Of a DNA stretch of 64,000 nucleotides, positions 1 to 64,000 are shown piece after piece. Under the pieces are notes generated by a model. That model worked only from the letters and a program-made list of their open reading frames with translations, was not told the DNA's origin and searched no databases. Made by a program: the position numbers and the translations under genes. Positions within the stretch are counted from its first letter, which is position 1; each line of letters starts with the position of its first letter. This DNA comes from Macrostomum hystrix (Eukaryota; Animalia; Platyhelminthes), in NCBI GenBank assembly GCA_950097015.1, contig CATNEN010000001.1:20770001-20834000 (forward strand), in the 5' to 3' direction.

Positions 1-48
1 GACCTCGTGTGGCACAGCTTGACAAGCATTTCCTGCTTCATTTAATAG

Positions 49-491
49 GGCCGGCTGACACTCAGCAAGCCAGGTCAGCCGAATCCAAACTCATCGAGTC
101 AACCTAACGTGAGCTCTCATTACCCGAGCACTCTGAGTGATGTTTGCCTTCAGAGTTTTACAATAATGTGACACGGACAACAAATGAATTTCAGCGCAAT
201 GGCCTCACATGTGATTCGGAGGGGGCCTACACCACTGCCAGTGTGGACCTCATTATCTCGCATGTATGTCGACTGCTGCATATTTTCCTGCGCTTTCTCT
301 GAGACCAGCTTCGGATTTGAACCTGACTGAGTCCCATTTCTGCGTCCTTCCACCTTAAGGGCAATAGAATGCGTCAGGCAGGTGCCGCCGATGCAGCGGA
401 AGGTGGCGACCCGGTCTACGAGATGACAATGGACCAGCAGTATGCCAACGTGGGCCCTTCAAACACCACAACCACCTTTCAGCTCGCCTAG
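49..491 (+). CDS. Gene 0: last three cytoplasmic-tail exons of an upstream family member (49-108, 195-263, 360-491)
   Basis: AG/GT-bounded phase-0 exons read GRLTLSKPGQPNPNSSSQPN / RNGLTCDSEGAYTTASVDLIISH / GNRMRQAGAADAAEGGDPVYEMTMDQQYANVGPSNTTTTFQLA*. Same three-exon layout and VYxxTxDxxYAN motif as the gene C tail. AATAAA at ~924. Confidence 0.7.
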
Positions 492-1094
492 ACTGATAAT
501 ACGTGATGCTGACCACAGAGGTCCTCAGGAAACTGGTGTGAACTATTATTAGGGCCACTGGAACCCTTCAGCCTTCAATGTAACCTTGCAACTTCCACTG
601 GAACCCAACAGCTTCACTGGAACGATTTTGATCGAGTATCGAGTGTGTCCCTGGTTTTTCGTAGCCTTGCCGTAATAGTTAAAATTTCTTCACTGCAGTT
701 TAATGTAGTTTCACAAGTTCACATACCGATTTTAATCTTGATTTCAATTTGCTCTTTTAAGTGCCAGTTTTGCCTGTCGATACAGCAGCTGTTTTCACTG
801 CTTCCTTCACAGCAGGTCTTCAGACATTAATGGGTCCACCTCAAATAATATTTCAGGAATATATTTTCATAATCTCGCAAGTCTGCGCTAAACTACTTTT
901 TTCTTATTTTCGTTTCGAAACGAAATAAAAGTGTATAAACCAATCAATTTTTTCATACATTTTGAGTAGCTCACATACCTATTTCATTTCAATTTGAATA
1001 ACTTTTTGCAAATTGCTTGCATGACATGTGTGCTATATCAATTTGGTGTTTATCTGCTTCTTAGATTAGTAGGATAGAATGAATGCAGTAGACC

Positions 1095-2098
1095 ACTCCC
1101 CCTTCCTTCACACTCACCATCCTCCTCACTCCCCATCCTCCTCACTCCCATCCTCCTCACTCCCCATCCTCCTCACTCCCCATCCTCCTCACTCCCCATC
1201 CTCCTCACTCCCCATCCTCCTCACTCCCCATCCTCCTCACTCCCCATTCTCCTCACTCCCCATTCTCCTCACTCCCCATTCTCCTCACTCCCCATCCTCC
1301 TCACTCCCCATCCTCCTCACTCCCCATTCTCCTCACTCCCCATCCTCCTCACTCCCCATCCTCCTCACTCCCCATCCTCCTCACTCCCCATTCTCCTCAC
1401 TCCCCATCCTCCTCACTCCCCATCCTCCTCACTCCCCATTCTCCTTACTCCCCATCCTCCTCACTCCCCATCCTCCTCACTCCCCATTCTCCTCACTCCC
1501 CATCCTCCTCACTACCCATTCTCCTTACTCCCCATAATCCTCACTCCCATCCTCCTCAATCCCATCCCCATCACTCCCCATCCTCCTCACTCCCCATTCT
1601 CCTCACTCCCCATCCTCCTCACTCCCCATCCTCCTCACTCCCCATTCTCCTTACTCCCCATCCTCCTCACTCCCCATCCTCCTCACTCCCCATTCTCCTC
1701 ACTCCCCATTCTCCTCACTCCCCATCCTCCTCACTCCCCATTCTCCTTACTCCCCATAATCCTCACTCCCATCCTCCTCAATCCCATCCCCATCACTCCC
1801 CATCCTCCTCACTCCCCATTCTCCTCACTCCCCATCCTCCTCACTCCCCATCCTCCTCACTCCCCATTCTCCTTACTCCCCATCCTCCTCACTCCCCATC
1901 CTCCTCACTCCCCATTCTCCTCACTCCCCATCCTCCTCACTCCCCATTCTCCTTACTCCCCATAATCCTCACTCCCATCCTCCTCAATCCCATCCCCATC
2001 ACTCCCCATTCTCCTCACTCCCCATCCTCCTCACTCCCCATCCTCCTCACTCCCCATCCTCCTCACTCCCCATCCTCCTCACTCCCCATCCTCCTCAC
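1095..2098. repeat. 16-bp minisatellite (CTCCCCATCCTCCTCA)n
   Basis: Direct tandem repeat, pyrimidine-rich on the + strand, just upstream of gene A. Confidence 0.97.
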
Positions 2099-2343
2099 TG
2101 GCTGCACATCTGGCCAAGCCGTGTCTGTCCGGTGTCTCTTTGGTCAGTTTTTTCTTTTAGAATATAATATTTAATGAAATTGTGGAAAGTTCTCAATATT
2201 GACTAAGAATTCTCAAAAAAGCGAAGAAAAAAGTATTTTTTGCGCTGCCTGAATTCGCCCAATGCCTGAAAAGAAACTGCATTGTTCATGAAAGTCTCGC
2301 CAATGAATTGCGAATTTCAGCTGTCATTCCCAGCATAGCAACA

Positions 2344-5300
2344 ATGTTCCTGAATTGGTCGAGTCTTTTGCTCCAATTGACGATCGCATTGTCTTTCGCA
2401 TCTGCCGCATCAGTTTCCATGCAGCAGTCATCAGGTGAGCTCATTAGGCAGGCTTCTCAAGGCGTTGCCAGTTGTCAAGAGTTTCACTGAGATCGGTGAG
2501 CATTTTGCCTGGCCTCTCATTTCAGATGTCGATGAAGCTGAAGCCACATTGGCGAGGCTGAGGAGAGCCGCCTGCAGTGCTGGCGACTGCCAGAATGGAG
2601 GCTTTTGCTGGCCGGGTCCTGTGATTGGGAGTACGCCTCCGTGCCTGTGTCCTGAGGGCTACACTGGCGCCTACTGCACTGTTAATCCTAGTGCAGTGGA
2701 CTACTGCGCACCTGGACCAGCCCCACCCTGCAAAAACGGAGCCACCTGCAACCGAATCGCCGTCAGTCCCTTCTACAGCTGCAGCTGCGTTCCCGGATTC
2801 ACAGGTAAAAACATAGATATTAAAGCAATATCTGTTTCAATCGTGCTTTAATATCTGTGGGTAAAACAATAGTTTCATTAAGCAATAGATAAATATTATC
2901 AAGATGCTAAAAGTCAATAACAGTTAAAATTTATGAATTGCTAATAATTTTCCTTATTTGCGAACATAAAAATGCATTTGTTGAGAAAGACAGTAAAGCC
3001 CTGTGTTCGATTGATTAAACTTGTTAAGCAAACGCCGTTGGGCAAAGCTGTGATGGATCAAATTTATTTTTTATGCATATCACAAAGTACACTGAACTTG
3101 GATTATCCTTACTTCTAGGAAAAACAGTGATATAAACAGGAATTAACTAGCATATTGGAAAGACAAAAGGTTAGACTCGGAGCGGCTGAGGTTGGAGGCT
3201 AGAGTGAGGATAGGAGAGCAGTTGGGTTGCACTCAGGATGGTAGGTATACTCAGGAGGTAGAGTATCTAGGGTAGAATGAGAAGGGTAGAGTGAGGAGGG
3301 TAGAGTGAGGAGGGTGGAGTGAGGAGGGTAGAGTGAGGAGGGTAGAGTGAGGAGGGTAGAGTGAGGAGGGTAGAGTGAGGAGGGCAGAGTGAGGAGGGTA
3401 GAGTGAGGAGGGTAGAGTGAGGAGGGTAGAATGAGGAGGGTAGAGTGAGGAGGGCAGAGTGAGGAGGGTAGAGTGAGGAGGGTGGAGTGAGGAGGGTAGA
3501 GTGAGGAGGGTAGAGTGAGGAGGGTAGAGTGAGGAGGGTAGAGTGAGGAGGGTAGAGTGAGGAGGGTAGAGTGAGGAGGGTAGAGTGAGGAGGGTAGAGT
3601 GAGGAGGGTAGAGTGAGGAGGGTAGAGTGAGGAGGGTAGAGTGAGGAGGGTAGAGTGAGGAGGGTAGAGTGAGGAGGGTAGAGTGAGGAGGGTAGAGTGA
3701 GGAGGGTAGAGTGAGGAGGGTAGAGTGAGGAGGGTAGAATGAGGACGGTAGAGTGAGGAGGGTAGAGTGAGGAGGGTAGAATGAGGAGGGTAGAGTGAGG
3801 AGGTAGAGTAGAGAGGGTAGAGTGAGGAGGGTAGAGTGAGGAGGGTAGAGTGAGGAGGGTAGAGTGAGGAGGGTAGAGTGAGGAGGGTAGAGTGAGGACG
3901 GTATAGTGAGAATCCTCTGAGATTTTGAATCAACTTTGTGCATATTTAATTAATCCACTGAGTTGTTTGCACTGTTTATTGCTTTAACACTGGCATTCAT
4001 CAACAGTTTCACTAAAATGGTTATATTGCTGAGTTTTTTGAGTCATATAAAGCATTGAAAGTTTTACTGTATTTCACGCTCATTTTAAAGGCCGATGAAA
4101 TTTTCGCTTATTATTATTAGATTTCGCAGGACACGTTGACCCTCGACTGATTATAACGAGGCGGCATTTTGTTCGAATTAAGTCAGTTAGACTAAGAAAT
4201 TTGCCGGATACGGATACGAAATTAGTGAATTCATCCCAGATAGGCAAAAAGCCAATTTCAGCTTGAAATATGAAAATCATGTAAAGATTTTAAACAACCG
4301 CAGGCGACCACTGCGACAACATCGACGACTGTGCCAGCCGGCCCTGCATCAACGGGGGCCGTTGTGTGGATGGCAACAGAACGTGAGTTTGCTTTCGTGT
4401 TTATTTGATACTGAGAGCCGATATAACACTTTTTCTATTTATTATCTATTCATTTCCAGATACACCTGCGACTGCTCAGGCCTGGGATTCAGCGGCTCCA
4501 GGTGCGAAATCAACATCAACGACTGCGCCAGCCATCCCTGCACAAACGGTCTGTGTTCGGACCTCGTGAAGGACTACAACTGCAGCTGCTACAGAGGCTG
4601 GGAGGGCTTCAACTGCTCAATCGACACAAACTACTGCCTGTCGTCGCCCTGCCTGAATGGAGGCCTGTGCAGCGATGGCAACTCCACGTGAGGATCTCAA
4701 AGCACAAAAATCACAAATGCGTGAATTTCATTTTATTTATTACAATTCTTTGCATCTTCGTTGAAGGTTCAGCTGCAACTGCTCTCAGATCGATTTTGAA
4801 GGCCCCACGTGCAGCTCAAAGATCGATGACTGTCTTAGAAGTCCCTGTCAGAATGGCGGCAGGTGCATCGACGACCTCAGAAACTACTCATGTGACTGCT
4901 CCAGCATCGACTTCTATGGGCGGAACTGTCAATCCCGAATTATTGACGACTGCTCGCCGAACCCGTGCAGGAACGGAGCCGCCTGCGTTGATGAGCTCAG
5001 AGGCTACACCTGCAGCTGCTATGCTGGCTACTCAGGAAAGAACTGCTCAATTGATTTCGTCGACTGCCCGCCAAACAACTGCCATTTCGGTGGTATCTGC
5101 TTGGAGCGCAGCAACCAAGCACTGTATGAAAACTCCGCCCTTCCAGCTCCGTTCAACGGAAGCTTCAGCTACGCACGGGCAGCCGGATTCGTCTGCATCT
5201 GCCTTGCTGGCAAGTCGCGTCTTTTCAAATTAAAAAAATAAGCGCTCACACAGATCACACTGCATCTCCGGAACCCGCAGGATCCTTCGGTCCAACATGC

Positions 5301-8300
5301 TCAGTGAACCCGGACGACTGCGTGCTGCCCGGCACCAACCAGAGCGTGTGCGCTCACGCCTCGAGCTGCACGGACGGCCTGGCCTCATTCACCTGCCACT
5401 GCCTGCCCGGATATGAGGGCGCCAACTGCAGCCGAGAAATCGACGAGTGCCACGCGCTGCCCCCGCCGTGTCCCTCCGGAGCGACCTGCATCGACCGGCT
5501 GGCGGATTTCGAGTGCGCAAACTGCCCCGCCGGACTGGGCGGCAGGAAGTGCTCGGTTCCGCTCACCGGCTGCAACTCCAGGCCGTGTGAGAACAATGCC
5601 AGCTGCGAACCGGTCCTCGTGAGCGAATTCCCCACACCTGTTCACGACTACCGGTGCCGCTGCAACACAGATTGGGGAGGTCGTGACTGCAGCTCTTCAA
5701 CCCTGGTCTCATTCAACGGCTCCTCTAGCTTCAGCGCCCTGCTCAGCATCGGAGCCTCGAGCAGCTCGGCTGACTGGACCTTCGAGCTCTCATTCCGGAG
5801 CAGTCTCACCCAGTTCGATCTGATTCGGCTGTCCTCAGACTCGGGACTCATCCGAGTCGGTGCTCACAACTCCAGCCTCGTGCTGCTGCTGCTGAATAGC
5901 AGCTCATCGTCTGTGATTGGTCAGACCAAGTGGCCAATCAGTGACAGTCTGGCTGCTGCTGATTGGCTCACACTGTCAGTCAGCCTGACCAATGGCAGTG
6001 CGACACTGACTCGGACGGGGTCGTCAGGAGTGAGGCAGTCTCTCACACAGCTGGTTGACGGACTGTCGCACACATTCAAGCGAGGCTCTGTGTCAGTTCG
6101 GGTCGGAGGCGACGCAGCATCGACCAGTGGCGGCTTCCGCGGCTGCGTGCGGGATCTGCGACTCGCGACTTCCAACTTGACATTCGTCGCCATGGAGACC
6201 ACTGTTGAGTCGAGCAACGCGACCTGGGGAGTGTGCAGTCGATCCGTGCAGTGCGGCAGCCCATCGCCCTGTGAGCTGAGCACGAGCTCGAGGTGCTTGG
6301 ATGTGTGGAATGACTTTGTGTGCCAGTGCGCAGCGGACTTTGGTGGCCGCAACTGCTCTGTGCGGCTTCCGTCGTTCTCATTCGGACTGGGTGGCAAAGC
6401 GTCCTCAGCAAGCTTCGAGTCAGTGCCCGCCGTCTCAAGCGTGTTCGGTGGCGACTCATGGACAACCGAGCTGAGGCTGGTGACTCTGTCTCCGGGAGCG
6501 TTTCTGATGTTGCTGGGCGACCCGAGCGACTCGGCGACCACTCCGCGACTGCTCGTCACGGTGAGTGAGCTACACAGATTTTCCAAAAAGGTACTGGTGT
6601 GTGGTCTGTGATCGGTCAATGTCTTTCTGCTCTGAATCTTTCTTTCTTCAGATCGGTCACACGGGCCGTCTCTCCGCTCAGTTTCTGCTTAGCAACGGAT
6701 CCCAAATCGCAGCGTTGACGTCCTCGGACTCGGTAGCCACTGGTCGGTTTGTTTCCGTTAAGATCTACTTGTCCGTTTCAAGTCGCGAGATGTCGCTGAC
6801 ACTGGATTCGTCTGCGAAGTCGGCATTTCTGAGCAGTTCGCTTTCCTTGTCGCAGCCTTCGGGTCAGCTCATAATCGGCGGCTTCAGCGGAGCCCGAGCT
6901 TTGAGCTCGTATATCGGAAGTTCCGGCAGGAAAAGGAGATCTGTTCCAGGCTTGCCAGCGAGTATTGTATCGAGCATGTCAGAAAACCTAACCGCCTTTC
7001 AAGGCGTCATTTCTGCTCCCAAGCTAAACGGTGATTTGCCGCTGATTTTGGGTCCTGTGACGTCCAGCTTGATCAGCAGCCTGCCAGAAGCTGTCGTGGC
7101 CAGCGAGTCTGCGGGAGTCACGGCTGGCTCTGTCACCGCGAACATCTGCGAAAACTCAAATCCGTGCAAGAACGGCGCCACCTGTTCGAACGTGTTTTTC
7201 AACTCTTACTCGTACGAGCATTGTATTGATGAGAATAATGAAATTGGTGAGTTATTTATTACCATGTCATTCAATTTCACTTGCCAGGTGCCGTTGTCAT
7301 GATGGCTTCAGCGGCGCCGACTGCGCAATCGACTTTCCCGACTGCCGCGAGAACCCTTGCAACAATGGCGAATCGTGTTTGGAGAAGAGCGACTTGTCGC
7401 TGTATAACAGCACATTTCTGCCGCAACCTTTCAATGAATCGTTTCGCTTCGCATCCGCCAGTGGATTCGTGTGCGTCACGCCATTTGGTGAGCGATTGCA
7501 TCACCAATCACCTGTAGCACCTGATTATTTGTACTCCAGATATGCTATATGCTGAACTGCTTTGAAATGCTTTTACCCGACCTTCCAGTTCTGGCGAAAA
7601 CAAGACCTGGGACCTCTGACGAAAGTCAGTTTTTTGGCAGCCCTGCGTTTGCCGTGTCTGTCATTCTCTTCATTCTCAGCTTTGTTCTGGCAACAATTTC
7701 CATCGTCCTGTTTTTCAACCGACAAAAGGTATGAGCACCGTCCTGACTGCTTAAAAATAATCTTGACATCTCAGTGTCTAATCTCAGTGTCTAATCTCAG
7801 TGTCTAATCTCAGTGTCTAATCTCAGTGTCTAATCTCAGTGTCTAATCTCAGTGTCTAATCTCAGTGTCTAATCTCAGTGTCTAATCTCAGTGTCTAATC
7901 TCAGTGTCTAATCTCAGTGTCTAATCTCAGTGTCTAATCTCAGTGTCTAATCTCAGTGTCTAATCTCAGTGTCTAATCTCAGTGTCTAATCTCAGTGTCT
8001 AATCTCAGTGTCTAATCTCAGTGTCTAATCTCAGTGTCTAATCTCAGTGTCTAATCTCAGTGTCTAATCTCAGTGTCTAATCTCAGTATCTAATCTCAGT
8101 GTCTAATCTCAGTGTCTAATCTCAGTGTCTAATCTCAGTGTCTAATCTCAGTGTCTCATCTGAGTGTCTTATCTCATTGTCTAATCTCAGTGTCTAATCT
8201 CAGTGTCTAATCTCAGTGTCTAATCTCAGTGTCTAATCTCAGTGTCTAATCTCAGTGTCTAATCTCAGTATCTAATCTCAGTGTCTAATCTCAGTCTCTA

Positions 8301-9489
8301 ATCTCAGTGTCTAATCTCAGTGTCTAATCTCAGTGTCTAATCTCAGTGTCTAATCTCAGTGTCTAAACTCAGTCTCTAATCTCAGTGTCTAATCTCAGTG
8401 TCTAATCTCAGTGTCTAATTTTAGTGTTTAATCTCAGTGTCGAATCTCAGTCTCTAATCTCAGTGTCTAATCTCAGTGTCTAATCTCAGTGTCTAATCTA
8501 AGTGTCTAATCTCAGTCTCTAATCTCAGTGTCTAATCTCAGTGTCTAATCTCAGTGTCTAATCTCAGTGTCTAATCTCAGTGTCTAATCTCAGTGTCTAA
8601 TCTCAGTGTCTAATCTCAGTGTCTAATCTCAGTGTCTAATCTCAGTGTCTAATCTCAGTGTCTAATCTCAGTGTCTAATCTCAGTATCTAATCTCAGTGT
8701 CTAATCTCAGTGTCTAATCTCAGTGTCTAAACTCAGTCTCTAATCTCAGTGTCTAATCTCAGTGTCTAATCTCAGTGTCTAATTTTAGTGTTTAATCTCA
8801 GTGTCGAATCTCAGTCTCTAATCTCAGTGTCTAATCTCAGTGTCTAATCTCAGTGTCTAATCTAAGTGTCTAATCTCAGTCTCTAATCTCAGTGTCTAAT
8901 CTCAGTGTCTAATCTCAGTGTCTAATCTCAGTCTCTAATCTCAGTGTCTAATCTCAGTGTCTAATCTCAGTGTCTAATCTCAGTGTCTAATCTCAGTGTC
9001 TAATCTCAGTGTCTAATCTCAGTATCTAATCTCAGTGTCTAATCTCAGTGTCTAATCTCAGTATCTAATCTCAGTATCTAATCTCAGTATCTAATCTCAG
9101 TGTCTAATCTCAGTGTCTAATCTCAGTGTCAAGTCTCAGTCTCAAATCTTAATGACAGTAGGAGCACAACAGAATGATAGCCAGGACATGAAGATTCCAT
9201 GCAATTTTGGTATTTCTGTATTTCAGGAACAGCCAAGTCCAGATCAAGATGCCATGAACACAATTTACGAAGAAGCCGACCAGAATATTAATCACGAACA
9301 TGTAAATGCTCGAATTTGTTATAACAATGGCTCCCATTCTGTTGAAATTGTTGATCGCTAATACCTGGTGCCTGGAACATTGCTTTGCAGCCAAATGATG
9401 CAGAAGCCAAGCAAGAAAATGACTCAGAATATGCCGTTGCTGACTTGGCTACGCCTCGTAGCGTAGCAATTCAGTTGAGCACAGTTTGA
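2344..9489 (+). CDS. Gene A: Crumbs-derived receptor, SP-11xEGF-LamG-EGF-LamG-EGF-truncated EGF-TM-Tyr tail ending -QLSTV (~1157 aa)
   Basis: Exons 2344-2434, 2526-2804, 4304-4382, 4460-4687, 4767-5209, 5281-6560, 6652-7211, 7288-7487, 7589-7728, 9227-9301, 9391-9489 join in frame (3474 nt). One GC-AG intron (5210-5280). Signal peptide MFLNWSSLLLQLTIALSFASA, TM AFAVSVILFILSFVLATISIVLFF, LamG end motif FRGCVRDLRL. Confidence 0.88.
3200..3910. repeat. 14-bp G-rich minisatellite (TAGAGTGAGGAGGG)n in gene A intron 2
   Basis: Direct tandem repeat. Its reverse complement shares the core CCTCCTCACTC with the 16-mer. Confidence 0.97.
7768..9145. repeat. 13-bp minisatellite (TCTAATCTCAGTG)n, ~105 units, in the intron after the gene A TM exon
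   Basis: Direct tandem repeat with occasional variants and one duplicated variant block. Confidence 0.98.
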
Positions 9490-11174
9490 AATCGTCGGTA
9501 TAGGATCAGTGCCTCACAAAGGCCTTGGTGGATATTGTGTACTGACAGATTCTCACTTCTCCGGAAAACTATTGATTCATTGACTCAACTTGATTTCAGA
9601 CACTCAGACTTTGCCTCTCTGAAAGTGTCTTACAATTCCCGCATGGAAATTGGAGTTATTCTGTTCAGTATTCAGTGTACAACAGATATTTGATGTTTTT
9701 AAACTGACTTCTTTTCACATTGAAGACATCTCTTCTGCGCTTGTTTATTCAAGAACTTTTTGTCACTTTTTTATGTCACATATTACTATAGATATTACTA
9801 TACATATTACTATAGATTTCCGGTTTACTCTTTGTTAACCGCCTCTTGCATAGTGTAAGATAAAGTTTGTTGTTTTTTATATTAAAGTCATGCTTTACCT
9901 CACAAACCCGCTGCTGACATGCGAGCACATGTGTTGACAATTTGTTGTCGAGTTCATTTTCTGCTTGAAAGTTCAGGCAACAGTCTACGTTTCTAGATTT
10001 GCAGAAAAGTTATCTCTCAGCATAGCCGTTTGTTTGTGTCAGTGACAATTAGACCGGAAAGTGACAGAATAAGGTGCGAATTTTAGGGAAAATTGCCCCA
10101 GCCAACGAGTGGTGCTTCTATATTTTATGTTCCTATTTATTTTCAGTCAATGGACATCAAGGCGAGCACACCTACCCTAACTACAATATGCTCTGTTCGG
10201 TGATCAAAATGGATATTTTAACATTTTATATAATTATAAAATCTAATATATAATATAGAACTTTTCTAAATTCGGTGTTCGATTTCGCATGCATTTTTCT
10301 AAGAAAATTAGACCTAGTATTCCAGTGGTCAGCTTTCAACCTCTGAGCGATTTAGAGTTGGGATTTGGAATCCCAGACCAACTGAGAAATGCATCTTTTT
10401 GAGTAAGATGCTCACTTCAAGAGAATGAGCTGGAGTAGGAATTCAGGTCGGTGTGGCGAGCCCTACTGTCCGCGGACTGTTTTTTCATTTTTATTCTGTA
10501 GCCTTTGGACCGCAGGCAAATCAACTGATTCTTAGTTTCGCTGCCACCAACTCTCCTGTCCTTCACCCAATCACCCAATACTATCTACAATACATTTCAG
10601 ATTTCATCCTTGATTTGTGACCGAAAAATGACATTCAAAGCAGCACTGAATTTCTGCATAGTGCTTCAAATGTCATTTAGCTTGGGTGTGTTGCCTTCTG
10701 CTTCTGGTCAGTTGTCGAGTTGAATTCTATTTGATTATAAAGTGTCTGTGACTTCTTATTGTAATGATAACACTTTTAGATGACACTGAATTATCGAGGC
10801 TGAGGAGAGCCGCCTGCAGTGCTGGCGACTGCCAGAATGGAGGCGTTTGCTGGCCGGGTCCTGTGACTGCAGCTACGCCTCCGTGCCTGTGTCCTCTGGG
10901 CTACACTGGCGCCTACTGCACTGTTGTTGATCCTAGTACAGTTGACTACTGCGCACCCGGACTCGACAACCCCTGCAAAAACGGAGCCACCTGCAACCGA
11001 ATGGCCGTCAGTCCCTTCTACAGCTGCAGCTGCGTTCCAGGATTCTCTGGTAAAACAATAAATTTATTCGTCGATATGTATATACATATTTTTATGCTGA
11101 TGAAGAGTCTCAAACGTACTATCGATTAAAATAATTGCATATTTTATTCTTTGGTTTATTTTCTGTCATCTTGA

Positions 11175-11538
11175 GGGGGTCGTTGGCAGAGCGGTTATCG
11201 CGTTTGCCTCTCGCACCAAGTTCCCTAAGTTCGATTCCACGGCGAGGCCAAATTTATTTGGGGCGCAGCCGCAGAGTGAAGGCTTTGGGGGCTTGTCGTG
11301 CAATTTTCGCCATTGAGGGCCCACCTCCAAGGCACAGTGAATGTGTACAATGCCGATGATAAAGTCAGGGCAGATGTACACACCTGTGTGAGCGTGTGCC
11401 TGCGTAAAGTTTCTGTGTGCGTGTGCTCAGGAGTCAGCAAAATGGGCAGAATTGCCTCCTCGCCTCCTGCGGGTCTAGTGTCACCAAATGATGTGCCATT
11501 GCCCGCAGCCCTCCTGCAATTATTATTATTATTATTAT
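11175..11538 (+). mobile_element. tRNA-derived SINE (family 1), full-length-looking copy
   Basis: GGGGG start, A-box-like TGGCAGAGCGG, B-box GTTCGATTCC, (TTA)n tail, flanking TCTGTCAT target-site-duplication-like match. Related copies occur elsewhere in the window. Confidence 0.85.
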
Positions 11539-11797
11539 CTGTCATATTTTGTCATATTTGTGACCATTTTCGGTGACTAAATGTCCTAATGTCCAAGTCC
11601 TAAGTTCATAGATCTAAATTTTTAGACAAGTACTCTCAGTCAAAGCTTTGAAAGATCAAAACATTTGCATATTATTTACATGAAATTCCACTAAACTTGC
11701 TAACTGCTCGTGTCTATGTGGAAAACAGTGGTAGCATTGGGAATGAACTAGAACTTCATAAGAAAAATATGTAGTAAGTTGTTAAAAGCAAAGTTTA

Positions 11798-11930
11798 AAG
11801 GGTAGAGTGAGGAGGGTATCTGGAGGGGTAGTGTGAGTAAAGTAGTAGTGACGAGGGTAGAGGGAGGAGGGTAGTCTCTGGGGGATAGAGTCTGGAGGTT
11901 CGAATAAGGTAGGTAGAGTGGAATCGAGTG
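11798..11930. repeat. Degenerate 14-bp G-rich minisatellite relic in gene B intron 2
   Basis: GGGTAGAGTGAGGAGGG-like units at the position homologous to the arrays in A, C and C'. Confidence 0.7.
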
Positions 11931-12399
11931 GATTTTCAAGTCAGTCATTTTGAAGCTGATGAGAATGAGCTCATCTTCTGATGCTTTGAACATTGCTGCT
12001 TGGTAACCGAATAAGTATGTGATGATGTCCCGAATTAGCAAAAAATATTTTTAAGTCAAGGTTGACATGAAAAACACGCAATACTTTTAAACAACCTCAG
12101 GCTACAACTGCGAAATCAACATCGACGACTGCGCCAGCCGGCCCTGCATCAACGGCCAGTGCACAGACCTGGTGAACAGCTACAACTGCAGCTGCTACAG
12201 CGGCTGGGAGGGCTCCAACTGCGGCACCAACCATGACGACTGCTTCGCTGGCGCCTGTGTCAACGGAGGTCGTTGTGTGGACGGCAACGGAACGTGAGGG
12301 CGGTTCATATCTGATTGCACTATCAAACTATTACAAGAGTATATGTCTGGGTACGCATTCGAAATAGTAGTGGCTACAATCCATGGAAATTCTGGCAAA

Positions 12400-12605
12400 G
12401 TGGTTTGAGTCCTGACTTTTGAGTTGGTGGTCAAAAGCTCGAATTTCGGCCCTACTTAAACAGATCGACTCCTCAAAACTTAATTCCCGAGTTCTTCAGT
12501 TTACCCCACTGTGAAATCCTGTAAAATCCTGTTCTGTAAATACATCAGCTGGGGTAGAAATTTAAGTGGGTGTGGCGGCCCCTTAGTCCACGGACTGAAC
12601 AGCTT
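12400..12605 (+). mobile_element. Degenerate SINE-like relic (family 2)
   Basis: CAGCTGGGGTA...GTGTGGCGGCCC...GTCCACGGACTGAACAGC resembles ~10425-10480 and the reverse complement of ~18025-18090. Confidence 0.45.
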
Positions 12606-15354
12606 AATACACAGCCTGTACACACAGTACACAGTCAAAATCAATTATCCAATAAATATCTTCTTAAGGTTTATCTGTGAATGCCCAGACTCTGGATTCT
12701 CTGGCAGCAGGTGCGAAATCATTTGTTTCGGCTGCGCACCGAATCCCTGCAGAAATGGAGCCACCTGTGTTGATGGTCTCAGAGATTACTCATGCGTGTG
12801 CCACGACGGCTATACTGGTAAAACCTGTTCCGCTGACATTGTGGACTGCAATCCCAACAAGTGCCAGAACGGTGGAGTTTGCTATGAACGCAGCAACCAG
12901 GCTCTGTACAAAAGCGCATTGTTGCCACCTCCGTTCAACGGCTCCTTCAGCTACTCGCTGGCAGCTGGCTTCGTGTGCGTCTGTCCGACTGGTGAGCGGC
13001 CTCAGGTCGATTTGGCTTCGATCAACAAAATTCAGCATCTATTGATGGAGACCTGTAATAGCATAAATTGTAGTCGGCTACAGATAAGCACTTTCATTAC
13101 AGTAAAAAATTCAAAAAACTAAGTTGCAAAAAATGCCATATATCCGTTTCTACCAATCAACCTTTCAAGACTTGGTTAAAGCGAACCTTAAGTTCATTTA
13201 TTTAATACGAGCCTATTATTGCTAGAAATCGCACAAAACACCAAAACCAGGTTTCTATGGGGAACTGCGTGCTGCCTGGCACCAACCAGAGCGTGTGCGC
13301 TCACGCCTCGAGCTGCACGGACGGCCTGGCCTCATTCACCTGCCACTGCCTGCCCGGATATGAGGGCGCCAACTGCTCGGTGGACATCAACGAGTGCGAG
13401 CTGTTCCGTCAGCCGTGTCGCAACGGAGCTGTCTCTGCAAGGACCTGCTGGCTGACTATGCCTGCACCAACTGCCCGTCAGGGTTCGGCGGCAAGAACTG
13501 CAGCGTCAGGCTGACCGGCTGCGACTCCACGCCGTGTCGGAATGGCGCCACCTGCGAGCCGGTTCTCTTGAGGGAGCTGCCGACACCTGAGCACGGACAC
13601 CTGAGCACAACTATCGGTGCATCTGCGACTCAGAATCAGACTTTGGTGGCCGCGACTGCTCCGTGCGGCTTCCGTCGTTCTCATTCGGACTGAGTGGCAA
13701 CGTGTCCTCAGCGAGCTTCTCGTCTCTGCCTTCCGCTTTAAGTGCGTCTATTGGTGACTCATGGACAATCGAGCTGAGGCTGGTGACTTTGTCTCCGGGA
13801 GCGTTTCTGATGCTGCTGGGGAATTTGAGCGAAACAGCCGACACGGCTCGACTTCTTGTCTCTGTGAGTTCAAGAGCTGTGAAAGCCTTGCCGAAAAACC
13901 CTTTCAGAAAGAGTCGAACTCTCAAAGAGTCGAAGCATATGATCGAGTTTCTTACAAAGCAAAATGAGGTCAGACGGCTCTGTCGAATCTCTTTGGGACC
14001 ATCAGATCGATGCCGCGGGTCGTCTCTCCGCCCAGCTGCTGCTCAGCAACGGCTCCCAGATTGCATCGCTGACATCTCCTGACTCGGTGGCCACTGGCAG
14101 GTTTGTCTATGTGAAGATCTCCGTGTCGATCTCAGGTCGCGCGTTGTCTCTGACGGTGGCGTCGGCTGTGAGGTCGGCATCGCTGAGCAGTGCGGCTCCC
14201 GTGCCGCAGCTGTCGGGCCAGCTCATCATCGGCGGCTTCAGCGGAGCTCCTTCAGCCCCAGCTCCTCGACCGGTTCCCGGAGGAAAGAAACGACTGAAAC
14301 GGTCCGCGCCAGCACTTCCAGGCAGTGTTGCTTCGTCAGTTCCGCCAGGCTACACAGCCTTCAGCGGAGTTATTGCTGCTCCTCGACTGAACCGGGACAT
14401 GCCGCTGATTCTTGGCCCCGTGACATCCAGCTTGCTCGACGGCCTTCCAGGGGCGATCGCTGCGAGCGACTCGACCTCGGTAGTCGAGGGATTGGCGGTC
14501 ACAAGGCTCTGCGACACTTTTGCACCATGCAAGAATGGAGGAAAATGCGTTGATGGCTTCTACTACACATATTCGTAAGGCAGTGAATTTTGAGCACCTT
14601 GTTTCTATGACAATTGAATGTATATCTGTGATGTTTTTACCTGTACCCCGCAGCTGTCAATGTCACAAGGGATTTTCTGGTGTGAATTGTTCTGAGGACT
14701 TTCCCGACTGCAATCCGAATCCGTGCCAGACCGACGAAGTCTGTTTGGAGAGAAGCGACTCATTGAACTACAACCTGCGATTTCTTCCCTGGCCGTTTAA
14801 TGAGCCGTTCAGATATGAACTGGCTACTGGTTTCAAGTGCATCAAATCGTATGGTTCGTTGTGAAGTTTTTGTTTAATCCCGCACCTTCAGGGGCTCACA
14901 CTTTTAGACGAGTTTGAAAATTCTGCATGACAATAATCTTACAGGCTCCTTAGCCAAGTCAGATTTCCGCAGCTCCGGCTTCTTCTACGCAACCCTGGTC
15001 TTGTCGGCGGGCATGATTTGTTCAATCATCTTGGCTGGCATTGTTTTAGCCTTCCTATTTCGCTCGGTGAGAAAAATGTTGCTTTCGTTTTTTAGCATTC
15101 GTTCTTTCAAATGTTTTCCTTGCTAATTTATAGAATTGATGTAATATATGAGGGAGGCTGTTAATATTCTGGTAATACTCGCGCACTACGGCTGTTTTAC
15201 ATACTTTGTGTTGTAATAATTGATTTCGCACTAATGCTCAGACACAGGCGCTTGATTTCACTCCACACAGCAAAATTGAAAGTGAACCTAATGTGCAGGT
15301 GCTTGGGTTAAAAATATAATAGCTTAAAAATGTCTTGATTGAAAAATTCTTCTC

Positions 15355-17362
15355 AATCCCATCCTCCTCACTCCCCATCGTCCTCACTCCCCATCCTCCT
15401 CACTCCCCATCCTCCTCACTCCCCATCCTCCTCACTCTCCATCCTCCTCACTCCCCATTCTCCTCACTCCCCATTCTCCTCACTCCCCATCCTCCTCACT
15501 CCCCATCCTCCTCACTCCCCATCCTCCTCACTCCCCATCCTCCTCACTCCCATTCTCCTCACTCCCCATCCTCCTCACTCCCCATCCTCCTCACTCCCCA
15601 TCCTCCTCACTCCCCATCCTCCTCACTCCCCATTCTCCTCACTCCCCATCCTCCTCACTCCCCATCCTCCTCACTCCCCATCCTCCTCACTCCCATTCTC
15701 CTCACTCCCCATCCTCCTCACTCCCCATCCTCCTCAATCCCATCCTCCTCACTCCCCATCGTCCTCACTCCCCATCCTCCTCACTCCCCATCCTCCTCAC
15801 TCCCCATCCTCCTCACTCCCCATCCTCCTCACTCTCCATCCTCCTCACTCCCCATTCTCCTCACTCCCCATTCTCCTCACTCCCCATCCTCCTCACTCCC
15901 CATCCTCCTCACTCCCCATCCTCCTCAATCCCATCCTCCTCACTCCCCATCGTCCTCACTCCCCATCCTCCTCACTCCCCATCCTCCTCACTCCCCATCC
16001 TCCTCAATCCCATCCTCCTCACTCCCCATCGTCCTCACTCCCCATCCTCCTCACTCCCCATCCTCCTCACTCCCCATCCTCCTCACTCTCCATCCTCCTC
16101 ACTCCCCATTCTCCTTACTCCCCATTCTCCTTACTCCCATCCTCCTCAATCCCGTTCTCCTCACTCCCATTCTCCTCACTCCCCATACTACTCACTCCAA
16201 TCCTCCTCATTCAAATCCTCCTCCCTCCCCATCCTCCTCACTCCCCATACTACTCACTCCAATCCTCCTCATTCAAATCCTCCTCCCTCCCCATTCTCCT
16301 CACTCCCCATACTACTCACTCCAATCCTCCTCATTCAAATCCTCCTCCCTCCCCATCCTCCTCACTCCCCATCCTCCTCACTCCCCATCCTCCTCACTCC
16401 CCATCCTCCTCACTCCCCATCCTCCTCACTCCCCATCCTCCTCACTCCCATTCTCCTCACTCCCCATCCTCCTCACTCCCCATCCTCCTCACTCCCCATC
16501 CTCCTCACTCCCCATCCTCCTCACTCCCCATCCTCCTCACTCCCCATCCTCCTCACTCCCCATCCTCCTCACTCCCCATTCTCCTTACTCCCCATTCTCC
16601 TTACCCCCATCCTCCTCACTCCCTATCCTCCTCACTCCCCATCCTCCTCACTCCCATTCTCCTCACTCCCCATCCTCCTCACTCCCCATCCTCCTCACTC
16701 CCATTCTCCTCACTCCCCATCCTCCTCACTCCCCATCCTCCTCACTCCCCATCCTCCTCACTCCCCATCCTCCTCACTCCCCATCCTCCTCACTCCCCAT
16801 CCTCCTCACTCCCCATCCTCCTCACTCCCCATTCTCCTTACTCCCCATTCTCCTTACTCCCATCCTCCTCAATCCCGTTCTCCTCACTCCCATTCTCCTC
16901 ACTCCCCATCGTCCTCACTCCCCATCCTCCTCACTCCCCATCCTCCTCACTCCCCATCCTCCTCACTCTCCATCCTCCTCACTCCCCATTCTCCTTACTC
17001 CCCATTCTCCTTACTCCCATCCTCCTCAATCCCGTTCTCCTCACTCCCATTCTCCTCACTCCCCATACTACTCACTCCAATCCTCCTCATTCAAATCCTC
17101 CTCCCTCCCCATTCTCCTCACTCCCCATACTACTCACTCCAATCCTCCTCATTCAAATCCTCCTCCCTCCCCATTCTCCTCACTCCCCATACTACTCACT
17201 CCAATCCTCCTCATTCAAATCCTCCTCCCTCCCCATTCTCCTCACTCCCCATACTACTCACTCCAATCCTCCTCATTCAAATCCTCCTCCCTCCCCATCC
17301 TCCTCACTCCCCATACTACTCACTCCAATCCTCCTCATTCAAATCCTCCTCCTCACTCCCCA
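15355..17362. repeat. 16-bp minisatellite (CTCCCCATCCTCCTCA)n with higher-order variant blocks
   Basis: ~2 kb tandem array between gene B and gene C. Confidence 0.97.
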
Positions 17363-18019
17363 TGAGACATGAGACATTAGAGACCTCGCCTTGATGCCCC
17401 TGGCCAGTTTCTGGTCGGCGTTCTATAACAACAATTTTTTGTCTCTATACAATGAAAACTACCCGTTTGTCTGTTTGCAACACGGGGTGCTTGCGGCCAC
17501 CCGATCTTGTTGCTTATTCTGGACAAGGGTGTGTCATGAGTCATTGCTTTCACAGGCTGTTTCTCAGCTGATGTTTTTTATAACGAGTTGCTATTCCTGG
17601 ATGCAGCGATACACTCGTTTCTTTAGAAAAATACTTTATTTGCAGTGGCTATTAATTTAGCTATTAATAGAAACATAACCTACTTCTTATGGTATTTATA
17701 ATTCTCACTTCATGTCTGACAGGTCCGAAAGGCCCTACCTTACCGCAGCTTTAACTTGTTATTTAATAAAGTTTTAGTCGGCACTCACACATCCATATCT
17801 CCGCCACTGCTACTGGAGCACCTGCTGACTCAGAGAAGGAAGACTGTCGTTTACTAGCAAACGTAAATTCCATTTGATTATTTTCAACAGGGGATATTGA
17901 ATGCTGATCCTGGAGGATTTTATTTGGAAGACATAGAGCCAACACTAATTGGCACTAATGCCAACATTAGTGCCCTGAAGTTCCAATGCTCTCTGTTCTG
18001 TAGTCGCTCGTCTGAAGGC

Positions 18020-18215
18020 AGCGTACAGCTGTTCAGCCCATAGACTGGTAGGACGGAACACCAACCCCCTTAATTACCCCAGCTAATGCTGGTACCCATA
18101 TAACAGCTGGGTGAACTGAAGCAATGTAGACTCATGTGTCTTGCTATAGGACACAAATTGTCCCAATTGACCCAAGAACCAAACCCACCTCCAATTTTCA
18201 AGTAGTGAGTCCGAC
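18020..18215 (-). mobile_element. Degenerate SINE-like relic (family 2)
   Basis: Reverse complement reads GTGTCCTATAGCAAGACAC...TTCACCCAGCTGTTATATGGGTACCAGC, resembling the conserved central domain of many invertebrate tRNA-SINEs. Confidence 0.55.
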
Positions 18216-18700
18216 GAGTTTATCTAAAACTAGATAACAGATCCCCTCATTATACAAATTCATGATTATGATTATACAAATAGTCTGATGCGAAACGTTT
18301 ACCTAGACCTGAGTTCACAATCACACGAGACTCTAAGTCTTTTAAAGTCTTTTGAAGGCTGACCTTTCTCTAACGCGAGGAAGAATCCATAAAACTTTGA
18401 GCACTTGAAAGACTTAAGGATTTTTTACCATGGTTTTACGAGGTGCCCTGAAATAAAGCAATTTAACAATGCTGGGGGTTTAAATGCACTGAAAAACTTT
18501 TTGAGTGCATCTTCCATATTCGTTTCTTTTTCTCTGATTGATTTATTGATTTTCTTTCTTGAATTTTTTTAAATATTTGGCAAAACTATTTTCAGTGATT
18601 GGTTCATTTTAAGCGTTAAATATATTTTATGACTAACTTCCAAACGACCTGCCTCTCTTGGCTTCATCAGGTGCATCTGCGTCCTGGCCACAAGTGCGCA

Positions 18701-21700
18701 ATGCAGCAGAGAACTCTGCAGGTCTGGCTCCTACTGACAATCTCATTGTCATGCACTTCTGCCGTGTCAGTACCGACTGAGCAGTCTTCAGGTGAGTTCA
18801 TTAGGCAGGCTTCTCAAGGCGTTGCCAGTTGTCAAAAGTTTCACTGAGATCGGTGAGCATTTTGCCTGGCCTCTCATTTCAGATGTCGATGAAGCTGAAG
18901 CCACATTGGCGAGGCTGAGGAGAGCCGCCTGCAGTGCTGGCGACTGCCAGAATGGAGGCGTTTGCTGGCCGGGCACTGTGACTGCGAGTACGCCTCCGTG
19001 CCTGTGTGCTGATGGCTACACGGGCACCTACTGCACTGTTATTGTTCCTGGTGCAGTGGACTACTGCGCACCCGGACCAGGGCCTACCTGCAAAAACGGA
19101 GCTACCTGCAACCGAATCGCCGTCAGTCCCTTCTACAGCTGCAGCTGCGTTCCCGGATTCACAGGTAAACAATCCCTTTGTCTATCCCTTTGTCCCTTTG
19201 TCTTTGTTTATCTATATACTCGTATTATTTTCATACTTAATTGGCGAATAGTATCTTTACAAATATATATTTATTTTCATTTCTATGTAATGCGAGTGCA
19301 TTAGGCGACAGAGAAAGTTTGGTTGATTATACTCGTCTTAAGCAATCTCTCGGACAAAGCTCTAATGGATCACGACAAATTTTCTATCACGAAAGTCTAC
19401 TAAACTTGCTAGCCGTCCTTATTCATACGAAAAATATTAATAGTAGAAGAATTAATGGAGCAAATAGGAAAGACAAAAGAAAATAGAACTGCTGGTTTGA
19501 AAGTACATTGTAAATTACATTGTAGAGTGTGGAGTTTCGGCTCAGGACGGTTGAAGAAGGAGGCTAGAGTGAGGATAGAAGAGGATAGACTGAGGAGGGT
19601 AGACTGAGGAGGGTAGACTGAGGAGGGTAGAGTAAGGAGGGTAGAGTGAGGAGGGTAGAGTAAGGAGGGTAGACTATGGAGGGTAGTGTGAGGCGAGTAG
19701 AGTGATGAAGGTAGAGTGAGGAGGGTAGAGTGAGGAGAGTAGAGTGAGGAGAGTAGAGTGAGGAGGGTAGGTTGAGGAAGCTAAACCAGGAGTGTTTCTC
19801 TGCTTAATGAATCAAAATTGCCAACCTAATTCAGCCAGAGCACCATTTCTGTGTGTTTAATTTGGACTGACTTGAAGTATCGATTAGCAGATCCTAAAAT
19901 TTCTGATCGGTAAGCTCTATTTGGCTCCTGCCCCAAGGTCCCAGTCTCCATGAAACGAAAGCTCCCCAGGCCTATGCAATTTTCGATAATGGCTGTGCAG
20001 AAAAAATGAAATTTCTGCGCTTCTCTGTCTGAAATGCCGCTTGCTTTCTTAGGAGTTTATGTGAAACCTCTGTGATCGCTGCACAGAAGTCTGTGTTCTT
20101 TTTGAGTGGACATTGCAGATCAGAAGCCTTTTTTTCTTTATTGACTTCTAGCTTATGACTGTTGCAGAACTCTGCCACTTGTCAAGGCCGTTTTGCAATT
20201 CTGTCAGGTCTTCACCACAGATACGCGCTCGTATACTAGATAAATGATCACAATAAAACCAGATTGGTTGATAAATTGTGCCTAGCGGGTAACATGGACA
20301 ATAGCAATGGAGATAGGGGGCCGCCTTGCTTGAACCCCTTAGTGACTTGACAAGCCTCAGAGCTGTATATTCCTAAACACCACACCCCCAGGCACGAGAG
20401 CCGACACAGAAAATGCGGCAGAAAACGAGCTCGAAAACGAGACTGTCTATGGCCCAGACAGGATACATACAGTACTATTTGCACATAAAACAATTATAAT
20501 GCAGGAAATAGCAAAAACAATTTTACAACACGCAGCGCGAGATAGACACACTGGGCACATAGTGGGTACCCGCTTAGATAAACCCAGCACAAGGCGGTGG
20601 GGTGGGTGCCTGAGGTGGGTGTTTACACCCAATCAGCGAGTGTCGATTGGACACAACATGCTTTCTATAGTATTTAGCTCGCATGGTTGACTTTCAGCTG
20701 CTCTTTCACCGAGTGAGTAAGGTCTGGTGGTGAACCACGCAAAATTTGGCTTTTTTAGAATGTCATCTTTCTTAGAATTAAAATTAGTAGGGTTTCAATT
20801 AGATCGGCCACGTATATTACCACTGGACTAGCTGATTGTACAAGTAAGTTACGGGCTGTAATATTTATTTATTTATTTTTTGTAAATGAAGCAATCTTAA
20901 ATTCGGTGAAGCAACATGTTTTGCAAGATATATTAAAAAGACAGCATTAGATCTGCTTCCAATAAAGATTTATCAACATTTTATTGCGAAATACGTAAAA
21001 AGTTCCTATCTCGCTAGCGCATTTTTCTGTGAAAATCTGCCTTTAATAAATTTTCCAAGAAACGAAGTGTCCCGTCTTTCGTCTTCTAGTGATCCTTGTG
21101 TCGCCCTTGGCAATCAAGTGTTTGTTTTAAACCGCAGGCTACAACTGCGAAATCAACATCGACGACTGCGCCAGCCGGCCCTGCATCAACGGCCAGTGCA
21201 CAGACCTGGTGAACAGCTACCACTGCAGCTGCTACAGAGGCTGGGAGGGCTTCAACTGCTCAGTTGACACAAACTACTGCCTGCCGTTGCCGTGTCAGAA
21301 TGGAGGCTTGTGCAGCGATGGCAATTCCACGTGAGGCAAAAATGTTTTTTATTACTTCAAATTCGGAGTGACACGCAGTAATGTTTGTAATGAGAGGGTG
21401 GACTGAACAGCCGAAGGCAGTTTTCAGATGCGACGCGCGATAGTTGCGGCTGTGCCGTCGGCTGCACATCATGCACAATTACGGCAGGTGTAACAAATTT
21501 TTTATTAAAAAACCCGGAACAAATTAACAGTTTCACCTGCGACTGCTCGCGCATCGACTTCCAAGGCTACAACTGCAGCTCCAAGATCGACGACTGTCCT
21601 GGTAACAATTGTCAGAACGGAGGCCGCTGCGTTGACGGTGTCAGAAGCTACACCTGCGACTGTACAGACACGGGATTCAAAGGTGCCTTGTGCGAGACCA

Positions 21701-24700
21701 ACATCGACGACTGTGCCGGCAATCCCTGCACAAACGGTCTGTGCACGGACCTTGTGAAGGACTACAACTGCAGCTGCTACAGAGGCTGGGAGGGCAAGAA
21801 CTGCTCAATCGACACAAACTACTGCCTACCGTTGCCCTGTCGGAATGGAGGCTTGTGCAGCGATGGAAACTCCACGTGAGGATCGCAAAGCACGAAAAGC
21901 ACTATAGGGTGGACTGAATTGTGATTTTATACAATTCTGATCTCTGCATCTTCATTTCAGGTTCACCTGCGACTGCTCTCGCACCGATTTTCAAGGCCCC
22001 ACGTGCAGCTCAAAGATCGACTACTGTCTGTCAAGTCCCTGTCAGAACGGCGGCAGGTGCATCGACGGTGTCAGAAACTACTCTTGTAACTGCTCAAGCA
22101 TAGACTTTTCTGGGCCGAACTGTCAATCTCGAATTGATGACTGCTCGCCCAACCCGTGCAGAAACGGAGCCGCCTGCGTTGATGAGTTCAGAGGCTACAC
22201 CTGCAGCTGCGATGCGGGGTTCGGCAGCAAGAACTGCAGCGTCAGGCTGACCGGCTGCGACTCCGCGCCGTGTCGGAATACAGAAATCTGCGAGCCGGTT
22301 CTCTTGAGAGAGTTGCCGACACCTGAGCACGGACACCTGTGCACCTGCGCCCCAGGATGGACGGGCCCTAAGTGCAACCTCACAACCCTAGTCTCACTTA
22401 ACGCCTCCACCAGCTTCAGCGCCCTGCTCAGCATCGGAGCCTCAAGCAGCTCGGCTGACTGGACCTTCGAGCTCTCATTCCGGAGCAGTCTCACCCAGTT
22501 CGATCTGATTCGGCTGTCCTCAGACTCGGGACTCATCCGAGTCGGTGCTCACAACTCCAGCCTCGTGCTGCTGCTGCTGAATAGCAGCTCATCGTCTGTG
22601 ATTGGTCAGACCAAGTGGCCAATCAGTGACCGTTTGGCTGCTGCTGATTGGCTCACACTGTCAGTCACCCTGACCAATGGCAGTGCGACACTGACTCGGA
22701 CAGGGTCGTCAGGAGTGAGGCAGTCTCTCACACAGCTGGTTGACGGTCTTTCGCACACATTCAAGCGAGGCTCAGTGTCAGTTCGGGTCGGAGGCGACGC
22801 AGCATCGACCAGTGGCGGCTTCCGCGGCTGCGTACGGGATGTGCGACTCGCGACTTCCAACTTGACATTTGTCGCCATGGAGACCACGGTGGAGTCGAGC
22901 AACGCGACCTGGGGAGTGTGCAGTCGATCGGTGCAGTGCGGCAGCCCATCGCCCTGTGAGCTGAGCACGAGCTCGAGGTGCTTGGATGTGTGGAATGACT
23001 TTGTGTGCCAGTGCGCAGCGGACTTTGGTGGCCGCAACTGCTCTGTGCGGCTTCCGTCGTTCTCATTCGGACTGGGTGGCAACGCGTCCTCAGCGAGCTT
23101 CGCGTCAGTGCCCGCCGTCTCAAGCGAGTTCGGCGGCGACTCGTGGACGATCGAGCTGAGGCTGGTGACTCTGTCTCCGGGAGCGTTTCTGATGCTGCTG
23201 GGCGACCCGAGCGACTCGGCGACCACTCCGCGACTGCTCGTTACGGTGAGTGAGGACTGAACAATGTTTGTGGTTTCTAGCAGATCACATTTTCGTACAA
23301 TGCCTCGTTGTCCTTCCTCAGATTGATTCCACTGGATGTCTGTCTGCCCAGATTCTGCTTAGCAACGGTCTTCTGGTCGCAACGCTGACGTCCTCGGACT
23401 CTGTGGCTACTGGGAACTTTGTCTCTGTGAAGATCTACTTGTCTATTTCAAATCGCGTGTTGTCGCTGACAGTTGCGTCGGCTGTAAAGTCAGCATCGCT
23501 GAACAGATTGAGTCCTCTGTCGCAGCCGTCGGGTCAGCTGATCGTCGGTGGCTTCAACGGAGCACCGTCAGCCAGGTGGGGCAGATCGAAACGATCTGTG
23601 TCGGTCCTGCCAGCCAGCGTGGCCTCCGCTCTGCCCGCCGGTACGACTGCATTCTTTGGCCTGCTCGCTGCTCTTCGAATAAACGGTGACCGGCCTCTGA
23701 TTTCGGGTCCCGTATCAGCCAGCTCGCTCAGCAGCCTCACAGGTGCCATACCTGCCACTTATTCTTCTGGAGTTACCTTAGCAACGCTGGAGAACAATGC
23801 TTGCGCTGTTTATGAGCCTTGCAAGAACGGGGCCACCTGCTCAAATGTGTTTCTCAACTCGTACTCGTAAGTGATCTCCGATCTTTCATTGAGTGTTTCT
23901 GTGATCAAAATGAATGTTCCACAAAGAGCGAATTTCGAATCCAGCTGCCAATGCCACCCTGGATATTCCGGAACCAACTGCTCAACGGACTATCCCGACT
24001 GCCATGAGAAGCCGTGCGGCAGTGAGGAAGTGTGCTTGGAGAAGAGCGACCCGGTCAATTACAATATAAAGATTCTGCCACCGCCATTCAATGGAGCTTT
24101 CAGCTACGGGTCGGCTGCTGGATTCACCTGTGTAAAATCGTATGGTAGGACAACAGCAAGCTTTCATTAGTTCTTTGAAATGGCAAAGTATTTGATAACT
24201 GGCGACTTTGTGACGGTATCTACTGGTTTTATGAATCAATTCAAGAAAAAAATGTGCAAATACACTCTTTACCTATCCTACTCACGAACTATTGCAGGGT
24301 ATCGGAACAGCTTCACAGGCTCAGCCTCACAAACTAACAGCTTCACCACCTCAGCCGGATTCTATGTGATTCTTGTCGTGGTTTCTGCTGTTCTTTCGGC
24401 TGCCATCTCTATCTCAGTTATTTTTCTTCTAATTAGACATGTAAGGGTCGCTGCTTTCTTTCTTGCATTGCTTATTTTGAGTTGATAAAACACAACAAAT
24501 TCCTTTACAGGGTCACTTGGCAAGAAACCGTTCTGATGACTATACCAATCGATCGCTATCAGGACATCAACAGCAGGTGACTTGGTGATTTTATTTATCC
24601 AGAAATCATTATTCTCTGAAAATGCAATTCTGTTTCAACAAGATTCTTCGAATCATCTTAGAAGCGGACTGATGGAGGCTTCGATGCAACGGTTGATGCA

Positions 24701-24928
24701 ACTTATACTATTGCTGACCGGAACACTGTGCCTGTAAGTCAGTTTTCCACACCTTCGTCCTCAATTATTGCCTGACTCAAACATGCGTCGGTTGCTTTTT
24801 AGACAGCCGAAAACAGCTGTTTGACACCCAGCAGTCCGCCGGTTGCCGCAGCTGAACTTGTCGAAGATGTGTACGACACGACAATCGACTCAAACTATGC
24901 CAACATGGACCAGAAATACAATTGCTAG
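18701..24928 (+). CDS. Gene C: SP-10xEGF-LamG-EGF-LamG-EGF-truncated EGF-TM-Tyr tail ending YANMDQKYNC (~1115 aa)
   Basis: Exons 18701-18791, 18883-19164, 21138-21330, 21531-21875, 21961-23245, 23322-23866, 23945-24144, 24298-24440, 24511-24576, 24662-24733, 24803-24928 are all GT-AG and in frame (3348 nt). Confidence 0.88.
19565..19775. repeat. 14-bp G-rich minisatellite in gene C intron 2
   Basis: (TAGAGTGAGGAGGG)n, partly degenerate. Confidence 0.9.
20110..20385 (-). mobile_element. Decayed non-LTR retrotransposon (LINE) reverse-transcriptase fragment
   Basis: Minus-strand peptides VTKGFKQGGPLSPLLLS (RT 'QGxPLSPLL' motif) and LTELQNGLDK / AEFCNSHKLEVNKEK ('LQ..LD...FC...L.VN..K' motif), broken by frameshifts and stops. 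Confidence 0.7.
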
Positions 24929-25344
24929 ACAGTTTGGCGCGCCTATTTAATCCTGGTTTGGTGCATAACATCTTGGTTTGTGCCTTCATGACATCATGCT
25001 GTCGCGGTTTTTAGATTTTTTTATGTGTCTCAGTGTTTTTTGCGCCGTTTCAGTAACAACGTTTTTTGTCATGTTTTATAATTTGTAAAGAAGAAAAACA
25101 TATTTCATGTTAAAACAAAAAATCTTAACGGTTTAAAGTTTTATAACCGTTTTTTAGTAAACGTGATTAAGAGTAATATTTTTATTGTTCTTCGTGTTAA
25201 AAACTAGAATGACGTATTTCAAGAAAAATGTATTTGCTATCTATAAGCTTAAATTTGAGCTTCATTATTGCTCCAAGAAGTAAAAGTAGTTCAATCCTTT
25301 ATTCATATATATTTACTTTTTTAACATGGAATCTGGTTTGAAGT

Positions 25345-26312
25345 CCTCGTGAGTTTGATAGACACTCGTGTGTCTGATGGACCCTTGTGAGTTTGATGGA
25401 CACTTTTCTGTTTGATGGAAACTAGTATGTTTAAGGACACTCGTGTGATTGATGGAAACTAGTATGTTTAAGGACACTCGTGTGATTGATGGAAACTAGT
25501 ATGTTTAAGGACACTCGTGTGATTGATGGAAACTAGTATGTTTAAGGACACTCGTGTGATTGATGGAAACTAGTATGTTTAAGGACACTCGTGTGATTGA
25601 TGGAAACTAGTATGTTTAATGGACTCTCGTGTGATTGATGGAAACTAGTATGTTTAAGGACACTCGTGTGATTGATGGAAACTAGTATGCTTAATGGACT
25701 CTCGTGTGCTAGATGAACTCTCGTGTGCTTGATGGACACTCGTGAGTTTGATGGACACTCGTGTGTTTGATGGACACTCGTGTGCTTGATGGACTCTCGT
25801 GTGCTTGATGGACACTCGTGTGTTTGATGGACACTCGTGTGCTTGATGGACTCTCGTGTGTTTGATGGACACTCGTGTGTTTGATGGACACTCGTGTGTT
25901 TGATGGACACTCGTGTGTTTGATGGACACTCGTGTGTTTGATGGACACTCGTGTGTTTGATGGACACTCGTGTGTTTGATGGACACTCGTGTGTTTGATG
26001 GACACTCGTGTGTTTGATGGACACTCGTGTGTTTGATGGACACTCGTGTGTTTGATGGACACTCGTGTGTTTGATGGACACTCGTGTGTTTGATGGACAC
26101 TCGTGTGTTTGATGGACACTCGTGTGATTGATGGACTCTCATGTGTTTGATGGACACTCGTGTGTTTGATGGACACTCGTGTGTTTGATGGACACTCGTG
26201 TGTTTGATGGACACTCGTGTGTTTGATGGACACTTGTGTGTTTGGTGGACACTCGTGTGTTTGTTGGACACTCGTGTGCATGATGGACACTCGAGATTCA
26301 TGTGTGGACTCA
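25345..26312. repeat. 19-bp minisatellite (GATGGACACTCGTGTGTTT)n with 37-38 bp dimeric variant
   Basis: Tandem array downstream of gene C. Confidence 0.96.
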
Positions 26313-27990
26313 TGCCTGTGAGATGGATGCCATGAATTTTACATTGTCAAATTTTAGTTCTTACCAGCGAAGCGCTTTTCAAATATGTAAATAACTTTGG
26401 ATCCAATTTCAGCAGGGATTGGAAGCCGAGGGAGATGCCTGCGACTGCCTACTGACAGGACAGCGATAGCAGAATTGTCGCCGTCATTTGACGCCATCTG
26501 CCATGTGAGTGGCTAACAGGTGAATGAAATGTCACTCTAACAGAAACCTCACTCCATCTGAAGTGTCAATCAATCCTAAATATCAGTTTTTAATTGTCAC
26601 TCTGTTCGAAATATCATTCTATCAGATACTTCGCTCTATTGAACATGCAAATAGAAAATGAAATTCATCATTTTTTCCTTTAATCCATAGGAAATCCATA
26701 GTGTTTCGATTTGCACTTTTTTTACAAGCGACATTTATCGTCCATTCTAACACTAAGAATCTGAATTTTCTTTCAGTATATAATTTTTCAACAAACCTGG
26801 CATGCATTGTCAAAGAAGTTCAGAGTCCACCTGGGTTAGATTGGGTTAATTTATGATTTAGTTGCCATCTCCTGTTCTCAATGGCCTCGAAACCCACGGT
26901 AAAAGAGGTTGAGAGGTTGCCTGCTGCTGTGTCGCATTCTATATTTTATGTTCTGTTAAGTAAGTACCACATTCTGTACGACTGTAGTTGTGTTTCAGTG
27001 CTAATGCTGAGTCTTTCTCATGCTGAATTGGCAACTTATCCAGCTTTTGTTTTACTCGCCACATTAAATTCGCACCGAAATGTCTCTGGGTTGTGTGCTG
27101 CTGGCCAGAAAATGGGACAAATTGATGTAGAAATTAAGCTGGAGTATTTTGTGAGTGCATTGTTATCATGTCTACTTGTAGAATGCATACGTACACTATT
27201 AATGGTAATGCTGACCGTGTTAATTGCTTACCTAGTTTTGATCCCAGTACATTAAAAGCTCGTAGTTTGCATACATTTTGTGCCCATTGGAAGGTATTGT
27301 CATAACATCCGTAATTCTATTTATCTGCGCCCTTGTGCGTGTCAGACTCTGTAGACGACGCCATTGTGGACGACTACGTAGACTCTATTCTTCTATCTCT
27401 GTTATCTCGCGGCCCACTAAAACAAGCGAATGCTATGTGCTCAGCCAGCCAGTGGATTTTTAAAAGAACTCAGACTTTTACAATCCGAATAGAAATGCAG
27501 AGTTTCGCACAGCTTGCTTTTGTCTGTTTTGCAGCGGTCCAATTAAAACAGTGCTACATATTTTCTTGTCTCTACGACTTCCTTAATCTTATTTGGCATA
27601 GTCTGTGCAAAATCTCCCCGAAAGACAACAAATACCTTGAGACTCTCAGAGCAAGCTAATAATTAGAAGGGCCAAGCATAGCAACCTTGACGAAAGCGAC
27701 TTTATCGGCATCAAAAAACTCATTCGATTAGGTAAGTTGACATTTGTGATTACAGACACGGTTATCTACGGTTACAGACATTTTACAGACACAAACAAGT
27801 GCCTGTACCTGAGACCGATGATATATTGGAAAAGTGTGTATATGTGCAATTTTCTGTCACAAATAAAGTGCATCTCAAGCGACCAAGAAATGGGGAATAA
27901 ACCGGTAGCAATAAACGGTTTCTAACTAAATTAGAATTAAAATTGATAGGACTAGAAAGCACGGAGTTGAGAATCGACAACGCTTGAACT

Positions 27991-30900
27991 ATGCGGCCCT
28001 GTTACCTGAGGCCTGTGGTGCTACTGCTTGTTCTAACTGCTGCCTACAGCCTGCTTCCAGTGATCTACGCGGCAGCAGCGAGCCAGGTATTTACAGGTAA
28101 AAAGATGTTTGTGGAGCTTAATATCAATCCCTGAAACATCCCAACCCCTATGACATCCCAACCTCTGAGGCATCCCAATACCTGAAACTTCCCAATCCCT
28201 GAAGTTCCCAATCCCTGAAACTTCCCAATCCCTGAAACTTCCCAATCTCTGAAACATCCCAAACTCTGAAACTTCCCAACCTCTGAAACTTCCCAATCCC
28301 TGAAACTTCCCAATCCCTGAAACTTCCCAATCCCTGAAACTTCCCAATCCCTGAAACTTCCCAATCCCTGAAACTTCCCAATCCCTGAAACTTCCCAATC
28401 CCTGAAACTTCCCAATCCCTGAAACTTCCCAATCCCTGAAACTTCCCAACCTCTGAAACATCCCAACCTCTGAAACATCCCAATCTCTGAAACATCCCAA
28501 TCTCTGAAACATCCCAATCTCTTAAACCCTTCCCGATCGCTGCCCAAACTCTGAAACATCCCAACCTCTGAAACATCCCAATCTCTGAAACATCCCAACC
28601 TCTGAAACATCACAACCTCTGAAATATCCCAACCCCTGAAACATCTCAATCTCTGAAATATCCCAATTTCTGAAACATCTCAATCTCTGAAATATCCCAA
28701 TTTCTGAAATATCCCAACCCCTAAAACATGAAAACTTTCCTTAACACCCGAGCCCCTAAAACACACCTATTCATGACACTGCACACTGTACACTACAGCT
28801 AGACATTACAATCACCATGTAACCTGAACTCGCAGGCCTCAGTGAGAGTCTGGCTCTGTTATCTCGGCAGCGCAGTGCCCCCTGTGGCTCTTTCGATTGC
28901 ATGAACGGTGGGATTTGCAACTCCAGCGCTCCCAGCCCGGTGTGCACCTGCCCCAAGCCGTACACCGGAGACAACTGCAGCGCCGTGCAAAACTACTGCA
29001 ACAAACTGCAGCCCGAGATGAACATCACAGCACTGCCAGTGTGCCTGAATGACGCCAGCTGCACATCGACTGCAACGGACCCATTTTTCTCCTGCAGATG
29101 TACTAGTAACTATACGGGTGAGTTCACGGCGCTTAATTGTCAAACCCTTGAGCCTTCTCAAAGCCGTCTTACAGAGACCATAAAATGTTGATTCCCAATT
29201 TTCCTCTAATATCAGATGCAGAGAATGCATACTACTTGATGGCCCAAGATGATAATTTGGGACAGAAAATGTTGCTCAATACATTGTGGAGATTGACAAA
29301 ATTAGTGTTGGCTAAACCACTGCTTGGAAGAATGTGTTTAGTTACTTTTAATTAAATTATTTATTTATTGTTGCAATACATTTCATTTACATGTGATACA
29401 ATTACGAGTGCATATTCGCCAAAAAATACTTTTTTTAGTTTTGACATTTTCGTAAAATATCTCCAGGATAAATATTTTTAAATCCAAAGTAATATATTGA
29501 ATTCCATCACCTAAATTGCGTGCGACATGATTTTAGTAATAAAATTCTTTAAAAAAATCTTATTCAAACCGCACTATGGGGGTGAGTGACATTGCAGGCA
29601 ATTTGCACTCTACAGGGGGGTGGGTGGCAGAGGTCTAACGCATTTGCCTCTCGCTCCAAGGTTCCTAGGCTCGATTCGAGGCACATTTATTTTGGAGCGC
29701 AGCAGCGGAGAGATGGCTTGGAAGCTTGTCGTGCAATTTACGCCCTTGAGGGCCAGCCTCCAAGGCACAGTGCCTGACGATGAGAAAGTCAGGGCAGATG
29801 TACACACCTGTGTGAGTGTGTGCCTGCGTACAGTATCTGTGTGCGTGTGTGCCCATGAGCCAGCGAAATGAGCAGAATTGCCTACTCGCAGGCTGCGCTT
29901 CTACTTTCAATAAATAATGTGCCAGAGTACACACAAATATAAGCTTTTAAATATCATTATTATACCGCACTATAAAGAAAATGCTGGATATATTTTTTAA
30001 AGCCAATAAAATCCCTCCATAAATTCCCGAACTAAACTCACCAGGCCCAAGATGTGACACTGTCAACCTGTGCGCCTTCGCAAACCCATGCGTCAACGGG
30101 CAGTGCGAGGTCGCTTCCACCGGAGCCGAATGCCGCTGCTACACTGGCTGGGCCGGACCGAAATGTGATACAGACGTCGATTACTGCTCAACTGGGCCTT
30201 GCAAAAATGGCGGAAAGTGCATCGATGGAAACTCGACGTAGGCTTCATATTTTCTTTTATCGAATTTAAAATCCACGCGAGAAATCTTGAAGATTTAAGA
30301 TTCGGGTAAAGTTGAGAACTCGAGGACATTGCAAGGATGCAATCTACGTACCTCCGCGTCCACTGATGATTTATTAAATTTGCTCGATGAAGACACTCAC
30401 AGACAGAAGTCAAACTGATTGCAAAACGACCTACTCTGAATATTTCATTTTGACTCATATCTCGTGCATCTGTGTCAGATTCAGCTGCAACTGCTCAGCC
30501 ACGGACTTCTGGGGCACCAGCTGCACCAACTGGATCAACGACTGTCAGCCAGATCCCTGTACCAATGGCGCCACCTGTATTGACGGATTGAGAAACTTCA
30601 CCTGCAACTGTCAGGACGGCTACTCTGGAAGGAACTGCTCTGAGGATTTCCCCGACTGCAGCCCGAACCCTTGCGCCTTCAATGCCACGTGTCTGGAGCG
30701 CAGCAAGCGGAGCTTGTACGGCATCAGCTCGCTGCCCGCGCCTTTCAACGGCCAGTTTCGCTACTCCCAGGCTGCTGGCTACGTCTGCGATTTAGGTTAT
30801 GAGAACGGTGAGACATTTCTGGCTCCAGGTCGACAGGACGAGGTTTATACTGCTTTTTGAGATTTGCTTCAATTATCACGGTACTGTTTGTGCACTGTCT

Positions 30901-33900
30901 AACAGTTTGGAGCACTGTCTAACAGTTTGGAGCACTGTCTAACAGTTTGGTGCACTGTCTAACAGTTTAGAGCACTGTCTAACAGTTTGGTGCACTGTCT
31001 AACAGTTTAGAGCACTGTCTAACAGTTTGGAGCACTGTCTAACAGTTTGGAGCACTGTCTAACAGTTTGGAGCACTGTCTAACAGTTTAGAGCACTGTCT
31101 AACAGTTTAGAGCACTGTCTAACAGTTTAGAGCACTGTCTAACAGTTTAGAGCACTGTCTAACAGTTTAGAGCACTGTCTAACAGTTTGGTGCACTGTCT
31201 AACAGTTTGGAGCACTGTCTAACAGTTTGGTGCACTGTCTAACAGTTTGGAGCACTGTCTAACAGTTTGGTGCACTGTCTAACAGTTTGGTGCACTGTCT
31301 AACAGTTTAGGGCACTGTCTAACAGTTTGGAGCACTGTCTAACAGTTTGGAGCACTGTCTAACAGTTTGGAGCACTGTCTAACAGTTTAGGGCACTGTCT
31401 AACAGTTTGGAGCACTGTCTAACAGTTTAGAGCACTGTATAACAGTTTAGGGCACTGTCTAACAGTTTGGAGCACTGTCTAACAGTTTAGAGCACTGTCT
31501 AACAGTTTAGGGCACTGTCTAACAGTTTGGTGCACTGTCTAACAGTTTGGTGCACTGTCTAACAGTTTGGTGCACTGTCTAACAGTTTGGTGCACTGTCT
31601 AACAGTTTGGTGCACTGTCTAACAGTCTAGAGCACTGTCTAACAGTTTAGAGCACTGTCTAACAGTTTAGAGCACTGTCTAACAGTTTAGTGCACTGTCC
31701 AACAGTTTGGTGCACTGTCTAACAGTTTGGAGCACTGTCTAACAGTTTGGAGCACTGTCTAACAGTTTGGAGCACTGTCTAACAGTTTGGAGCACTGTCT
31801 AACAGTTTAGGGCACTGTCTAACAGTTTGGAGCACTGTCTAACAGTTTAGAGCACTGTATAACAGTTTAGGGCACTGTCTAACAGTTTGGAGCACTGTCT
31901 AACAGTTTAGAGCACTGTCTAACAGTTTAGGGCACTGTCTAACAGTTTGGAGCACTGTCTAACAGTTTAGAGCACTGTCTAACAGTTTAGGGCACTGTCT
32001 AACAGTTTGGAGCACTGTCTAACAGTTTAGAGCACTGTCTAACAGTTTAGAGCACTGTCTAACAGTTTAGAGCACTGTCTAACAGTTTAGAGCACTGTCT
32101 AACAGTTTAGAGCACTGTCTAACAGTTTGGTGCACTGTCTAACAGTTTGGAGCACTGTCTAACAGTTTGGTGCACTGTCTAACAGTTTGGAGCACTGTCT
32201 AACAGTTTGGTGCACTGTCTAACAGTTTGGTGCACTGTCTAACAGTTTAGGGCACTGTCTAACAGTTTGGAGCACTGTCTAACAGTTTGGAGCACTGTCT
32301 AACAGTTTAGGGCACTGTCTAACAGTTTGGTGCACTGTCTAACAGTTTGGTGCACTGTCTAACAGTTTGGTGCACTGTCTAACAGTTTGGTGCACTGTCT
32401 AACAGTTTGGTGCACTGTCTAACAGTCTAGAGCACTGTCTAACAGTTTAGAGCACTGTCTAACAGTTTAGAGCACTGTCTAACAGTTTAGTGCACTGTCC
32501 AACAGTTTGGTGCACTGTCTAACAGTTTGGAGCACTGTCTAACAGTTTGGAGCACTGTCTAACAGTTTGGAGCACTGTCTAACAGTTTGGAGCACTGTCT
32601 AACAGTTTAGGGCACTGTCTAACAGTTTGGAGCACTGTCTAACAGTTTAGAGCACTGTATAACAGTTTAGGGCACTGTCTAACAGTTTGGAGCACTGTCT
32701 AACAGTTTAGAGCACTGTCTAACAGTTTAGGGCACTGTCTAACAGTTTGGAGCACTGTCTAACAGTTTAGAGCACTGTCTAACAGTTTAGGGCACTGTCT
32801 AACAGTTTGAAGCACTGTCTAACAGTTTAGAGCACTGTATAACAGTTTGGTGCACTGTCTAACAGTTTGGAGCACTGTCTAACAGTTTGGTGCACTGTCT
32901 AACAGTTTGGAGCACTGTCTAACAGTTTGGTGCACTGTCTAACAGTTTGGTGCACTGTCTAACAGTTTGGTGCACTGTCTAACAGTCTAGAGCACTGTCT
33001 AACAGTTTAGAGCACTGTCTAACAGTTTAGAGCACTGTCTAACAGTTTAGAGCACTGTCTAACAGTTTAGTGCACTGTCTAACAGTTTGGAGCACTGTCT
33101 AACAGTCTAGAGCACTGTCTAACAGTTTAGAGCACTGTCTAACAGTTTAGGGCACTGTCTAACAGTTTGGAGCACTGTCTAACAGTTTGGAGCACTGTCT
33201 AACAGTTTGGAGCACTGTCTAACAGTTTGGAGCACTGTCTAACAGTTTGGTGCACTGTCTAACAGTTTGGAGCACTGTCTAACAGTTTGGTGCACTGTCT
33301 AACAGTTTGGTGCACTGTCTAACAGTTTAGGGCACTGTCTAACAGTTTGGTGCACTGTCTAACAGTTTGGTGCACTGTCTAACAGTTTGGAGCACTGTCT
33401 AACAGTTTGGAGCGCTGTCTAACAGTTTGGAGCACTGTCTAACAGTTTGGAGCACTGTCTAACAGTTTCGTGCACTGTCTAACAAGCTGTGCAGTCTAAC
33501 ATGCTGTGCAATGTCTGGCAGGTAAGGATCTTTCTTACTTTCTACAGAGATATAGATCATATTACTATATTACCCAGTATTTAGTATTTTCTTGAGTACT
33601 GTTTGTCTGTGATTACAAAAATTCCAGAGCTACACCAGAAGCTGCTCATTGGTTTGGCAATTGGCATTCCAGTCGGCATTGTTATTGGTGTCATCTTGGC
33701 CATAGTCGGCTTCGTTGTGTATCTTTATTTGCACAAACAGGTGAGAATCAACCAGAGCTTGTTGTGTTTCTGACAGACAGGTATTAATAAATCAATCAAT
33801 ACTCCTTCGCTGTTTCAGGGCAAGCTGTCTCTCGGCTACTTCGGAAATCCCATTAAAAAATACGTCACTGAGGTGAGCCTTCGAGACATTGTAAACCTGA

Positions 33901-36900
33901 AGCTTAAATGTCAATATTAATGGACTTGATGAAGCATGCACGTCTAGTCCGAATTGGAAACTTCCAACTGCACTAACAATAAGAATGCATCAACTGTCAT
34001 TATTTCAGACTGCTGAACAGAATGCCTATGAGATGCCGATGGCACCTACAGAAGGAAACGACCAGATCTACCTTGATCCAGACAATATGGATGATGGACC
34101 TGTGAGTTAAAGGTGGCAAAAAAAAGGTGCTTTGCAAACGATTAGATTGCCTGACTTTAGAAATTACAGTAGCAGATTACACAATATAGTGCAGCTAAAT
34201 ACCATCTACACATGTTAGACATCCTACTAAAAAACTGATATTTTTATGTTAGACACGATTGTGACCTTCTTGGCTGAATTTTATTTGATGGAATAATTGA
34301 AGTTGAAACTCTCTGCTAAATATTTCTGCAGCCAGCAACTGGTGCTGGCCCTTCTAACGCACTGAGCTCAGCGGCTGAGATGTCAGGCGTGAGAAAGCAA
34401 AACGGCGCAGATACGAAGAAGAAAGGTAAGATTGTTCTATTCAAGACCAAAAAGGAAGACGATACGGACGGACCGATACAGCTCAAGCCAAACTCTAGCC
34501 AGGTAATTGAATGCTTTCTGGTACTGTGGGTTTAGGTTTACAGTAGGGGTCAAAGCGATGAGTGTCAAAGGTCTCGAGCTCGATTCCGCGGCGAGGTCAC
34601 ATTCAGATGGGGCACAGTCACGGAGAGAAGGCTTGAAGGCTTGTCGTACAATTTACACCTGCGAGGGCCAAACACCAAGGCACAGGGAATGTACACTGTC
34701 CGACAGTCAGAACATCCACCAAATGGTGTGCCAGTGCCCTGCTGCAAATGTTGCTTTTATTATTAGGTTTTGTGTTATGAAGTAACAAATAAATATTCTA
34801 ATCTCGATAGAAGCACAAGAAGCACAAGCACAACCAGCCTGAGCAGCAGCAGCCGCAGCCAACAATGCCAGGGGAATCGGAATATGCTGCTGTTTATGAG
34901 CAACAAAATACTTCGAAAAAGAACTCAGCCAAACGACAGCAAGATGCCAATGAACGAACAAAGAAGAAATCTAAAAAGGCAGACAAGAGCAATCAAGGAA
35001 GTTCGCATAATCAGGTCCAACTACAGGCCGCAGCCGCAGGCTCTACTGCCTCGTTGCCTGGAGCCAGTTTCGGCAACAACTCGCTGACTGAAGTGCAAAA
35101 GCGACTGTCGCAGCCACCTTCAAGACAGCTACGAACTACGAACACTGGCAGTAATCTCAACGTGAGTCGATCAGTGATCAGTGATGTGTGGCAACCGTTT
35201 GTGTTTGTCGAATCAGAGCTGTCACAAGCATGCAGACAGGCTTGCACATAGTATATATTGTATTATATATACAAGTATATTGTACTGTGTATATTGCATG
35301 CACAGCTGGCTTCATCGTCCTATAGGATTCTTATTCTTATAGGGTTTTCTCTGTACGTCTAGTGCACAATACGGCTTGAAGAGTATTGTGTGTTGATCAG
35401 GCACACAAAACTCCCACTTATAGACAATTGGGAACAATTGCCAAGGAATTTATAACAGTCACGTGACGCCTACTGCAGTTGCTTCTTCTTCCTTGGTAGT
35501 GAGTAGTTCGTAGTCTTCTGGGTCCTTGTAATCCGGCAGTTCTTCTTTGTTCCAGTCGACCTTGAAGTTTCGGTTGTGTTGCTTCTTGAGTCTTTGTACT
35601 CGTAGTCTTCTTGTCTTCTTTGTCTTCCTGGCAGCTGCTAGTCGATCCTGTCTGTTGCGCTTGAATTTGTCTGTTGGCCAATAGCGAATCGGATTACTTG
35701 TCGGTTTCCTCGAGCTCGGGCGCCGTGAACAATAGAAACGTGCGCCCTAGTGAACAATCGAAATCTCTTTTGTGTCTCTTTAATAGGTCCTCCTAAAGGG
35801 CGTCTTCTTCGTTACTTGCGAAAGAAAACAGATAACTCAAATCAATCAATCAATAATCCTCTAGGAATGTATCCTAAGAAACAATGAGGCCTTTCTCAAA
35901 TGTATCGACGATATGTGGCTCTCGTAAACTTAGTTCAACTCAATCAATAACGATTGCTAGCAAAAAATAACTCTGTCTAGTAAAGTGCTTACCACTCAGT
36001 CTTTCCCTCAGAGATGAGTCCTCTTCTTAAAGCTGTTTTGAAGTCCGGTGGACCGCTCGGAGTCTGAATTTTCAGCTCGGATTTTCGCTTGTATTTTTAG
36101 TAAAATTTTGGGAGTACCTGTTTAGGACCGGTGTTTACTCAGAGCATACATATTTGCACAGAGAGGCCAAACTTGTTTGTTCAGCTCAGTTTTGAGGTTT
36201 GAGTTTTTGAGTTTTGAGGTTATATTGCCATATATAGGAGTATGAGCAATACAGCTGTCGAGAACCGGTTTTCCGCTTTAAGTCACGTGACTTTGTTTGC
36301 ATATAAGTCATCATGACTCATTCCTAAAAATAGATTAAAAGTTGTAGCTTAGGTTTCCTTGTGATACGAGCGTATTACTTTAAGTAGCGCGTTAAACAAA
36401 TGTCATATTTATCATGGCATATGTAATCCTCTACGGCTCAAATTATTTTGATCTCAGGTTCCCGCAAATTCATTGTGATAGTGAGCTTCCCTTGCCTTCT
36501 GTTGCGTGGCCCTAGCAACCCCCTGTGTTGGAGTTTTTCATCGTGGTGTGTACCCCCGCACCTCCTCTAGGCCAGCCGTGGTGATGGACCGCCCACTGCA
36601 TTATATTTCACTGCCCTCATTGCGTGTTCAACCCCCACCAATTGTGGCGCTTAAGCCATCTGCCATCTCGCTTCGGATTGGCTGTCCATGTCCAGGCTTG
36701 TAACTCCTCTATTTTTCTCTACCCTGCTCTTGTGCTGATTGGCTGAACGGCCTCTATCTGGCCTTAAGTCCTTGACTTCCTGCCCCTGCCTGTAATACTA
36801 TAAATCTAGACCCCCTGCGAGCCCTCGTTTCTGCGCGCTCCCGACTAAGGCAAGATTGTTACAAGAAAGGCCGGTTGTGACTCCCTTTTCCTTGCCATCC

Positions 36901-37303
36901 TACTGCGTGGCTGACGGTCTGTAAAATACATCGGTCTACGCTCTCACGAAAGAAACCGTGCTGCACCTTGACAGCGAACGTAAGCTTGTTCTGTCTGATT
37001 TGGGGTTGGCTTGACGAGGACGAGGACGCCAACTCTGCGTCGTTCGTGATAAGGTAAAAGGCGACCACAGCATCTGGGTCAGTACACGAGCCCGGGTTTA
37101 CCCAGGATTACCCCGCTCACGACATCATTATAAAGTCCCCACAAGATTTGATATATTGATTGCATTAACAGCCTCTGTGCCAACTAGTATACCGTCTGTG
37201 TTCGTAAATTTGTGATAAACTTTTTTCATACTCCAACTCACAGACCGAGAGCGAAGAGCTGTACGTTGAACCAGACAGCATTCATCTGACTGATCAGGAT
37301 ATT

Positions 37304-37336
<33 letters not shown>

Positions 37337-38202
37337 GTATGCGATTCCTTCAAGCTTTTTATTTTTGCTCTTACCCTTGCGGAGGAAAATAATCCCGTGC
37401 TTGCTAGCTAGAACTTTAGGGCGCAGAATCTCGATAGTCAGTAGCTAAACTAGTATTCTAAATTGTTAGAGTTTGGTTAGAATGCTGAATAAATTCCGGA
37501 CATTTCTGCAGCAGCTGTGTGTCTGCCTGTTTCAGCTGAGTGAGCTGTGCCCCATACGAAGTCGAAAACTCGAAAATTTGAAAATCCTTATTTTCGGGCC
37601 TTTATATATTGATTTTATCTACTAGTTGAGCTACCGTGCGGAAAACAAGACAAAATAAGAAACAGACAAGCGGCTGCTAAAATGTAGAGAAATTGTTCAG
37701 CGTTCTGCTGAAACAAACATGCTGACAGACACATTGCGACAGACACATAGCCTACAATGATCCGAAAAATGGTGTTTAACGAGGTGTTGGTTCTCCATCT
37801 TATATTCTGAGCTTCACCTTTGTCAAATGCCAGCCCGAGCCAGAGGCTGTCTACGTTGTGCCCGACAGCGCCCTAAGCCAGCCAATGGAGCTGCTTAATC
37901 AAGCGAACGGACCACCGCCGAAGCTGCCGAAGCCGAAACCCAGGGGCCAGCAGCAGCAGCAGCCCCCGACTGTGGAACTCAGTAGCCATCCAAACAACAG
38001 AGCTAGTCAACTGAATATTGTGGTAAGATGCTCAAACAAGACTGTCCAGGTTGTTGCACTCAGTTGCCTACAGCTGATCCGTGCTTAAAAGTATCCCTGA
38101 AACTTTAACAGCGCCAAGACACGGCAGCAAACAACGGTGAAGCCGGTGGAACAGAGGAAAACGAGTACGATGTGATTGACAATGCTCCGAATTCAGCGAA
38201 TG

Positions 38203-38246
<44 letters not shown>

Positions 38247-38291
38247 AAGAAGGTGGATTTAAGCCGAGTAGAGACATTTACCAAAATTTAA
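27991..38291 (+). CDS. Gene D: LamG-less member, SP-5xEGF-truncated Crumbs-type EGF-Gly-zipper TM-long (~380 aa) Tyr/Pro/polyQ tail ending -ETFTKI (~717 aa)
   Basis: Exons 27991-28096, 28836-29117, 30045-30237, 30479-30807, 33628-33740, 33819-33872, 34009-34101, 34332-34502, 34811-35161, 37244-37336, 37834-38022, 38112-38291 join in frame (2154 nt). All are conserved in copy D'. Confidence 0.82.
28125..28730. repeat. 17-bp minisatellite (CCCTGAAACTTCCCAAT)n in gene D intron 1
   Basis: Direct tandem repeat. Confidence 0.96.
29615..29920 (+). mobile_element. tRNA-derived SINE family 1 copy
   Basis: Similar to 11175-11538 (head, GGCACAGTG...GATGTACACACCTGTGTGAG body). Confidence 0.8.
30890..33485. 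repeat. 20-bp minisatellite (GCACTGTCTAACAGTTTRGD)n, ~130 units, in the intron before the gene D TM exon
   Basis: Perfectly phased array with an internal ACTGT-CTA-ACAGT palindrome. Variation is mostly confined to two positions. Confidence 0.98.
34543..34705 (+). mobile_element. Degenerate SINE family 1 copy
   Basis: CTCGATTCCGCGGCGAGG...GGAGAGAAGGCTTG...GAGGGCC...CCAAGGCACAG matches the family body. Confidence 0.7.
35377..36420. mobile_element. ~1.05 kb segment present in gene D intron 9 but absent from D'; possible solo LTR
   Basis: Indel relative to ~57730. TG...CA-like ends, no ORF, no clear target-site duplication. Confidence 0.4.
36500..37124 (+). mobile_element. Solo-LTR-like element in gene D intron 9
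   Basis: Starts TGTTGCG and ends CACGACA (imperfect inverted termini). Has two GATTGG (CCAAT) boxes and TATAAA. GC-richer than its flanks. No clear target-site duplication. Confidence 0.5.
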
Positions 38292-39289
38292 CAAATTTTC
38301 CTGTCAAAGCGCAGCTATTTGAGTTCTTATTATAAAAAACTGTTTTATCTGTAACAGTTTAACACGACTATAAAATCAGTGACGCCATTTTAAGCATATA
38401 AAATTCTTTGAGTACATTTTTTAATCAGAACTCCATCACTCGTACATCAGGAACTGATAAAACAAAAATTTGATTCCTGTACTCGTCTGTAAAGTAGAGC
38501 TTCACACATTTCTGCTCAGTATTTTATGCAGTATTGCATACAAAAAATGGTTTATCTGGTTGAGTAAAATTTCCCTCCTTCACTAGCTTATATTTCTCCC
38601 TTTGGGGACGTAAATGTAACCATTTAAAAGTCAGTATTCCAGATACTTGATCATTCAATTCACTTCTATTTTATACGTTACACTCCAGCCTATTCGGACT
38701 GCTCAATCACAGATAACTAAATGGTTTAGTAAGGTGTAAATAAACCTATAATATACTGAAAGTTTAATTGCTCTTCATTTTTGCTGTTGTTTTTTATATA
38801 TTAGGGCATTATAGGCTCGTAGTGAGAAATGTTTCTGGCAAAATTATATTTTGAGTAAGGATTTCGAACTCGTCTACTTGAATTATACTTGAAATTACCT
38901 TCTGCCGTTCCAGCCTCATGACTTGGAAAATAGGGAACTCTTTTGCACTGAGCAGAAATCGATAAAAGTGCATCGCTGCAGATGAGGTCTACCTGCTGTT
39001 CAGTTTGATGGTTGCCTTCGCTTCATTTCCAGTTGGTAACGGTGAGTCAGGGCTGCTGCTGTTGCTGATTGTCTCACCTGGAACTGGCCAATGGCTTCCA
39101 ACAATGGTTTCAAACAATGGGCCTATGCCCACGCAGGACATTGGATCTAAAGTGACGTTTCACTTTCCCTAAAATTCACATCCTAAAAATAAAATTATAT
39201 TTGCGGGATGTCTGTGGGCAATGGCAATCATTTGGTGACAGTTGACTCGAAGCCGGTACATGTGCTCTGACGTTTACATTGTTGGGCAG

Positions 39290-39445
39290 CTTACACACAC
39301 TGTACCTTGGGTTTTGACAGCCTACGGGTGCGGGACAAGCCCCCAAGCCTTCTCTCCGCGGCTGCGCTGTAAAAAATGTGGCCTCACTGAGGAATCGAAC
39401 TCATGGACCTTATTGCTAGAGACGGGCACTGACCCCTTTACTTTC
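39290..39445 (-). mobile_element. Degenerate SINE family 1 copy (reverse)
   Basis: Reverse complement contains GAGTTCGATTCCTCAGTGAGGCCAC...GCGCAGCCGCGGAGAGAAGGCTTGGGGGCTTGTC. Confidence 0.7.
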
Positions 39446-39867
39446 CCCAAACGTCACACCTACTTAATTTCGCGTTCTCCATGTCTGGAAGTGTTAGGTA
39501 AAAAGAAAGTTTAGGTTTGTGAAAGTAGGTGATGACAATATATGACAGGTGATGCCGATATATGAAAGGTGGTATCATTGTGTGGCAAATGTGTGGACAT
39601 GCGATTTCTTTCGTAGACGTAGATGCATGCGAATGTTTGACAAGCGATTCAAGTCCACTATCGTTTTACTTCTCGCCTTTTGAGTAGTGTGTAGCGCAAC
39701 GTTTTTATCTTATGATTCATTCGCGGCACAGCACAATGAAACCGGCGGCGTCTGTCGAAACTGTCGAAACGGCAGCGTCTGCAGACAAGGCAAAAGCTCC
39801 GCGTCACTTGCTACAGCGGCTACTTTGGTAATCGAAGGCTTGTATGTTATGTTCACCTGGCAAACAC

Positions 39868-40205
39868 TCCTAACTCCCCATCCTCCTCACTTCGCCATCC
39901 TCCTCACTTCGCCATCCTCCTCACTTCGCCATCCTCCTCACTCCCCATCCTCCTCACTCCCCATCCTCCTCACGCACCATCCTCCTCACTCCCCATCCTC
40001 CTCACTCCCCATCCTCCTCACTCCCCATCCTCCTCACTCCCCATCCTCCTCACTCCCCATCCTCCTCACTCCCCATCCTCCTCACTCCCCATCCTCCTCA
40101 CGCACCATCCTCCTCACTCCCCATCCTCCTCACTCCCCATCCTCCTCACTCCCCATCCTCCTCACTCCCCATCCTCCTCACTCCCCATCCTCCTCACTCT
40201 CCTCA
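39868..40205. repeat. 16-bp minisatellite upstream of gene C'
   Basis: (CTCCCCATCCTCCTCA)n. Confidence 0.95.
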
Positions 40206-40679
40206 CCAAACTGCCAAACCTCCGCAAAACCGTATCCTAATCCACGTATTTTTCCTTTCAGTGCCTTCTGCTTGTTTAATTTACCAAAATACACTTGTTT
40301 TGTACTTGAAAATTTCTTTGGTTTCTCCCTATGTTGGCTTAATTTATTTGCATTTTTACTTTTAGGAAAAAGAGACTTTTAGAAGAACGAAAATAAATTG
40401 TCCAATAACAAGCTGAATTACCAGAAGTTCACATAAGATGCAAAAAAGATTTTGTTCTAGCCAAAGTTAAGGCAATAAGTTTTAGTACATTGTGTGCTGC
40501 ATTTTAATCGCGACTTTTTCATTTCAGCAACACTTCCTCTTTTGCTACTGATAGTAAACACAGCTGGTTGCTATGATTTTTCTGAAGGCAAGAGTTCTGC
40601 ACTGCACTCACCAGCTCTGAGAGAAATAATTAGGTGAGCTGCAAAACCCAACTCTACCCTGCTCAATTCACCCTCCTGG

Positions 40680-40838
40680 CCCTATCCACCTGACTCTTCC
40701 CTCCTCACTCTACCCTTCTCACTCTACCCTCCTTACTCTATCCTACTCACTCTACCCTCCTCACTCTACCCTCCTCACTCTACCCTCCTCACTCTCCCCT
40801 CCTCACTCTACCCTCCTCACTCTACCCTCCTCACTCTT
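40680..40838. repeat. 14-bp minisatellite in C-rich orientation (CCCTCCTCACTCTA)n
   Basis: Reverse complement of the intron-2 arrays, just upstream of gene C'. Confidence 0.9.
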
Positions 40839-41080
40839 TAGACTTGCAGTTTTTTATCTTGAACTTCATCAGTCATTATTCTAAATATTAAATTGCTCTA
40901 AAATATATTTTTTACTCGATTATTAAGCTTTTCAAAGCTTTCAATTAGCTGCTCGAGAAAATACTAAAATTAATCGCCCATGACTTTCAGATTTCCCCTC
41001 GTCTTTGTAAAGGCCGCATTAAAAATTGCTAGTTGCTCTGGCAGGCCAGTTGACAGTTGAGTAGTGGACAGTGAGACCTC

Positions 41081-44000
41081 ATGGCACAAAATAATTCGTT
41101 GTATTTCTGGATTTTATTTTGGCTTTTACTGCCTTTGACCACCGCTGTGTCATTACCGACTGAGCAGTCATCAGGTGAGCTCATTAGGCAGGCTTCTCAA
41201 GGCGTTGCCAGTTGTCAAGAGTTTCACTGAGATCGGTGAGCATTTTGCCTGGCCTCTCATTTCAGATGTCGATGAAGCTGAAGCCACATTGGCGAGGCTG
41301 AGGAGAGCCGCCTGCAGTGCTGGCGACTGCCAGAATGGAGGCGTTTGCTGGCCGGGTCCTGTGACTGCGAGTACGCCTCCGTGCCTGTGTCCTGAGACGC
41401 ACCTTCCCCCCTACTGTGTTGTAGCAAATTCTAATCCAGTTGACTACTGCGCACCCGGACCAGACAACCCCTGCAAAAACGGAGCCACCTGCAACCGAAT
41501 AGCCGTCAGTCCCTTCTACAGCTGCAGCTGCGTTCCCGGATTCACAGGTAAACAATCACTTTATTTAGCAAGATAAAATTTCTTACCTACCACGAGGTTA
41601 AAAATCTATAAAAATGCAAATTAGTAAATTATATTCAGGCTCTTTTTTCATTTCCTTTCAACACAAACACACGAGCGCATTCGGCAATATAAAAAGCGAA
41701 GATTAGACAAATTCTCTTGGACAAAGTTCCAGTTTCAAGACAATTGTTTCTATCGGTTGCAAGAAGGTCCACTGAGCTTGCTGATTGTACTTATTTATGT
41801 GGAAAGTGTACTTGAAATTGGGACTCATGAGCGAATGGGAAATACAGAAGAATGAAGCTTGTGTTTTGTTGGTAAAGTGTAAAGTGAAGAGGATTAGAGT
41901 TATGAAGCTTATGCTCAGGACTGTTGGGGTGGATGCTAGAGTGAGGATAATAAACTGAGGAGGAGAGTAGAGTGAGGAGAGAAGAGTAGGGGTGGACGTA
42001 GGAGGGTAGTGTGAACGTACTCAGGAGGTAGAGTGAAGGGATAGAGTAGGGAGGGTAAAGTGAGTAGAATTGAGTAAGGAGGGTAGAGTGAAGAGGGTAG
42101 AGTGAGGAGGGTAGAGTGAGGAGGGTAGAGTAGAGAGGGAAGAGTAAGGAGGGCAGAGTGAGGAGGGTAGAGTGGTGAGAGTAGAGTGAGGAGGGTAGAG
42201 TGAGGAGGGTAGAGTGAGGAGGGTAGAGTGGGGGGCTAGAGTGAGAAGGGTAGAGTGGGGAGAGTAGATTGTGGAGGGTAGAGTGATGAGGGTTTAGTGA
42301 GGTTGGTAGAGTTAGTAGGGTAGAGTGAGGAGGGTAGAGTGAGGAGGGTAGAGTGAGGAGGGTAGAGTGGGGGGGTAGAGTGAGGAGGGTAGAGTGGGGA
42401 GAGTAGAGTGTGGAGGGTAGAGTGGGGAGGGTAGAGTGGTGAGGGTATAGTAAGGTTGGTAGAGTTAGTAGGGTAGGGTGAGGAGGGTAGAGTGGGGAGG
42501 GTAGAGTGAGGAGGGTAGAGTGGGGAAGGCAGAGTGAGGAGGGTAGAGTGGGGAGGGTAGAATAGAGAGGGTAGAGTGAGGAGGGTAGAGTGAGGAGGGT
42601 AGAGTGGGGAGGGTAGAGTGGGGAGGGTAGAGTGGGGAAGGCAGAGTGAGGAGGGTAGAGTGGGGAGGGTAGAATAGAGAGGGTAGAGTGAGGAGGGTAG
42701 ATTGAGGAGTGTAGATTGAGGTGGGTAGAGTGAGAAGGGTAGAGTGAGGAGGGCAGAATGAGGAGGGTAGAGTGGGATCGAGTGGATTCTCAAGTCAGAC
42801 GTTTCAAAGCCGATAAGAACAGAAAATGAGGTCATCTTCTGATGCTTAGAATATTGTTGCTTGACGGCAACTACTGCTCAGGCTCTCGTGTGAACTCAGC
42901 ATACTCCAGTTTAAGTCAAAACTTTTACTTGCAGCTCCAGCCGAGCTTCTTTCGCCTAACTAACTGTTACGAAGCTCCATTTTTAACTATGAAGGTAAAG
43001 GATCGCAGAGTTTGACATTTAGCGAAAAATTCACTCGCAAGTTTTTTGAAAAGCGACCACTTGAAAACAAATGATTTTCGCGAGCCACAGAAATTTTTAG
43101 CCAGTACATTCTTTGCTAACACTGGCAAGCATCAGGTATGTTTCACCACAATGGTTATGAAGCAGATTGTCTTGAGTCATAGAAACCATTATAATTAATT
43201 CTCTAGCCCGCGCTCATTTTTGAAATCTATTAAAGATTTTCACGTGTTGGCCCTGCGTCAGTTTTTTCAAACGGCGGCATTTCGCTCGAATTTCGATTGT
43301 GAAGTTGATTGAAGAAGTTGCCGATAGCACCAGAATGAGCAAAAATATCTAAAAATGTTTCAGTTAGGCAAATACGATATTTCAAATTGACGCGAAAATG
43401 TAAATCTTTTGAACAACCGCAGGCTACAACTGCGAAATCAACATCGACGACTGCGCCAGCCGGCCCTGCATCAACGGCCAGTGCACAGACCTGGTGAACA
43501 GCTACAGCTGCAGCTGCTACAGCGGTTGGGAGGGCTCCAACTGCGGCACCAACCATGACGACTGCTTCGCTGGCGCCTGTCTCAACAGAGGTCGTTGTGT
43601 GGACGGCAACAAAATGTGAGTTGCTTTCGTGTTTATTCTAACCTCAAAGAGCTTGCGCATCTTGCTAGCATTCTGATTTTCAGATACACCTGCGACTGCT
43701 CAGGGTTGGGATTTAGCGGCTCCAGGTGCGAAGTCAACATCGATGACTGCGTAGGCAATCCCTGCATAAATGGTCTGTGCTCAGACGGTGTGAAGGACTA
43801 CAGCTGCAGCTGCTACACAGGCTGGGAGGGCTTCAACTGCTCAGTTGACACAAACTTCTGCCTGCCGTCGCCCTGCCAGAATGGAGGCTTGTGCAGTGAT
43901 GGCAACTCCACGTGAGTGCAAAATGGCATCGCTCGCCAGTCATCTGAGAAAGTATATGCACTCGTATATGGCCTACTCTTCACCAGGCGCATTTGTAAGA

Positions 44001-47000
44001 AGCTCATTTCACTTTGTATCCATATTGATAAAACATCTTAAAAACTAATGACACAGTTCTTTAATTTTTGCACATTGTTTGTCTCATATTCAAGCTCGAA
44101 GTTAGTCCTATGTCTCTTGGTTGCCTTTGAAATTCTTGCTTTTATTCAATATTCCTTTTGGTCATTATGCCCACTTTCCTGATTACCAATTTGGAGATGT
44201 ACTGTATTGAATGTACAGAAAGTACAGTTCTGAATGCTTCGCAATCACGCTTTTACAGAACAGTGTAAAAGACGGGCAGCCCTCCTGAGTGGGCACTGCC
44301 TGTGTTCTGACTTCTGTCCGGTTCCTAAAATTTATTCTTTCAAAGCGCCTTTGATACGAAAGTGCCATCTTCAAATTAAACCCAAAAGTCCCAAAAATAT
44401 CTAAATGCTTTCCTCATATCCGGGGGGTCGGTGGCAGAGCGGTTAACGCTTTTGCCTCTCGCACCAAGGTCCTGATGCGTACTTACTGGCTTCTTTCTGT
44501 CAGCAGTTTCCTGGCATTTTGAAGTGTCTTCCAAGCTCACAATCGTTATTGGATATTTCCATGGCATTCATTATACAAGCAGCATTCTTGTACTAACAGC
44601 GAAAAATCATTGCGCATGTGCTGCGCAATGAAATCTAGCTAGTGTGGTCTCTAACTGGAGCCGCTCCTCCCCTTCCTGCCTACTGAACGTCTACCCGATC
44701 TACGAGCTACTAGCACTTGCGGGTGTGTTTATACTAATCCTACCCTTCACATGCATGCCGTAGTCTGAACTCAAACTTCTAGCTCACCAAGTGACTTACA
44801 AAATATTTCTTCTTGTACGAAACATGTTTCAGTTACAACTGCGACTGCTCGCGCATCGACTTCCAAGGCGTCAACTGCAGCTCCAAGATCGACGACTGTC
44901 TTGGTAACAATTGTCAGAACGGAGGCCGCTGCGTTGACGGTGTCAGACGCTACACCTGCGACTGTACAGACACGGGATTCAAAGGTGCCTTCTGCGAGAT
45001 CAACACAGACGACTGTGCCAGCCATCCCTGCATTAATGGTCTGTGCACGGACCTTGTGAAGGACTACAGGTGCAGCTGCTATAGAGGCTGGGAGGGCAAG
45101 AACTGCTCAATCGACACAAACTACTGCGTGCCGTCGCCCTGTCAGAATGGAGGCCTGTGCAGCAGTGATGGCAACTCCACGTGAGTGTTCAATTCAATAT
45201 TAATACTAAAAAACATTTATAATTAATCACAGGATAATTAGACTTTTATTAGTACATTACTCGTATTTGTACTAATAGTCAGCAACTAACTACACCCGTG
45301 GTTGATGCTGAATAAAAAATGGTAAAAATTATAGGAGTCTCTTGTACGAATTAGTCGAAGCCTCTGATTTTTTTGCTCTCTTGCTAAAAGTTGCTTAATT
45401 TAGCACAAAGTACAGTGATAAATCACGATAGAAAAACTTGAGTACATATATAGCAAAAAAATTAAACAGCTACACCTGCAGCTGCGATGCGGGGTTCGGC
45501 GGCAAGAACTGCAGCGTCAGGCTGACCGGCTGCGACTCCGCGCCGTGTCGGAATGGCGCCACCTGCGAGCCGGTTCTCTTAAGGGAGCTGCCGACACCTG
45601 AGCACGGACACCTGTGTACCTGCTCCGTAGGATGGACGGGCTCTCAGTGCAATCTCACAACCCTGGTCTCATTCAACGGCTCCGCCAGCTTCAGCGCCCT
45701 GCTCAGCATCGCAGCCTCGAGCAGCTCGGCTGACTGGACCTTTGACCTCTCATTCCGGAGCAGTCTCACCCAGTTCGATCTGATTCGGCTGTCCTCAGAC
45801 TCGGGACTCATCCGAGTCGGTGCTCACAACTCCAGCCTCATGCTGCTGCTGCTGCTGAATAGCAGCTCATCGTCTGTTATTGGTCAGACCAAGTGGCCAA
45901 TCAGTGAAAGTTTGGCTGCTGCTGATTGGCTCACACTGTCAGTCAGCCTGACCAATGGCAGTGCGACACTGACTCGGACGGGGTCGTCAGGAGTGAGGCA
46001 GTCTCTCACACAGCTGGTTGACGGACTGTCGCACACATTCAAGCGAGGCTCAGTGTCAGTTCGGGTCGGAGGCGACGCAGCATCGGCCAGTGGCGGCTTC
46101 CGCGGCTGCGTGCGGGATATGCGACTCGCGACTTCCAACTTGACATTCGTCGCCATAGAGACCACGGTGGAGTCGAGCAACGCGACCTGGGGAGTGTGCA
46201 GTCGATCGGTGCAGTGCGGCAGCCCATCGCCCTGTGAGCTTACGAGCTCGAGGTGCTTGGATGTGTGGAATGACTTTGTGTGCCAGTGCGCAGCGGACTT
46301 TGGTGGCCGCAACTGTTCTGTGCGACTTCCATCGTTCTCATTCGGACTGGGTGGCAACGCGTCCTCAGCGAGCTTCGCGTCAGTGCCCGCCGTCTCAAGC
46401 GTGTTCGGTGGCGACTCGTGGACGATCGAGCTGAGGCTGATGACTCTGTCTCCGGGAGCGTTTCTGATGCTGCTGGGCGACCCGAGCGACTCGGCGACCA
46501 CTCCGCGACTGCTCGTCACGGTGAGTGAGGACTGAACCATGTTTGTGGTTTCTAGCAGATCACATTTTCGTACAATGCCTCGTTGTCCTTCCTCAGATTG
46601 ATTCCACTGGATGTCTGTCTGCCCAGATTCTGCTTAGCAACGGTCTTCTGGTCGCAACGCTGACGTCCTCGGACTCTGTGGCTACTGGGAACTTTGTCTC
46701 TGTGAAGATCTACTTGTCTATTTCAAATCGCGTGTTGTCGCTGACAGTTGCGTCGGCTGTAAAGTCAGCATCGCTGAACAGTTTGAGTCCTCTGTCGCAG
46801 CCGTCGGGTCAGCTGATCGTCGGTGGCTTCAACGGAGCACCTTCAGCCAGGTGGGGCAGATCGAAACGATCTGTGTCGGTCCTGCCAGCCAGTGTGGCCT
46901 CCGCTCTGCCCGCCGGTACGACTGCATTCTTTGGCCTGCTCGCTGCTCTTCGAATAAACGGTGACCGGCCTCTGATTTCCGGTCCCGTATCAGCCAGCTT

Positions 47001-48178
47001 GCTCAGGAGCCTCACAGGTGCCATACCTGCCACTTATTCTTCTGGAGTTGCCTTAGCAACGCTGGAGAACAATGCTTGCGCTGTTTATGAGCCTTGCAAG
47101 AACGGGGCCACCTGCTCAAACGTGTTTCTCAACTCGTACTCGTAAGTGATCTCCGATCTTTCATTGAGTGTTTCTGTGATCAAAATGAATGTTCCACAAA
47201 GAGCGAATTTCGAATCCAGCTGCCAATGCCACCCTGGATATTCCGGAACCAACTGCTCAACGGACTATCCCGACTGCCATGAGAAGCCGTGCGGCAGTGA
47301 GGAAGTGTGCTTGGAGAAGAGCGACCCGGTCAATTACAATATAAAGATTCTGCCACCGCCATTCAATGGAGCTTTCAGCTACGGATCGGCTGCTGGATTC
47401 GCCTGTGTAAAATCGTATGGTAGGACAACAGCAAGCTTTCATTAGTTCTTTGAAATGGCAAAGTATTTGATAACTGGCGACTTTGTGACGGTATCTACTG
47501 GTTTTATGAATCCATTCAAGAAAAAAATGTGCAAATGCAGTCTTTACCTATCCTACTCACGAACTGGACATTGCAGTGAACTGGAGCTTCACAGGCTCAG
47601 CCGGATTCTATGTGATTCTGGTCGTGGTTTCTGCTGTTCTTTCGGCTGCCATCTCTATCTCAGTTTTTTTTCTTCTAATTAGACATGTAAGGGTCGCTGC
47701 TTTCTTTCTTGCATTGCTCATTTTGAGTTGATAAAACACAACAAATTCCTTTACAGGGTCACTTGGCAAGAAACCGATCTGATGACTATACCAATCGATC
47801 GCTATCAGGACATCAACAGCAGGTGACTTGGTGATTTTATTTATCCAGAAATCATTATTCTCTGAAAATGCAATTCTGTTTCAACAAGATTCTTCGAATC
47901 ATCTTTAGAAGCGGACTGATGGAGGCTTCGATGCAACGGTTGATGCAACTTATACTATTGCTGACCGGAACACAGTGCCTGTAAGTCAGTTTTCCACACC
48001 TTCGTCCTACTCAATTATTGCCTGACTCAAACATGTGTCGAACGTTTTTTAGACAGCCGAAAACAGCTGTTTGACACCCAGCAGTCCGGCGGTTGCCGCA
48101 GCTGAACTTGTCGAAGATGTGTACGACACGACAATCGACTCAAACTATGCCAACATGGACCAGAAATACAAATGCTAG
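41081..48178 (+). CDS. Gene C': SP-10xEGF-LamG-EGF-LamG-EGF-truncated EGF-TM-Tyr tail ending YANMDQKYKC (~1104 aa)
   Basis: Exons 41081-41174, 41266-41547, 43423-43615, 43684-43911, 44833-45180, 45470-46520, 46597-47141, 47220-47419, 47577-47686, 47757-47822, 47909-47980, 48053-48178 join in frame (3315 nt). Confidence 0.86.
41938..42785. repeat. 14-bp G-rich minisatellite in gene C' intron 2
   Basis: (TAGAGTGAGGAGGG)n with GGGG variants. Confidence 0.95.
44421..44472 (+). mobile_element. 5' head fragment of SINE family 1
   Basis: GGGGGGTCGGTGGCAGAGCGGTTAACGCTTTTGCCTCTCGCACCAAGG matches the start of the 11175 copy. Confidence 0.7.
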
Positions 48179-48594
48179 ACAGTTTGGCGCGACTATTTAA
48201 TCCTGGTTTGGTGCATAACATCTTGGTTTGTGCCATCATGACATCATGCTGTCGCGATTTTTTTATTTTTTATGTGTCTCAGTGTTTTTTGCGCCGTTTC
48301 AGTAACAACGTTTTTTGTCATGTTTTATAATTTGTAAAGAAGAAAAACATAATTCATGTTAAAACAAAAAATCTTAACGGTTTAAAGTTTTATAACCGTT
48401 TTTTAGGAAACGTGATTAAGAGTAATATTTTTATTGTTCTTTGTGTTAAAAACTAGAACGACGTATTTCAAGAAAAATGTATTTGCTATCTATAAGCTTA
48501 AATTTGAGCTTCATTTTTGCTTCAAGAAGTACAAGTAGTTCAATCCTTTATTCATTTATATTTACTTTTTCACTTGGAATCTGGTTTGAAGTCC

Positions 48595-49930
48595 TCGTGA
48601 GTTTGATAGACACTCGTGTGTCTGATGGACCCTTGTGAGTTTGATGGACACTTTTCTGTTTGATGGAAACTAGTATGTTTAAGGACACTCGTGTGATTGA
48701 TGGAAACTAGTATGTTTAAGGACACTCGTGTGATTGATGGAAACTAGTATGTTTAAGGACACTCGTGTGATTGATGGAAACTAGTATGTTTAAGGACACT
48801 CGTGTGATTGATGGAAACTAGTATGTTTAAGGACACTCGTGTGATTGATGGAAACTAGTATGTTTAAGGACACTCGTGTGATTGATGGAAACTTGTATGT
48901 TTAAGGACACTCGTGTGATTGATGGAAACTAGTATGTTTAATGGACACTCGTGTGTCTGATGGACCCTTGTGAGTTTGATGGACACTTTTCTGTTTGATG
49001 GAAACTAGTATGTTTAATGACACTCGTGTGATTGATGGAAACTAGTATGTTTAATGGACACTCGTGTGATTGATGGAAACTAGTATGTTTAAGGACACTC
49101 GTGTGATTGATGGAAACTAGTATGTTTAAGGACACTCGTGTGATTGATGGAAACTAGTATGTTTAATGGACTCTCGTGTGATTGATGGAAACTAGTATGT
49201 TTAAGGACACTCGTGTGATTGATGGAAACTAGTATGTTTAAGGACACTCGTGTGATTGATGGAAACTAGTATGTTTAATGGACTCTCGTGTGTTTGATGG
49301 AAACTAGTATGTTTAATGGACACTCGTGTGATTGATGGAAACTAGTATGTTTAATGGACACTCGTGTGATTGATGGAAACTAGTATGTTTAAGGACAATC
49401 GTGTGATTGATGGAAACTAGTATGTTTAATGGACTCTCGTGTGATTGATGGAAACTAGTATGTTTAAGGACACTCGTGTGATTGATGGAAACTAGTATGT
49501 TTAAGGACACTCGTGTGATTGATGGAAACTAGTATGTTTAATGGACTCTCGTGTGTTTGATGGAAACTAGTATGTTTAATGGACACTCGTGTGATTGATG
49601 GAAACTAGTATGTTTAAGGACACTCGTGTGATTGATGGAAACTAGTATGTTTAAGGACACTTGTGTGATTGATGGAAACTAGTATGTTTAATGGACTCTC
49701 GTGTGATTGATGGAAACTAGTATGTTTAAGGACACTTGTGTGATTGATGGAAACTAGTATGTTTAATGGACTCTCGTGTGTTTGATGGACACTCGTGTGT
49801 TTGATGGACACTCGTGTGTTTGATGGACACTCGTGTGTTTGATGGACACTTGTGTGTTTGGTGGACACTCGTGTGTTTGTTGGACACTCGTGTGCATGAT
49901 GGACACTCGAGATTCATGTGTGGACTCATG
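48595..49930. repeat. 19-bp / 37-38-bp dimeric minisatellite downstream of gene C'
   Basis: Counterpart of 25345-26312, with the dimeric variant expanded. Confidence 0.96.
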
Positions 49931-51576
49931 CCTGTGAGATGGATGCCATGAATTTTACATTGTCAAATTTTAGTTCTTACCAGCGAAGCGCTTTTCAAAT
50001 ATGTAAATAACTTTGGATCCAATTTCAGCAGGGATTGGAAGCCGAGGGAGATGCCTGCGACTGCCTACTGACAGGACAGCGATAGCAGAATTGTCGCCGT
50101 CATTTGACGCCATCTGCCATGTGAGTGGCTAACAGGTGAATGAAATGTCACTCTAACAGAAACCTCACTCCATCTGAAGTGTCAATCAATCCTAAATATC
50201 AGTTTTTAATTGTCACTCTGTTCGAAATATCATTCTATCAGATACTTCGCTCTATTGAACATGCAAATAGAAAATGAAATTCATCATTTCCTCCTTTAAT
50301 CCATTGGAAATCCATAGTGTTTCGATTTGCACTTTTTTTACAAGCGACATTTATCGTCCATTCTAACACTAAGAATCTGAATTTTCTTTCAGTATATAAT
50401 TTTTCAACAAACCTGGCATGCATTGTCAAAGAAGTTCACAGTCCACCTGGGTTAGATTGGGTTGATTTATGATTTACGAGCTAGTTGCAGTAAAAGAAGT
50501 AGAGAGGTTGCCTGCTGCTGTGTCGCATTCTATATTTTATGTTCTGTTAAGTAAGTACCACATTCTGTACGACTGTAGTTGTGTTTCAGTGCTGATGCTG
50601 GGTCTTTCTCATGCTGAATTGGCAACTTATCCAGCTTTTGTCTTACTCGCCACATTAAATTCGCACCGAAATGTCTCTGAGTTGTGTGCTGCTGGCCAGA
50701 AAATGGGACAAATTGATGTAGAAATTAAGCTGGAGTATTATGTGAGTGCATTGTTATCATGTCTACTTGTAGAATGCATACGTACAGTATTAATGGTAAT
50801 GCTAACCGTGTTAATTGCTTACCTAGGCTTGATCCCAGTACATTAAAAGCTCGTAGTTTGCATACATTTTGTGCGCATTGGAAGGTATGTCATAACATCC
50901 GTAATTCTATTTATCTGCGCCCTTGTGCGTGTCAGACTCTGTAGACGACGCCATTGTGGACGACTAGACTCTATTCTTCTATCTCTGTTATCTCGCGGCC
51001 CACTAAAACAAGCGAATGCTATGTGCTCAGCCAGCCAGTGGTTTTTTAAAAGAACTCAGAATTTTACAATCCGAATAGAAATGCAGAGTTTCGCACAGCT
51101 TGCTTTTGTCTGTTTTGCAGCGGTCCAATTAAAACAGTGCTACATATTTTCTTGTCTCTACGACTTCCTTAATCTTATTTGGCATAGTCTGTGCAAAATC
51201 TCCCCGAAAGACAACAAATACCTTGAGACTCTCAGAGCAAGCTAATAATTAGAAGGGCCAAGCCTTGCAACCTTGACGAAAGCGACTTTATCGGCATCAA
51301 AAAACTCATTCGATTAGGTAAGTTGACATTTGTGATTACAGACACGGTTATCTACGGTTACAGACATTTTACAGACACAAACAAGTGCCTGTACCTGAGA
51401 CCGATGATATATTGGAAAAGTGTATATATGTGCCATTTTCTGTCACAAATAAAGTGCATCTCAAGCGACCAAGAAATGGGGATTAAACCGGAAACAATAA
51501 ACGGATTCTAACTAAATTAGAATTCCAATTGACAGGACTAGAAAGCACGGAGTTGAGAATCGACAACGCTTGAACT

Positions 51577-54500
51577 ATGCGGCCCTGTTACCTGAGGCCT
51601 GTGGTGCTACTGCTTGTTCTAACTGCTGCCTACAGCCTGCTTCCAGTGATCTACGCGGCAGCAGCGAGCCAGGTATTTACAGGTAAAAAGCTGTTTGTGG
51701 AGCTTTATGTCAAGCCTTTAAACATGCCGATCAACCCCAATCCCTGAAACATCCCAACCCTTATGACATCCCAACCTCTGAGGCATCCCAATACCTGAAA
51801 CTTCCCAATCGCTGCCTAATCTCTGAAACATCCTAATCCCTGAAATATCCCAATCTCTGAAACTTCCCAACCTCTGAAACTTCCCAATCCCTGAAACTTC
51901 CCAATCCCTGAAACTTCCTAATCCCTGAAACTTCCCAATCCCTGAAACATCCCAATCCCTGAAACTTCCCAACCTCTGAAACATCCCAATCCCTGAAACT
52001 TCCCAATCCCTGAAACTTCCCAATCCCTGAAACTTCCTAATCCCTGAAACTTCCCAATCCCTGAAACATCCCAATCCCTGAAACTTCCCAACCTCTGAAA
52101 CATCCCAATCCCTGAAACTTCCCAATCCCTGAAACTTCCCAATCCCTGAAACTTCCCAATCCCTGAAACTTCCCAATCCCTGAAACTTCCCAACCTCTGA
52201 AACATCCCAATCCCTGAAACTTCCCAATCCCTGAAACTTCCCAATCCCTGAAACTTCCCAACCTCTGAAACTTCCTAATCCCTGAAACTTCCCAATCCCT
52301 GAAACTTCCTAATCCCTGAAACTTCCCAATCCCTGAAACATCCCAACCTCTGAAACTTCCTAATCCCTGAAACTTCCCAATCCCTGAAACTTCCCGATCG
52401 CTGCGCAATCTCTGAAACATCCCAACCTCTTAAACTTCACAATCTCTGAAATATCCCAATTTCTGAAATATCCCAACCACTAAAACATGAAAACTTTCCT
52501 TAACACCCGAGCCCCTAAAACACACCTATTCATGACACTGTACACTGTACGCTGCAGCTAGACATTACAATCACCATGTAACCTGAACTCGCAGGCCTCA
52601 GTGAGAGTCTGGCTCTGTTATCTCGGCAGCGCAGTGCCCCCTGTGGCTCTTTCGATTGCATGAACGGTGGGATTTGCAACTCCAGCGCTCCCAGCCCGGT
52701 GTGCACCTGCCCCAAGCCGTACACCGGAGACAACTGCAGCGCCGTGCAAAACTACTGCAACAAACTGCAGCCCGAGATGAACATCACAGCACTGCCAGTG
52801 TGCCTGAATGACGCCAGCTGCACATCGACTGCAACGGACCCATTTTTCTCCTGCAGATGTACTAGTAACTATACGGGTGAGTTCACGGCGCTTAATTGTC
52901 AAACCCTTGAGCCTTCTCAAAGCCGTCTTACAGAGACCATAAAATGTTGATTCCCAATTTTCCTCTAATATCAGATGCAAAGAAAGCATCCTACTTGATG
53001 GCCCAAGATGATAATCTGTGACAGAAAATGTTGCTCAATACATTGTGGAGATTGACAAAATTAGTGTTGGCTAAACCACTGCTTGGAAGAATATGTTTAG
53101 TTACTTTTAATTAAAGTATTTATTTATTGTTGCAATACATTTAATTTACATGTGATACAATTACGAGTGCATATTCGCCAAAAAATACTCTTAGTTTTGA
53201 CATTTTCGTGAAAAATGCCCATGATGAATATTTTTTTAGATCTAAAATAATTTTTTGAATACTGGTTCCATCACCTAAATTGCGTGCGACATGATTTCAG
53301 TAATAAAATTCTTTAAAAAAATCCTATTCAAACCGCACTATGGGGGTGAGTGACATTGCAGGCAATTCGCACTCTACAGGGGGGTGAGTGGCAGAGGTCT
53401 AACGCGTTTGCCTCTCGCGCCAAGGTTCTTAGGCTCGATTCCGCGGCGAGGCCACATTTATTTTGGGGCGCAGCAGCGGAGAGAAGGCTTGCGAGCTTGT
53501 CGTGCAATTTACGCCCTTGAGGGCCAGCCTCCAAGGCACAGTGCCTGACGATGAGAAAGTCAGGGCAGATGTACACACCTGTGTGAGTATGTGCCTGCGT
53601 ACAGTATCTGTGTGCGTGTGTGCCCATGAGCCAGCGAAATGGGCAGAATTGCCTACTCGCAGGCTGCGCTTCTACTTTCAATAAATAATGTGCCAGAGTA
53701 CACACAAATATAAGCTTTTAAATATCATTATTATACCGCACTATAAAGAAAATGCTGGATATATTTTTAAAGCAAATAAAATCCCTCCATAAATTCCCGA
53801 ACTAAACTCACCAGGCCCAAGATGTGACACTGTCAACCTGTGCGCCTTCGCAAACCCATGCGTCAACGGGCAGTGCGAGGTCGCTTCCACCGGAGCCGAA
53901 TGCCGCTGCTACTCTGGCTGGGCCGGACCGAAATGTGATGCAGACGTCGATTACTGCTCAACTGGGCCTTGCGAAAATGGCGGAAAGTGCATCGATGGAA
54001 ACTCGACGTAGGCTTAATATTTTTTTTATCGAATTTTAAATCCATGCGAGAAATCTTGAAGATTTAAGATTCGGGTAAAGTTGAGAACTCGAGGACATTG
54101 CAAGGATGCAGTCTACGTACCTCCGCGTCCACTGATGATTTATTAAATTTGCTCGATGGAGACACCCACAGACAGAACTCAAACTGGTTACAAAAAGACC
54201 TACTCTGAATATTTCATTTTGACTCATATCTCGTGCATCTGTGTCAGATTCAGCTGCAACTGCTCAGCCACGGACTTCTGGGGCACCAGCTGCACCAACT
54301 GGATCAACGACTGTCAGCCAGATCCCTGTACCAATGGCGCCACCTGTATTGACGGATTGAGAAACTTCACCTGCAACTGTCAGGACGGCTATTCTGGAAG
54401 GAACTGCTCTGAGGATTTCCCCGACTGCAGCCCGAACCCTTGCGCCTTCAATGCCACGTGTCTGGAGCGCAGCAAGCGGAGCTGGTACGGCATCAGCTCG

Positions 54501-57500
54501 CTGCCCGCGCCTTTCAACGGCCAGTTTCGCTACTCCCAGGCTGCTGGCTACGTCTGCGATTTAGGTTATGAGAACGGTGAGACATTTCTGGCTCCAGGTC
54601 GACAGGACGAGGTTTATACTGCTTTTTGAGATTTGCTTCAATTATCACGGTACTGTTTGTGCACTGTCTAACAGTTTAGAGCACTGTCTAACAGTTTAGA
54701 GCACTGTCTAACAGTTTGGAGCACTGTCTAACAGTTTGGAGCACTGTCTAACAGTTTAGAGCACTGTCTAACAGTTTAGAGCACTGTCTAACAGTTTAGT
54801 GCACTGTCTAACAGTTTGGAGCACTGTCTAACAGTTTGGAGCACTGTCTAACAGTTTGGAGCACCGTCTAACAGTTTGGTGCACTGTCTAACAGTTTGGG
54901 GCACTGTCTAACAGTTTGGTGCACTGTCTAACAGTTTAGTGCACTGTCTAACAGTTTGGTGCACTGTCTAACAGTTTGGAGCACTGTCTAACAGTTTGGT
55001 GCACTGTCTAACAGTTTGGAGCACTGTCTAACAGTTTGGTGCACTGTCTAACAGTTTGGAGCACTGTCTAACAGTTTGGTGCACTGTCTAACAGTTTAGT
55101 GCACTGTCTAACAGTTTGGTGCACTGTCTAACAGTTTGGAGCACTGTCTAACAGTTTGGTGCACTGTCTAACAGTTTGGAGCACTGTCTAACAGTTTGGT
55201 GCACTGTCTAACAGTTTGGAGCACTGTCTAACAGTTTGGTGCACTGTCTAACAGTTTGGAGCACTGTCTAACAGTTTGGTGCACTGTCTAACAGTTTCGA
55301 GCACTGTCTAACAGTTTAGAGCACTGTCTAACAGTTTGGAGCACTGTCTAACAGTTTGGAGCACTGTCTAACAGTTTGGTGCACTGTCTAGCAGTTTTGT
55401 GCACTGTCTAACAGTTTGGTGCACTGTCTAACAGTTTGGAGCACTGTCTAACAGTTTGGTGCACTGTCTAACAGTTTCGAGCACTGTCTAACAGTTTAGA
55501 GCACTGTCTAACAGTTTGGAGCACTGTCTAACAGTTTGGAGCACTGTCTAACAGTTTGGTGCACTGTCTAGCAGTTTTGTGCACTGTCTAACAGTTTGGT
55601 GCACTGTCTAACAGTTTGGAGCACTGTCTAACAGTTTGGTGCACTGTCTAACAGTTTGGAGCACTGTCTAACAGTTTGGAGCACTGTCTAACAGTTTGGT
55701 GCACTGTCTAACAGTTTGGAGCACTGTCTAACAGTTTGGTGCACTGTCTAACAGTTTGGAGCACTGTCTAACAGTTTGGAGCACTGTCTAACAGTTTGGA
55801 GCACTGTCTAACAGTTTGGTGCACTGTCTAACAGTTTGGAGCACTGTCTAACAGTTTGGAGCACTGTCTAACAGTTTCGTGTACTGTCTAACAAGCTGTG
55901 CAGTCTAACATGCTGTGCAATGTCTGGCAGGTAAGGATCTTTCTTACTTTCTACAGAGATATAGATCATATTACTATATTACCCAGTATTTAGTATTTTC
56001 TTGAGTACTGTTTGTCTGTGATTACAAAAATTCCAGAGCTACACCAGAAGCTGCTCATTGGTTTGGCAATCGGCATTCCAGTCGGCATTGTTGCTGGTGT
56101 CATCTTGGCCATAGTCGGCTTCGTTGTGTATCTTTATTTGCACAAACAGGTGAGAATCAACCAGAGCTTGTTGTGTTTCTGACAGACAGGTAAGAATAAA
56201 TCAATCAATACTCCTTCGCTGTTTCAGGGCAAGCTGTCTCTCGGCTACTTCGGAAATCCCATTCAAAAATACGTCACTGAGGTGAGCCTTCGAGACATTG
56301 TAAACCTGAAGCTTAAATGTCAATATTAATGGACTTGATGAAGCATGCACGTCTAGTCCGAATTGGAAACTTCCAACTGCACTAACAATAAGAATGCATC
56401 AACTGTCATTATTTCAGACTGCTGAACAGAATGCCTATGAGATGCCGATGGCACCTACAGAAGGAAACGACCAGATCTACCTTGATCCAGACAATATGGA
56501 TGATGGACCTGTGAGTTAAAGGTGGCAAAATAAACAGGTGCTTTGCAAACGATGAGATTGCCTGACTTTAGAAATGACAGTAGCAGATTACACAATATAG
56601 TGCAGCTAAATACCATCTACACATGTTAGGCATCCTACTAAAAAAGCTGATATTTTTATGTTAGACAAGATTGTGACCTTCTTGGCTGAATTTTATTTGA
56701 TGGAATAATTGAAGTTGAAACTCTCTGCTAAATGTTGCAGCGGCTGCAGCCAGCAACTGGTGCTGGCCCTTCTAACGCACTGAGCTCAGCGGCTGAGATG
56801 TCAGGCGTGAGAAAGCAAAACGGCGCAGATACGAAGAAGAAAGGTAAGATTGTTCTATTCAAGACCAAAAAGGAAGACGATACGGACGGACCGATACAGC
56901 TCAAGCCAAACTCTAGCCAGGTAATTGAATGCTTTCTGGTACTGTGGGTTTAGGTTTACAGTAGGGGTCAAAGCGATGAGTGTCACAGGTCTCGAGCTCG
57001 ATTCCGCGGCGAGGTCACATTCATTTGGGGCACAGTCACGGAGAGAAGGCTTGAAGGCTTGTCGTACAATTTACACCTGCGAGGGCCAAACACCAAGGCA
57101 CAGGGAATGTACACTGTCCGACAGTCAGAACATCGACCAAATGGTGTGCCAGTGCCCTGCTGCAAATGTTGCTTTTATTATTAGGTTTTGTGTTATGAAG
57201 TAACAAATAAATATTCTAATCTCGATAGAAGCACAAGAAGCACAAGCACAACCAGCCTGAGCAGCAGCAGCCGCAGCCAACAATGCCAGGGGAATCGGAA
57301 TATGCTGCTGTTTATGAGCAACAAAATACTTCGAAAAAGAACTCAGCCAAACAACAGCAAGATGCCAATGAACGAATAAAGAAGAAATCTAAAAAGGCAG
57401 ACAAGAGCAATCAAGGAAGTTCGCATAATCAGGTCCAACTACCGGCCGCAGCCGCAGGCTCTACTGCCTCGTTGCCTGGAGCCAGTTTCGGCAACAAGTC

Positions 57501-59550
57501 GCTGACTGAAGTGCAAAAGCGACTGTCGCAGCCACCTTCAAGACCGGTACGATCTACGAACACTGGCAGTAATCTCAACGTGAGTTGATCAGTGATCAGT
57601 GATGTGTGGCAACCGTTTGTGTTTGTCAAATCAGAGCTGTCACAAGCATGCAGACAGGGCATGTACAGCTGGCTTTATCGTCCTACATTCTTATAGGGTC
57701 ATTCTCTGCACGGCCAGTGCACAATACGGCTGTACGCCTCTACGGCTCAAATTATTTTGATCTCAGGTTCCTGAAAATTCATTGTGATAGTGAGCCTCCC
57801 TGCCTTCTGTTGCGTGGCCCTAGCAACCCCCTGTGTTGAAGTTTTTCATCGTGGTGTGTACCCCCGCACCTCCTCTAGGCCAGCCATGGTGATGGACGGG
57901 CCACTGCATTATATTTCACTGCCCTCATTGCGTGTTCAACCCCCACCAATTGTGGCGCTTAAGCCATCTGCCATCTCGCTTCGGATTGGCTGTCCATGTC
58001 CAGGCTTGTAACTCCTCTATTTTTCTCTACCCTGCTCTTGTGCTGATTGGCTGAACGGCCTCTATCTGGCCTTAAGCCCTTGACTTTCTACCCCTGCCTG
58101 TAATACTATAATGTAATACTATAAATCTAGACCCCCCTGCAAGCCCTCGTTTCTGCGCGCCCCCCCTTAAGGCAAGATTGTTACAAGAAAGGCCGGTTGT
58201 GACTCCCTTTTACTTGCCCATCCTACTGCGTGGCTGACAGTCTGTAAAATACTTCGGTCTACGCTCTCACGAAAGAAACCGTGCTGCACCTTGACAGCGA
58301 GCGTAAGCTTGTTCTGTCTGATTTGGGGTTGGCTTGACGAGGACGAGGACGCCAACTCTGCGTCGTTAGTGATAAGGTAAAAGGCGACCACAGCATCTGG
58401 GTCAGTACACGAGCCCGGGTTTACCCAGGATTACCCCGCTCACGACATCATTATAAAGTCCCCACAAGATTTTATATATTGATTGCACTAACAGCCTCTG
58501 TGCCAACTAGTATACCGTCTGTGTTCGTAAATTCGTGATAAACTTTTTTCATACTCCAACTCACAGACCGAGAGCGAAGAGCTGTACGTTGAACCAGACA
58601 GCATTCATCTGACTGATCAGGATATTCAGCAGCAGCAGCAGCAGCAGCAGCAGGAGGTATGCGATTCCTTCAAGCTTTTTATTTTTGCTCTTACCCTTGC
58701 GGAGGAAAATAATCCCGTGCTTGCTAGCTAGAACTTTAGGGCGCAGAATCTCGATAGTCAGTAGCTAAACTAGTATTCTAAATTGTTAGAGTTTGGTTAG
58801 AATGCTGAATAAATTCCTGACATTTCTGCAGCAGCTGTGTGTCTGCCGTTTCAGCTGAGTGAGCTGTTCCCCATACGAAGTCGAAAACTCGAAAATTTGA
58901 AAATCCTTTTTTTTGGGCCTTTATATATCGATTTTATCTACTAGCAGAGCTACCGTGCGGAAAACAAGACAAAATAAGAAACAGACAAGCGGCTGCTAAA
59001 ATGTAGAGAAATTGTTCAGCGTTCTGCTGAAACAAACATGCTGACAGACACATTGCGACAGACACAGCCTACAATGATCCGAAAAATGGTGTTTAGCGAG
59101 GTGTTGGTTCTCCATTTTATCTTCTGAGCTCCATGACTGATTCGAGTAAGATCAGCTGCATCACCTTTGTCAAATGCCAGCCCGAGCCAGAGGCTGTCTA
59201 CGTTGTGCCCGACAGTGCCCTAAGCCAGCCAATGGAGCTGCTTAATCAAGTGAACGGACCACCGCCAAAGCTGCCGAAGCCGAAACCCAGGGGCCAGCAG
59301 CAGCAGCAGCCCCCGACTGTGGAACTCAGTAGCCATCCAAACAACAGAGCTAGTCAACTGAATATTGTGGTAAGATGCTCAAACAAGACTGTCCAGGTTG
59401 TTGCACTCAGTTGCTTACAGCTGATCCGTGCTAAAAAGTTATCCCTGAAACTTTAACAGCGCCAAGACACGGCAGCAAACAACGGTGAAGCCGGTGGATC
59501 AGTGGAAAACGAGTACGATGTGATTGACAATGCTCCGAATTCAGCGAATG

Positions 59551-59588
<38 letters not shown>

Positions 59589-59633
59589 AAGAAGGTGGAT
59601 TTAAGCCGAGTAGAGACATTTACCAAAATTTAA
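51577..59633 (+). CDS. Gene D': near-identical duplicate of gene D (~714-717 aa), ends -ETFTKI
   Basis: Exons 51577-51682, 52595-52876, 53815-54007, 54248-54576, 56037-56149, 56228-56281, 56418-56510, 56750(or 56741)-56920, 57229-57579, 58567-58656, 59181-59369, 59460-59633. Confidence 0.82.
51735..52485. repeat. 17-bp minisatellite in gene D' intron 1
   Basis: (CCCTGAAACTTCCCAAT)n. Confidence 0.96.
53379..53690 (+). mobile_element. tRNA-derived SINE family 1 copy
   Basis: Duplicate of 29615-29920. Confidence 0.8.
54658..55895. repeat. 20-bp minisatellite, ~62 units, in the gene D' pre-TM intron
   Basis: Same unit as 30890-33485, about half the length. Confidence 0.98.
56961..57120 (+). 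mobile_element. Degenerate SINE family 1 copy
   Basis: Duplicate of 34543-34705. Confidence 0.7.
57808..58447 (+). mobile_element. Solo-LTR-like element in gene D' intron 9
   Basis: Duplicate of 36500-37124. Confidence 0.5.
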
Positions 59634-59692
59634 CTAATTTTCCTGCCAAAGCGCAGGTATTTGAGTTCTTATTCTGAAAAAATGTTTTTATA

Positions 59693-62019
59693 TGTGAAGT
59701 GGGTGCGGGTTTTGCAATCCGATGACCTGTCCTCAAGAGAGAAAGGGAGTGTGGGAATGGCGATAGAGTTAGAAGTCGTACCGCAAAGCCTCGCGATTTA
59801 TCGCGGGGAGAGGGATGAAGGGAGAGATGAAGGGAGAGACAGTGGATGCAGGGAGTGGTCCTCTCGGCCTCAGGCTGGCCAGTCCCACTCAACCCATAGG
59901 CCACAGGCATGACTGCCGTGCCTACCCCAAGCAGTGCTCGAAACCGGCTAAAGTCTAAAGAGATATCGGACTACCCGCAAGCAGGTAGGACAGGGCTAGA
60001 TAGCCTACTGTCATCAGTAGCATGTACATAACTGACTCCTAACAGTGGTAGCAGTGGTCGATTCGGCCCAGGCTCTTGTCTTAGAAATGCGGAAAGGCTA
60101 TTGGCAAAGCGGAAAATGATCTAGGGTAGCGCCACCACCCAATGCGCCTACGTTGCCACCGCAGACATTTGGGAACTTGGGTCCCCGGAGTTCACAGCTC
60201 CTAGTTTGTCACACAGATCTCAGACAAGCCGAAAAATAGGGCATTCTGTAACTTCCGTTTTAGACTAGGGCGAAGACCCCAGAATGAATCGAGACACGCC
60301 TCAACAGGGGATTCCTGAAACTGCGCTACAGTGGTCTAGAAAGGTGGTACTCCGAACCCGAATGAGAAACCCATAGCCAGAATCCTACTCCTGGAACATC
60401 AAACACATTCCTTACATTAGATTACAGCCTACGCATTAAATAACTAGCAAATCCGAATCTGTGTGAGATGAGGAAATCAGAGGCAGGAGAGATTAAGCAG
60501 AACACTGGCTGAGTGATTATGCAAGCGATAAATATTAGATCACGCCTCTCGCTCCCATGGCCGTAGTTGCGAGGGCGGGGAATAGAAGGAGAATTCAATT
60601 GACAAAGGAGTTTGACGCGTACACTGGAATCCGCCAGTGAGAGAGGAAAGCCGGCCACGGAATTCCCCGCCCCTAAGCAGCAATGCACACGCTACATTCC
60701 GCATTTTACTCGCAAATCCCTAGCTCCTTATTACTTTCCTGCGCGCTCACAGTTGTCCTCCTGCCGCAGCTTTCAGCTCGGCATCACCAGAGCCCATCCC
60801 CCTAAAGAGTTAGCCACTCATGATCGAGGGCTGTCTAGCGATAAAATAAATAGAAGAGAGTAGCATGATAAGGAAAGGTTTAGTTGTTATAAAATTGGCC
60901 TAATTATTAAAAATGGCAGTCAATTAATAAATGGTTTATTAGGCTATCAAATTCCCTAATTTCCCTCCCTCTAATTGCCGCCTAACCTAGAGAAAGGTCC
61001 CTTAGGACTAACAATTATAAAACCGCTGCGCGGGTTACTTAGCTGGATGCTGATTCGGCCGCGTGCTGCAATCCTGTAGCTCTCGGGGAAGGGGTAGGGC
61101 AAAACAGCAAGGCCGGGAAAGGAAACTGCTGTGAGCTGGCAGGGGCCAACGCACTGGGAGCACAGTGGCTCAATTTAGAGCTCACCTAAAGAGGTGGCTT
61201 GCGATTAAGGGGAAGGGGACAGGCAATGGGCCTGTGAGCGCTTGCTCGAGCTTATAGCTCTGGGGTCTAAGCCTTAGGTGGATGGGGAAAGTGCCTTAGG
61301 TCCGGTGGGAGTCCAGGCCGGCAGGTAAGGTCCAAGGTAAGGTTGGAAGGGTAAGGGTCCGGTTCTAGGGAGGTGCCGGAGGTTGTCCTAGGGGCAGCGC
61401 AGCGCGCTTCCTTAAATAGTCTTGCAGCACGCCAACCCCGACATCCATCAAAATAACCCACATTCGCGCCAGCCTGTCATCGAGGAATTGAAGCGGCGAT
61501 TGCCGCCCCGATTACCCAATGAACCGACGGCGAGAAACGACAGATGCTCCTCGAGAGCAGCTGCCGGCAGACAGCCAAATGATTGTTACTCCGCCAGGAC
61601 AATGGGAAGCGCAGGCGCCGACCTGCCTACAGTGACATTTACATGTATCTAAGAGAGGAGGTCATAAAGTCGAGCTGGGCTCGAATACTGTAAAGAAGTG
61701 GGGACATGAAGAATTAATGATCACTCATAACGCCCGAGTGATCCCCAATATCTGATCGCGGTTTGGAGGGGAATTATGACCTAAACTACTCATACAATAA
61801 AAGCTATGGCCGCGATCAGTCATTCCTACAGGGGTCTAGACAGATCCAGGGAGAAGGGAGTCGACGGCTACTTAATTCACCGCCGCCCAAAACCCGGCCC
61901 TAAGATTAATGATCGTGTTTGCGGCCAGCTGCTACGTGGGTCGCAATTATTAGACACTTAAAAATTTGAAAAATTATGCTGGCTCACATTCCCACTCGAT
62001 TCCCGCAGCACACTCCACA
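59693..62019. mobile_element. ~2.3 kb non-coding element with TG...CA ends and ~17-bp imperfect terminal inverted repeats
   Basis: 5' end TGTGAAGTGGGTGCGGG versus reverse complement of the 3' end TGTGGAGTGTGCTGCGGG. Absent from duplication copy 1. No long ORF. Confidence 0.65.
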
Positions 62020-62021
62020 TC

Positions 62022-62375
62022 AGGCGGCATTTTGTTCGAATTAAGTCAGTTAGACTAAGAAATTTGCCGGATACGGGCGAAATTAGTGAATTCATCCCAG
62101 ATAAGCAAAAAGCGAATTTCAGCTTGAAATATGAAAATCATGTAAAGATTTTAAACAACCGCAGGCGACCACTGCGACAACATCGACGACTGTGCCAGCC
62201 GGCCCTGCATCAACGGGGGCCGTTGTGTGGATGGCAACAGAACGTGAGTTTGCTTTCGTGTTTATTTGATACTGAGAGCTGATATAACACTTTTTCTATT
62301 TATTATCTATTCATTTCCAGTTACACCTGCGACTGCTCAGGCTTGGGATTCAGCGGCTCCAGGTGCGAAATCAAC
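62022..62375 (+). pseudogene. Orphan copy of gene A intron 2 end, exon 3, intron 3 and the first 55 nt of exon 4
   Basis: Near-identical to 4159-4514, with the exon copy at 62165-62243. No upstream or downstream exons of its own. Confidence 0.9.
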
Positions 62376-63142
62376 TCAATCAAATCAACCAGGTGCGAGT
62401 AAAATATCCCTCCTTCACTTGCTTATATTTCTCCCTTTGGGGACGTAAATGTAACCATTGAAAAGTCAGTATTCCAGATACTTGATCACTCAATTCACTT
62501 CTATTTTATACGTTACACTCCAGCCTATTCGGACAGCTCAATCACAGAGCAAATGCTTTAGTTAGGTGTAAATAAATCTATAATTAAAAAAAAATTCATC
62601 TATAAAATACGAGTACTGAAAGTTTCATTGCTCTTCATTTTTGCTGTTGTTTTTTATAGATTAAGGCAATATAGGGAGAATTAGATTTTGAGTAAGGATT
62701 TCGAACTCGTCTACTTGAATTATTATACTTGAAATTACCTTCTGCCATTCCAGCCTCATGACTTCGCTTGGAAAATACGGAACTCTTTTGCACTGAGCAT
62801 AAATCGATAAAAGTGCATCGCTGCAATCGCCACTGATGAGGTCTACTTGCTTTTCAGTTTGATGGTTGCCTTCGCTTCATTTCCAGTTGGTAACGGTGAG
62901 TCAGGGCTGCTGCTGTTGCTGATTGTCTCACCTGGAACTGGCCAATGGCTTCCAACAATGGTTTCAAACAATGGGCCATGTCCACGCAGGACATTGGATC
63001 TAAAGTGACGTTTCACTTTCCCTAAAATTCACATCCTAAAAATAAAATTATATTTGCGGGATGTCTGTGGGCAATAGCAATCATTTGGTGACAGTTGACT
63101 CGAAGCCGGTACATGTGCTCTGACGTTTACATTGTTGGGCAG

Positions 63143-63300
63143 CTTACACACACTGTACCTTGGGTTTTGACAGCTTACTGGTGCGGGACAAGCCCCGAAG
63201 GCTTCTCCCCGCGGCTGCGCTGTAAAAAATGGGGCCTCACTGAGGAATCGAACTCATGGACCATATTGCTAGAGACGGGCACTGACCCCTTTACTTTCCC
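63143..63300 (-). mobile_element. Degenerate SINE family 1 copy (reverse)
   Basis: Duplicate of 39290-39445. Confidence 0.7.
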
Positions 63301-63724
63301 CAAACGTCACAACTACCTACTTAATTTCGCGTTCTCCATGTCTGGAAGTGTTAGGTAAAAAGAAAGTTTAGGTTTGTGAAAGTAGGTGATGACAATATAT
63401 GACAGGTGATAACGATATATGAAAGGTGGTATCATTGTGTGGCAAATGTGTGGACATGCGATTTCTTTCGTAGAAGAAGGTGCATGCGAATGTTTGACAT
63501 GCGATTCAAGTCCACTATCGTTTTACTTCTCGCTTTTTGAGTAGTGTGTAGCGCAACGTTTTTATCGTATGATTCACTCGCGGCACAGCACAATGAAACC
63601 GGCGGCGTCTGTCGAAACTGTCGAAACGGCGGCGTCTGCAGACAAGGCAAAAGCTCCGCGTCACTTGCTACAGCGGCTACTTTGGTAATCGAAGTCTTGT
63701 ATGTTATGTTCACCTGGGAAACAC

Positions 63725-64000
63725 TCCTAACTCCCCATCCTCCTCACTTCGCCATCCTCCTCACTCCCCATCCTCCTCACTCGCCATCCTCCTCACTCCC
63801 CATCCTCCTCACTCCGCATCCTCCTCACTCCCCATCCTCCTCACTCCGCATCCTCCTCACTCCCCATCCTCCTCACGCACTATCCTCCTCACTCGCCATC
63901 CTCCTCACTCCCCATCCTCCTCACTCGCCATCCTCCTCACTCGCCATCCTCCTCACTCCGCATCCTCCTCACTCCCCATCCTCCTCACTCGCCATCCTCC
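63725..64000. repeat. 16-bp minisatellite running off the window end
   Basis: Counterpart of 39868-40205, suggesting another gene unit follows. Confidence 0.95.

What the first reader, a model, noticed from the sequence alone, without database searches (positions are those of the whole stretch)
49..59633. Tandem cluster of Crumbs-derived receptors that replaced the polarity tail with tyrosine-signalling tails
Seen: at least seven co-oriented genes (0, A, B, C, D, C', D'). A through D' have a signal peptide, EGF arrays, 0/1/2 LamG domains and one TM; gene 0 shows only its tail. Established: the long-insert EGF (CLERS..ALY...PFNGSFSY..AAGFVC), the GG+.CSV.LTGC EGF before LamG1 and the EGF/LamG alternation are hallmarks of Crumbs/CRB1/CRB2. 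Crumbs normally has a ~37-aa tail with GTY (FERM) and ERLI (PDZ) motifs and occurs in few copies. Seen: none of the recovered tails has these motifs. They are 60-380 aa, multi-exon and Tyr-motif-rich. Inference: a lineage-specific, expanding family of variable recognition receptors (immune, allorecognition, gamete or adhesion) built from a polarity-gene ectodomain, which I do not recognise as a described family.
Basis: partly seen in the sequence, partly recalled or inferred. Interest (0 to 1): 0.92.

Follow-up and report, generated by a model that had tools for sequence, protein, structure and literature searches.

The report
Flatworm Crumbs gene cluster with swapped tails
A Macrostomum flatworm has copied the cell-polarity gene crumbs into a cluster of about 15 neighbouring genes; most keep the Crumbs outer part but carry new inner tails, which suggests the outer part was reused for new signalling jobs.

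Summary
The window (G000:C1:20,770,001-20,834,000, a 220-Mb Macrostomum genome, not M. lignano) holds the tail of gene 0, five intact co-oriented genes (A, C, D, C', D') and gene B. B is a pseudogene.

The Crumbs ancestry is strongly supported.
- Gene A aligns colinearly with insect Crumbs and shares both hallmark motifs.
- A canonical crumbs gene (3 LamG, tail ...GTYGPS...PPPEERLI) lies on the minus strand about 70 kb past the window's end, in the same roughly 165-kb cluster of about 15 genes.
- Its LamG1 is nearly identical to the paralogues' LamG1 (dS 0-0.10), while LamG2 has dS above 1. This points to gene conversion.

No window gene has a GTY or ERLI tail. I found four tail classes:
- canonical;
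- a short ...GVRxGHLR...Q[DE]M[FY]F class, outside the window;
- a dual-tyrosine class, VYxxTxDxxYAN[VM], also present in M. lignano;
- a tail of about 370-400 aa with four YxxP motifs (D genes), whose splicing is shown by transcript contigs.

Tyrosine signalling and a recognition role remain inference. The family is uncharacterised; M. lignano members are auto-named Delta, Notch or Cubilin. The scan earlier noted a separate cluster of short Crumbs-like genes on another piece of this genome (s1-388020).

The parts
1..491 (+). 3' end of gene 0. Its N-terminal exon, LamG2, last EGF and TM lie upstream at C1:20764255-20769694. The terminal exon (about 327-488, stop 489-491) reads ...GDPVYEMTMDQQYANVGPSNTTTTFQLA*.
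   Evidence: The exon aligns with the M. lignano tail ...GVYETSTDDHTYDNL...SSIQLA.
2344..9361 (+). Gene A. Parts: signal-peptide exon 2344-2432; EGF-pair exon about 2507-2809; EGF exons about 4450-4688 and 4765-5214, the second with the long-insert EGF CLERSNQALY...; large exon about 5274-6590 (EGFs, GGRKCSVPLTGC, LamG1, EGF, start of LamG2); rest of LamG2 6610-7242; second long-insert EGF 7289-7489; TM exon 7621-7733; predicted terminal exon 9227-9361 (...NTIYEEA...).
   Evidence: Pfam. ORFs. Signal peptide. Colinear alignment with Copidosoma Crumbs, 49% over 153 aa and 29% over 380 aa. The tail exon is predicted only from phase-0 AG/GT sites.
5691..6251 (+). LamG1 domain of gene A.
   Evidence: Pfam Laminin_G_2 E = 0.0066, below cut-off. 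The model matches LNS/LG domains with probability 1.00. There are 8 copies in the genome, all in this cluster, 95-97% identical, with dS 0-0.10. phmmer against 1.84 billion proteins found only M. lignano relatives.
10764..15123 (+). Gene B, a pseudogene copy of gene 0. Parts: EGF pair 10764-11054; EGFs 12091-13045; frameshifted EGF exon about 13206-13690; LamG2 14003-14575; long-insert EGF 14655-14855; TM 14980-15060. The terminal tail exon is missing and the 15358-17363 minisatellite sits in its place.
   Evidence: Homology to the 3' region of gene 0 ends at 15345. A 2-nt insertion at about 13432 and a 14-nt insertion at about 13582 break the frame.
18701..24928 (+). Gene C. Parts: signal-peptide exon from 18701; EGF pair 18864-19169; EGF exons 21134-21331 and 21520-21876; large exon 21962-23257 with CSVRLTGC and LamG1 22382-22936; LamG2 23310-23867; long-insert EGF 23946-24146; TM exon 24288-24440; terminal exon 24803-24928 (...DVYDTTIDSNYANMDQKYNC*).
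27991..38291 (+). Gene D, with no LamG. Parts: signal-peptide exon from 27991; EGF pair 28823-29140; EGF 30023-30238; EGFs plus long-insert EGF 30480-30806; TM exon 33627-33740; tail exons 33819-33872, 34009-34101, 34326-34502, 34811-35161, 37244 to about 37300 or beyond, about 37834-38022, and 38112-38291 (...ETFTKI*). Tail motifs: YEMP, YLDP, YAAV, YEQQ, YVEP, YVVP, YDVI and PPPKLPKPKPR.
   Evidence: Transcript contigs show the GT..AG joints 33737/33816, 33870/34007, 34500/34809, 35161/37244 and 38021/38111. A loose end equal to 30777-30806 joins to 33627. Translations. Motif statistics. Signal peptide.
41081..48178 (+). Gene C', a duplicate of C from LamG1 onward, with a different N-terminal EGF set. 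LamG1 45657-46214; LamG2 46594-47142; TM 47585-47686; terminal exon 48053-48178.
   Evidence: All pieces are free of stops.
51577..59633 (+). Gene D', a duplicate of D. EGF pair 52582-52899; TM 56036-56149; tail exons run to the stop at 59631-59633.
   Evidence: All 11 pieces are intact and 93-100% identical to D.
2608..2735 (+). Hypervariable patch of about 40 codons spanning the end of EGF1 and the start of EGF2 in the N-terminal EGF pair (coordinates approximate, given for gene A). It is flanked by nearly invariant exon sequence and by a 98.4% identical intron 1 (2433-2520).
   Evidence: Patch dN 0.21 and dS 0.18; rest of the exon dN 0.008 and dS 0.033.

Best explanation
The window is the middle of a cluster of about 165 kb (C1:20.757-20.919 Mb) holding about 15 crumbs paralogues. 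They arose by tandem and segmental duplication next to the canonical crumbs gene of a Macrostomum flatworm.

The paralogues keep the Crumbs-type extracellular part: signal peptide, N-terminal EGF pair, EGF array with the Crumbs-specific long-insert EGF, 0-3 LamG domains, and one TM segment. In most of them the 37-aa FERM/PDZ polarity tail has been replaced by one of three unrelated, disordered, multi-exon tails.

Shown:
- homology to Crumbs;
- the cluster layout;
- the absence of GTY and ERLI in the window genes;
- splicing and transcription of the D-type tail;
- conservation of two new tail classes in M. lignano;
- mosaic evolution, with LamG1 and the N-terminal exon homogenised by gene conversion, LamG2 anciently diverged, and a hypervariable patch in the distal EGF pair.

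Inferred: the proteins are type-I surface receptors or adhesion molecules. Their Crumbs-like ectodomain would bind a partner, possibly other Crumbs-type ectodomains. Their tails would recruit different cytoplasmic partners through short tyrosine motifs and C-terminal PDZ-type endings, instead of the Pals1/Moesin polarity machinery. Candidate motif readings are YxN (Grb2-type), YxxP (Crk, Nck or Abl-type) and YxxPhi (AP-2 sorting).
For: - Pfam finds EGF and LamG, and the LamG1 model has an LG fold.
- Copidosoma Crumbs aligns colinearly with gene A: 49% identity over 153 aa including CLERSN.ALY, then 29% over 380 aa including GG..CSVPL.GC and LamG1.
- Both motifs occur once each in 4 of 4 insect Crumbs and in 0 of 5 other EGF/LamG proteins fetched.
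- The C-terminal part of the M. lignano family member P0015 hits insect Crumbs best (E = 2.7e-23). The next named family, SNED1, scores 5.5e-7. ESM Atlas neighbours are CRB1 and CRB2 clusters.
- The canonical gene lies on the minus strand at C1:20918803-20904386, with 3 LamG domains and the tail RRKETGTYGPS...PPPEERLI.
- LamG1 dS is 0-0.10 among all copies including the canonical gene, against LamG2 dS of 1-2.
- The window has no ERLI or GTY.
- The D tail is spliced in transcript contigs, and 4 of its 9 tyrosines are YxxP.
- The dual-tyrosine terminal exon is shared by gene 0, C, C', C'' and M. lignano P0001/P0002.
- The ...GVRxGHLR...Q[DE][VM][FY]F tail is shared by E, F, G, H and M. lignano P0014/15/17/22/23.
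- C' and D' are intact.
Against: - Expression is shown only for the D-type tail, and only from assembled contigs of two runs from one study whose type is not on record.
- The tails of A and C are predictions or rest on conservation only.
- B is a pseudogene, so some decay is going on.
- D, D' and D'' are too recent to show selection on the tail (dS 0.01-0.03, omega 0.6-1.2).
- The N-terminal patch omega of about 1.2 is not distinguishable from relaxed constraint.
- No tail matches a strict ITAM or ITIM, and Pfam finds no domain in any tail.
- No phosphorylation, binding or localisation data exist.
Confidence: 0.72

Rival explanations
1. Most copies are recent, functionally redundant or decaying by-products of segmental duplication in an unstable, minisatellite-rich region. 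On this view the 'new tails' are incidental downstream ORFs with no selected function.
For: - B is frameshifted and has lost its last exon.
- C-D is triplicated at 92-96% identity.
- dN/dS is 0.6-1.2 in the D tails and about 0.8-1 in the N-terminal exon.
- Introns are full of minisatellites of 0.6-2.6 kb.
Against: - Exons of 440-490 aa are open in A, C and C', and all pieces of C' and D' are intact.
- LamG2 has dN/dS of 0.2-0.35 at dS above 1, so it has been under long-term constraint.
- The D tail is spliced through seven introns in high-depth transcript contigs.
- Two non-canonical tail classes are conserved between two Macrostomum species whose ectodomains are only 60-70% identical.
Confidence: 0.12
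2. The genes are functional, but the tyrosine motifs are membrane-trafficking signals rather than phosphotyrosine docking sites. They would be YxxPhi motifs read by AP-2 or AP-1, directing endocytosis or basolateral sorting. The tail swap would then change where the Crumbs-like ectodomain is displayed, not what it signals.
For: YANV, YANM, YDNL, YAAV and YDVI all fit YxxPhi. The canonical Crumbs tail also controls localisation and trafficking (established knowledge; PMC6681134 is listed).
Against: Four D-tail tyrosines are YxxP with acidic residues upstream. That is a kinase-substrate and SH2 context, not YxxPhi. The conserved first tyrosine of the dual motif (VYE/DxT) is not YxxPhi. A proline-rich PPPKLPKPKPR stretch suggests SH3 adaptors.
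Confidence: 0.25
3. The ectodomains are not Crumbs-derived. They belong instead to Notch/Delta, fibropellin, Eys or SNED1-type EGF proteins, as the automatic UniProt names of the M. lignano homologues suggest.
For: UniRef names the M. lignano relatives 'Delta-like', 'Neurogenic locus Notch' and 'Cubilin'. The LamG1 sequence alone finds no Crumbs.
Against: - Gene A aligns colinearly with Crumbs, including both signature motifs.
- Crumbs is the best family outside Macrostomum.
- An ERLI-ending 3-LamG gene in the same cluster has a 96-97% identical LamG1.
- The Pfam scan of gene A exons found no DSL, LNR, ANK or CUB domains.
Confidence: 0.02

Closest known systems
Crumbs / CRB1 / CRB2 (apical polarity determinants)
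   Same: Signal peptide, EGF array with the long-insert EGF (CLERSN.xLY...), the GGxxCSVxLxGC EGF before LamG1, EGF/LamG alternation and a single TM. The canonical member is in the same cluster and exchanges sequence with the paralogues.
   Different: The window genes have 0-2 LamG domains instead of 3, and none has the 37-aa tail with the GTY (FERM) and ERLI (PDZ) motifs. Their tails are about 50 to 400 aa, multi-exon and of three unrelated classes. There are about 15 clustered copies instead of 1-3.
Alternative-tail Crumbs isoforms, for example mammalian CRB3-CLPI (PMC2064851)
   Same: A Crumbs ectodomain or TM is coupled to a C-terminus that lacks ERLI and has a different function.
   Different: There the change comes from alternative splicing of one gene with a short alternative end. 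Here separate duplicated genes carry long new tails, and no splicing to ERLI was seen for D.
Cluster of short Crumbs-like LamG-EGF-TM genes on another piece of this genome (earlier scan finding s1-388020), and the ERLI gene at C26:175033-182144
   Same: A lineage-specific crumbs duplication in the same genome, with some copies keeping and some losing the ERLI tail.
   Different: Those genes are very short and reported as intronless. The present cluster has long, multi-exon genes with full EGF arrays, gene conversion with the canonical gene, and conserved new tail classes.
Adhesion receptors that signal through tyrosine docking motifs (nephrin-type YDxV/Nck sites, p130Cas-type YxxP arrays, Grb2-type YxN sites). 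This is what it may work like, not a membership claim.
   Same: A disordered cytoplasmic tail with repeated acidic-context YxxP and YxN motifs plus a proline-rich stretch.
   Different: There is no sequence homology, and phosphorylation and adaptor binding are untested here.

Membership tests
Crumbs (CRB) family | EGF array containing the long-insert EGF (C-L-E-R-S-N-x-x-L-Y ... G-[FY]-x-C), followed about 120 aa later by the GGxxCSVxLxGC EGF directly before the first LamG. | tested here: met
   Gene A aligns colinearly with Copidosoma Crumbs residues 753-903 and 900-1247. The motifs are present in 4 of 4 insect Crumbs and 0 of 5 other EGF/LamG proteins. C and C' keep CSVRLTGC and a membrane-proximal long-insert EGF. 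D keeps only the long-insert EGF.
Crumbs (CRB) family | Three LamG domains alternating with EGF domains. | tested here: not met
   Window genes have 2 (A, C, C'), 1 (B) or 0 (D, D') LamG domains. Three LamG domains are found only in the canonical minus-strand gene. A LamG3 module also occurs in g-1 and E outside the window.
Crumbs (CRB) family | Single-pass type-I membrane protein. | tested here: met
   Signal-peptide exons and one hydrophobic segment per gene.
Crumbs (CRB) family | Short tail of about 37 aa with the FERM-binding GTY motif and a C-terminal ERLI PDZ ligand. | tested here: not met
   A six-frame scan of the window finds no ERLI-stop or GTYxP. D ends ...ETFTKI, C ends ...DQKYNC and gene 0 ends ...FQLA. 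The feature is met only by C1:20904386-20904520(-) and by C26...182144.
Notch / Delta / Cubilin (automatic names of the M. lignano homologues) | DSL, LNR/NOD, ankyrin or CUB domains. | tested here: not met
   The Pfam scan of gene A exons and the precomputed Pfam lists of the M. lignano proteins show only EGF-type and Laminin_G families.
ITAM/ITIM immunoreceptor tails | Yxx[LI]-x(6-12)-Yxx[LI] for ITAM, or [SIVL]xYxx[ILV] for ITIM. | tested here: not met
   The conserved dual motif is VY[ED]x[TS]xDxxY[AD]N[VML]. The first tyrosine is not YxxL/I, and position -2 of the second is not S, I, V or L. Pfam finds no ITAM model hit.
Phosphotyrosine docking tails (SH2 or PTB ligands) | Tyrosines phosphorylated in vivo and bound by SH2 or PTB adaptors. 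| not testable with these tools
   Only motif context is available: YxN in gene 0, C and M. lignano; 4 of 9 YxxP in D (p = 0.0045).

The most novel reading that the evidence does not exclude
The cluster is a Crumbs-derived variable recognition system. Gene conversion keeps the scaffold (LamG1, most of the N-terminal exon, intron 1) uniform. A distal EGF patch is kept different between paralogues by diversifying selection. Binding is read out through phosphotyrosine or PDZ tails. It could serve self/non-self, partner or gamete recognition in a hermaphroditic flatworm, and would be a recognition-receptor family built from a polarity gene.
Probability: 0.15. Interest if true: 0.88.

Novelty: new variant of a known kind. 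Interest (0 to 1): 0.7.

Why it matters
The function of the large Crumbs ectodomain is one of the less understood parts of the polarity machinery. Most known Crumbs biology runs through the 37-aa tail.

Here evolution has kept the ectodomain and discarded that tail, repeatedly, in a lineage with about 15 clustered copies. This argues that the ectodomain has an autonomous, reusable binding function. It also provides natural 'tail-swap' variants with which to study it.

The family also exists in M. lignano, a flatworm model in which RNAi and transgenesis are established methods (from my own knowledge, not checked here), so the idea could be tested directly.

The locus is also a clear example of mosaic concerted evolution. 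LamG1 has dS of 0-0.1, LamG2 in the same genes has dS above 1, and a hypervariable patch sits inside a homogenised exon.

Tried and rejected
- **LamG1 search.** phmmer of LamG1 against 1.84 billion representatives gave only M. lignano relatives plus marginal bacterial LamG-like hits, and no Crumbs. LamG1 alone therefore cannot place the family.
- **Length-limited searches.** The search for homologous proteins with P0004 residues 330-1010 and with the window exon 5274-6608 returned only M. lignano proteins.
- **Tail pattern.** The pattern for ...PQEVFF-stop (the M. lignano tail) is absent from this genome. The orthologous tails here end QDMFF, QEMFF or QDMYF.
- **Origin of the new tails.** Tail exons of all three new classes match only inside this cluster, so no donor gene was found.
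- **Domains in the tails.** Pfam finds none.
- **Selection on the D tail.** D, D' and D'' are too similar to say anything.
- **LamG2 tree.** Copies group by species rather than by tail class (93/88 support). This is compatible with concerted evolution or with independent expansion. No insect outgroup passed the filter.
- Only one reads call was allowed, so A, C and gene 0 transcripts could not be checked.


Full report
**What is in the window.** The sequence is animal DNA with multi-exon genes and many intronic minisatellites. Earlier notes of this scan call the genome a Macrostomum flatworm. This fits my results: the only close protein relatives are from M. lignano, at 60-70% identity, so the species is a different Macrostomum. 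The window is G000:C1:20,770,001-20,834,000 of a 220-Mb assembly.

**Domains.** Stop-free + strand stretches rich in cysteine give Pfam EGF hits and weak Laminin_G_2 hits. An AlphaFold model of the first LamG (5691-6251; pLDDT 72, pTM 0.76) matches neurexin, agrin and laminin LG domains with Foldseek probability 1.00.

**Gene inventory.** Module mapping by tblastn, signal-peptide and TM scans and peptide look-ups give the following.
- Gene 0: tail only, stop at 489-491.
- A: 2344-9361, 2 LamG.
- B: 10764 to about 15123, 1 LamG.
- C: 18701-24928, 2 LamG.
- D: 27991-38291, no LamG.
- C': 41081-48178.
- D': 51577-59633.

C-D and C'-D' are a segmental duplication of about 23 kb at 92-96% identity. 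All coding pieces of C' and D' are free of stops.

B is not intact. Compared with its near-identical paralogue gene 0 (LamG2 dN 0.002, dS 0), it carries a 2-nt and a 14-nt insertion that break the frame. Its homology to the 3' region of gene 0 ends at 15345, where a 2-kb minisatellite replaces the segment that holds the terminal tail exon in gene 0. I also found no convincing signal peptide for B.

**Is the ectodomain Crumbs?** Yes.
- The exon 4765-5238 aligns with Copidosoma floridanum 'protein crumbs' residues 753-903 at 49% identity. This includes the long-insert EGF (CLERSNQALYENSAL--PAPFNGSFSYARAAGFVCIC against CLERSNAALYKEDVMNKPAVFMQEFTYANSSGYECIC).
- The next exon continues colinearly from residue 900 to 1247 at 29% identity (E = 6e-37). 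It includes GGRKCSVPLTGC against GGKNCSVPLIGC, and LamG1.
- Both motifs occur once each, about 120 residues apart, in all four insect Crumbs fetched. They occur in none of the five other EGF/LamG proteins fetched (SNED1, Slit3, N-cadherin-like and two unnamed).
- The LamG3-EGF-TM part of the M. lignano family member P0015 hits insect Crumbs first (E = 2.7e-23 to 6.7e-11). SNED1 follows only at 5.5e-7. ESM Atlas neighbours are CRB1 and CRB2 clusters.
- LamG1 by itself finds nothing outside Macrostomum, so it is highly diverged.

**The canonical gene.** A degenerate DNA pattern for PEERLI-stop has a single match in the genome, at C1:20904383-20904403 on the minus strand. The exon reads ...FVQNRRKETGTYGPSKAESSSNSRAAQAPPPVRPPPEERLI. 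It aligns end to end with the insect Crumbs tail, including GTYxPS and PPPEERLI. Upstream on the same strand lie an N-terminal EGF pair, a long-insert EGF, CSVRLTGC, LamG1, LamG2, and LamG3-EGF-TM. So the canonical crumbs gene sits tail-to-tail at the far end of the same cluster, about 70 kb beyond the window. A second ERLI-ending gene (...RRSETGQYRPS...PPVEERLI) lies on contig C26. It may relate to the short Crumbs-like cluster reported earlier by this scan on another piece (s1-388020).

**Size of the family.**
- LamG1 has 8 copies, all at C1:20.775-20.910 Mb.
- The N-terminal EGF-pair exon has 12 matches in this cluster, plus weaker ones on C26 and C38.
- LamG3 has 4 copies.

Mapping gives about 15 genes between 20.757 and 20.919 Mb: g-1, gene 0, A, B, C, D, C', D', C'', D'', E, F, G, H and canonical crb.

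**Tails.** None of the window genes has GTY or ERLI in any frame. I distinguish four tail classes.
1. Canonical: crb in this cluster, and the C26 gene.
2. A tail of about 45-50 aa...DGPTGVR[VM]GHLR...Q[DE]M[FY]F, in E, F, G and H, all outside the window. It also occurs as ...GVRVGHLR...PQEVFF in M. lignano P0014/15/17/22/23. Its end fits a hydrophobic (class II-like) PDZ ligand; this is inference.
3. A terminal exon with V-Y-[ED]-x-[TS]-x-D-x-x-Y-[AD]-N-[VML], in gene 0, C, C', C'' and M. lignano P0001/P0002. Gene 0 and the M. lignano proteins also share the ending [FI]QLA.
4. The long D-type tail.

For class 4, two public runs of one study hold about a quarter of the words of 33520-38400. Their type is not on record. 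Their contigs skip GT..AG introns at 33737/33816, 33870/34007, 34500/34809, 35161/37244 and 38021/38111. A loose end identical to 30777-30806 (...GYVCDLGYEN) joins the last EGF exon to the TM exon at 33627. These contigs are therefore transcript-derived. They differ from D at a few percent of positions, so they may come from D', D'' or another strain.

The exons translate in one frame each to a TM segment plus about 370 cytoplasmic residues ending ETFTKI-stop. Tyrosine is only 2.5% of the tail. However, 4 of the 9 tyrosines are YxxP (binomial p = 0.0045) and 6 of 9 have an acidic residue at -4 to -1. The motif [LV]YV[EV]PDS occurs twice, and there is a PPPKLPKPKPR stretch.

The tail of A (NRQK | EQPSPDQDAMNTIYEEADQ...) is only a phase-compatible prediction. 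Pfam finds no domain in any tail. The tail exons have no match elsewhere in the genome, so their origin is unknown.

**Evolutionary pattern.**
- Pairwise dS for LamG1 is 0.00-0.10 among A, C, C', F, G, H and canonical crb (H against crb: dS 0). For LamG2 in the same genes dS is 1.0-2.1, with dN/dS 0.2-0.35. The genes are therefore old, and LamG1 is being homogenised, most simply by gene conversion that includes the canonical gene.
- The N-terminal exon shows the same effect on a finer scale. Intron 1 is 98.4% identical among seven paralogues and the EGF-pair exon 92%, while the flanks are about 50%.
- Inside that exon a patch of about 40 codons has dN 0.21 and dS 0.18 (dN above dS in 18 of 21 pairs). 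The rest of the exon has dN 0.008 and dS 0.033. This fits differences being maintained against conversion (diversifying selection), but relaxed constraint in an unconverted tract is not excluded.
- A LamG2 tree groups copies by species rather than by tail class. Since two tail classes are shared between species, this again suggests concerted evolution of ectodomains after the classes arose.

**Mechanism: what is shown and what is inferred.** Shown: these are Crumbs paralogues with signal peptide, TM and non-canonical tails; at least the D type is transcribed and spliced; two new tail classes are conserved across species. Inferred: they act as surface receptors or adhesion molecules that use a Crumbs-type ectodomain but couple to adaptors other than Pals1/Stardust and FERM proteins. 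YxN and YxxP motifs suggest SH2 adaptors of Grb2, Crk or Nck type. The same or neighbouring tyrosines also fit YxxPhi sorting signals, which is a serious rival reading.

**Novelty.** Full-text searches found no paper on a crumbs expansion in Macrostomum or other flatworms. The M. lignano proteins carry only automatic names. Alternative Crumbs C-termini are known from splicing, for example CRB3-CLPI (PMC2064851, listed). I know of no clustered paralogue family with long tyrosine-motif tails. I class this as a new variant of a known kind.

**Limits.** I did not send joined (spliced) protein models to any search tool; exons were searched by reference only. Only one reads call was available, so transcripts of A, C and gene 0 were not examined. 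Exon borders other than those of the D tail are approximate.

Noticed in passing
window 13206-13700 and 15345-17363: Gene B is a pseudogene copy of gene 0. It has a 2-nt insertion near 13432 and a 14-nt tandem duplication at 13582-13608. The terminal tail exon has been lost where a 2-kb 16-bp minisatellite now sits.
   Followed up: yes
G000:C1:20904386-20918803 (minus strand), 70-85 kb beyond the window end: Canonical crumbs gene: 3 LamG, tail RRKETGTYGPS...PPPEERLI. It lies tail-to-tail with paralogue H, and its LamG1 is identical to that of H at synonymous sites.
   Followed up: yes
G000:C26:175033-182144 (L013/L014): A second ERLI-ending Crumbs-like gene with an N-terminal EGF pair, few EGFs, one LamG3-type domain, a TM and the tail RRSETGQYRPS...PPVEERLI.
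   Followed up: partly
window 6928-6939 (A), about 14330 (B), about 23590 (C); g-1 at about C1:20758950: An R-x-[KR]-R (furin-type) site sits in a loop of LamG2 in the paralogues (GRKRRS, KRLKRS, GRSKRS, RSKRS). The canonical crumbs gene reads SSTSRAA at the aligned place, so the paralogues may be proteolytically processed.
   Followed up: partly
window 1094-2099 (+) and 3269-3910 (reverse complement); also 15358-17363, 39867-40199, 42023-42774, 63724-64000: Arrays of the same 14/16-bp minisatellite (CACTCCCCATCCTCCT and AGGGTAGAGTGAGG) in opposite orientation bracket the signal-peptide and EGF-pair exons of gene A. They recur at gene borders throughout the cluster.
   Followed up: no
window 11175-11498, 29616-29924, 53380-53695; also in introns of the canonical gene (about C1:20904800-20907300): A dispersed repeat of about 320 bp (80-82% identical copies), probably a short transposable element, is inserted in several introns of the cluster.
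   Followed up: no
window 62022-62379 versus 4159-4519: A 360-bp segment 97.5% identical to intron 2 and the start of exon 3 of gene A lies after D', and has no counterpart after D. It is an orphan fragment or a conversion tract.
   Followed up: no
G000:C38:8.80-10.72 Mb: Nine weaker matches (37-49% identity) to the N-terminal EGF-pair exon, several clustered at 9.17-9.20 Mb on the minus strand. This may be another group of related EGF genes.
   Followed up: no
G000:C1:20760214-20761023 (upstream of the window): Downstream of the LamG3-TM exon of paralogue g-1 there are open stretches with SYLNPD, SYAYL, AEYVCF, RPLPPIP and EGVYLSDE. This is a possible further tyrosine/SH3-motif tail, and no RNA check was made.
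   Followed up: partly

Follow-up and report, generated by a model that had tools for sequence, protein, structure and literature searches.

The window, a 64-kb stretch of the Macrostomum hystrix genome, holds four of the eight copies (A, B, C and C') of a Crumbs-like receptor gene. These copies form a single tandem array of ~110 kb, all on the + strand, and the full set also includes P1, D1, D2 and E. The preliminary description of this DNA was right that several paralogues exist but knew only four, the genome search giving eight. The features in the window are as follows:

1094-2099, + strand: C-rich minisatellite upstream of gene A, ~63 copies of the 16-bp unit CACTCCCCATCCTCCT
2345-2434, + strand: exon 1 of gene A, with ATG and a hydrophobic signal-peptide-like stretch, ending in phase 1
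2435-2525, + strand: intron 1 of gene A, 91 nt, GT..AG, phase 1
2526-2804, + strand: exon 2 of gene A, 279 nt, donor GT at 2805-2806
2526-2602, + strand: 5' invariant part of exon 2 (codons 1-25), encoding a short pro-segment, RLRR and the first half of EGF1 (C1-C2)
2555-2566, + strand: RLRR, a putative furin-type motif recognised by eye
2603-2728, + strand: variable core of exon 2, alignment codons 26-69, 42 codons in A
2729-2804, + strand: 3' near-invariant part of exon 2, encoding EGF2 from C2 onward and stopping short of C6
3269-3910, + strand: G-rich minisatellite downstream of exon 2, ~46 copies of the 14-bp unit AGGGTAGAGTGAGG
10780-11049, + strand: exon 2 of paralogue B, preceded by its own intron 1 and starting with its own first codons, acceptor 10779/10780 read by eye
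18792-18882 and 18883-19164, + strand: intron 1 and exon 2 of paralogue C
41175-41265 and 41266-41547, + strand: intron 1 and exon 2 of paralogue C', with a divergent block at codons 44-59 (THLPPYCVVANSNP)

The boundaries previously assigned to intron 1 and exon 2 of gene A proved exact, and the homology of B with the other copies begins at 10795, in the RLRR codons, as had been described. Evidence on depth, RNA and variants was taken from k-mer contigs of public runs. DNA contig depth was ~5.5x single-copy in the invariant parts, and the copies are therefore real; an assembly artefact was rejected on this figure together with the single-copy depth of the unique flanks. In the RNA-type contigs X5 and X9, exon 2 follows exon 1 directly and intron 1 is removed, and expression was confirmed by spliced RNA-type contigs connecting exons 1, 2 and 3. 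Contig X5 is a mosaic not found in the reference and is possibly chimeric. A literature search found no paper on this gene family in Macrostomum.

The exon 1-2 module is bracketed by the two minisatellites in inverted orientation, the reverse complement of AGGGTAGAGTGAGG being related to the upstream unit CACTCCCCATCCTCCT. A matching layout was found around paralogue C (15358-17363 upstream and 19581-19778 downstream) and paralogue C' (39867-40199 and 40651-40837 upstream, 42023-42774 downstream).

The exon 2 peptide matched the EGF family of Pfam (PF00008) in two stretches with E=3.2e-13 and 50.1 bits, against a cut-off of 21.5. Its cysteines are invariant in 8/8 copies, and C6 of EGF2 is encoded in exon 3. 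The PROSITE-type EGF signature reads C-x-C-x(2)-[GP]-[FYW]-x(4,8)-C; inspected by eye, the G/P plus aromatic pair after C5 of EGF1 is GY in P1, A, B, C and E and PY in D1, and the TH of C' and D2 leaves it unmatched. Laminin_G_2 matches were weak (E=5e-4 to 5e-3, under the Pfam cut-off), and a hydrophobic, putatively transmembrane segment was located at 7640-7715. The encoded product is thus predicted to be a type I membrane protein with an EGF/LamG ectodomain of Crumbs-like architecture, combining EGF repeats, Laminin G (as a weak match) and a single transmembrane segment. In this type I transmembrane protein with EGF and LamG domains, the variable patch does lie where it had been placed before, in the membrane-distal EGF pair at the N-terminus.

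Protein searches were run exon by exon rather than with the joined protein. The best matches were unnamed M. lignano proteins at 62-71% identity. M. lignano protein P0002 carries RQRR at the position equivalent to RLRR, and a homologue search with the 92-aa exon 2 peptide returned zero matches within its length band. The sole match in a PDB sequence search was a generic EGF (EDIL3, 4d90, E=5e-5), and an AlphaFold2 model of the exon 2 peptide, computed with an eight-row alignment, reached a mean pLDDT of 60.6 and a pTM of 0.37, with the linker below 50, a quality insufficient for mapping sites on a surface or for searching folds. The cytoplasmic tail of Crumbs is short and ends in the PDZ-binding motif ERLI. 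A coarse scan of all forward frames in 154 kb around the array, with the tail exons unmodelled, contained no E[RK]LI-stop.

Exon 2 lies in an island of identity with sharp edges. Mean pairwise p-distance among the array paralogues was 0.40 for nucleotides -90..-31 of exon 1, 0.19 for its final 30 nt, 0.016 for intron 1, 0.004 for nucleotides 1-77 of exon 2, 0.165 for the variable core, 0.027 for the final 76 nt of exon 2 and 0.50 for the first 40 nt of intron 2; just beyond the island, paralogues differ by 50-70%. Exon 1 itself occurs in three types that are hardly alignable, and only its last ~30 nt come near island identity. Intron 1 is near-invariant in 7/8 paralogues, with five differences in total, all singletons; A equals C' and C differs at two sites, as had been noted. 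Codons 1-25 of exon 2 carry no nonsynonymous and one synonymous change across the eight copies. At the LamG-exon dS of 0.138, A and C' should differ at ~17 of ~125 neutral sites (those of the intron together with the synonymous ones of the flanks), and one difference was observed (Poisson P ~7e-7); the identity of A and C' in the island is far beyond chance. Intron 1 (5 changes/91 nt) has a similarly low rate to the synonymous sites in the 5' exon 2 flank (1 change/18 sites), a pattern predicted by recent copying and not by coding constraint.

Variation is concentrated in the core, where 27/44 codons are variable. The core opens with codon 26 (F/V), the residue that closes the EGF1 C2-C3 loop, and further takes in C3-C4 and C5-C6 of EGF1, the linker between the two EGFs, which carries indels, and the C1-C2 loop of EGF2. 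Given the cysteine frame, we infer that, besides codon 26 in EGF1 C2-C3, the variable sites occupy loops C3-C4 and C5-C6 of EGF1, the linker and C1-C2 of EGF2. Between the A and C' proteins, for which ~15 amino-acid differences had been claimed, 14 substitutions and one indel were counted, with all cysteines retained.

The core is mosaic. Among its informative sites, 123/435 pairs are incompatible (PHI-type permutation P<0.0002), and short blocks cross the paralogue types: GACAAC is found in B, C' and D1, GGGCCT in C and D2, and CTG at codon 43 in B and E. The block at codons 44-59 of C' (THLPPYCVVANSNP) occurs at three genomic sites only, namely C', D1 and D2; its templated import from another locus was rejected after a genome search without any other donor. 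Elsewhere, conversion-like patches of 200-370 nt at 96-98% identity interrupt paralogues that are otherwise 70-86% identical, and the divergence of the island (1.6%) is lower than that of the youngest segmental duplicates (4-6%). The pattern of concerted evolution was thus found, with sharp identity switches (p=0.004-0.03 versus 0.5-0.7) coupled to incompatibility of neighbouring sites. Judged by these sequence patterns, the array is a tandem family in which gene conversion apparently drives concerted evolution; the analysis yielded no direct observation of a conversion event.

The preliminary description read the core as the product of diversifying selection on the tip, and itself set against that reading a dS as high as dN in the patch. 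This is what was found: pairwise dS in the core was 0.05-0.31 (0.17-0.19 for A against C and C') and dN 0.04-0.35, with 0/28 pairs significant (all P>0.2). Matching EGF exons gave dS of 0.25-0.63 and the LamG exon 0.03-0.14. Synonymous change per site in the core (0.40) equals that of the other EGF exons (0.37-0.41), and the core therefore looks like an unconverted tract of the same age as the other exons. What stands of the selection claim is a relative excess of amino-acid change: the ratio of nonsynonymous to synonymous events was 47:13 in the core and 314:209 over four sets of other exons (Fisher P=0.005), the other exons having a lower omega of 0.4-0.6. What does not stand is an excess of dN over dS, since the core omega of 1.17 from these counts was not above neutral (binomial P=0.33) and the M0 estimates of 1.16-1.26 did not differ from 1 (P=0.42-0.63).

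Site models depended on how recombination and rate were treated. Over the whole exon with one tree, M2a was preferred to M1a with P=0.0003; this was rejected as evidence of selection, the tree lengths of flanks and core (0.2 versus 2.0 per codon) being tenfold apart. A single core-only tree gave 2dlnL=8.0, P=0.018 and omega2=2.35, and the comparison became non-significant with separate trees for flanks and core (P=0.14) or for three mosaic blocks (P=0.16). Across fits, omega2 point estimates were 1.9-2.4 for ~65% of core codons. These tests used eight sequences only, with low power, on a patch chosen because it was variable, and at that sample size a dN>dS robust to recombination was not found at the patch (omega 1.16-1.26; partitioned P=0.14-0.16). 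Positive selection on the core patch is possible. In another EGF of these genes, the one before LamG-1, the dipeptide after C5 differs in 7/7 copies through nonsynonymous changes only, and positive selection on EGF loops therefore seems active in this gene family.

On balance we lean towards a reading in which gene conversion made the identity island around an old, weakly constrained and reshuffled patch. The paralogues would be old, as their promoters, introns and most of exon 1 are no longer alignable, and repeated ectopic gene conversion would hold almost identical, in all copies, an island of ~450 nt that takes in the end of exon 1, the whole of intron 1 and all of exon 2. Within this island, ~126-132 nt encoding the EGF1 surface loops, the linker and the first EGF2 loop would escape homogenisation. 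This core would share the synonymous age of the other EGF exons and have little amino-acid constraint beyond its cysteine frame (omega ~1.2), with short blocks reshuffled between paralogues. The island would be the work of conversion and not of a functional DNA or RNA element. Because the flanks are homogenised to ~100 nt of the core in 8/8 copies, some force, either selection or a heterology barrier, protects the core: its divergence may stop conversion tracts, paralogue-specific tips may be favoured, as in the tuning exons of primate L/M opsins, or both, and the tip might confer a separate binding specificity on each paralogue. Against the conversion reading, neutral tracts of the 200-370 nt found elsewhere would be expected to have replaced the core frequently, the island stops on its 3' side exactly at the exon 2 donor, which resembles constraint more than a random tract end, and the omega2 estimates for variable codons (1.9-2.4) exceed 1. 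The signs of positive selection at the dipeptide before LamG-1 also count against it.

A lesser but real chance attaches to diversifying or balancing selection on a ligand-binding tip, which would maintain core variety against conversion in an MHC-like manner, with linkage raising the synonymous sites of the core. It draws on a core omega 2-3 times that of the remainder of the genes (P=0.005), the preference for M2a on the single core tree (P=0.018, omega2=2.35), the persistence of the core between two converted flanks and the hypervariable dipeptide of the EGF before LamG-1. Among the recent triplicates (C', D1 and D2), too, core differences are nearly all replacements (4N:0S; 6.5N:1.5S), and contigs of two other organisms carry extra variants at the same codons (24, 26, 31, 33-35, 38, 42 and 44), all of those listed being replacements when read by hand. 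However, dN never significantly exceeded dS in the pairwise, binomial or M0 tests, the site-model signal fell to P=0.14-0.16 once recombination blocks or rate differences were allowed, core dS was not higher than in other EGF exons, and the patch was picked for its variability from eight sequences only.

A further reading, which we consider rather unlikely, would treat the array as a set of germline cassettes for receptor tips. With the invariant intron and exon ends as homology anchors, loop blocks would be swapped among at least eight paralogues, and polymorphic mosaics would be kept by diversifying selection. In a hermaphroditic flatworm these might serve to recognise self and non-self, partners or gametes (sperm and egg), and the conserved intron might also serve coordinated or exclusive expression.

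It is improbable that purifying selection on functional DNA or RNA, rather than copying from gene to gene, keeps intron 1 and both ends of exon 2 invariant, whether the element controls splicing or expression, is an internal promoter or is a small-RNA target. The conserved intron of Plasmodium var genes acts as an internal promoter, and here the island ends, on its 3' side, right at the exon 2 donor, invariance extends over 7-8 copies and the 5' flank of exon 2 (2526-2624) is identical in contig X9 of another organism; that organism (label B) is very close, with 1 difference/30 nt of exon 1, and the identity says little. Moreover, intron 1 changes about as slowly as the neighbouring synonymous sites at the 5' end of exon 2, which fits recent copying of neutral sequence, and paralogue B works with an entirely different intron 1. 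An RNA element was rejected, as Rfam returned chance-level matches only, without a family match, and folding of the intron, junctions and both flanks was ordinary (z -0.1 to -1.1; intron 1, z -0.5). Lastly, a local mutational process that raised core dN and dS after homogenisation of the island, such as clustered multinucleotide or templated mutation or error-prone repair near the minisatellites, would agree with an omega of ~1, the many codons with 2-3 changes (e.g. GGC TAC ACT GGC GCC -> ACG CAC CTT CCC CCC), the 22/51 nt at which E and C' differ and the inverted minisatellites bracketing the module, but it is very improbable, as C', D1 and D2 have the block at codons 44-59 in common by descent, core dS matches other exons and needs no extra mutation rate, and the genome search yielded no donor or template and no obvious mutational signature was seen.

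The conversion reading has a counterpart in the L/M opsin genes of gibbons, whose introns are homogenised by conversion and whose central exons remain divergent (PMC3213168). As in primate L/M opsins generally, tandem paralogues here have an intron more similar than the adjoining coding patch, and conversion would homogenise except where a functional difference is held. The flatworm array differs in its size (at least eight genes), its island of ~450 nt and its protected patch of ~126 nt within one exon; the patch is also mosaic with omega ~1, whereas opsins hold few fixed tuning sites.

In MHC class I/II genes, peptide-binding exons lie beside homogenised introns, and dN>dS is established. 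The array resembles MHC class I/II, KIR, KLRC and the plant NLR gene RPP8 in having a recognition patch of short exchanged blocks within conserved surroundings, with dN and dS both raised in the patch. Unlike in MHC, dN is not significantly above dS in the flatworm patch, and the fold is EGF rather than an MHC groove or LRR. Crumbs/CRB1-3 and EYS likewise have EGF repeats interleaved with Laminin G, followed by a single transmembrane segment; the array differs from Crumbs in that the 154 kb yielded no ERLI-type tail and in its lineage-specific tandem expansion.

A hypervariable patch beside invariant sequence may therefore arise mostly from conversion sharpening the contrast and not from fast protein evolution; a standard site test went from P=0.0003 to non-significance after recombination and rate differences were handled. 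Macrostomum is amenable to RNAi and transgenesis. If population data were to show selection on the patch, these genes would form a compact, tractable invertebrate recognition family with tips diversified by block exchange. The hypervariable dipeptide of the EGF before LamG-1 offers an additional, cleaner target for selection tests.

The boundaries that the preliminary description had assigned to intron 1 and exon 2 of gene A, an EGF/Laminin G receptor gene, proved exact, and the four copies it had named (A, B, C and C') were recovered by self-comparison:
2345–2434, + strand, gene A exon 1, encoding a signal-peptide-like stretch
2435–2525, + strand, gene A intron 1 (91 nt, GT..AG, phase 1)
2526–2804, + strand, gene A exon 2 (279 nt)
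2435, + strand, copy A by self-comparison
10795, + strand, copy B
18792, + strand, copy C
41175, + strand, copy C'

The product of exon 2 comprises a short acidic segment, RLRR, a complete EGF (EGF1), a 12-residue linker and a second EGF (EGF2) up to its fifth cysteine, with a Pfam EGF match at E=3.2e-13. Downstream open reading frames encode further EGF repeats, two weak Laminin G (LamG) matches and a hydrophobic membrane segment. Protein searches were performed with single exons, one by one, and the closest database proteins were unnamed Macrostomum lignano proteins (62–71% identity). No ERLI-type Crumbs tail was found in the 154 kb examined around the array, so naming stops at "Crumbs-like architecture". 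By eye, RLRR (2555–2566; same codons in all eight copies described below, without variation) is a furin-type R-x-[KR]-R sequence two residues N-terminal to the first EGF1 cysteine, and M. lignano P0002 carries RQRR at the equivalent position; the motif suggests a predicted cleaved pro-segment.

A whole-genome search (220 Mb, 42 contigs) returned eight exon 2 copies, all on the + strand of one contig within ~110 kb and named in map order P1, A, B, C, C', D1, D2 and E, with those outside the window taken from neighbouring DNA. Public run data were used as k-mer contigs; in the best DNA run, depth was 72–81 in the single-copy flanks of A against 414–447 in the invariant parts, so the copies are real and collapsed in the k-mer assembly. 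A and C' have the same intron 1 sequence and C carries two changes in it, as previously described; among seven copies intron 1 shows five differences, each a singleton. Copy B has an unrelated intron 1, and its homology to the other copies begins at the RLRR codons. Exon 2 of A and C' differs by 14 substitutions and one indel, with no cysteine lost, close to the ~15 amino acid differences counted earlier.

Mean pairwise difference between paralogues (p-distance), by segment
Upstream, nt −300 to −91: 0.66
Exon 1, nt −90 to −31: 0.40
Exon 1, last 30 nt: 0.19
Intron 1: 0.016
Exon 2, nt 1–77: 0.004
Core (variable middle of exon 2), codons 26–69: 0.165
Exon 2, last 76 nt: 0.027
Intron 2, first 40 nt: 0.50
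Intron 2, nt 41–240: 0.65

This profile therefore delimits a ~450-nt near-identical island with a variable hole, outside which the noncoding sequence of the paralogues is past alignment. At ~125 neutral sites (intron plus flanks), one difference between A and C' was seen where ~17 were expected from a LamG-exon dS of 0.138 (Poisson P ~7e-7), and the island is less diverged than the window's youngest segmental duplicates (94–96% identical). An Rfam search of the island gave no match, and predicted folding of the intron and flanks was no stronger than that of shuffled sequences. Intron 1 (5 changes/91 nt) and the neighbouring 5' stretch of exon 2 (1 change/18 synonymous sites) are about equally diverged, as expected from recent copying and not from a functional element; moreover, copy B is functional with a different intron 1. 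On these grounds, maintenance of the island by gene conversion between paralogues is favoured. Elsewhere in the array, short 96–98% identical patches lie inside genes otherwise 70–86% alike, so ectopic conversion, in tracts a few hundred bases long, is common there. Candidate tracts are:
5307–5671, matching G000:C1:20757978–20758342
4159–4519, matching 62022–62379
12084–12298, matching 43406–43620

Selection on the core (gene A 2603–2728), whose boundaries were chosen after its variability was seen, was assessed by Nei–Gojobori estimates over 28 pairs. The 5' flank of exon 2 has no replacement and one silent change in total, and the 3' flank a dN of 0–0.05. In the core, dN is 0.04–0.35 and dS 0.05–0.31 (omega 0.7–2.1), silent change thus being as high as replacement, the pattern that the preliminary description had linked to an old unconverted tract and set against its proposal of diversifying selection. 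The two rates differed significantly in none of the 28 pairs (all P>0.2). A tree-free count (minimum spanning tree per codon) gave 47 replacement and 13 silent core events (omega 1.17), which does not depart from neutrality (binomial P=0.33), versus 314:209 in four other exon sets (omega 0.37–0.61); constraint on the core is therefore significantly lower than on the remainder of the genes (Fisher P=0.005). Per silent site, the core shows 0.40 silent changes and other, similarly sampled EGF exons 0.37–0.41, and dS of A against C and C' is 0.25–0.63 in matching EGF exons and 0.03–0.14 in the LamG exon. Judged by silent sites, the core thus has about the same age as the other exons and is neither unusually old nor fast; the oddity lies in its young neighbours.

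Site models (M0/M1a/M2a) were fitted to the eight sequences with a self-written GY94 likelihood program (F3x4, IQ-TREE topologies).

Site-model fits (M0 omega, P versus 1; M2a versus M1a 2ΔlnL, P)
Whole exon 2, one tree: 0.74, 0.25; 16.1, 0.0003
Flanks and core, separate trees: 0.94, 0.79; 3.9, 0.14
Core alone, one tree: 1.26, 0.42; 8.0, 0.018
Core in three blocks (26–42, 43–59, 60–69), own trees: 1.16, 0.63; 3.65, 0.16

In the whole-exon fit, flanks and core, with a tenfold gap in tree length (0.2 versus 2.0 per codon), must share branch lengths; a single set over regions of unequal rate is a known source of false positives. The core-alone fit placed omega 2.35 at 63% of codons, and the three-block fit omega2 1.9 at 69%. 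The signal in the core is suggestive, but it is lost under recombination control, and eight sequences give little power. Diversifying selection is accordingly not established.

The core is a mosaic of conflicting shared blocks, with 123 of 435 informative site pairs incompatible (four-gamete type test) and the incompatibility showing distance-dependent clustering (permutation P<0.0002):
codon 26, T in P1, A, D1 and D2; G in B, C, C' and E
codons 31 and 42, block common to P1 and C
codon 43, CTG in B and E
codons 44–59, block common to C', D1 and D2
codons 67–68, GACAAC in B, C' and D1; GGGCCT in C and D2

Between the C'/D block (codons 44–59) and E, 22 of 51 nt are different, some of them silent, and a genome search with the block yielded no further copy of it. 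Conversion ends at both core edges in all copies: the 16–27% divergence of the core may block heteroduplex extension, or copies with an overwritten tip may be selected against. The latter has been argued for L/M opsins, in which divergent exons adjoin homogenised introns (PMC3213168). The evidence is best read as an old, weakly constrained and reshuffled tip patch lying inside a gene-conversion island.

With the signal peptide removed, and perhaps RLRR cleaved, EGF1 would form the extreme N-terminal, membrane-distal tip. Variable residues occupy its C3–C4 and C5–C6 loops, the linker and the EGF2 C1–C2 loop, along with one position (codon 26) of the EGF1 C2–C3 loop. In tandem EGF pairs, these loops and the linker encircle the domain junction, and paralogue-specific binding by the variable tip would be the natural reading; the AlphaFold2 model (pLDDT 60.6) was too poor for surface mapping. 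The EGF1 C5–C6 loop reads C-P-E-G-Y-T-G-A-Y-C in gene A (2651–2677; C' counterpart 41391–41417), which fits the EGF O-GlcNAc (EOGT) consensus C5-x-x-G-x-[ST]-G-x-x-C6, lost in C', D1 and D2 (THLPPY, PYLPPY, THIPPY). C-K-N-G-A-T-C of EGF2, kept in all copies, fits the O-fucose consensus C2-x4-[ST]-C3.

Contig X5 (744 nt; same organism, different study) links a D-type exon 1 straight to exon 2, which in turn runs into exon 3 (…YNCEINIDDC); this shows splicing of the predicted introns and expression of a D-type gene. X5 is D2-like yet has GACAAC at codons 67–68, where reference D2 has GGGCCT, reflecting either allelic micro-conversion or a chimeric contig. Contigs X9 and X11 (two other organism labels) have an identical or nearly identical 5' flank, with extra replacements at codons 24, 26, 31, 33–35, 38, 42 and 44 plus linker indels; these variants were hand-read off a difference table and serve as leads only.

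The EGF that immediately precedes the first LamG domain has, after C4-x-C5, a dipeptide that is different in each of the seven paralogues retaining the exon (NT, AP, SV, TA, TP, AE, GP), D1, E, F and G lying outside the window:
5664–5669, dipeptide site of A
22349–22354, dipeptide site of C
45624–45629, dipeptide site of C'

All changes fall at codon positions 1 and 2, with third positions and neighbouring codons constant. On a single tree with recombination uncontrolled, M2a versus M1a gave 2ΔlnL=27.3 for this exon (omega2=7.5 at 3.7% of sites). The homologous EGF1 codons 42–43 of exon 2 vary too.

The exon 1–2 modules of A, C and C' are flanked by related C-rich (16-bp or 14-bp units) and G-rich (14-bp) minisatellites in inverted orientation, putative elements that may promote breaks or local recombination:
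1094–2099 and 3269–3910, arrays bracketing A
15358–17363 and 19581–19778, arrays bracketing C
39867–40199, 40651–40837 and 42023–42774, arrays bracketing C'

One array upstream of D2 is ~5.3 kb long. A segmental duplication of ~18–25 kb (22194–40145 versus 45469–64000, 92–96% identity) contains the 3' parts of C and C', another EGF gene and several long minisatellites (19-, 17-, 20- and 37-bp units); downstream there are two further copies of the unit (D1, D2), at a ~25-kb period. Distant relatives of the N-terminal EGF pair (39–45% identity) occur in array-gene spacers and on another contig:
28787–29119, distant relative
near 52600–52875, its repeat
G000:C38:9470279–9470533, distant relative on the other contig

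One of them reads ...LSRQRSAPCGSFDCMNGGIC... and is nearer to the M. lignano form.
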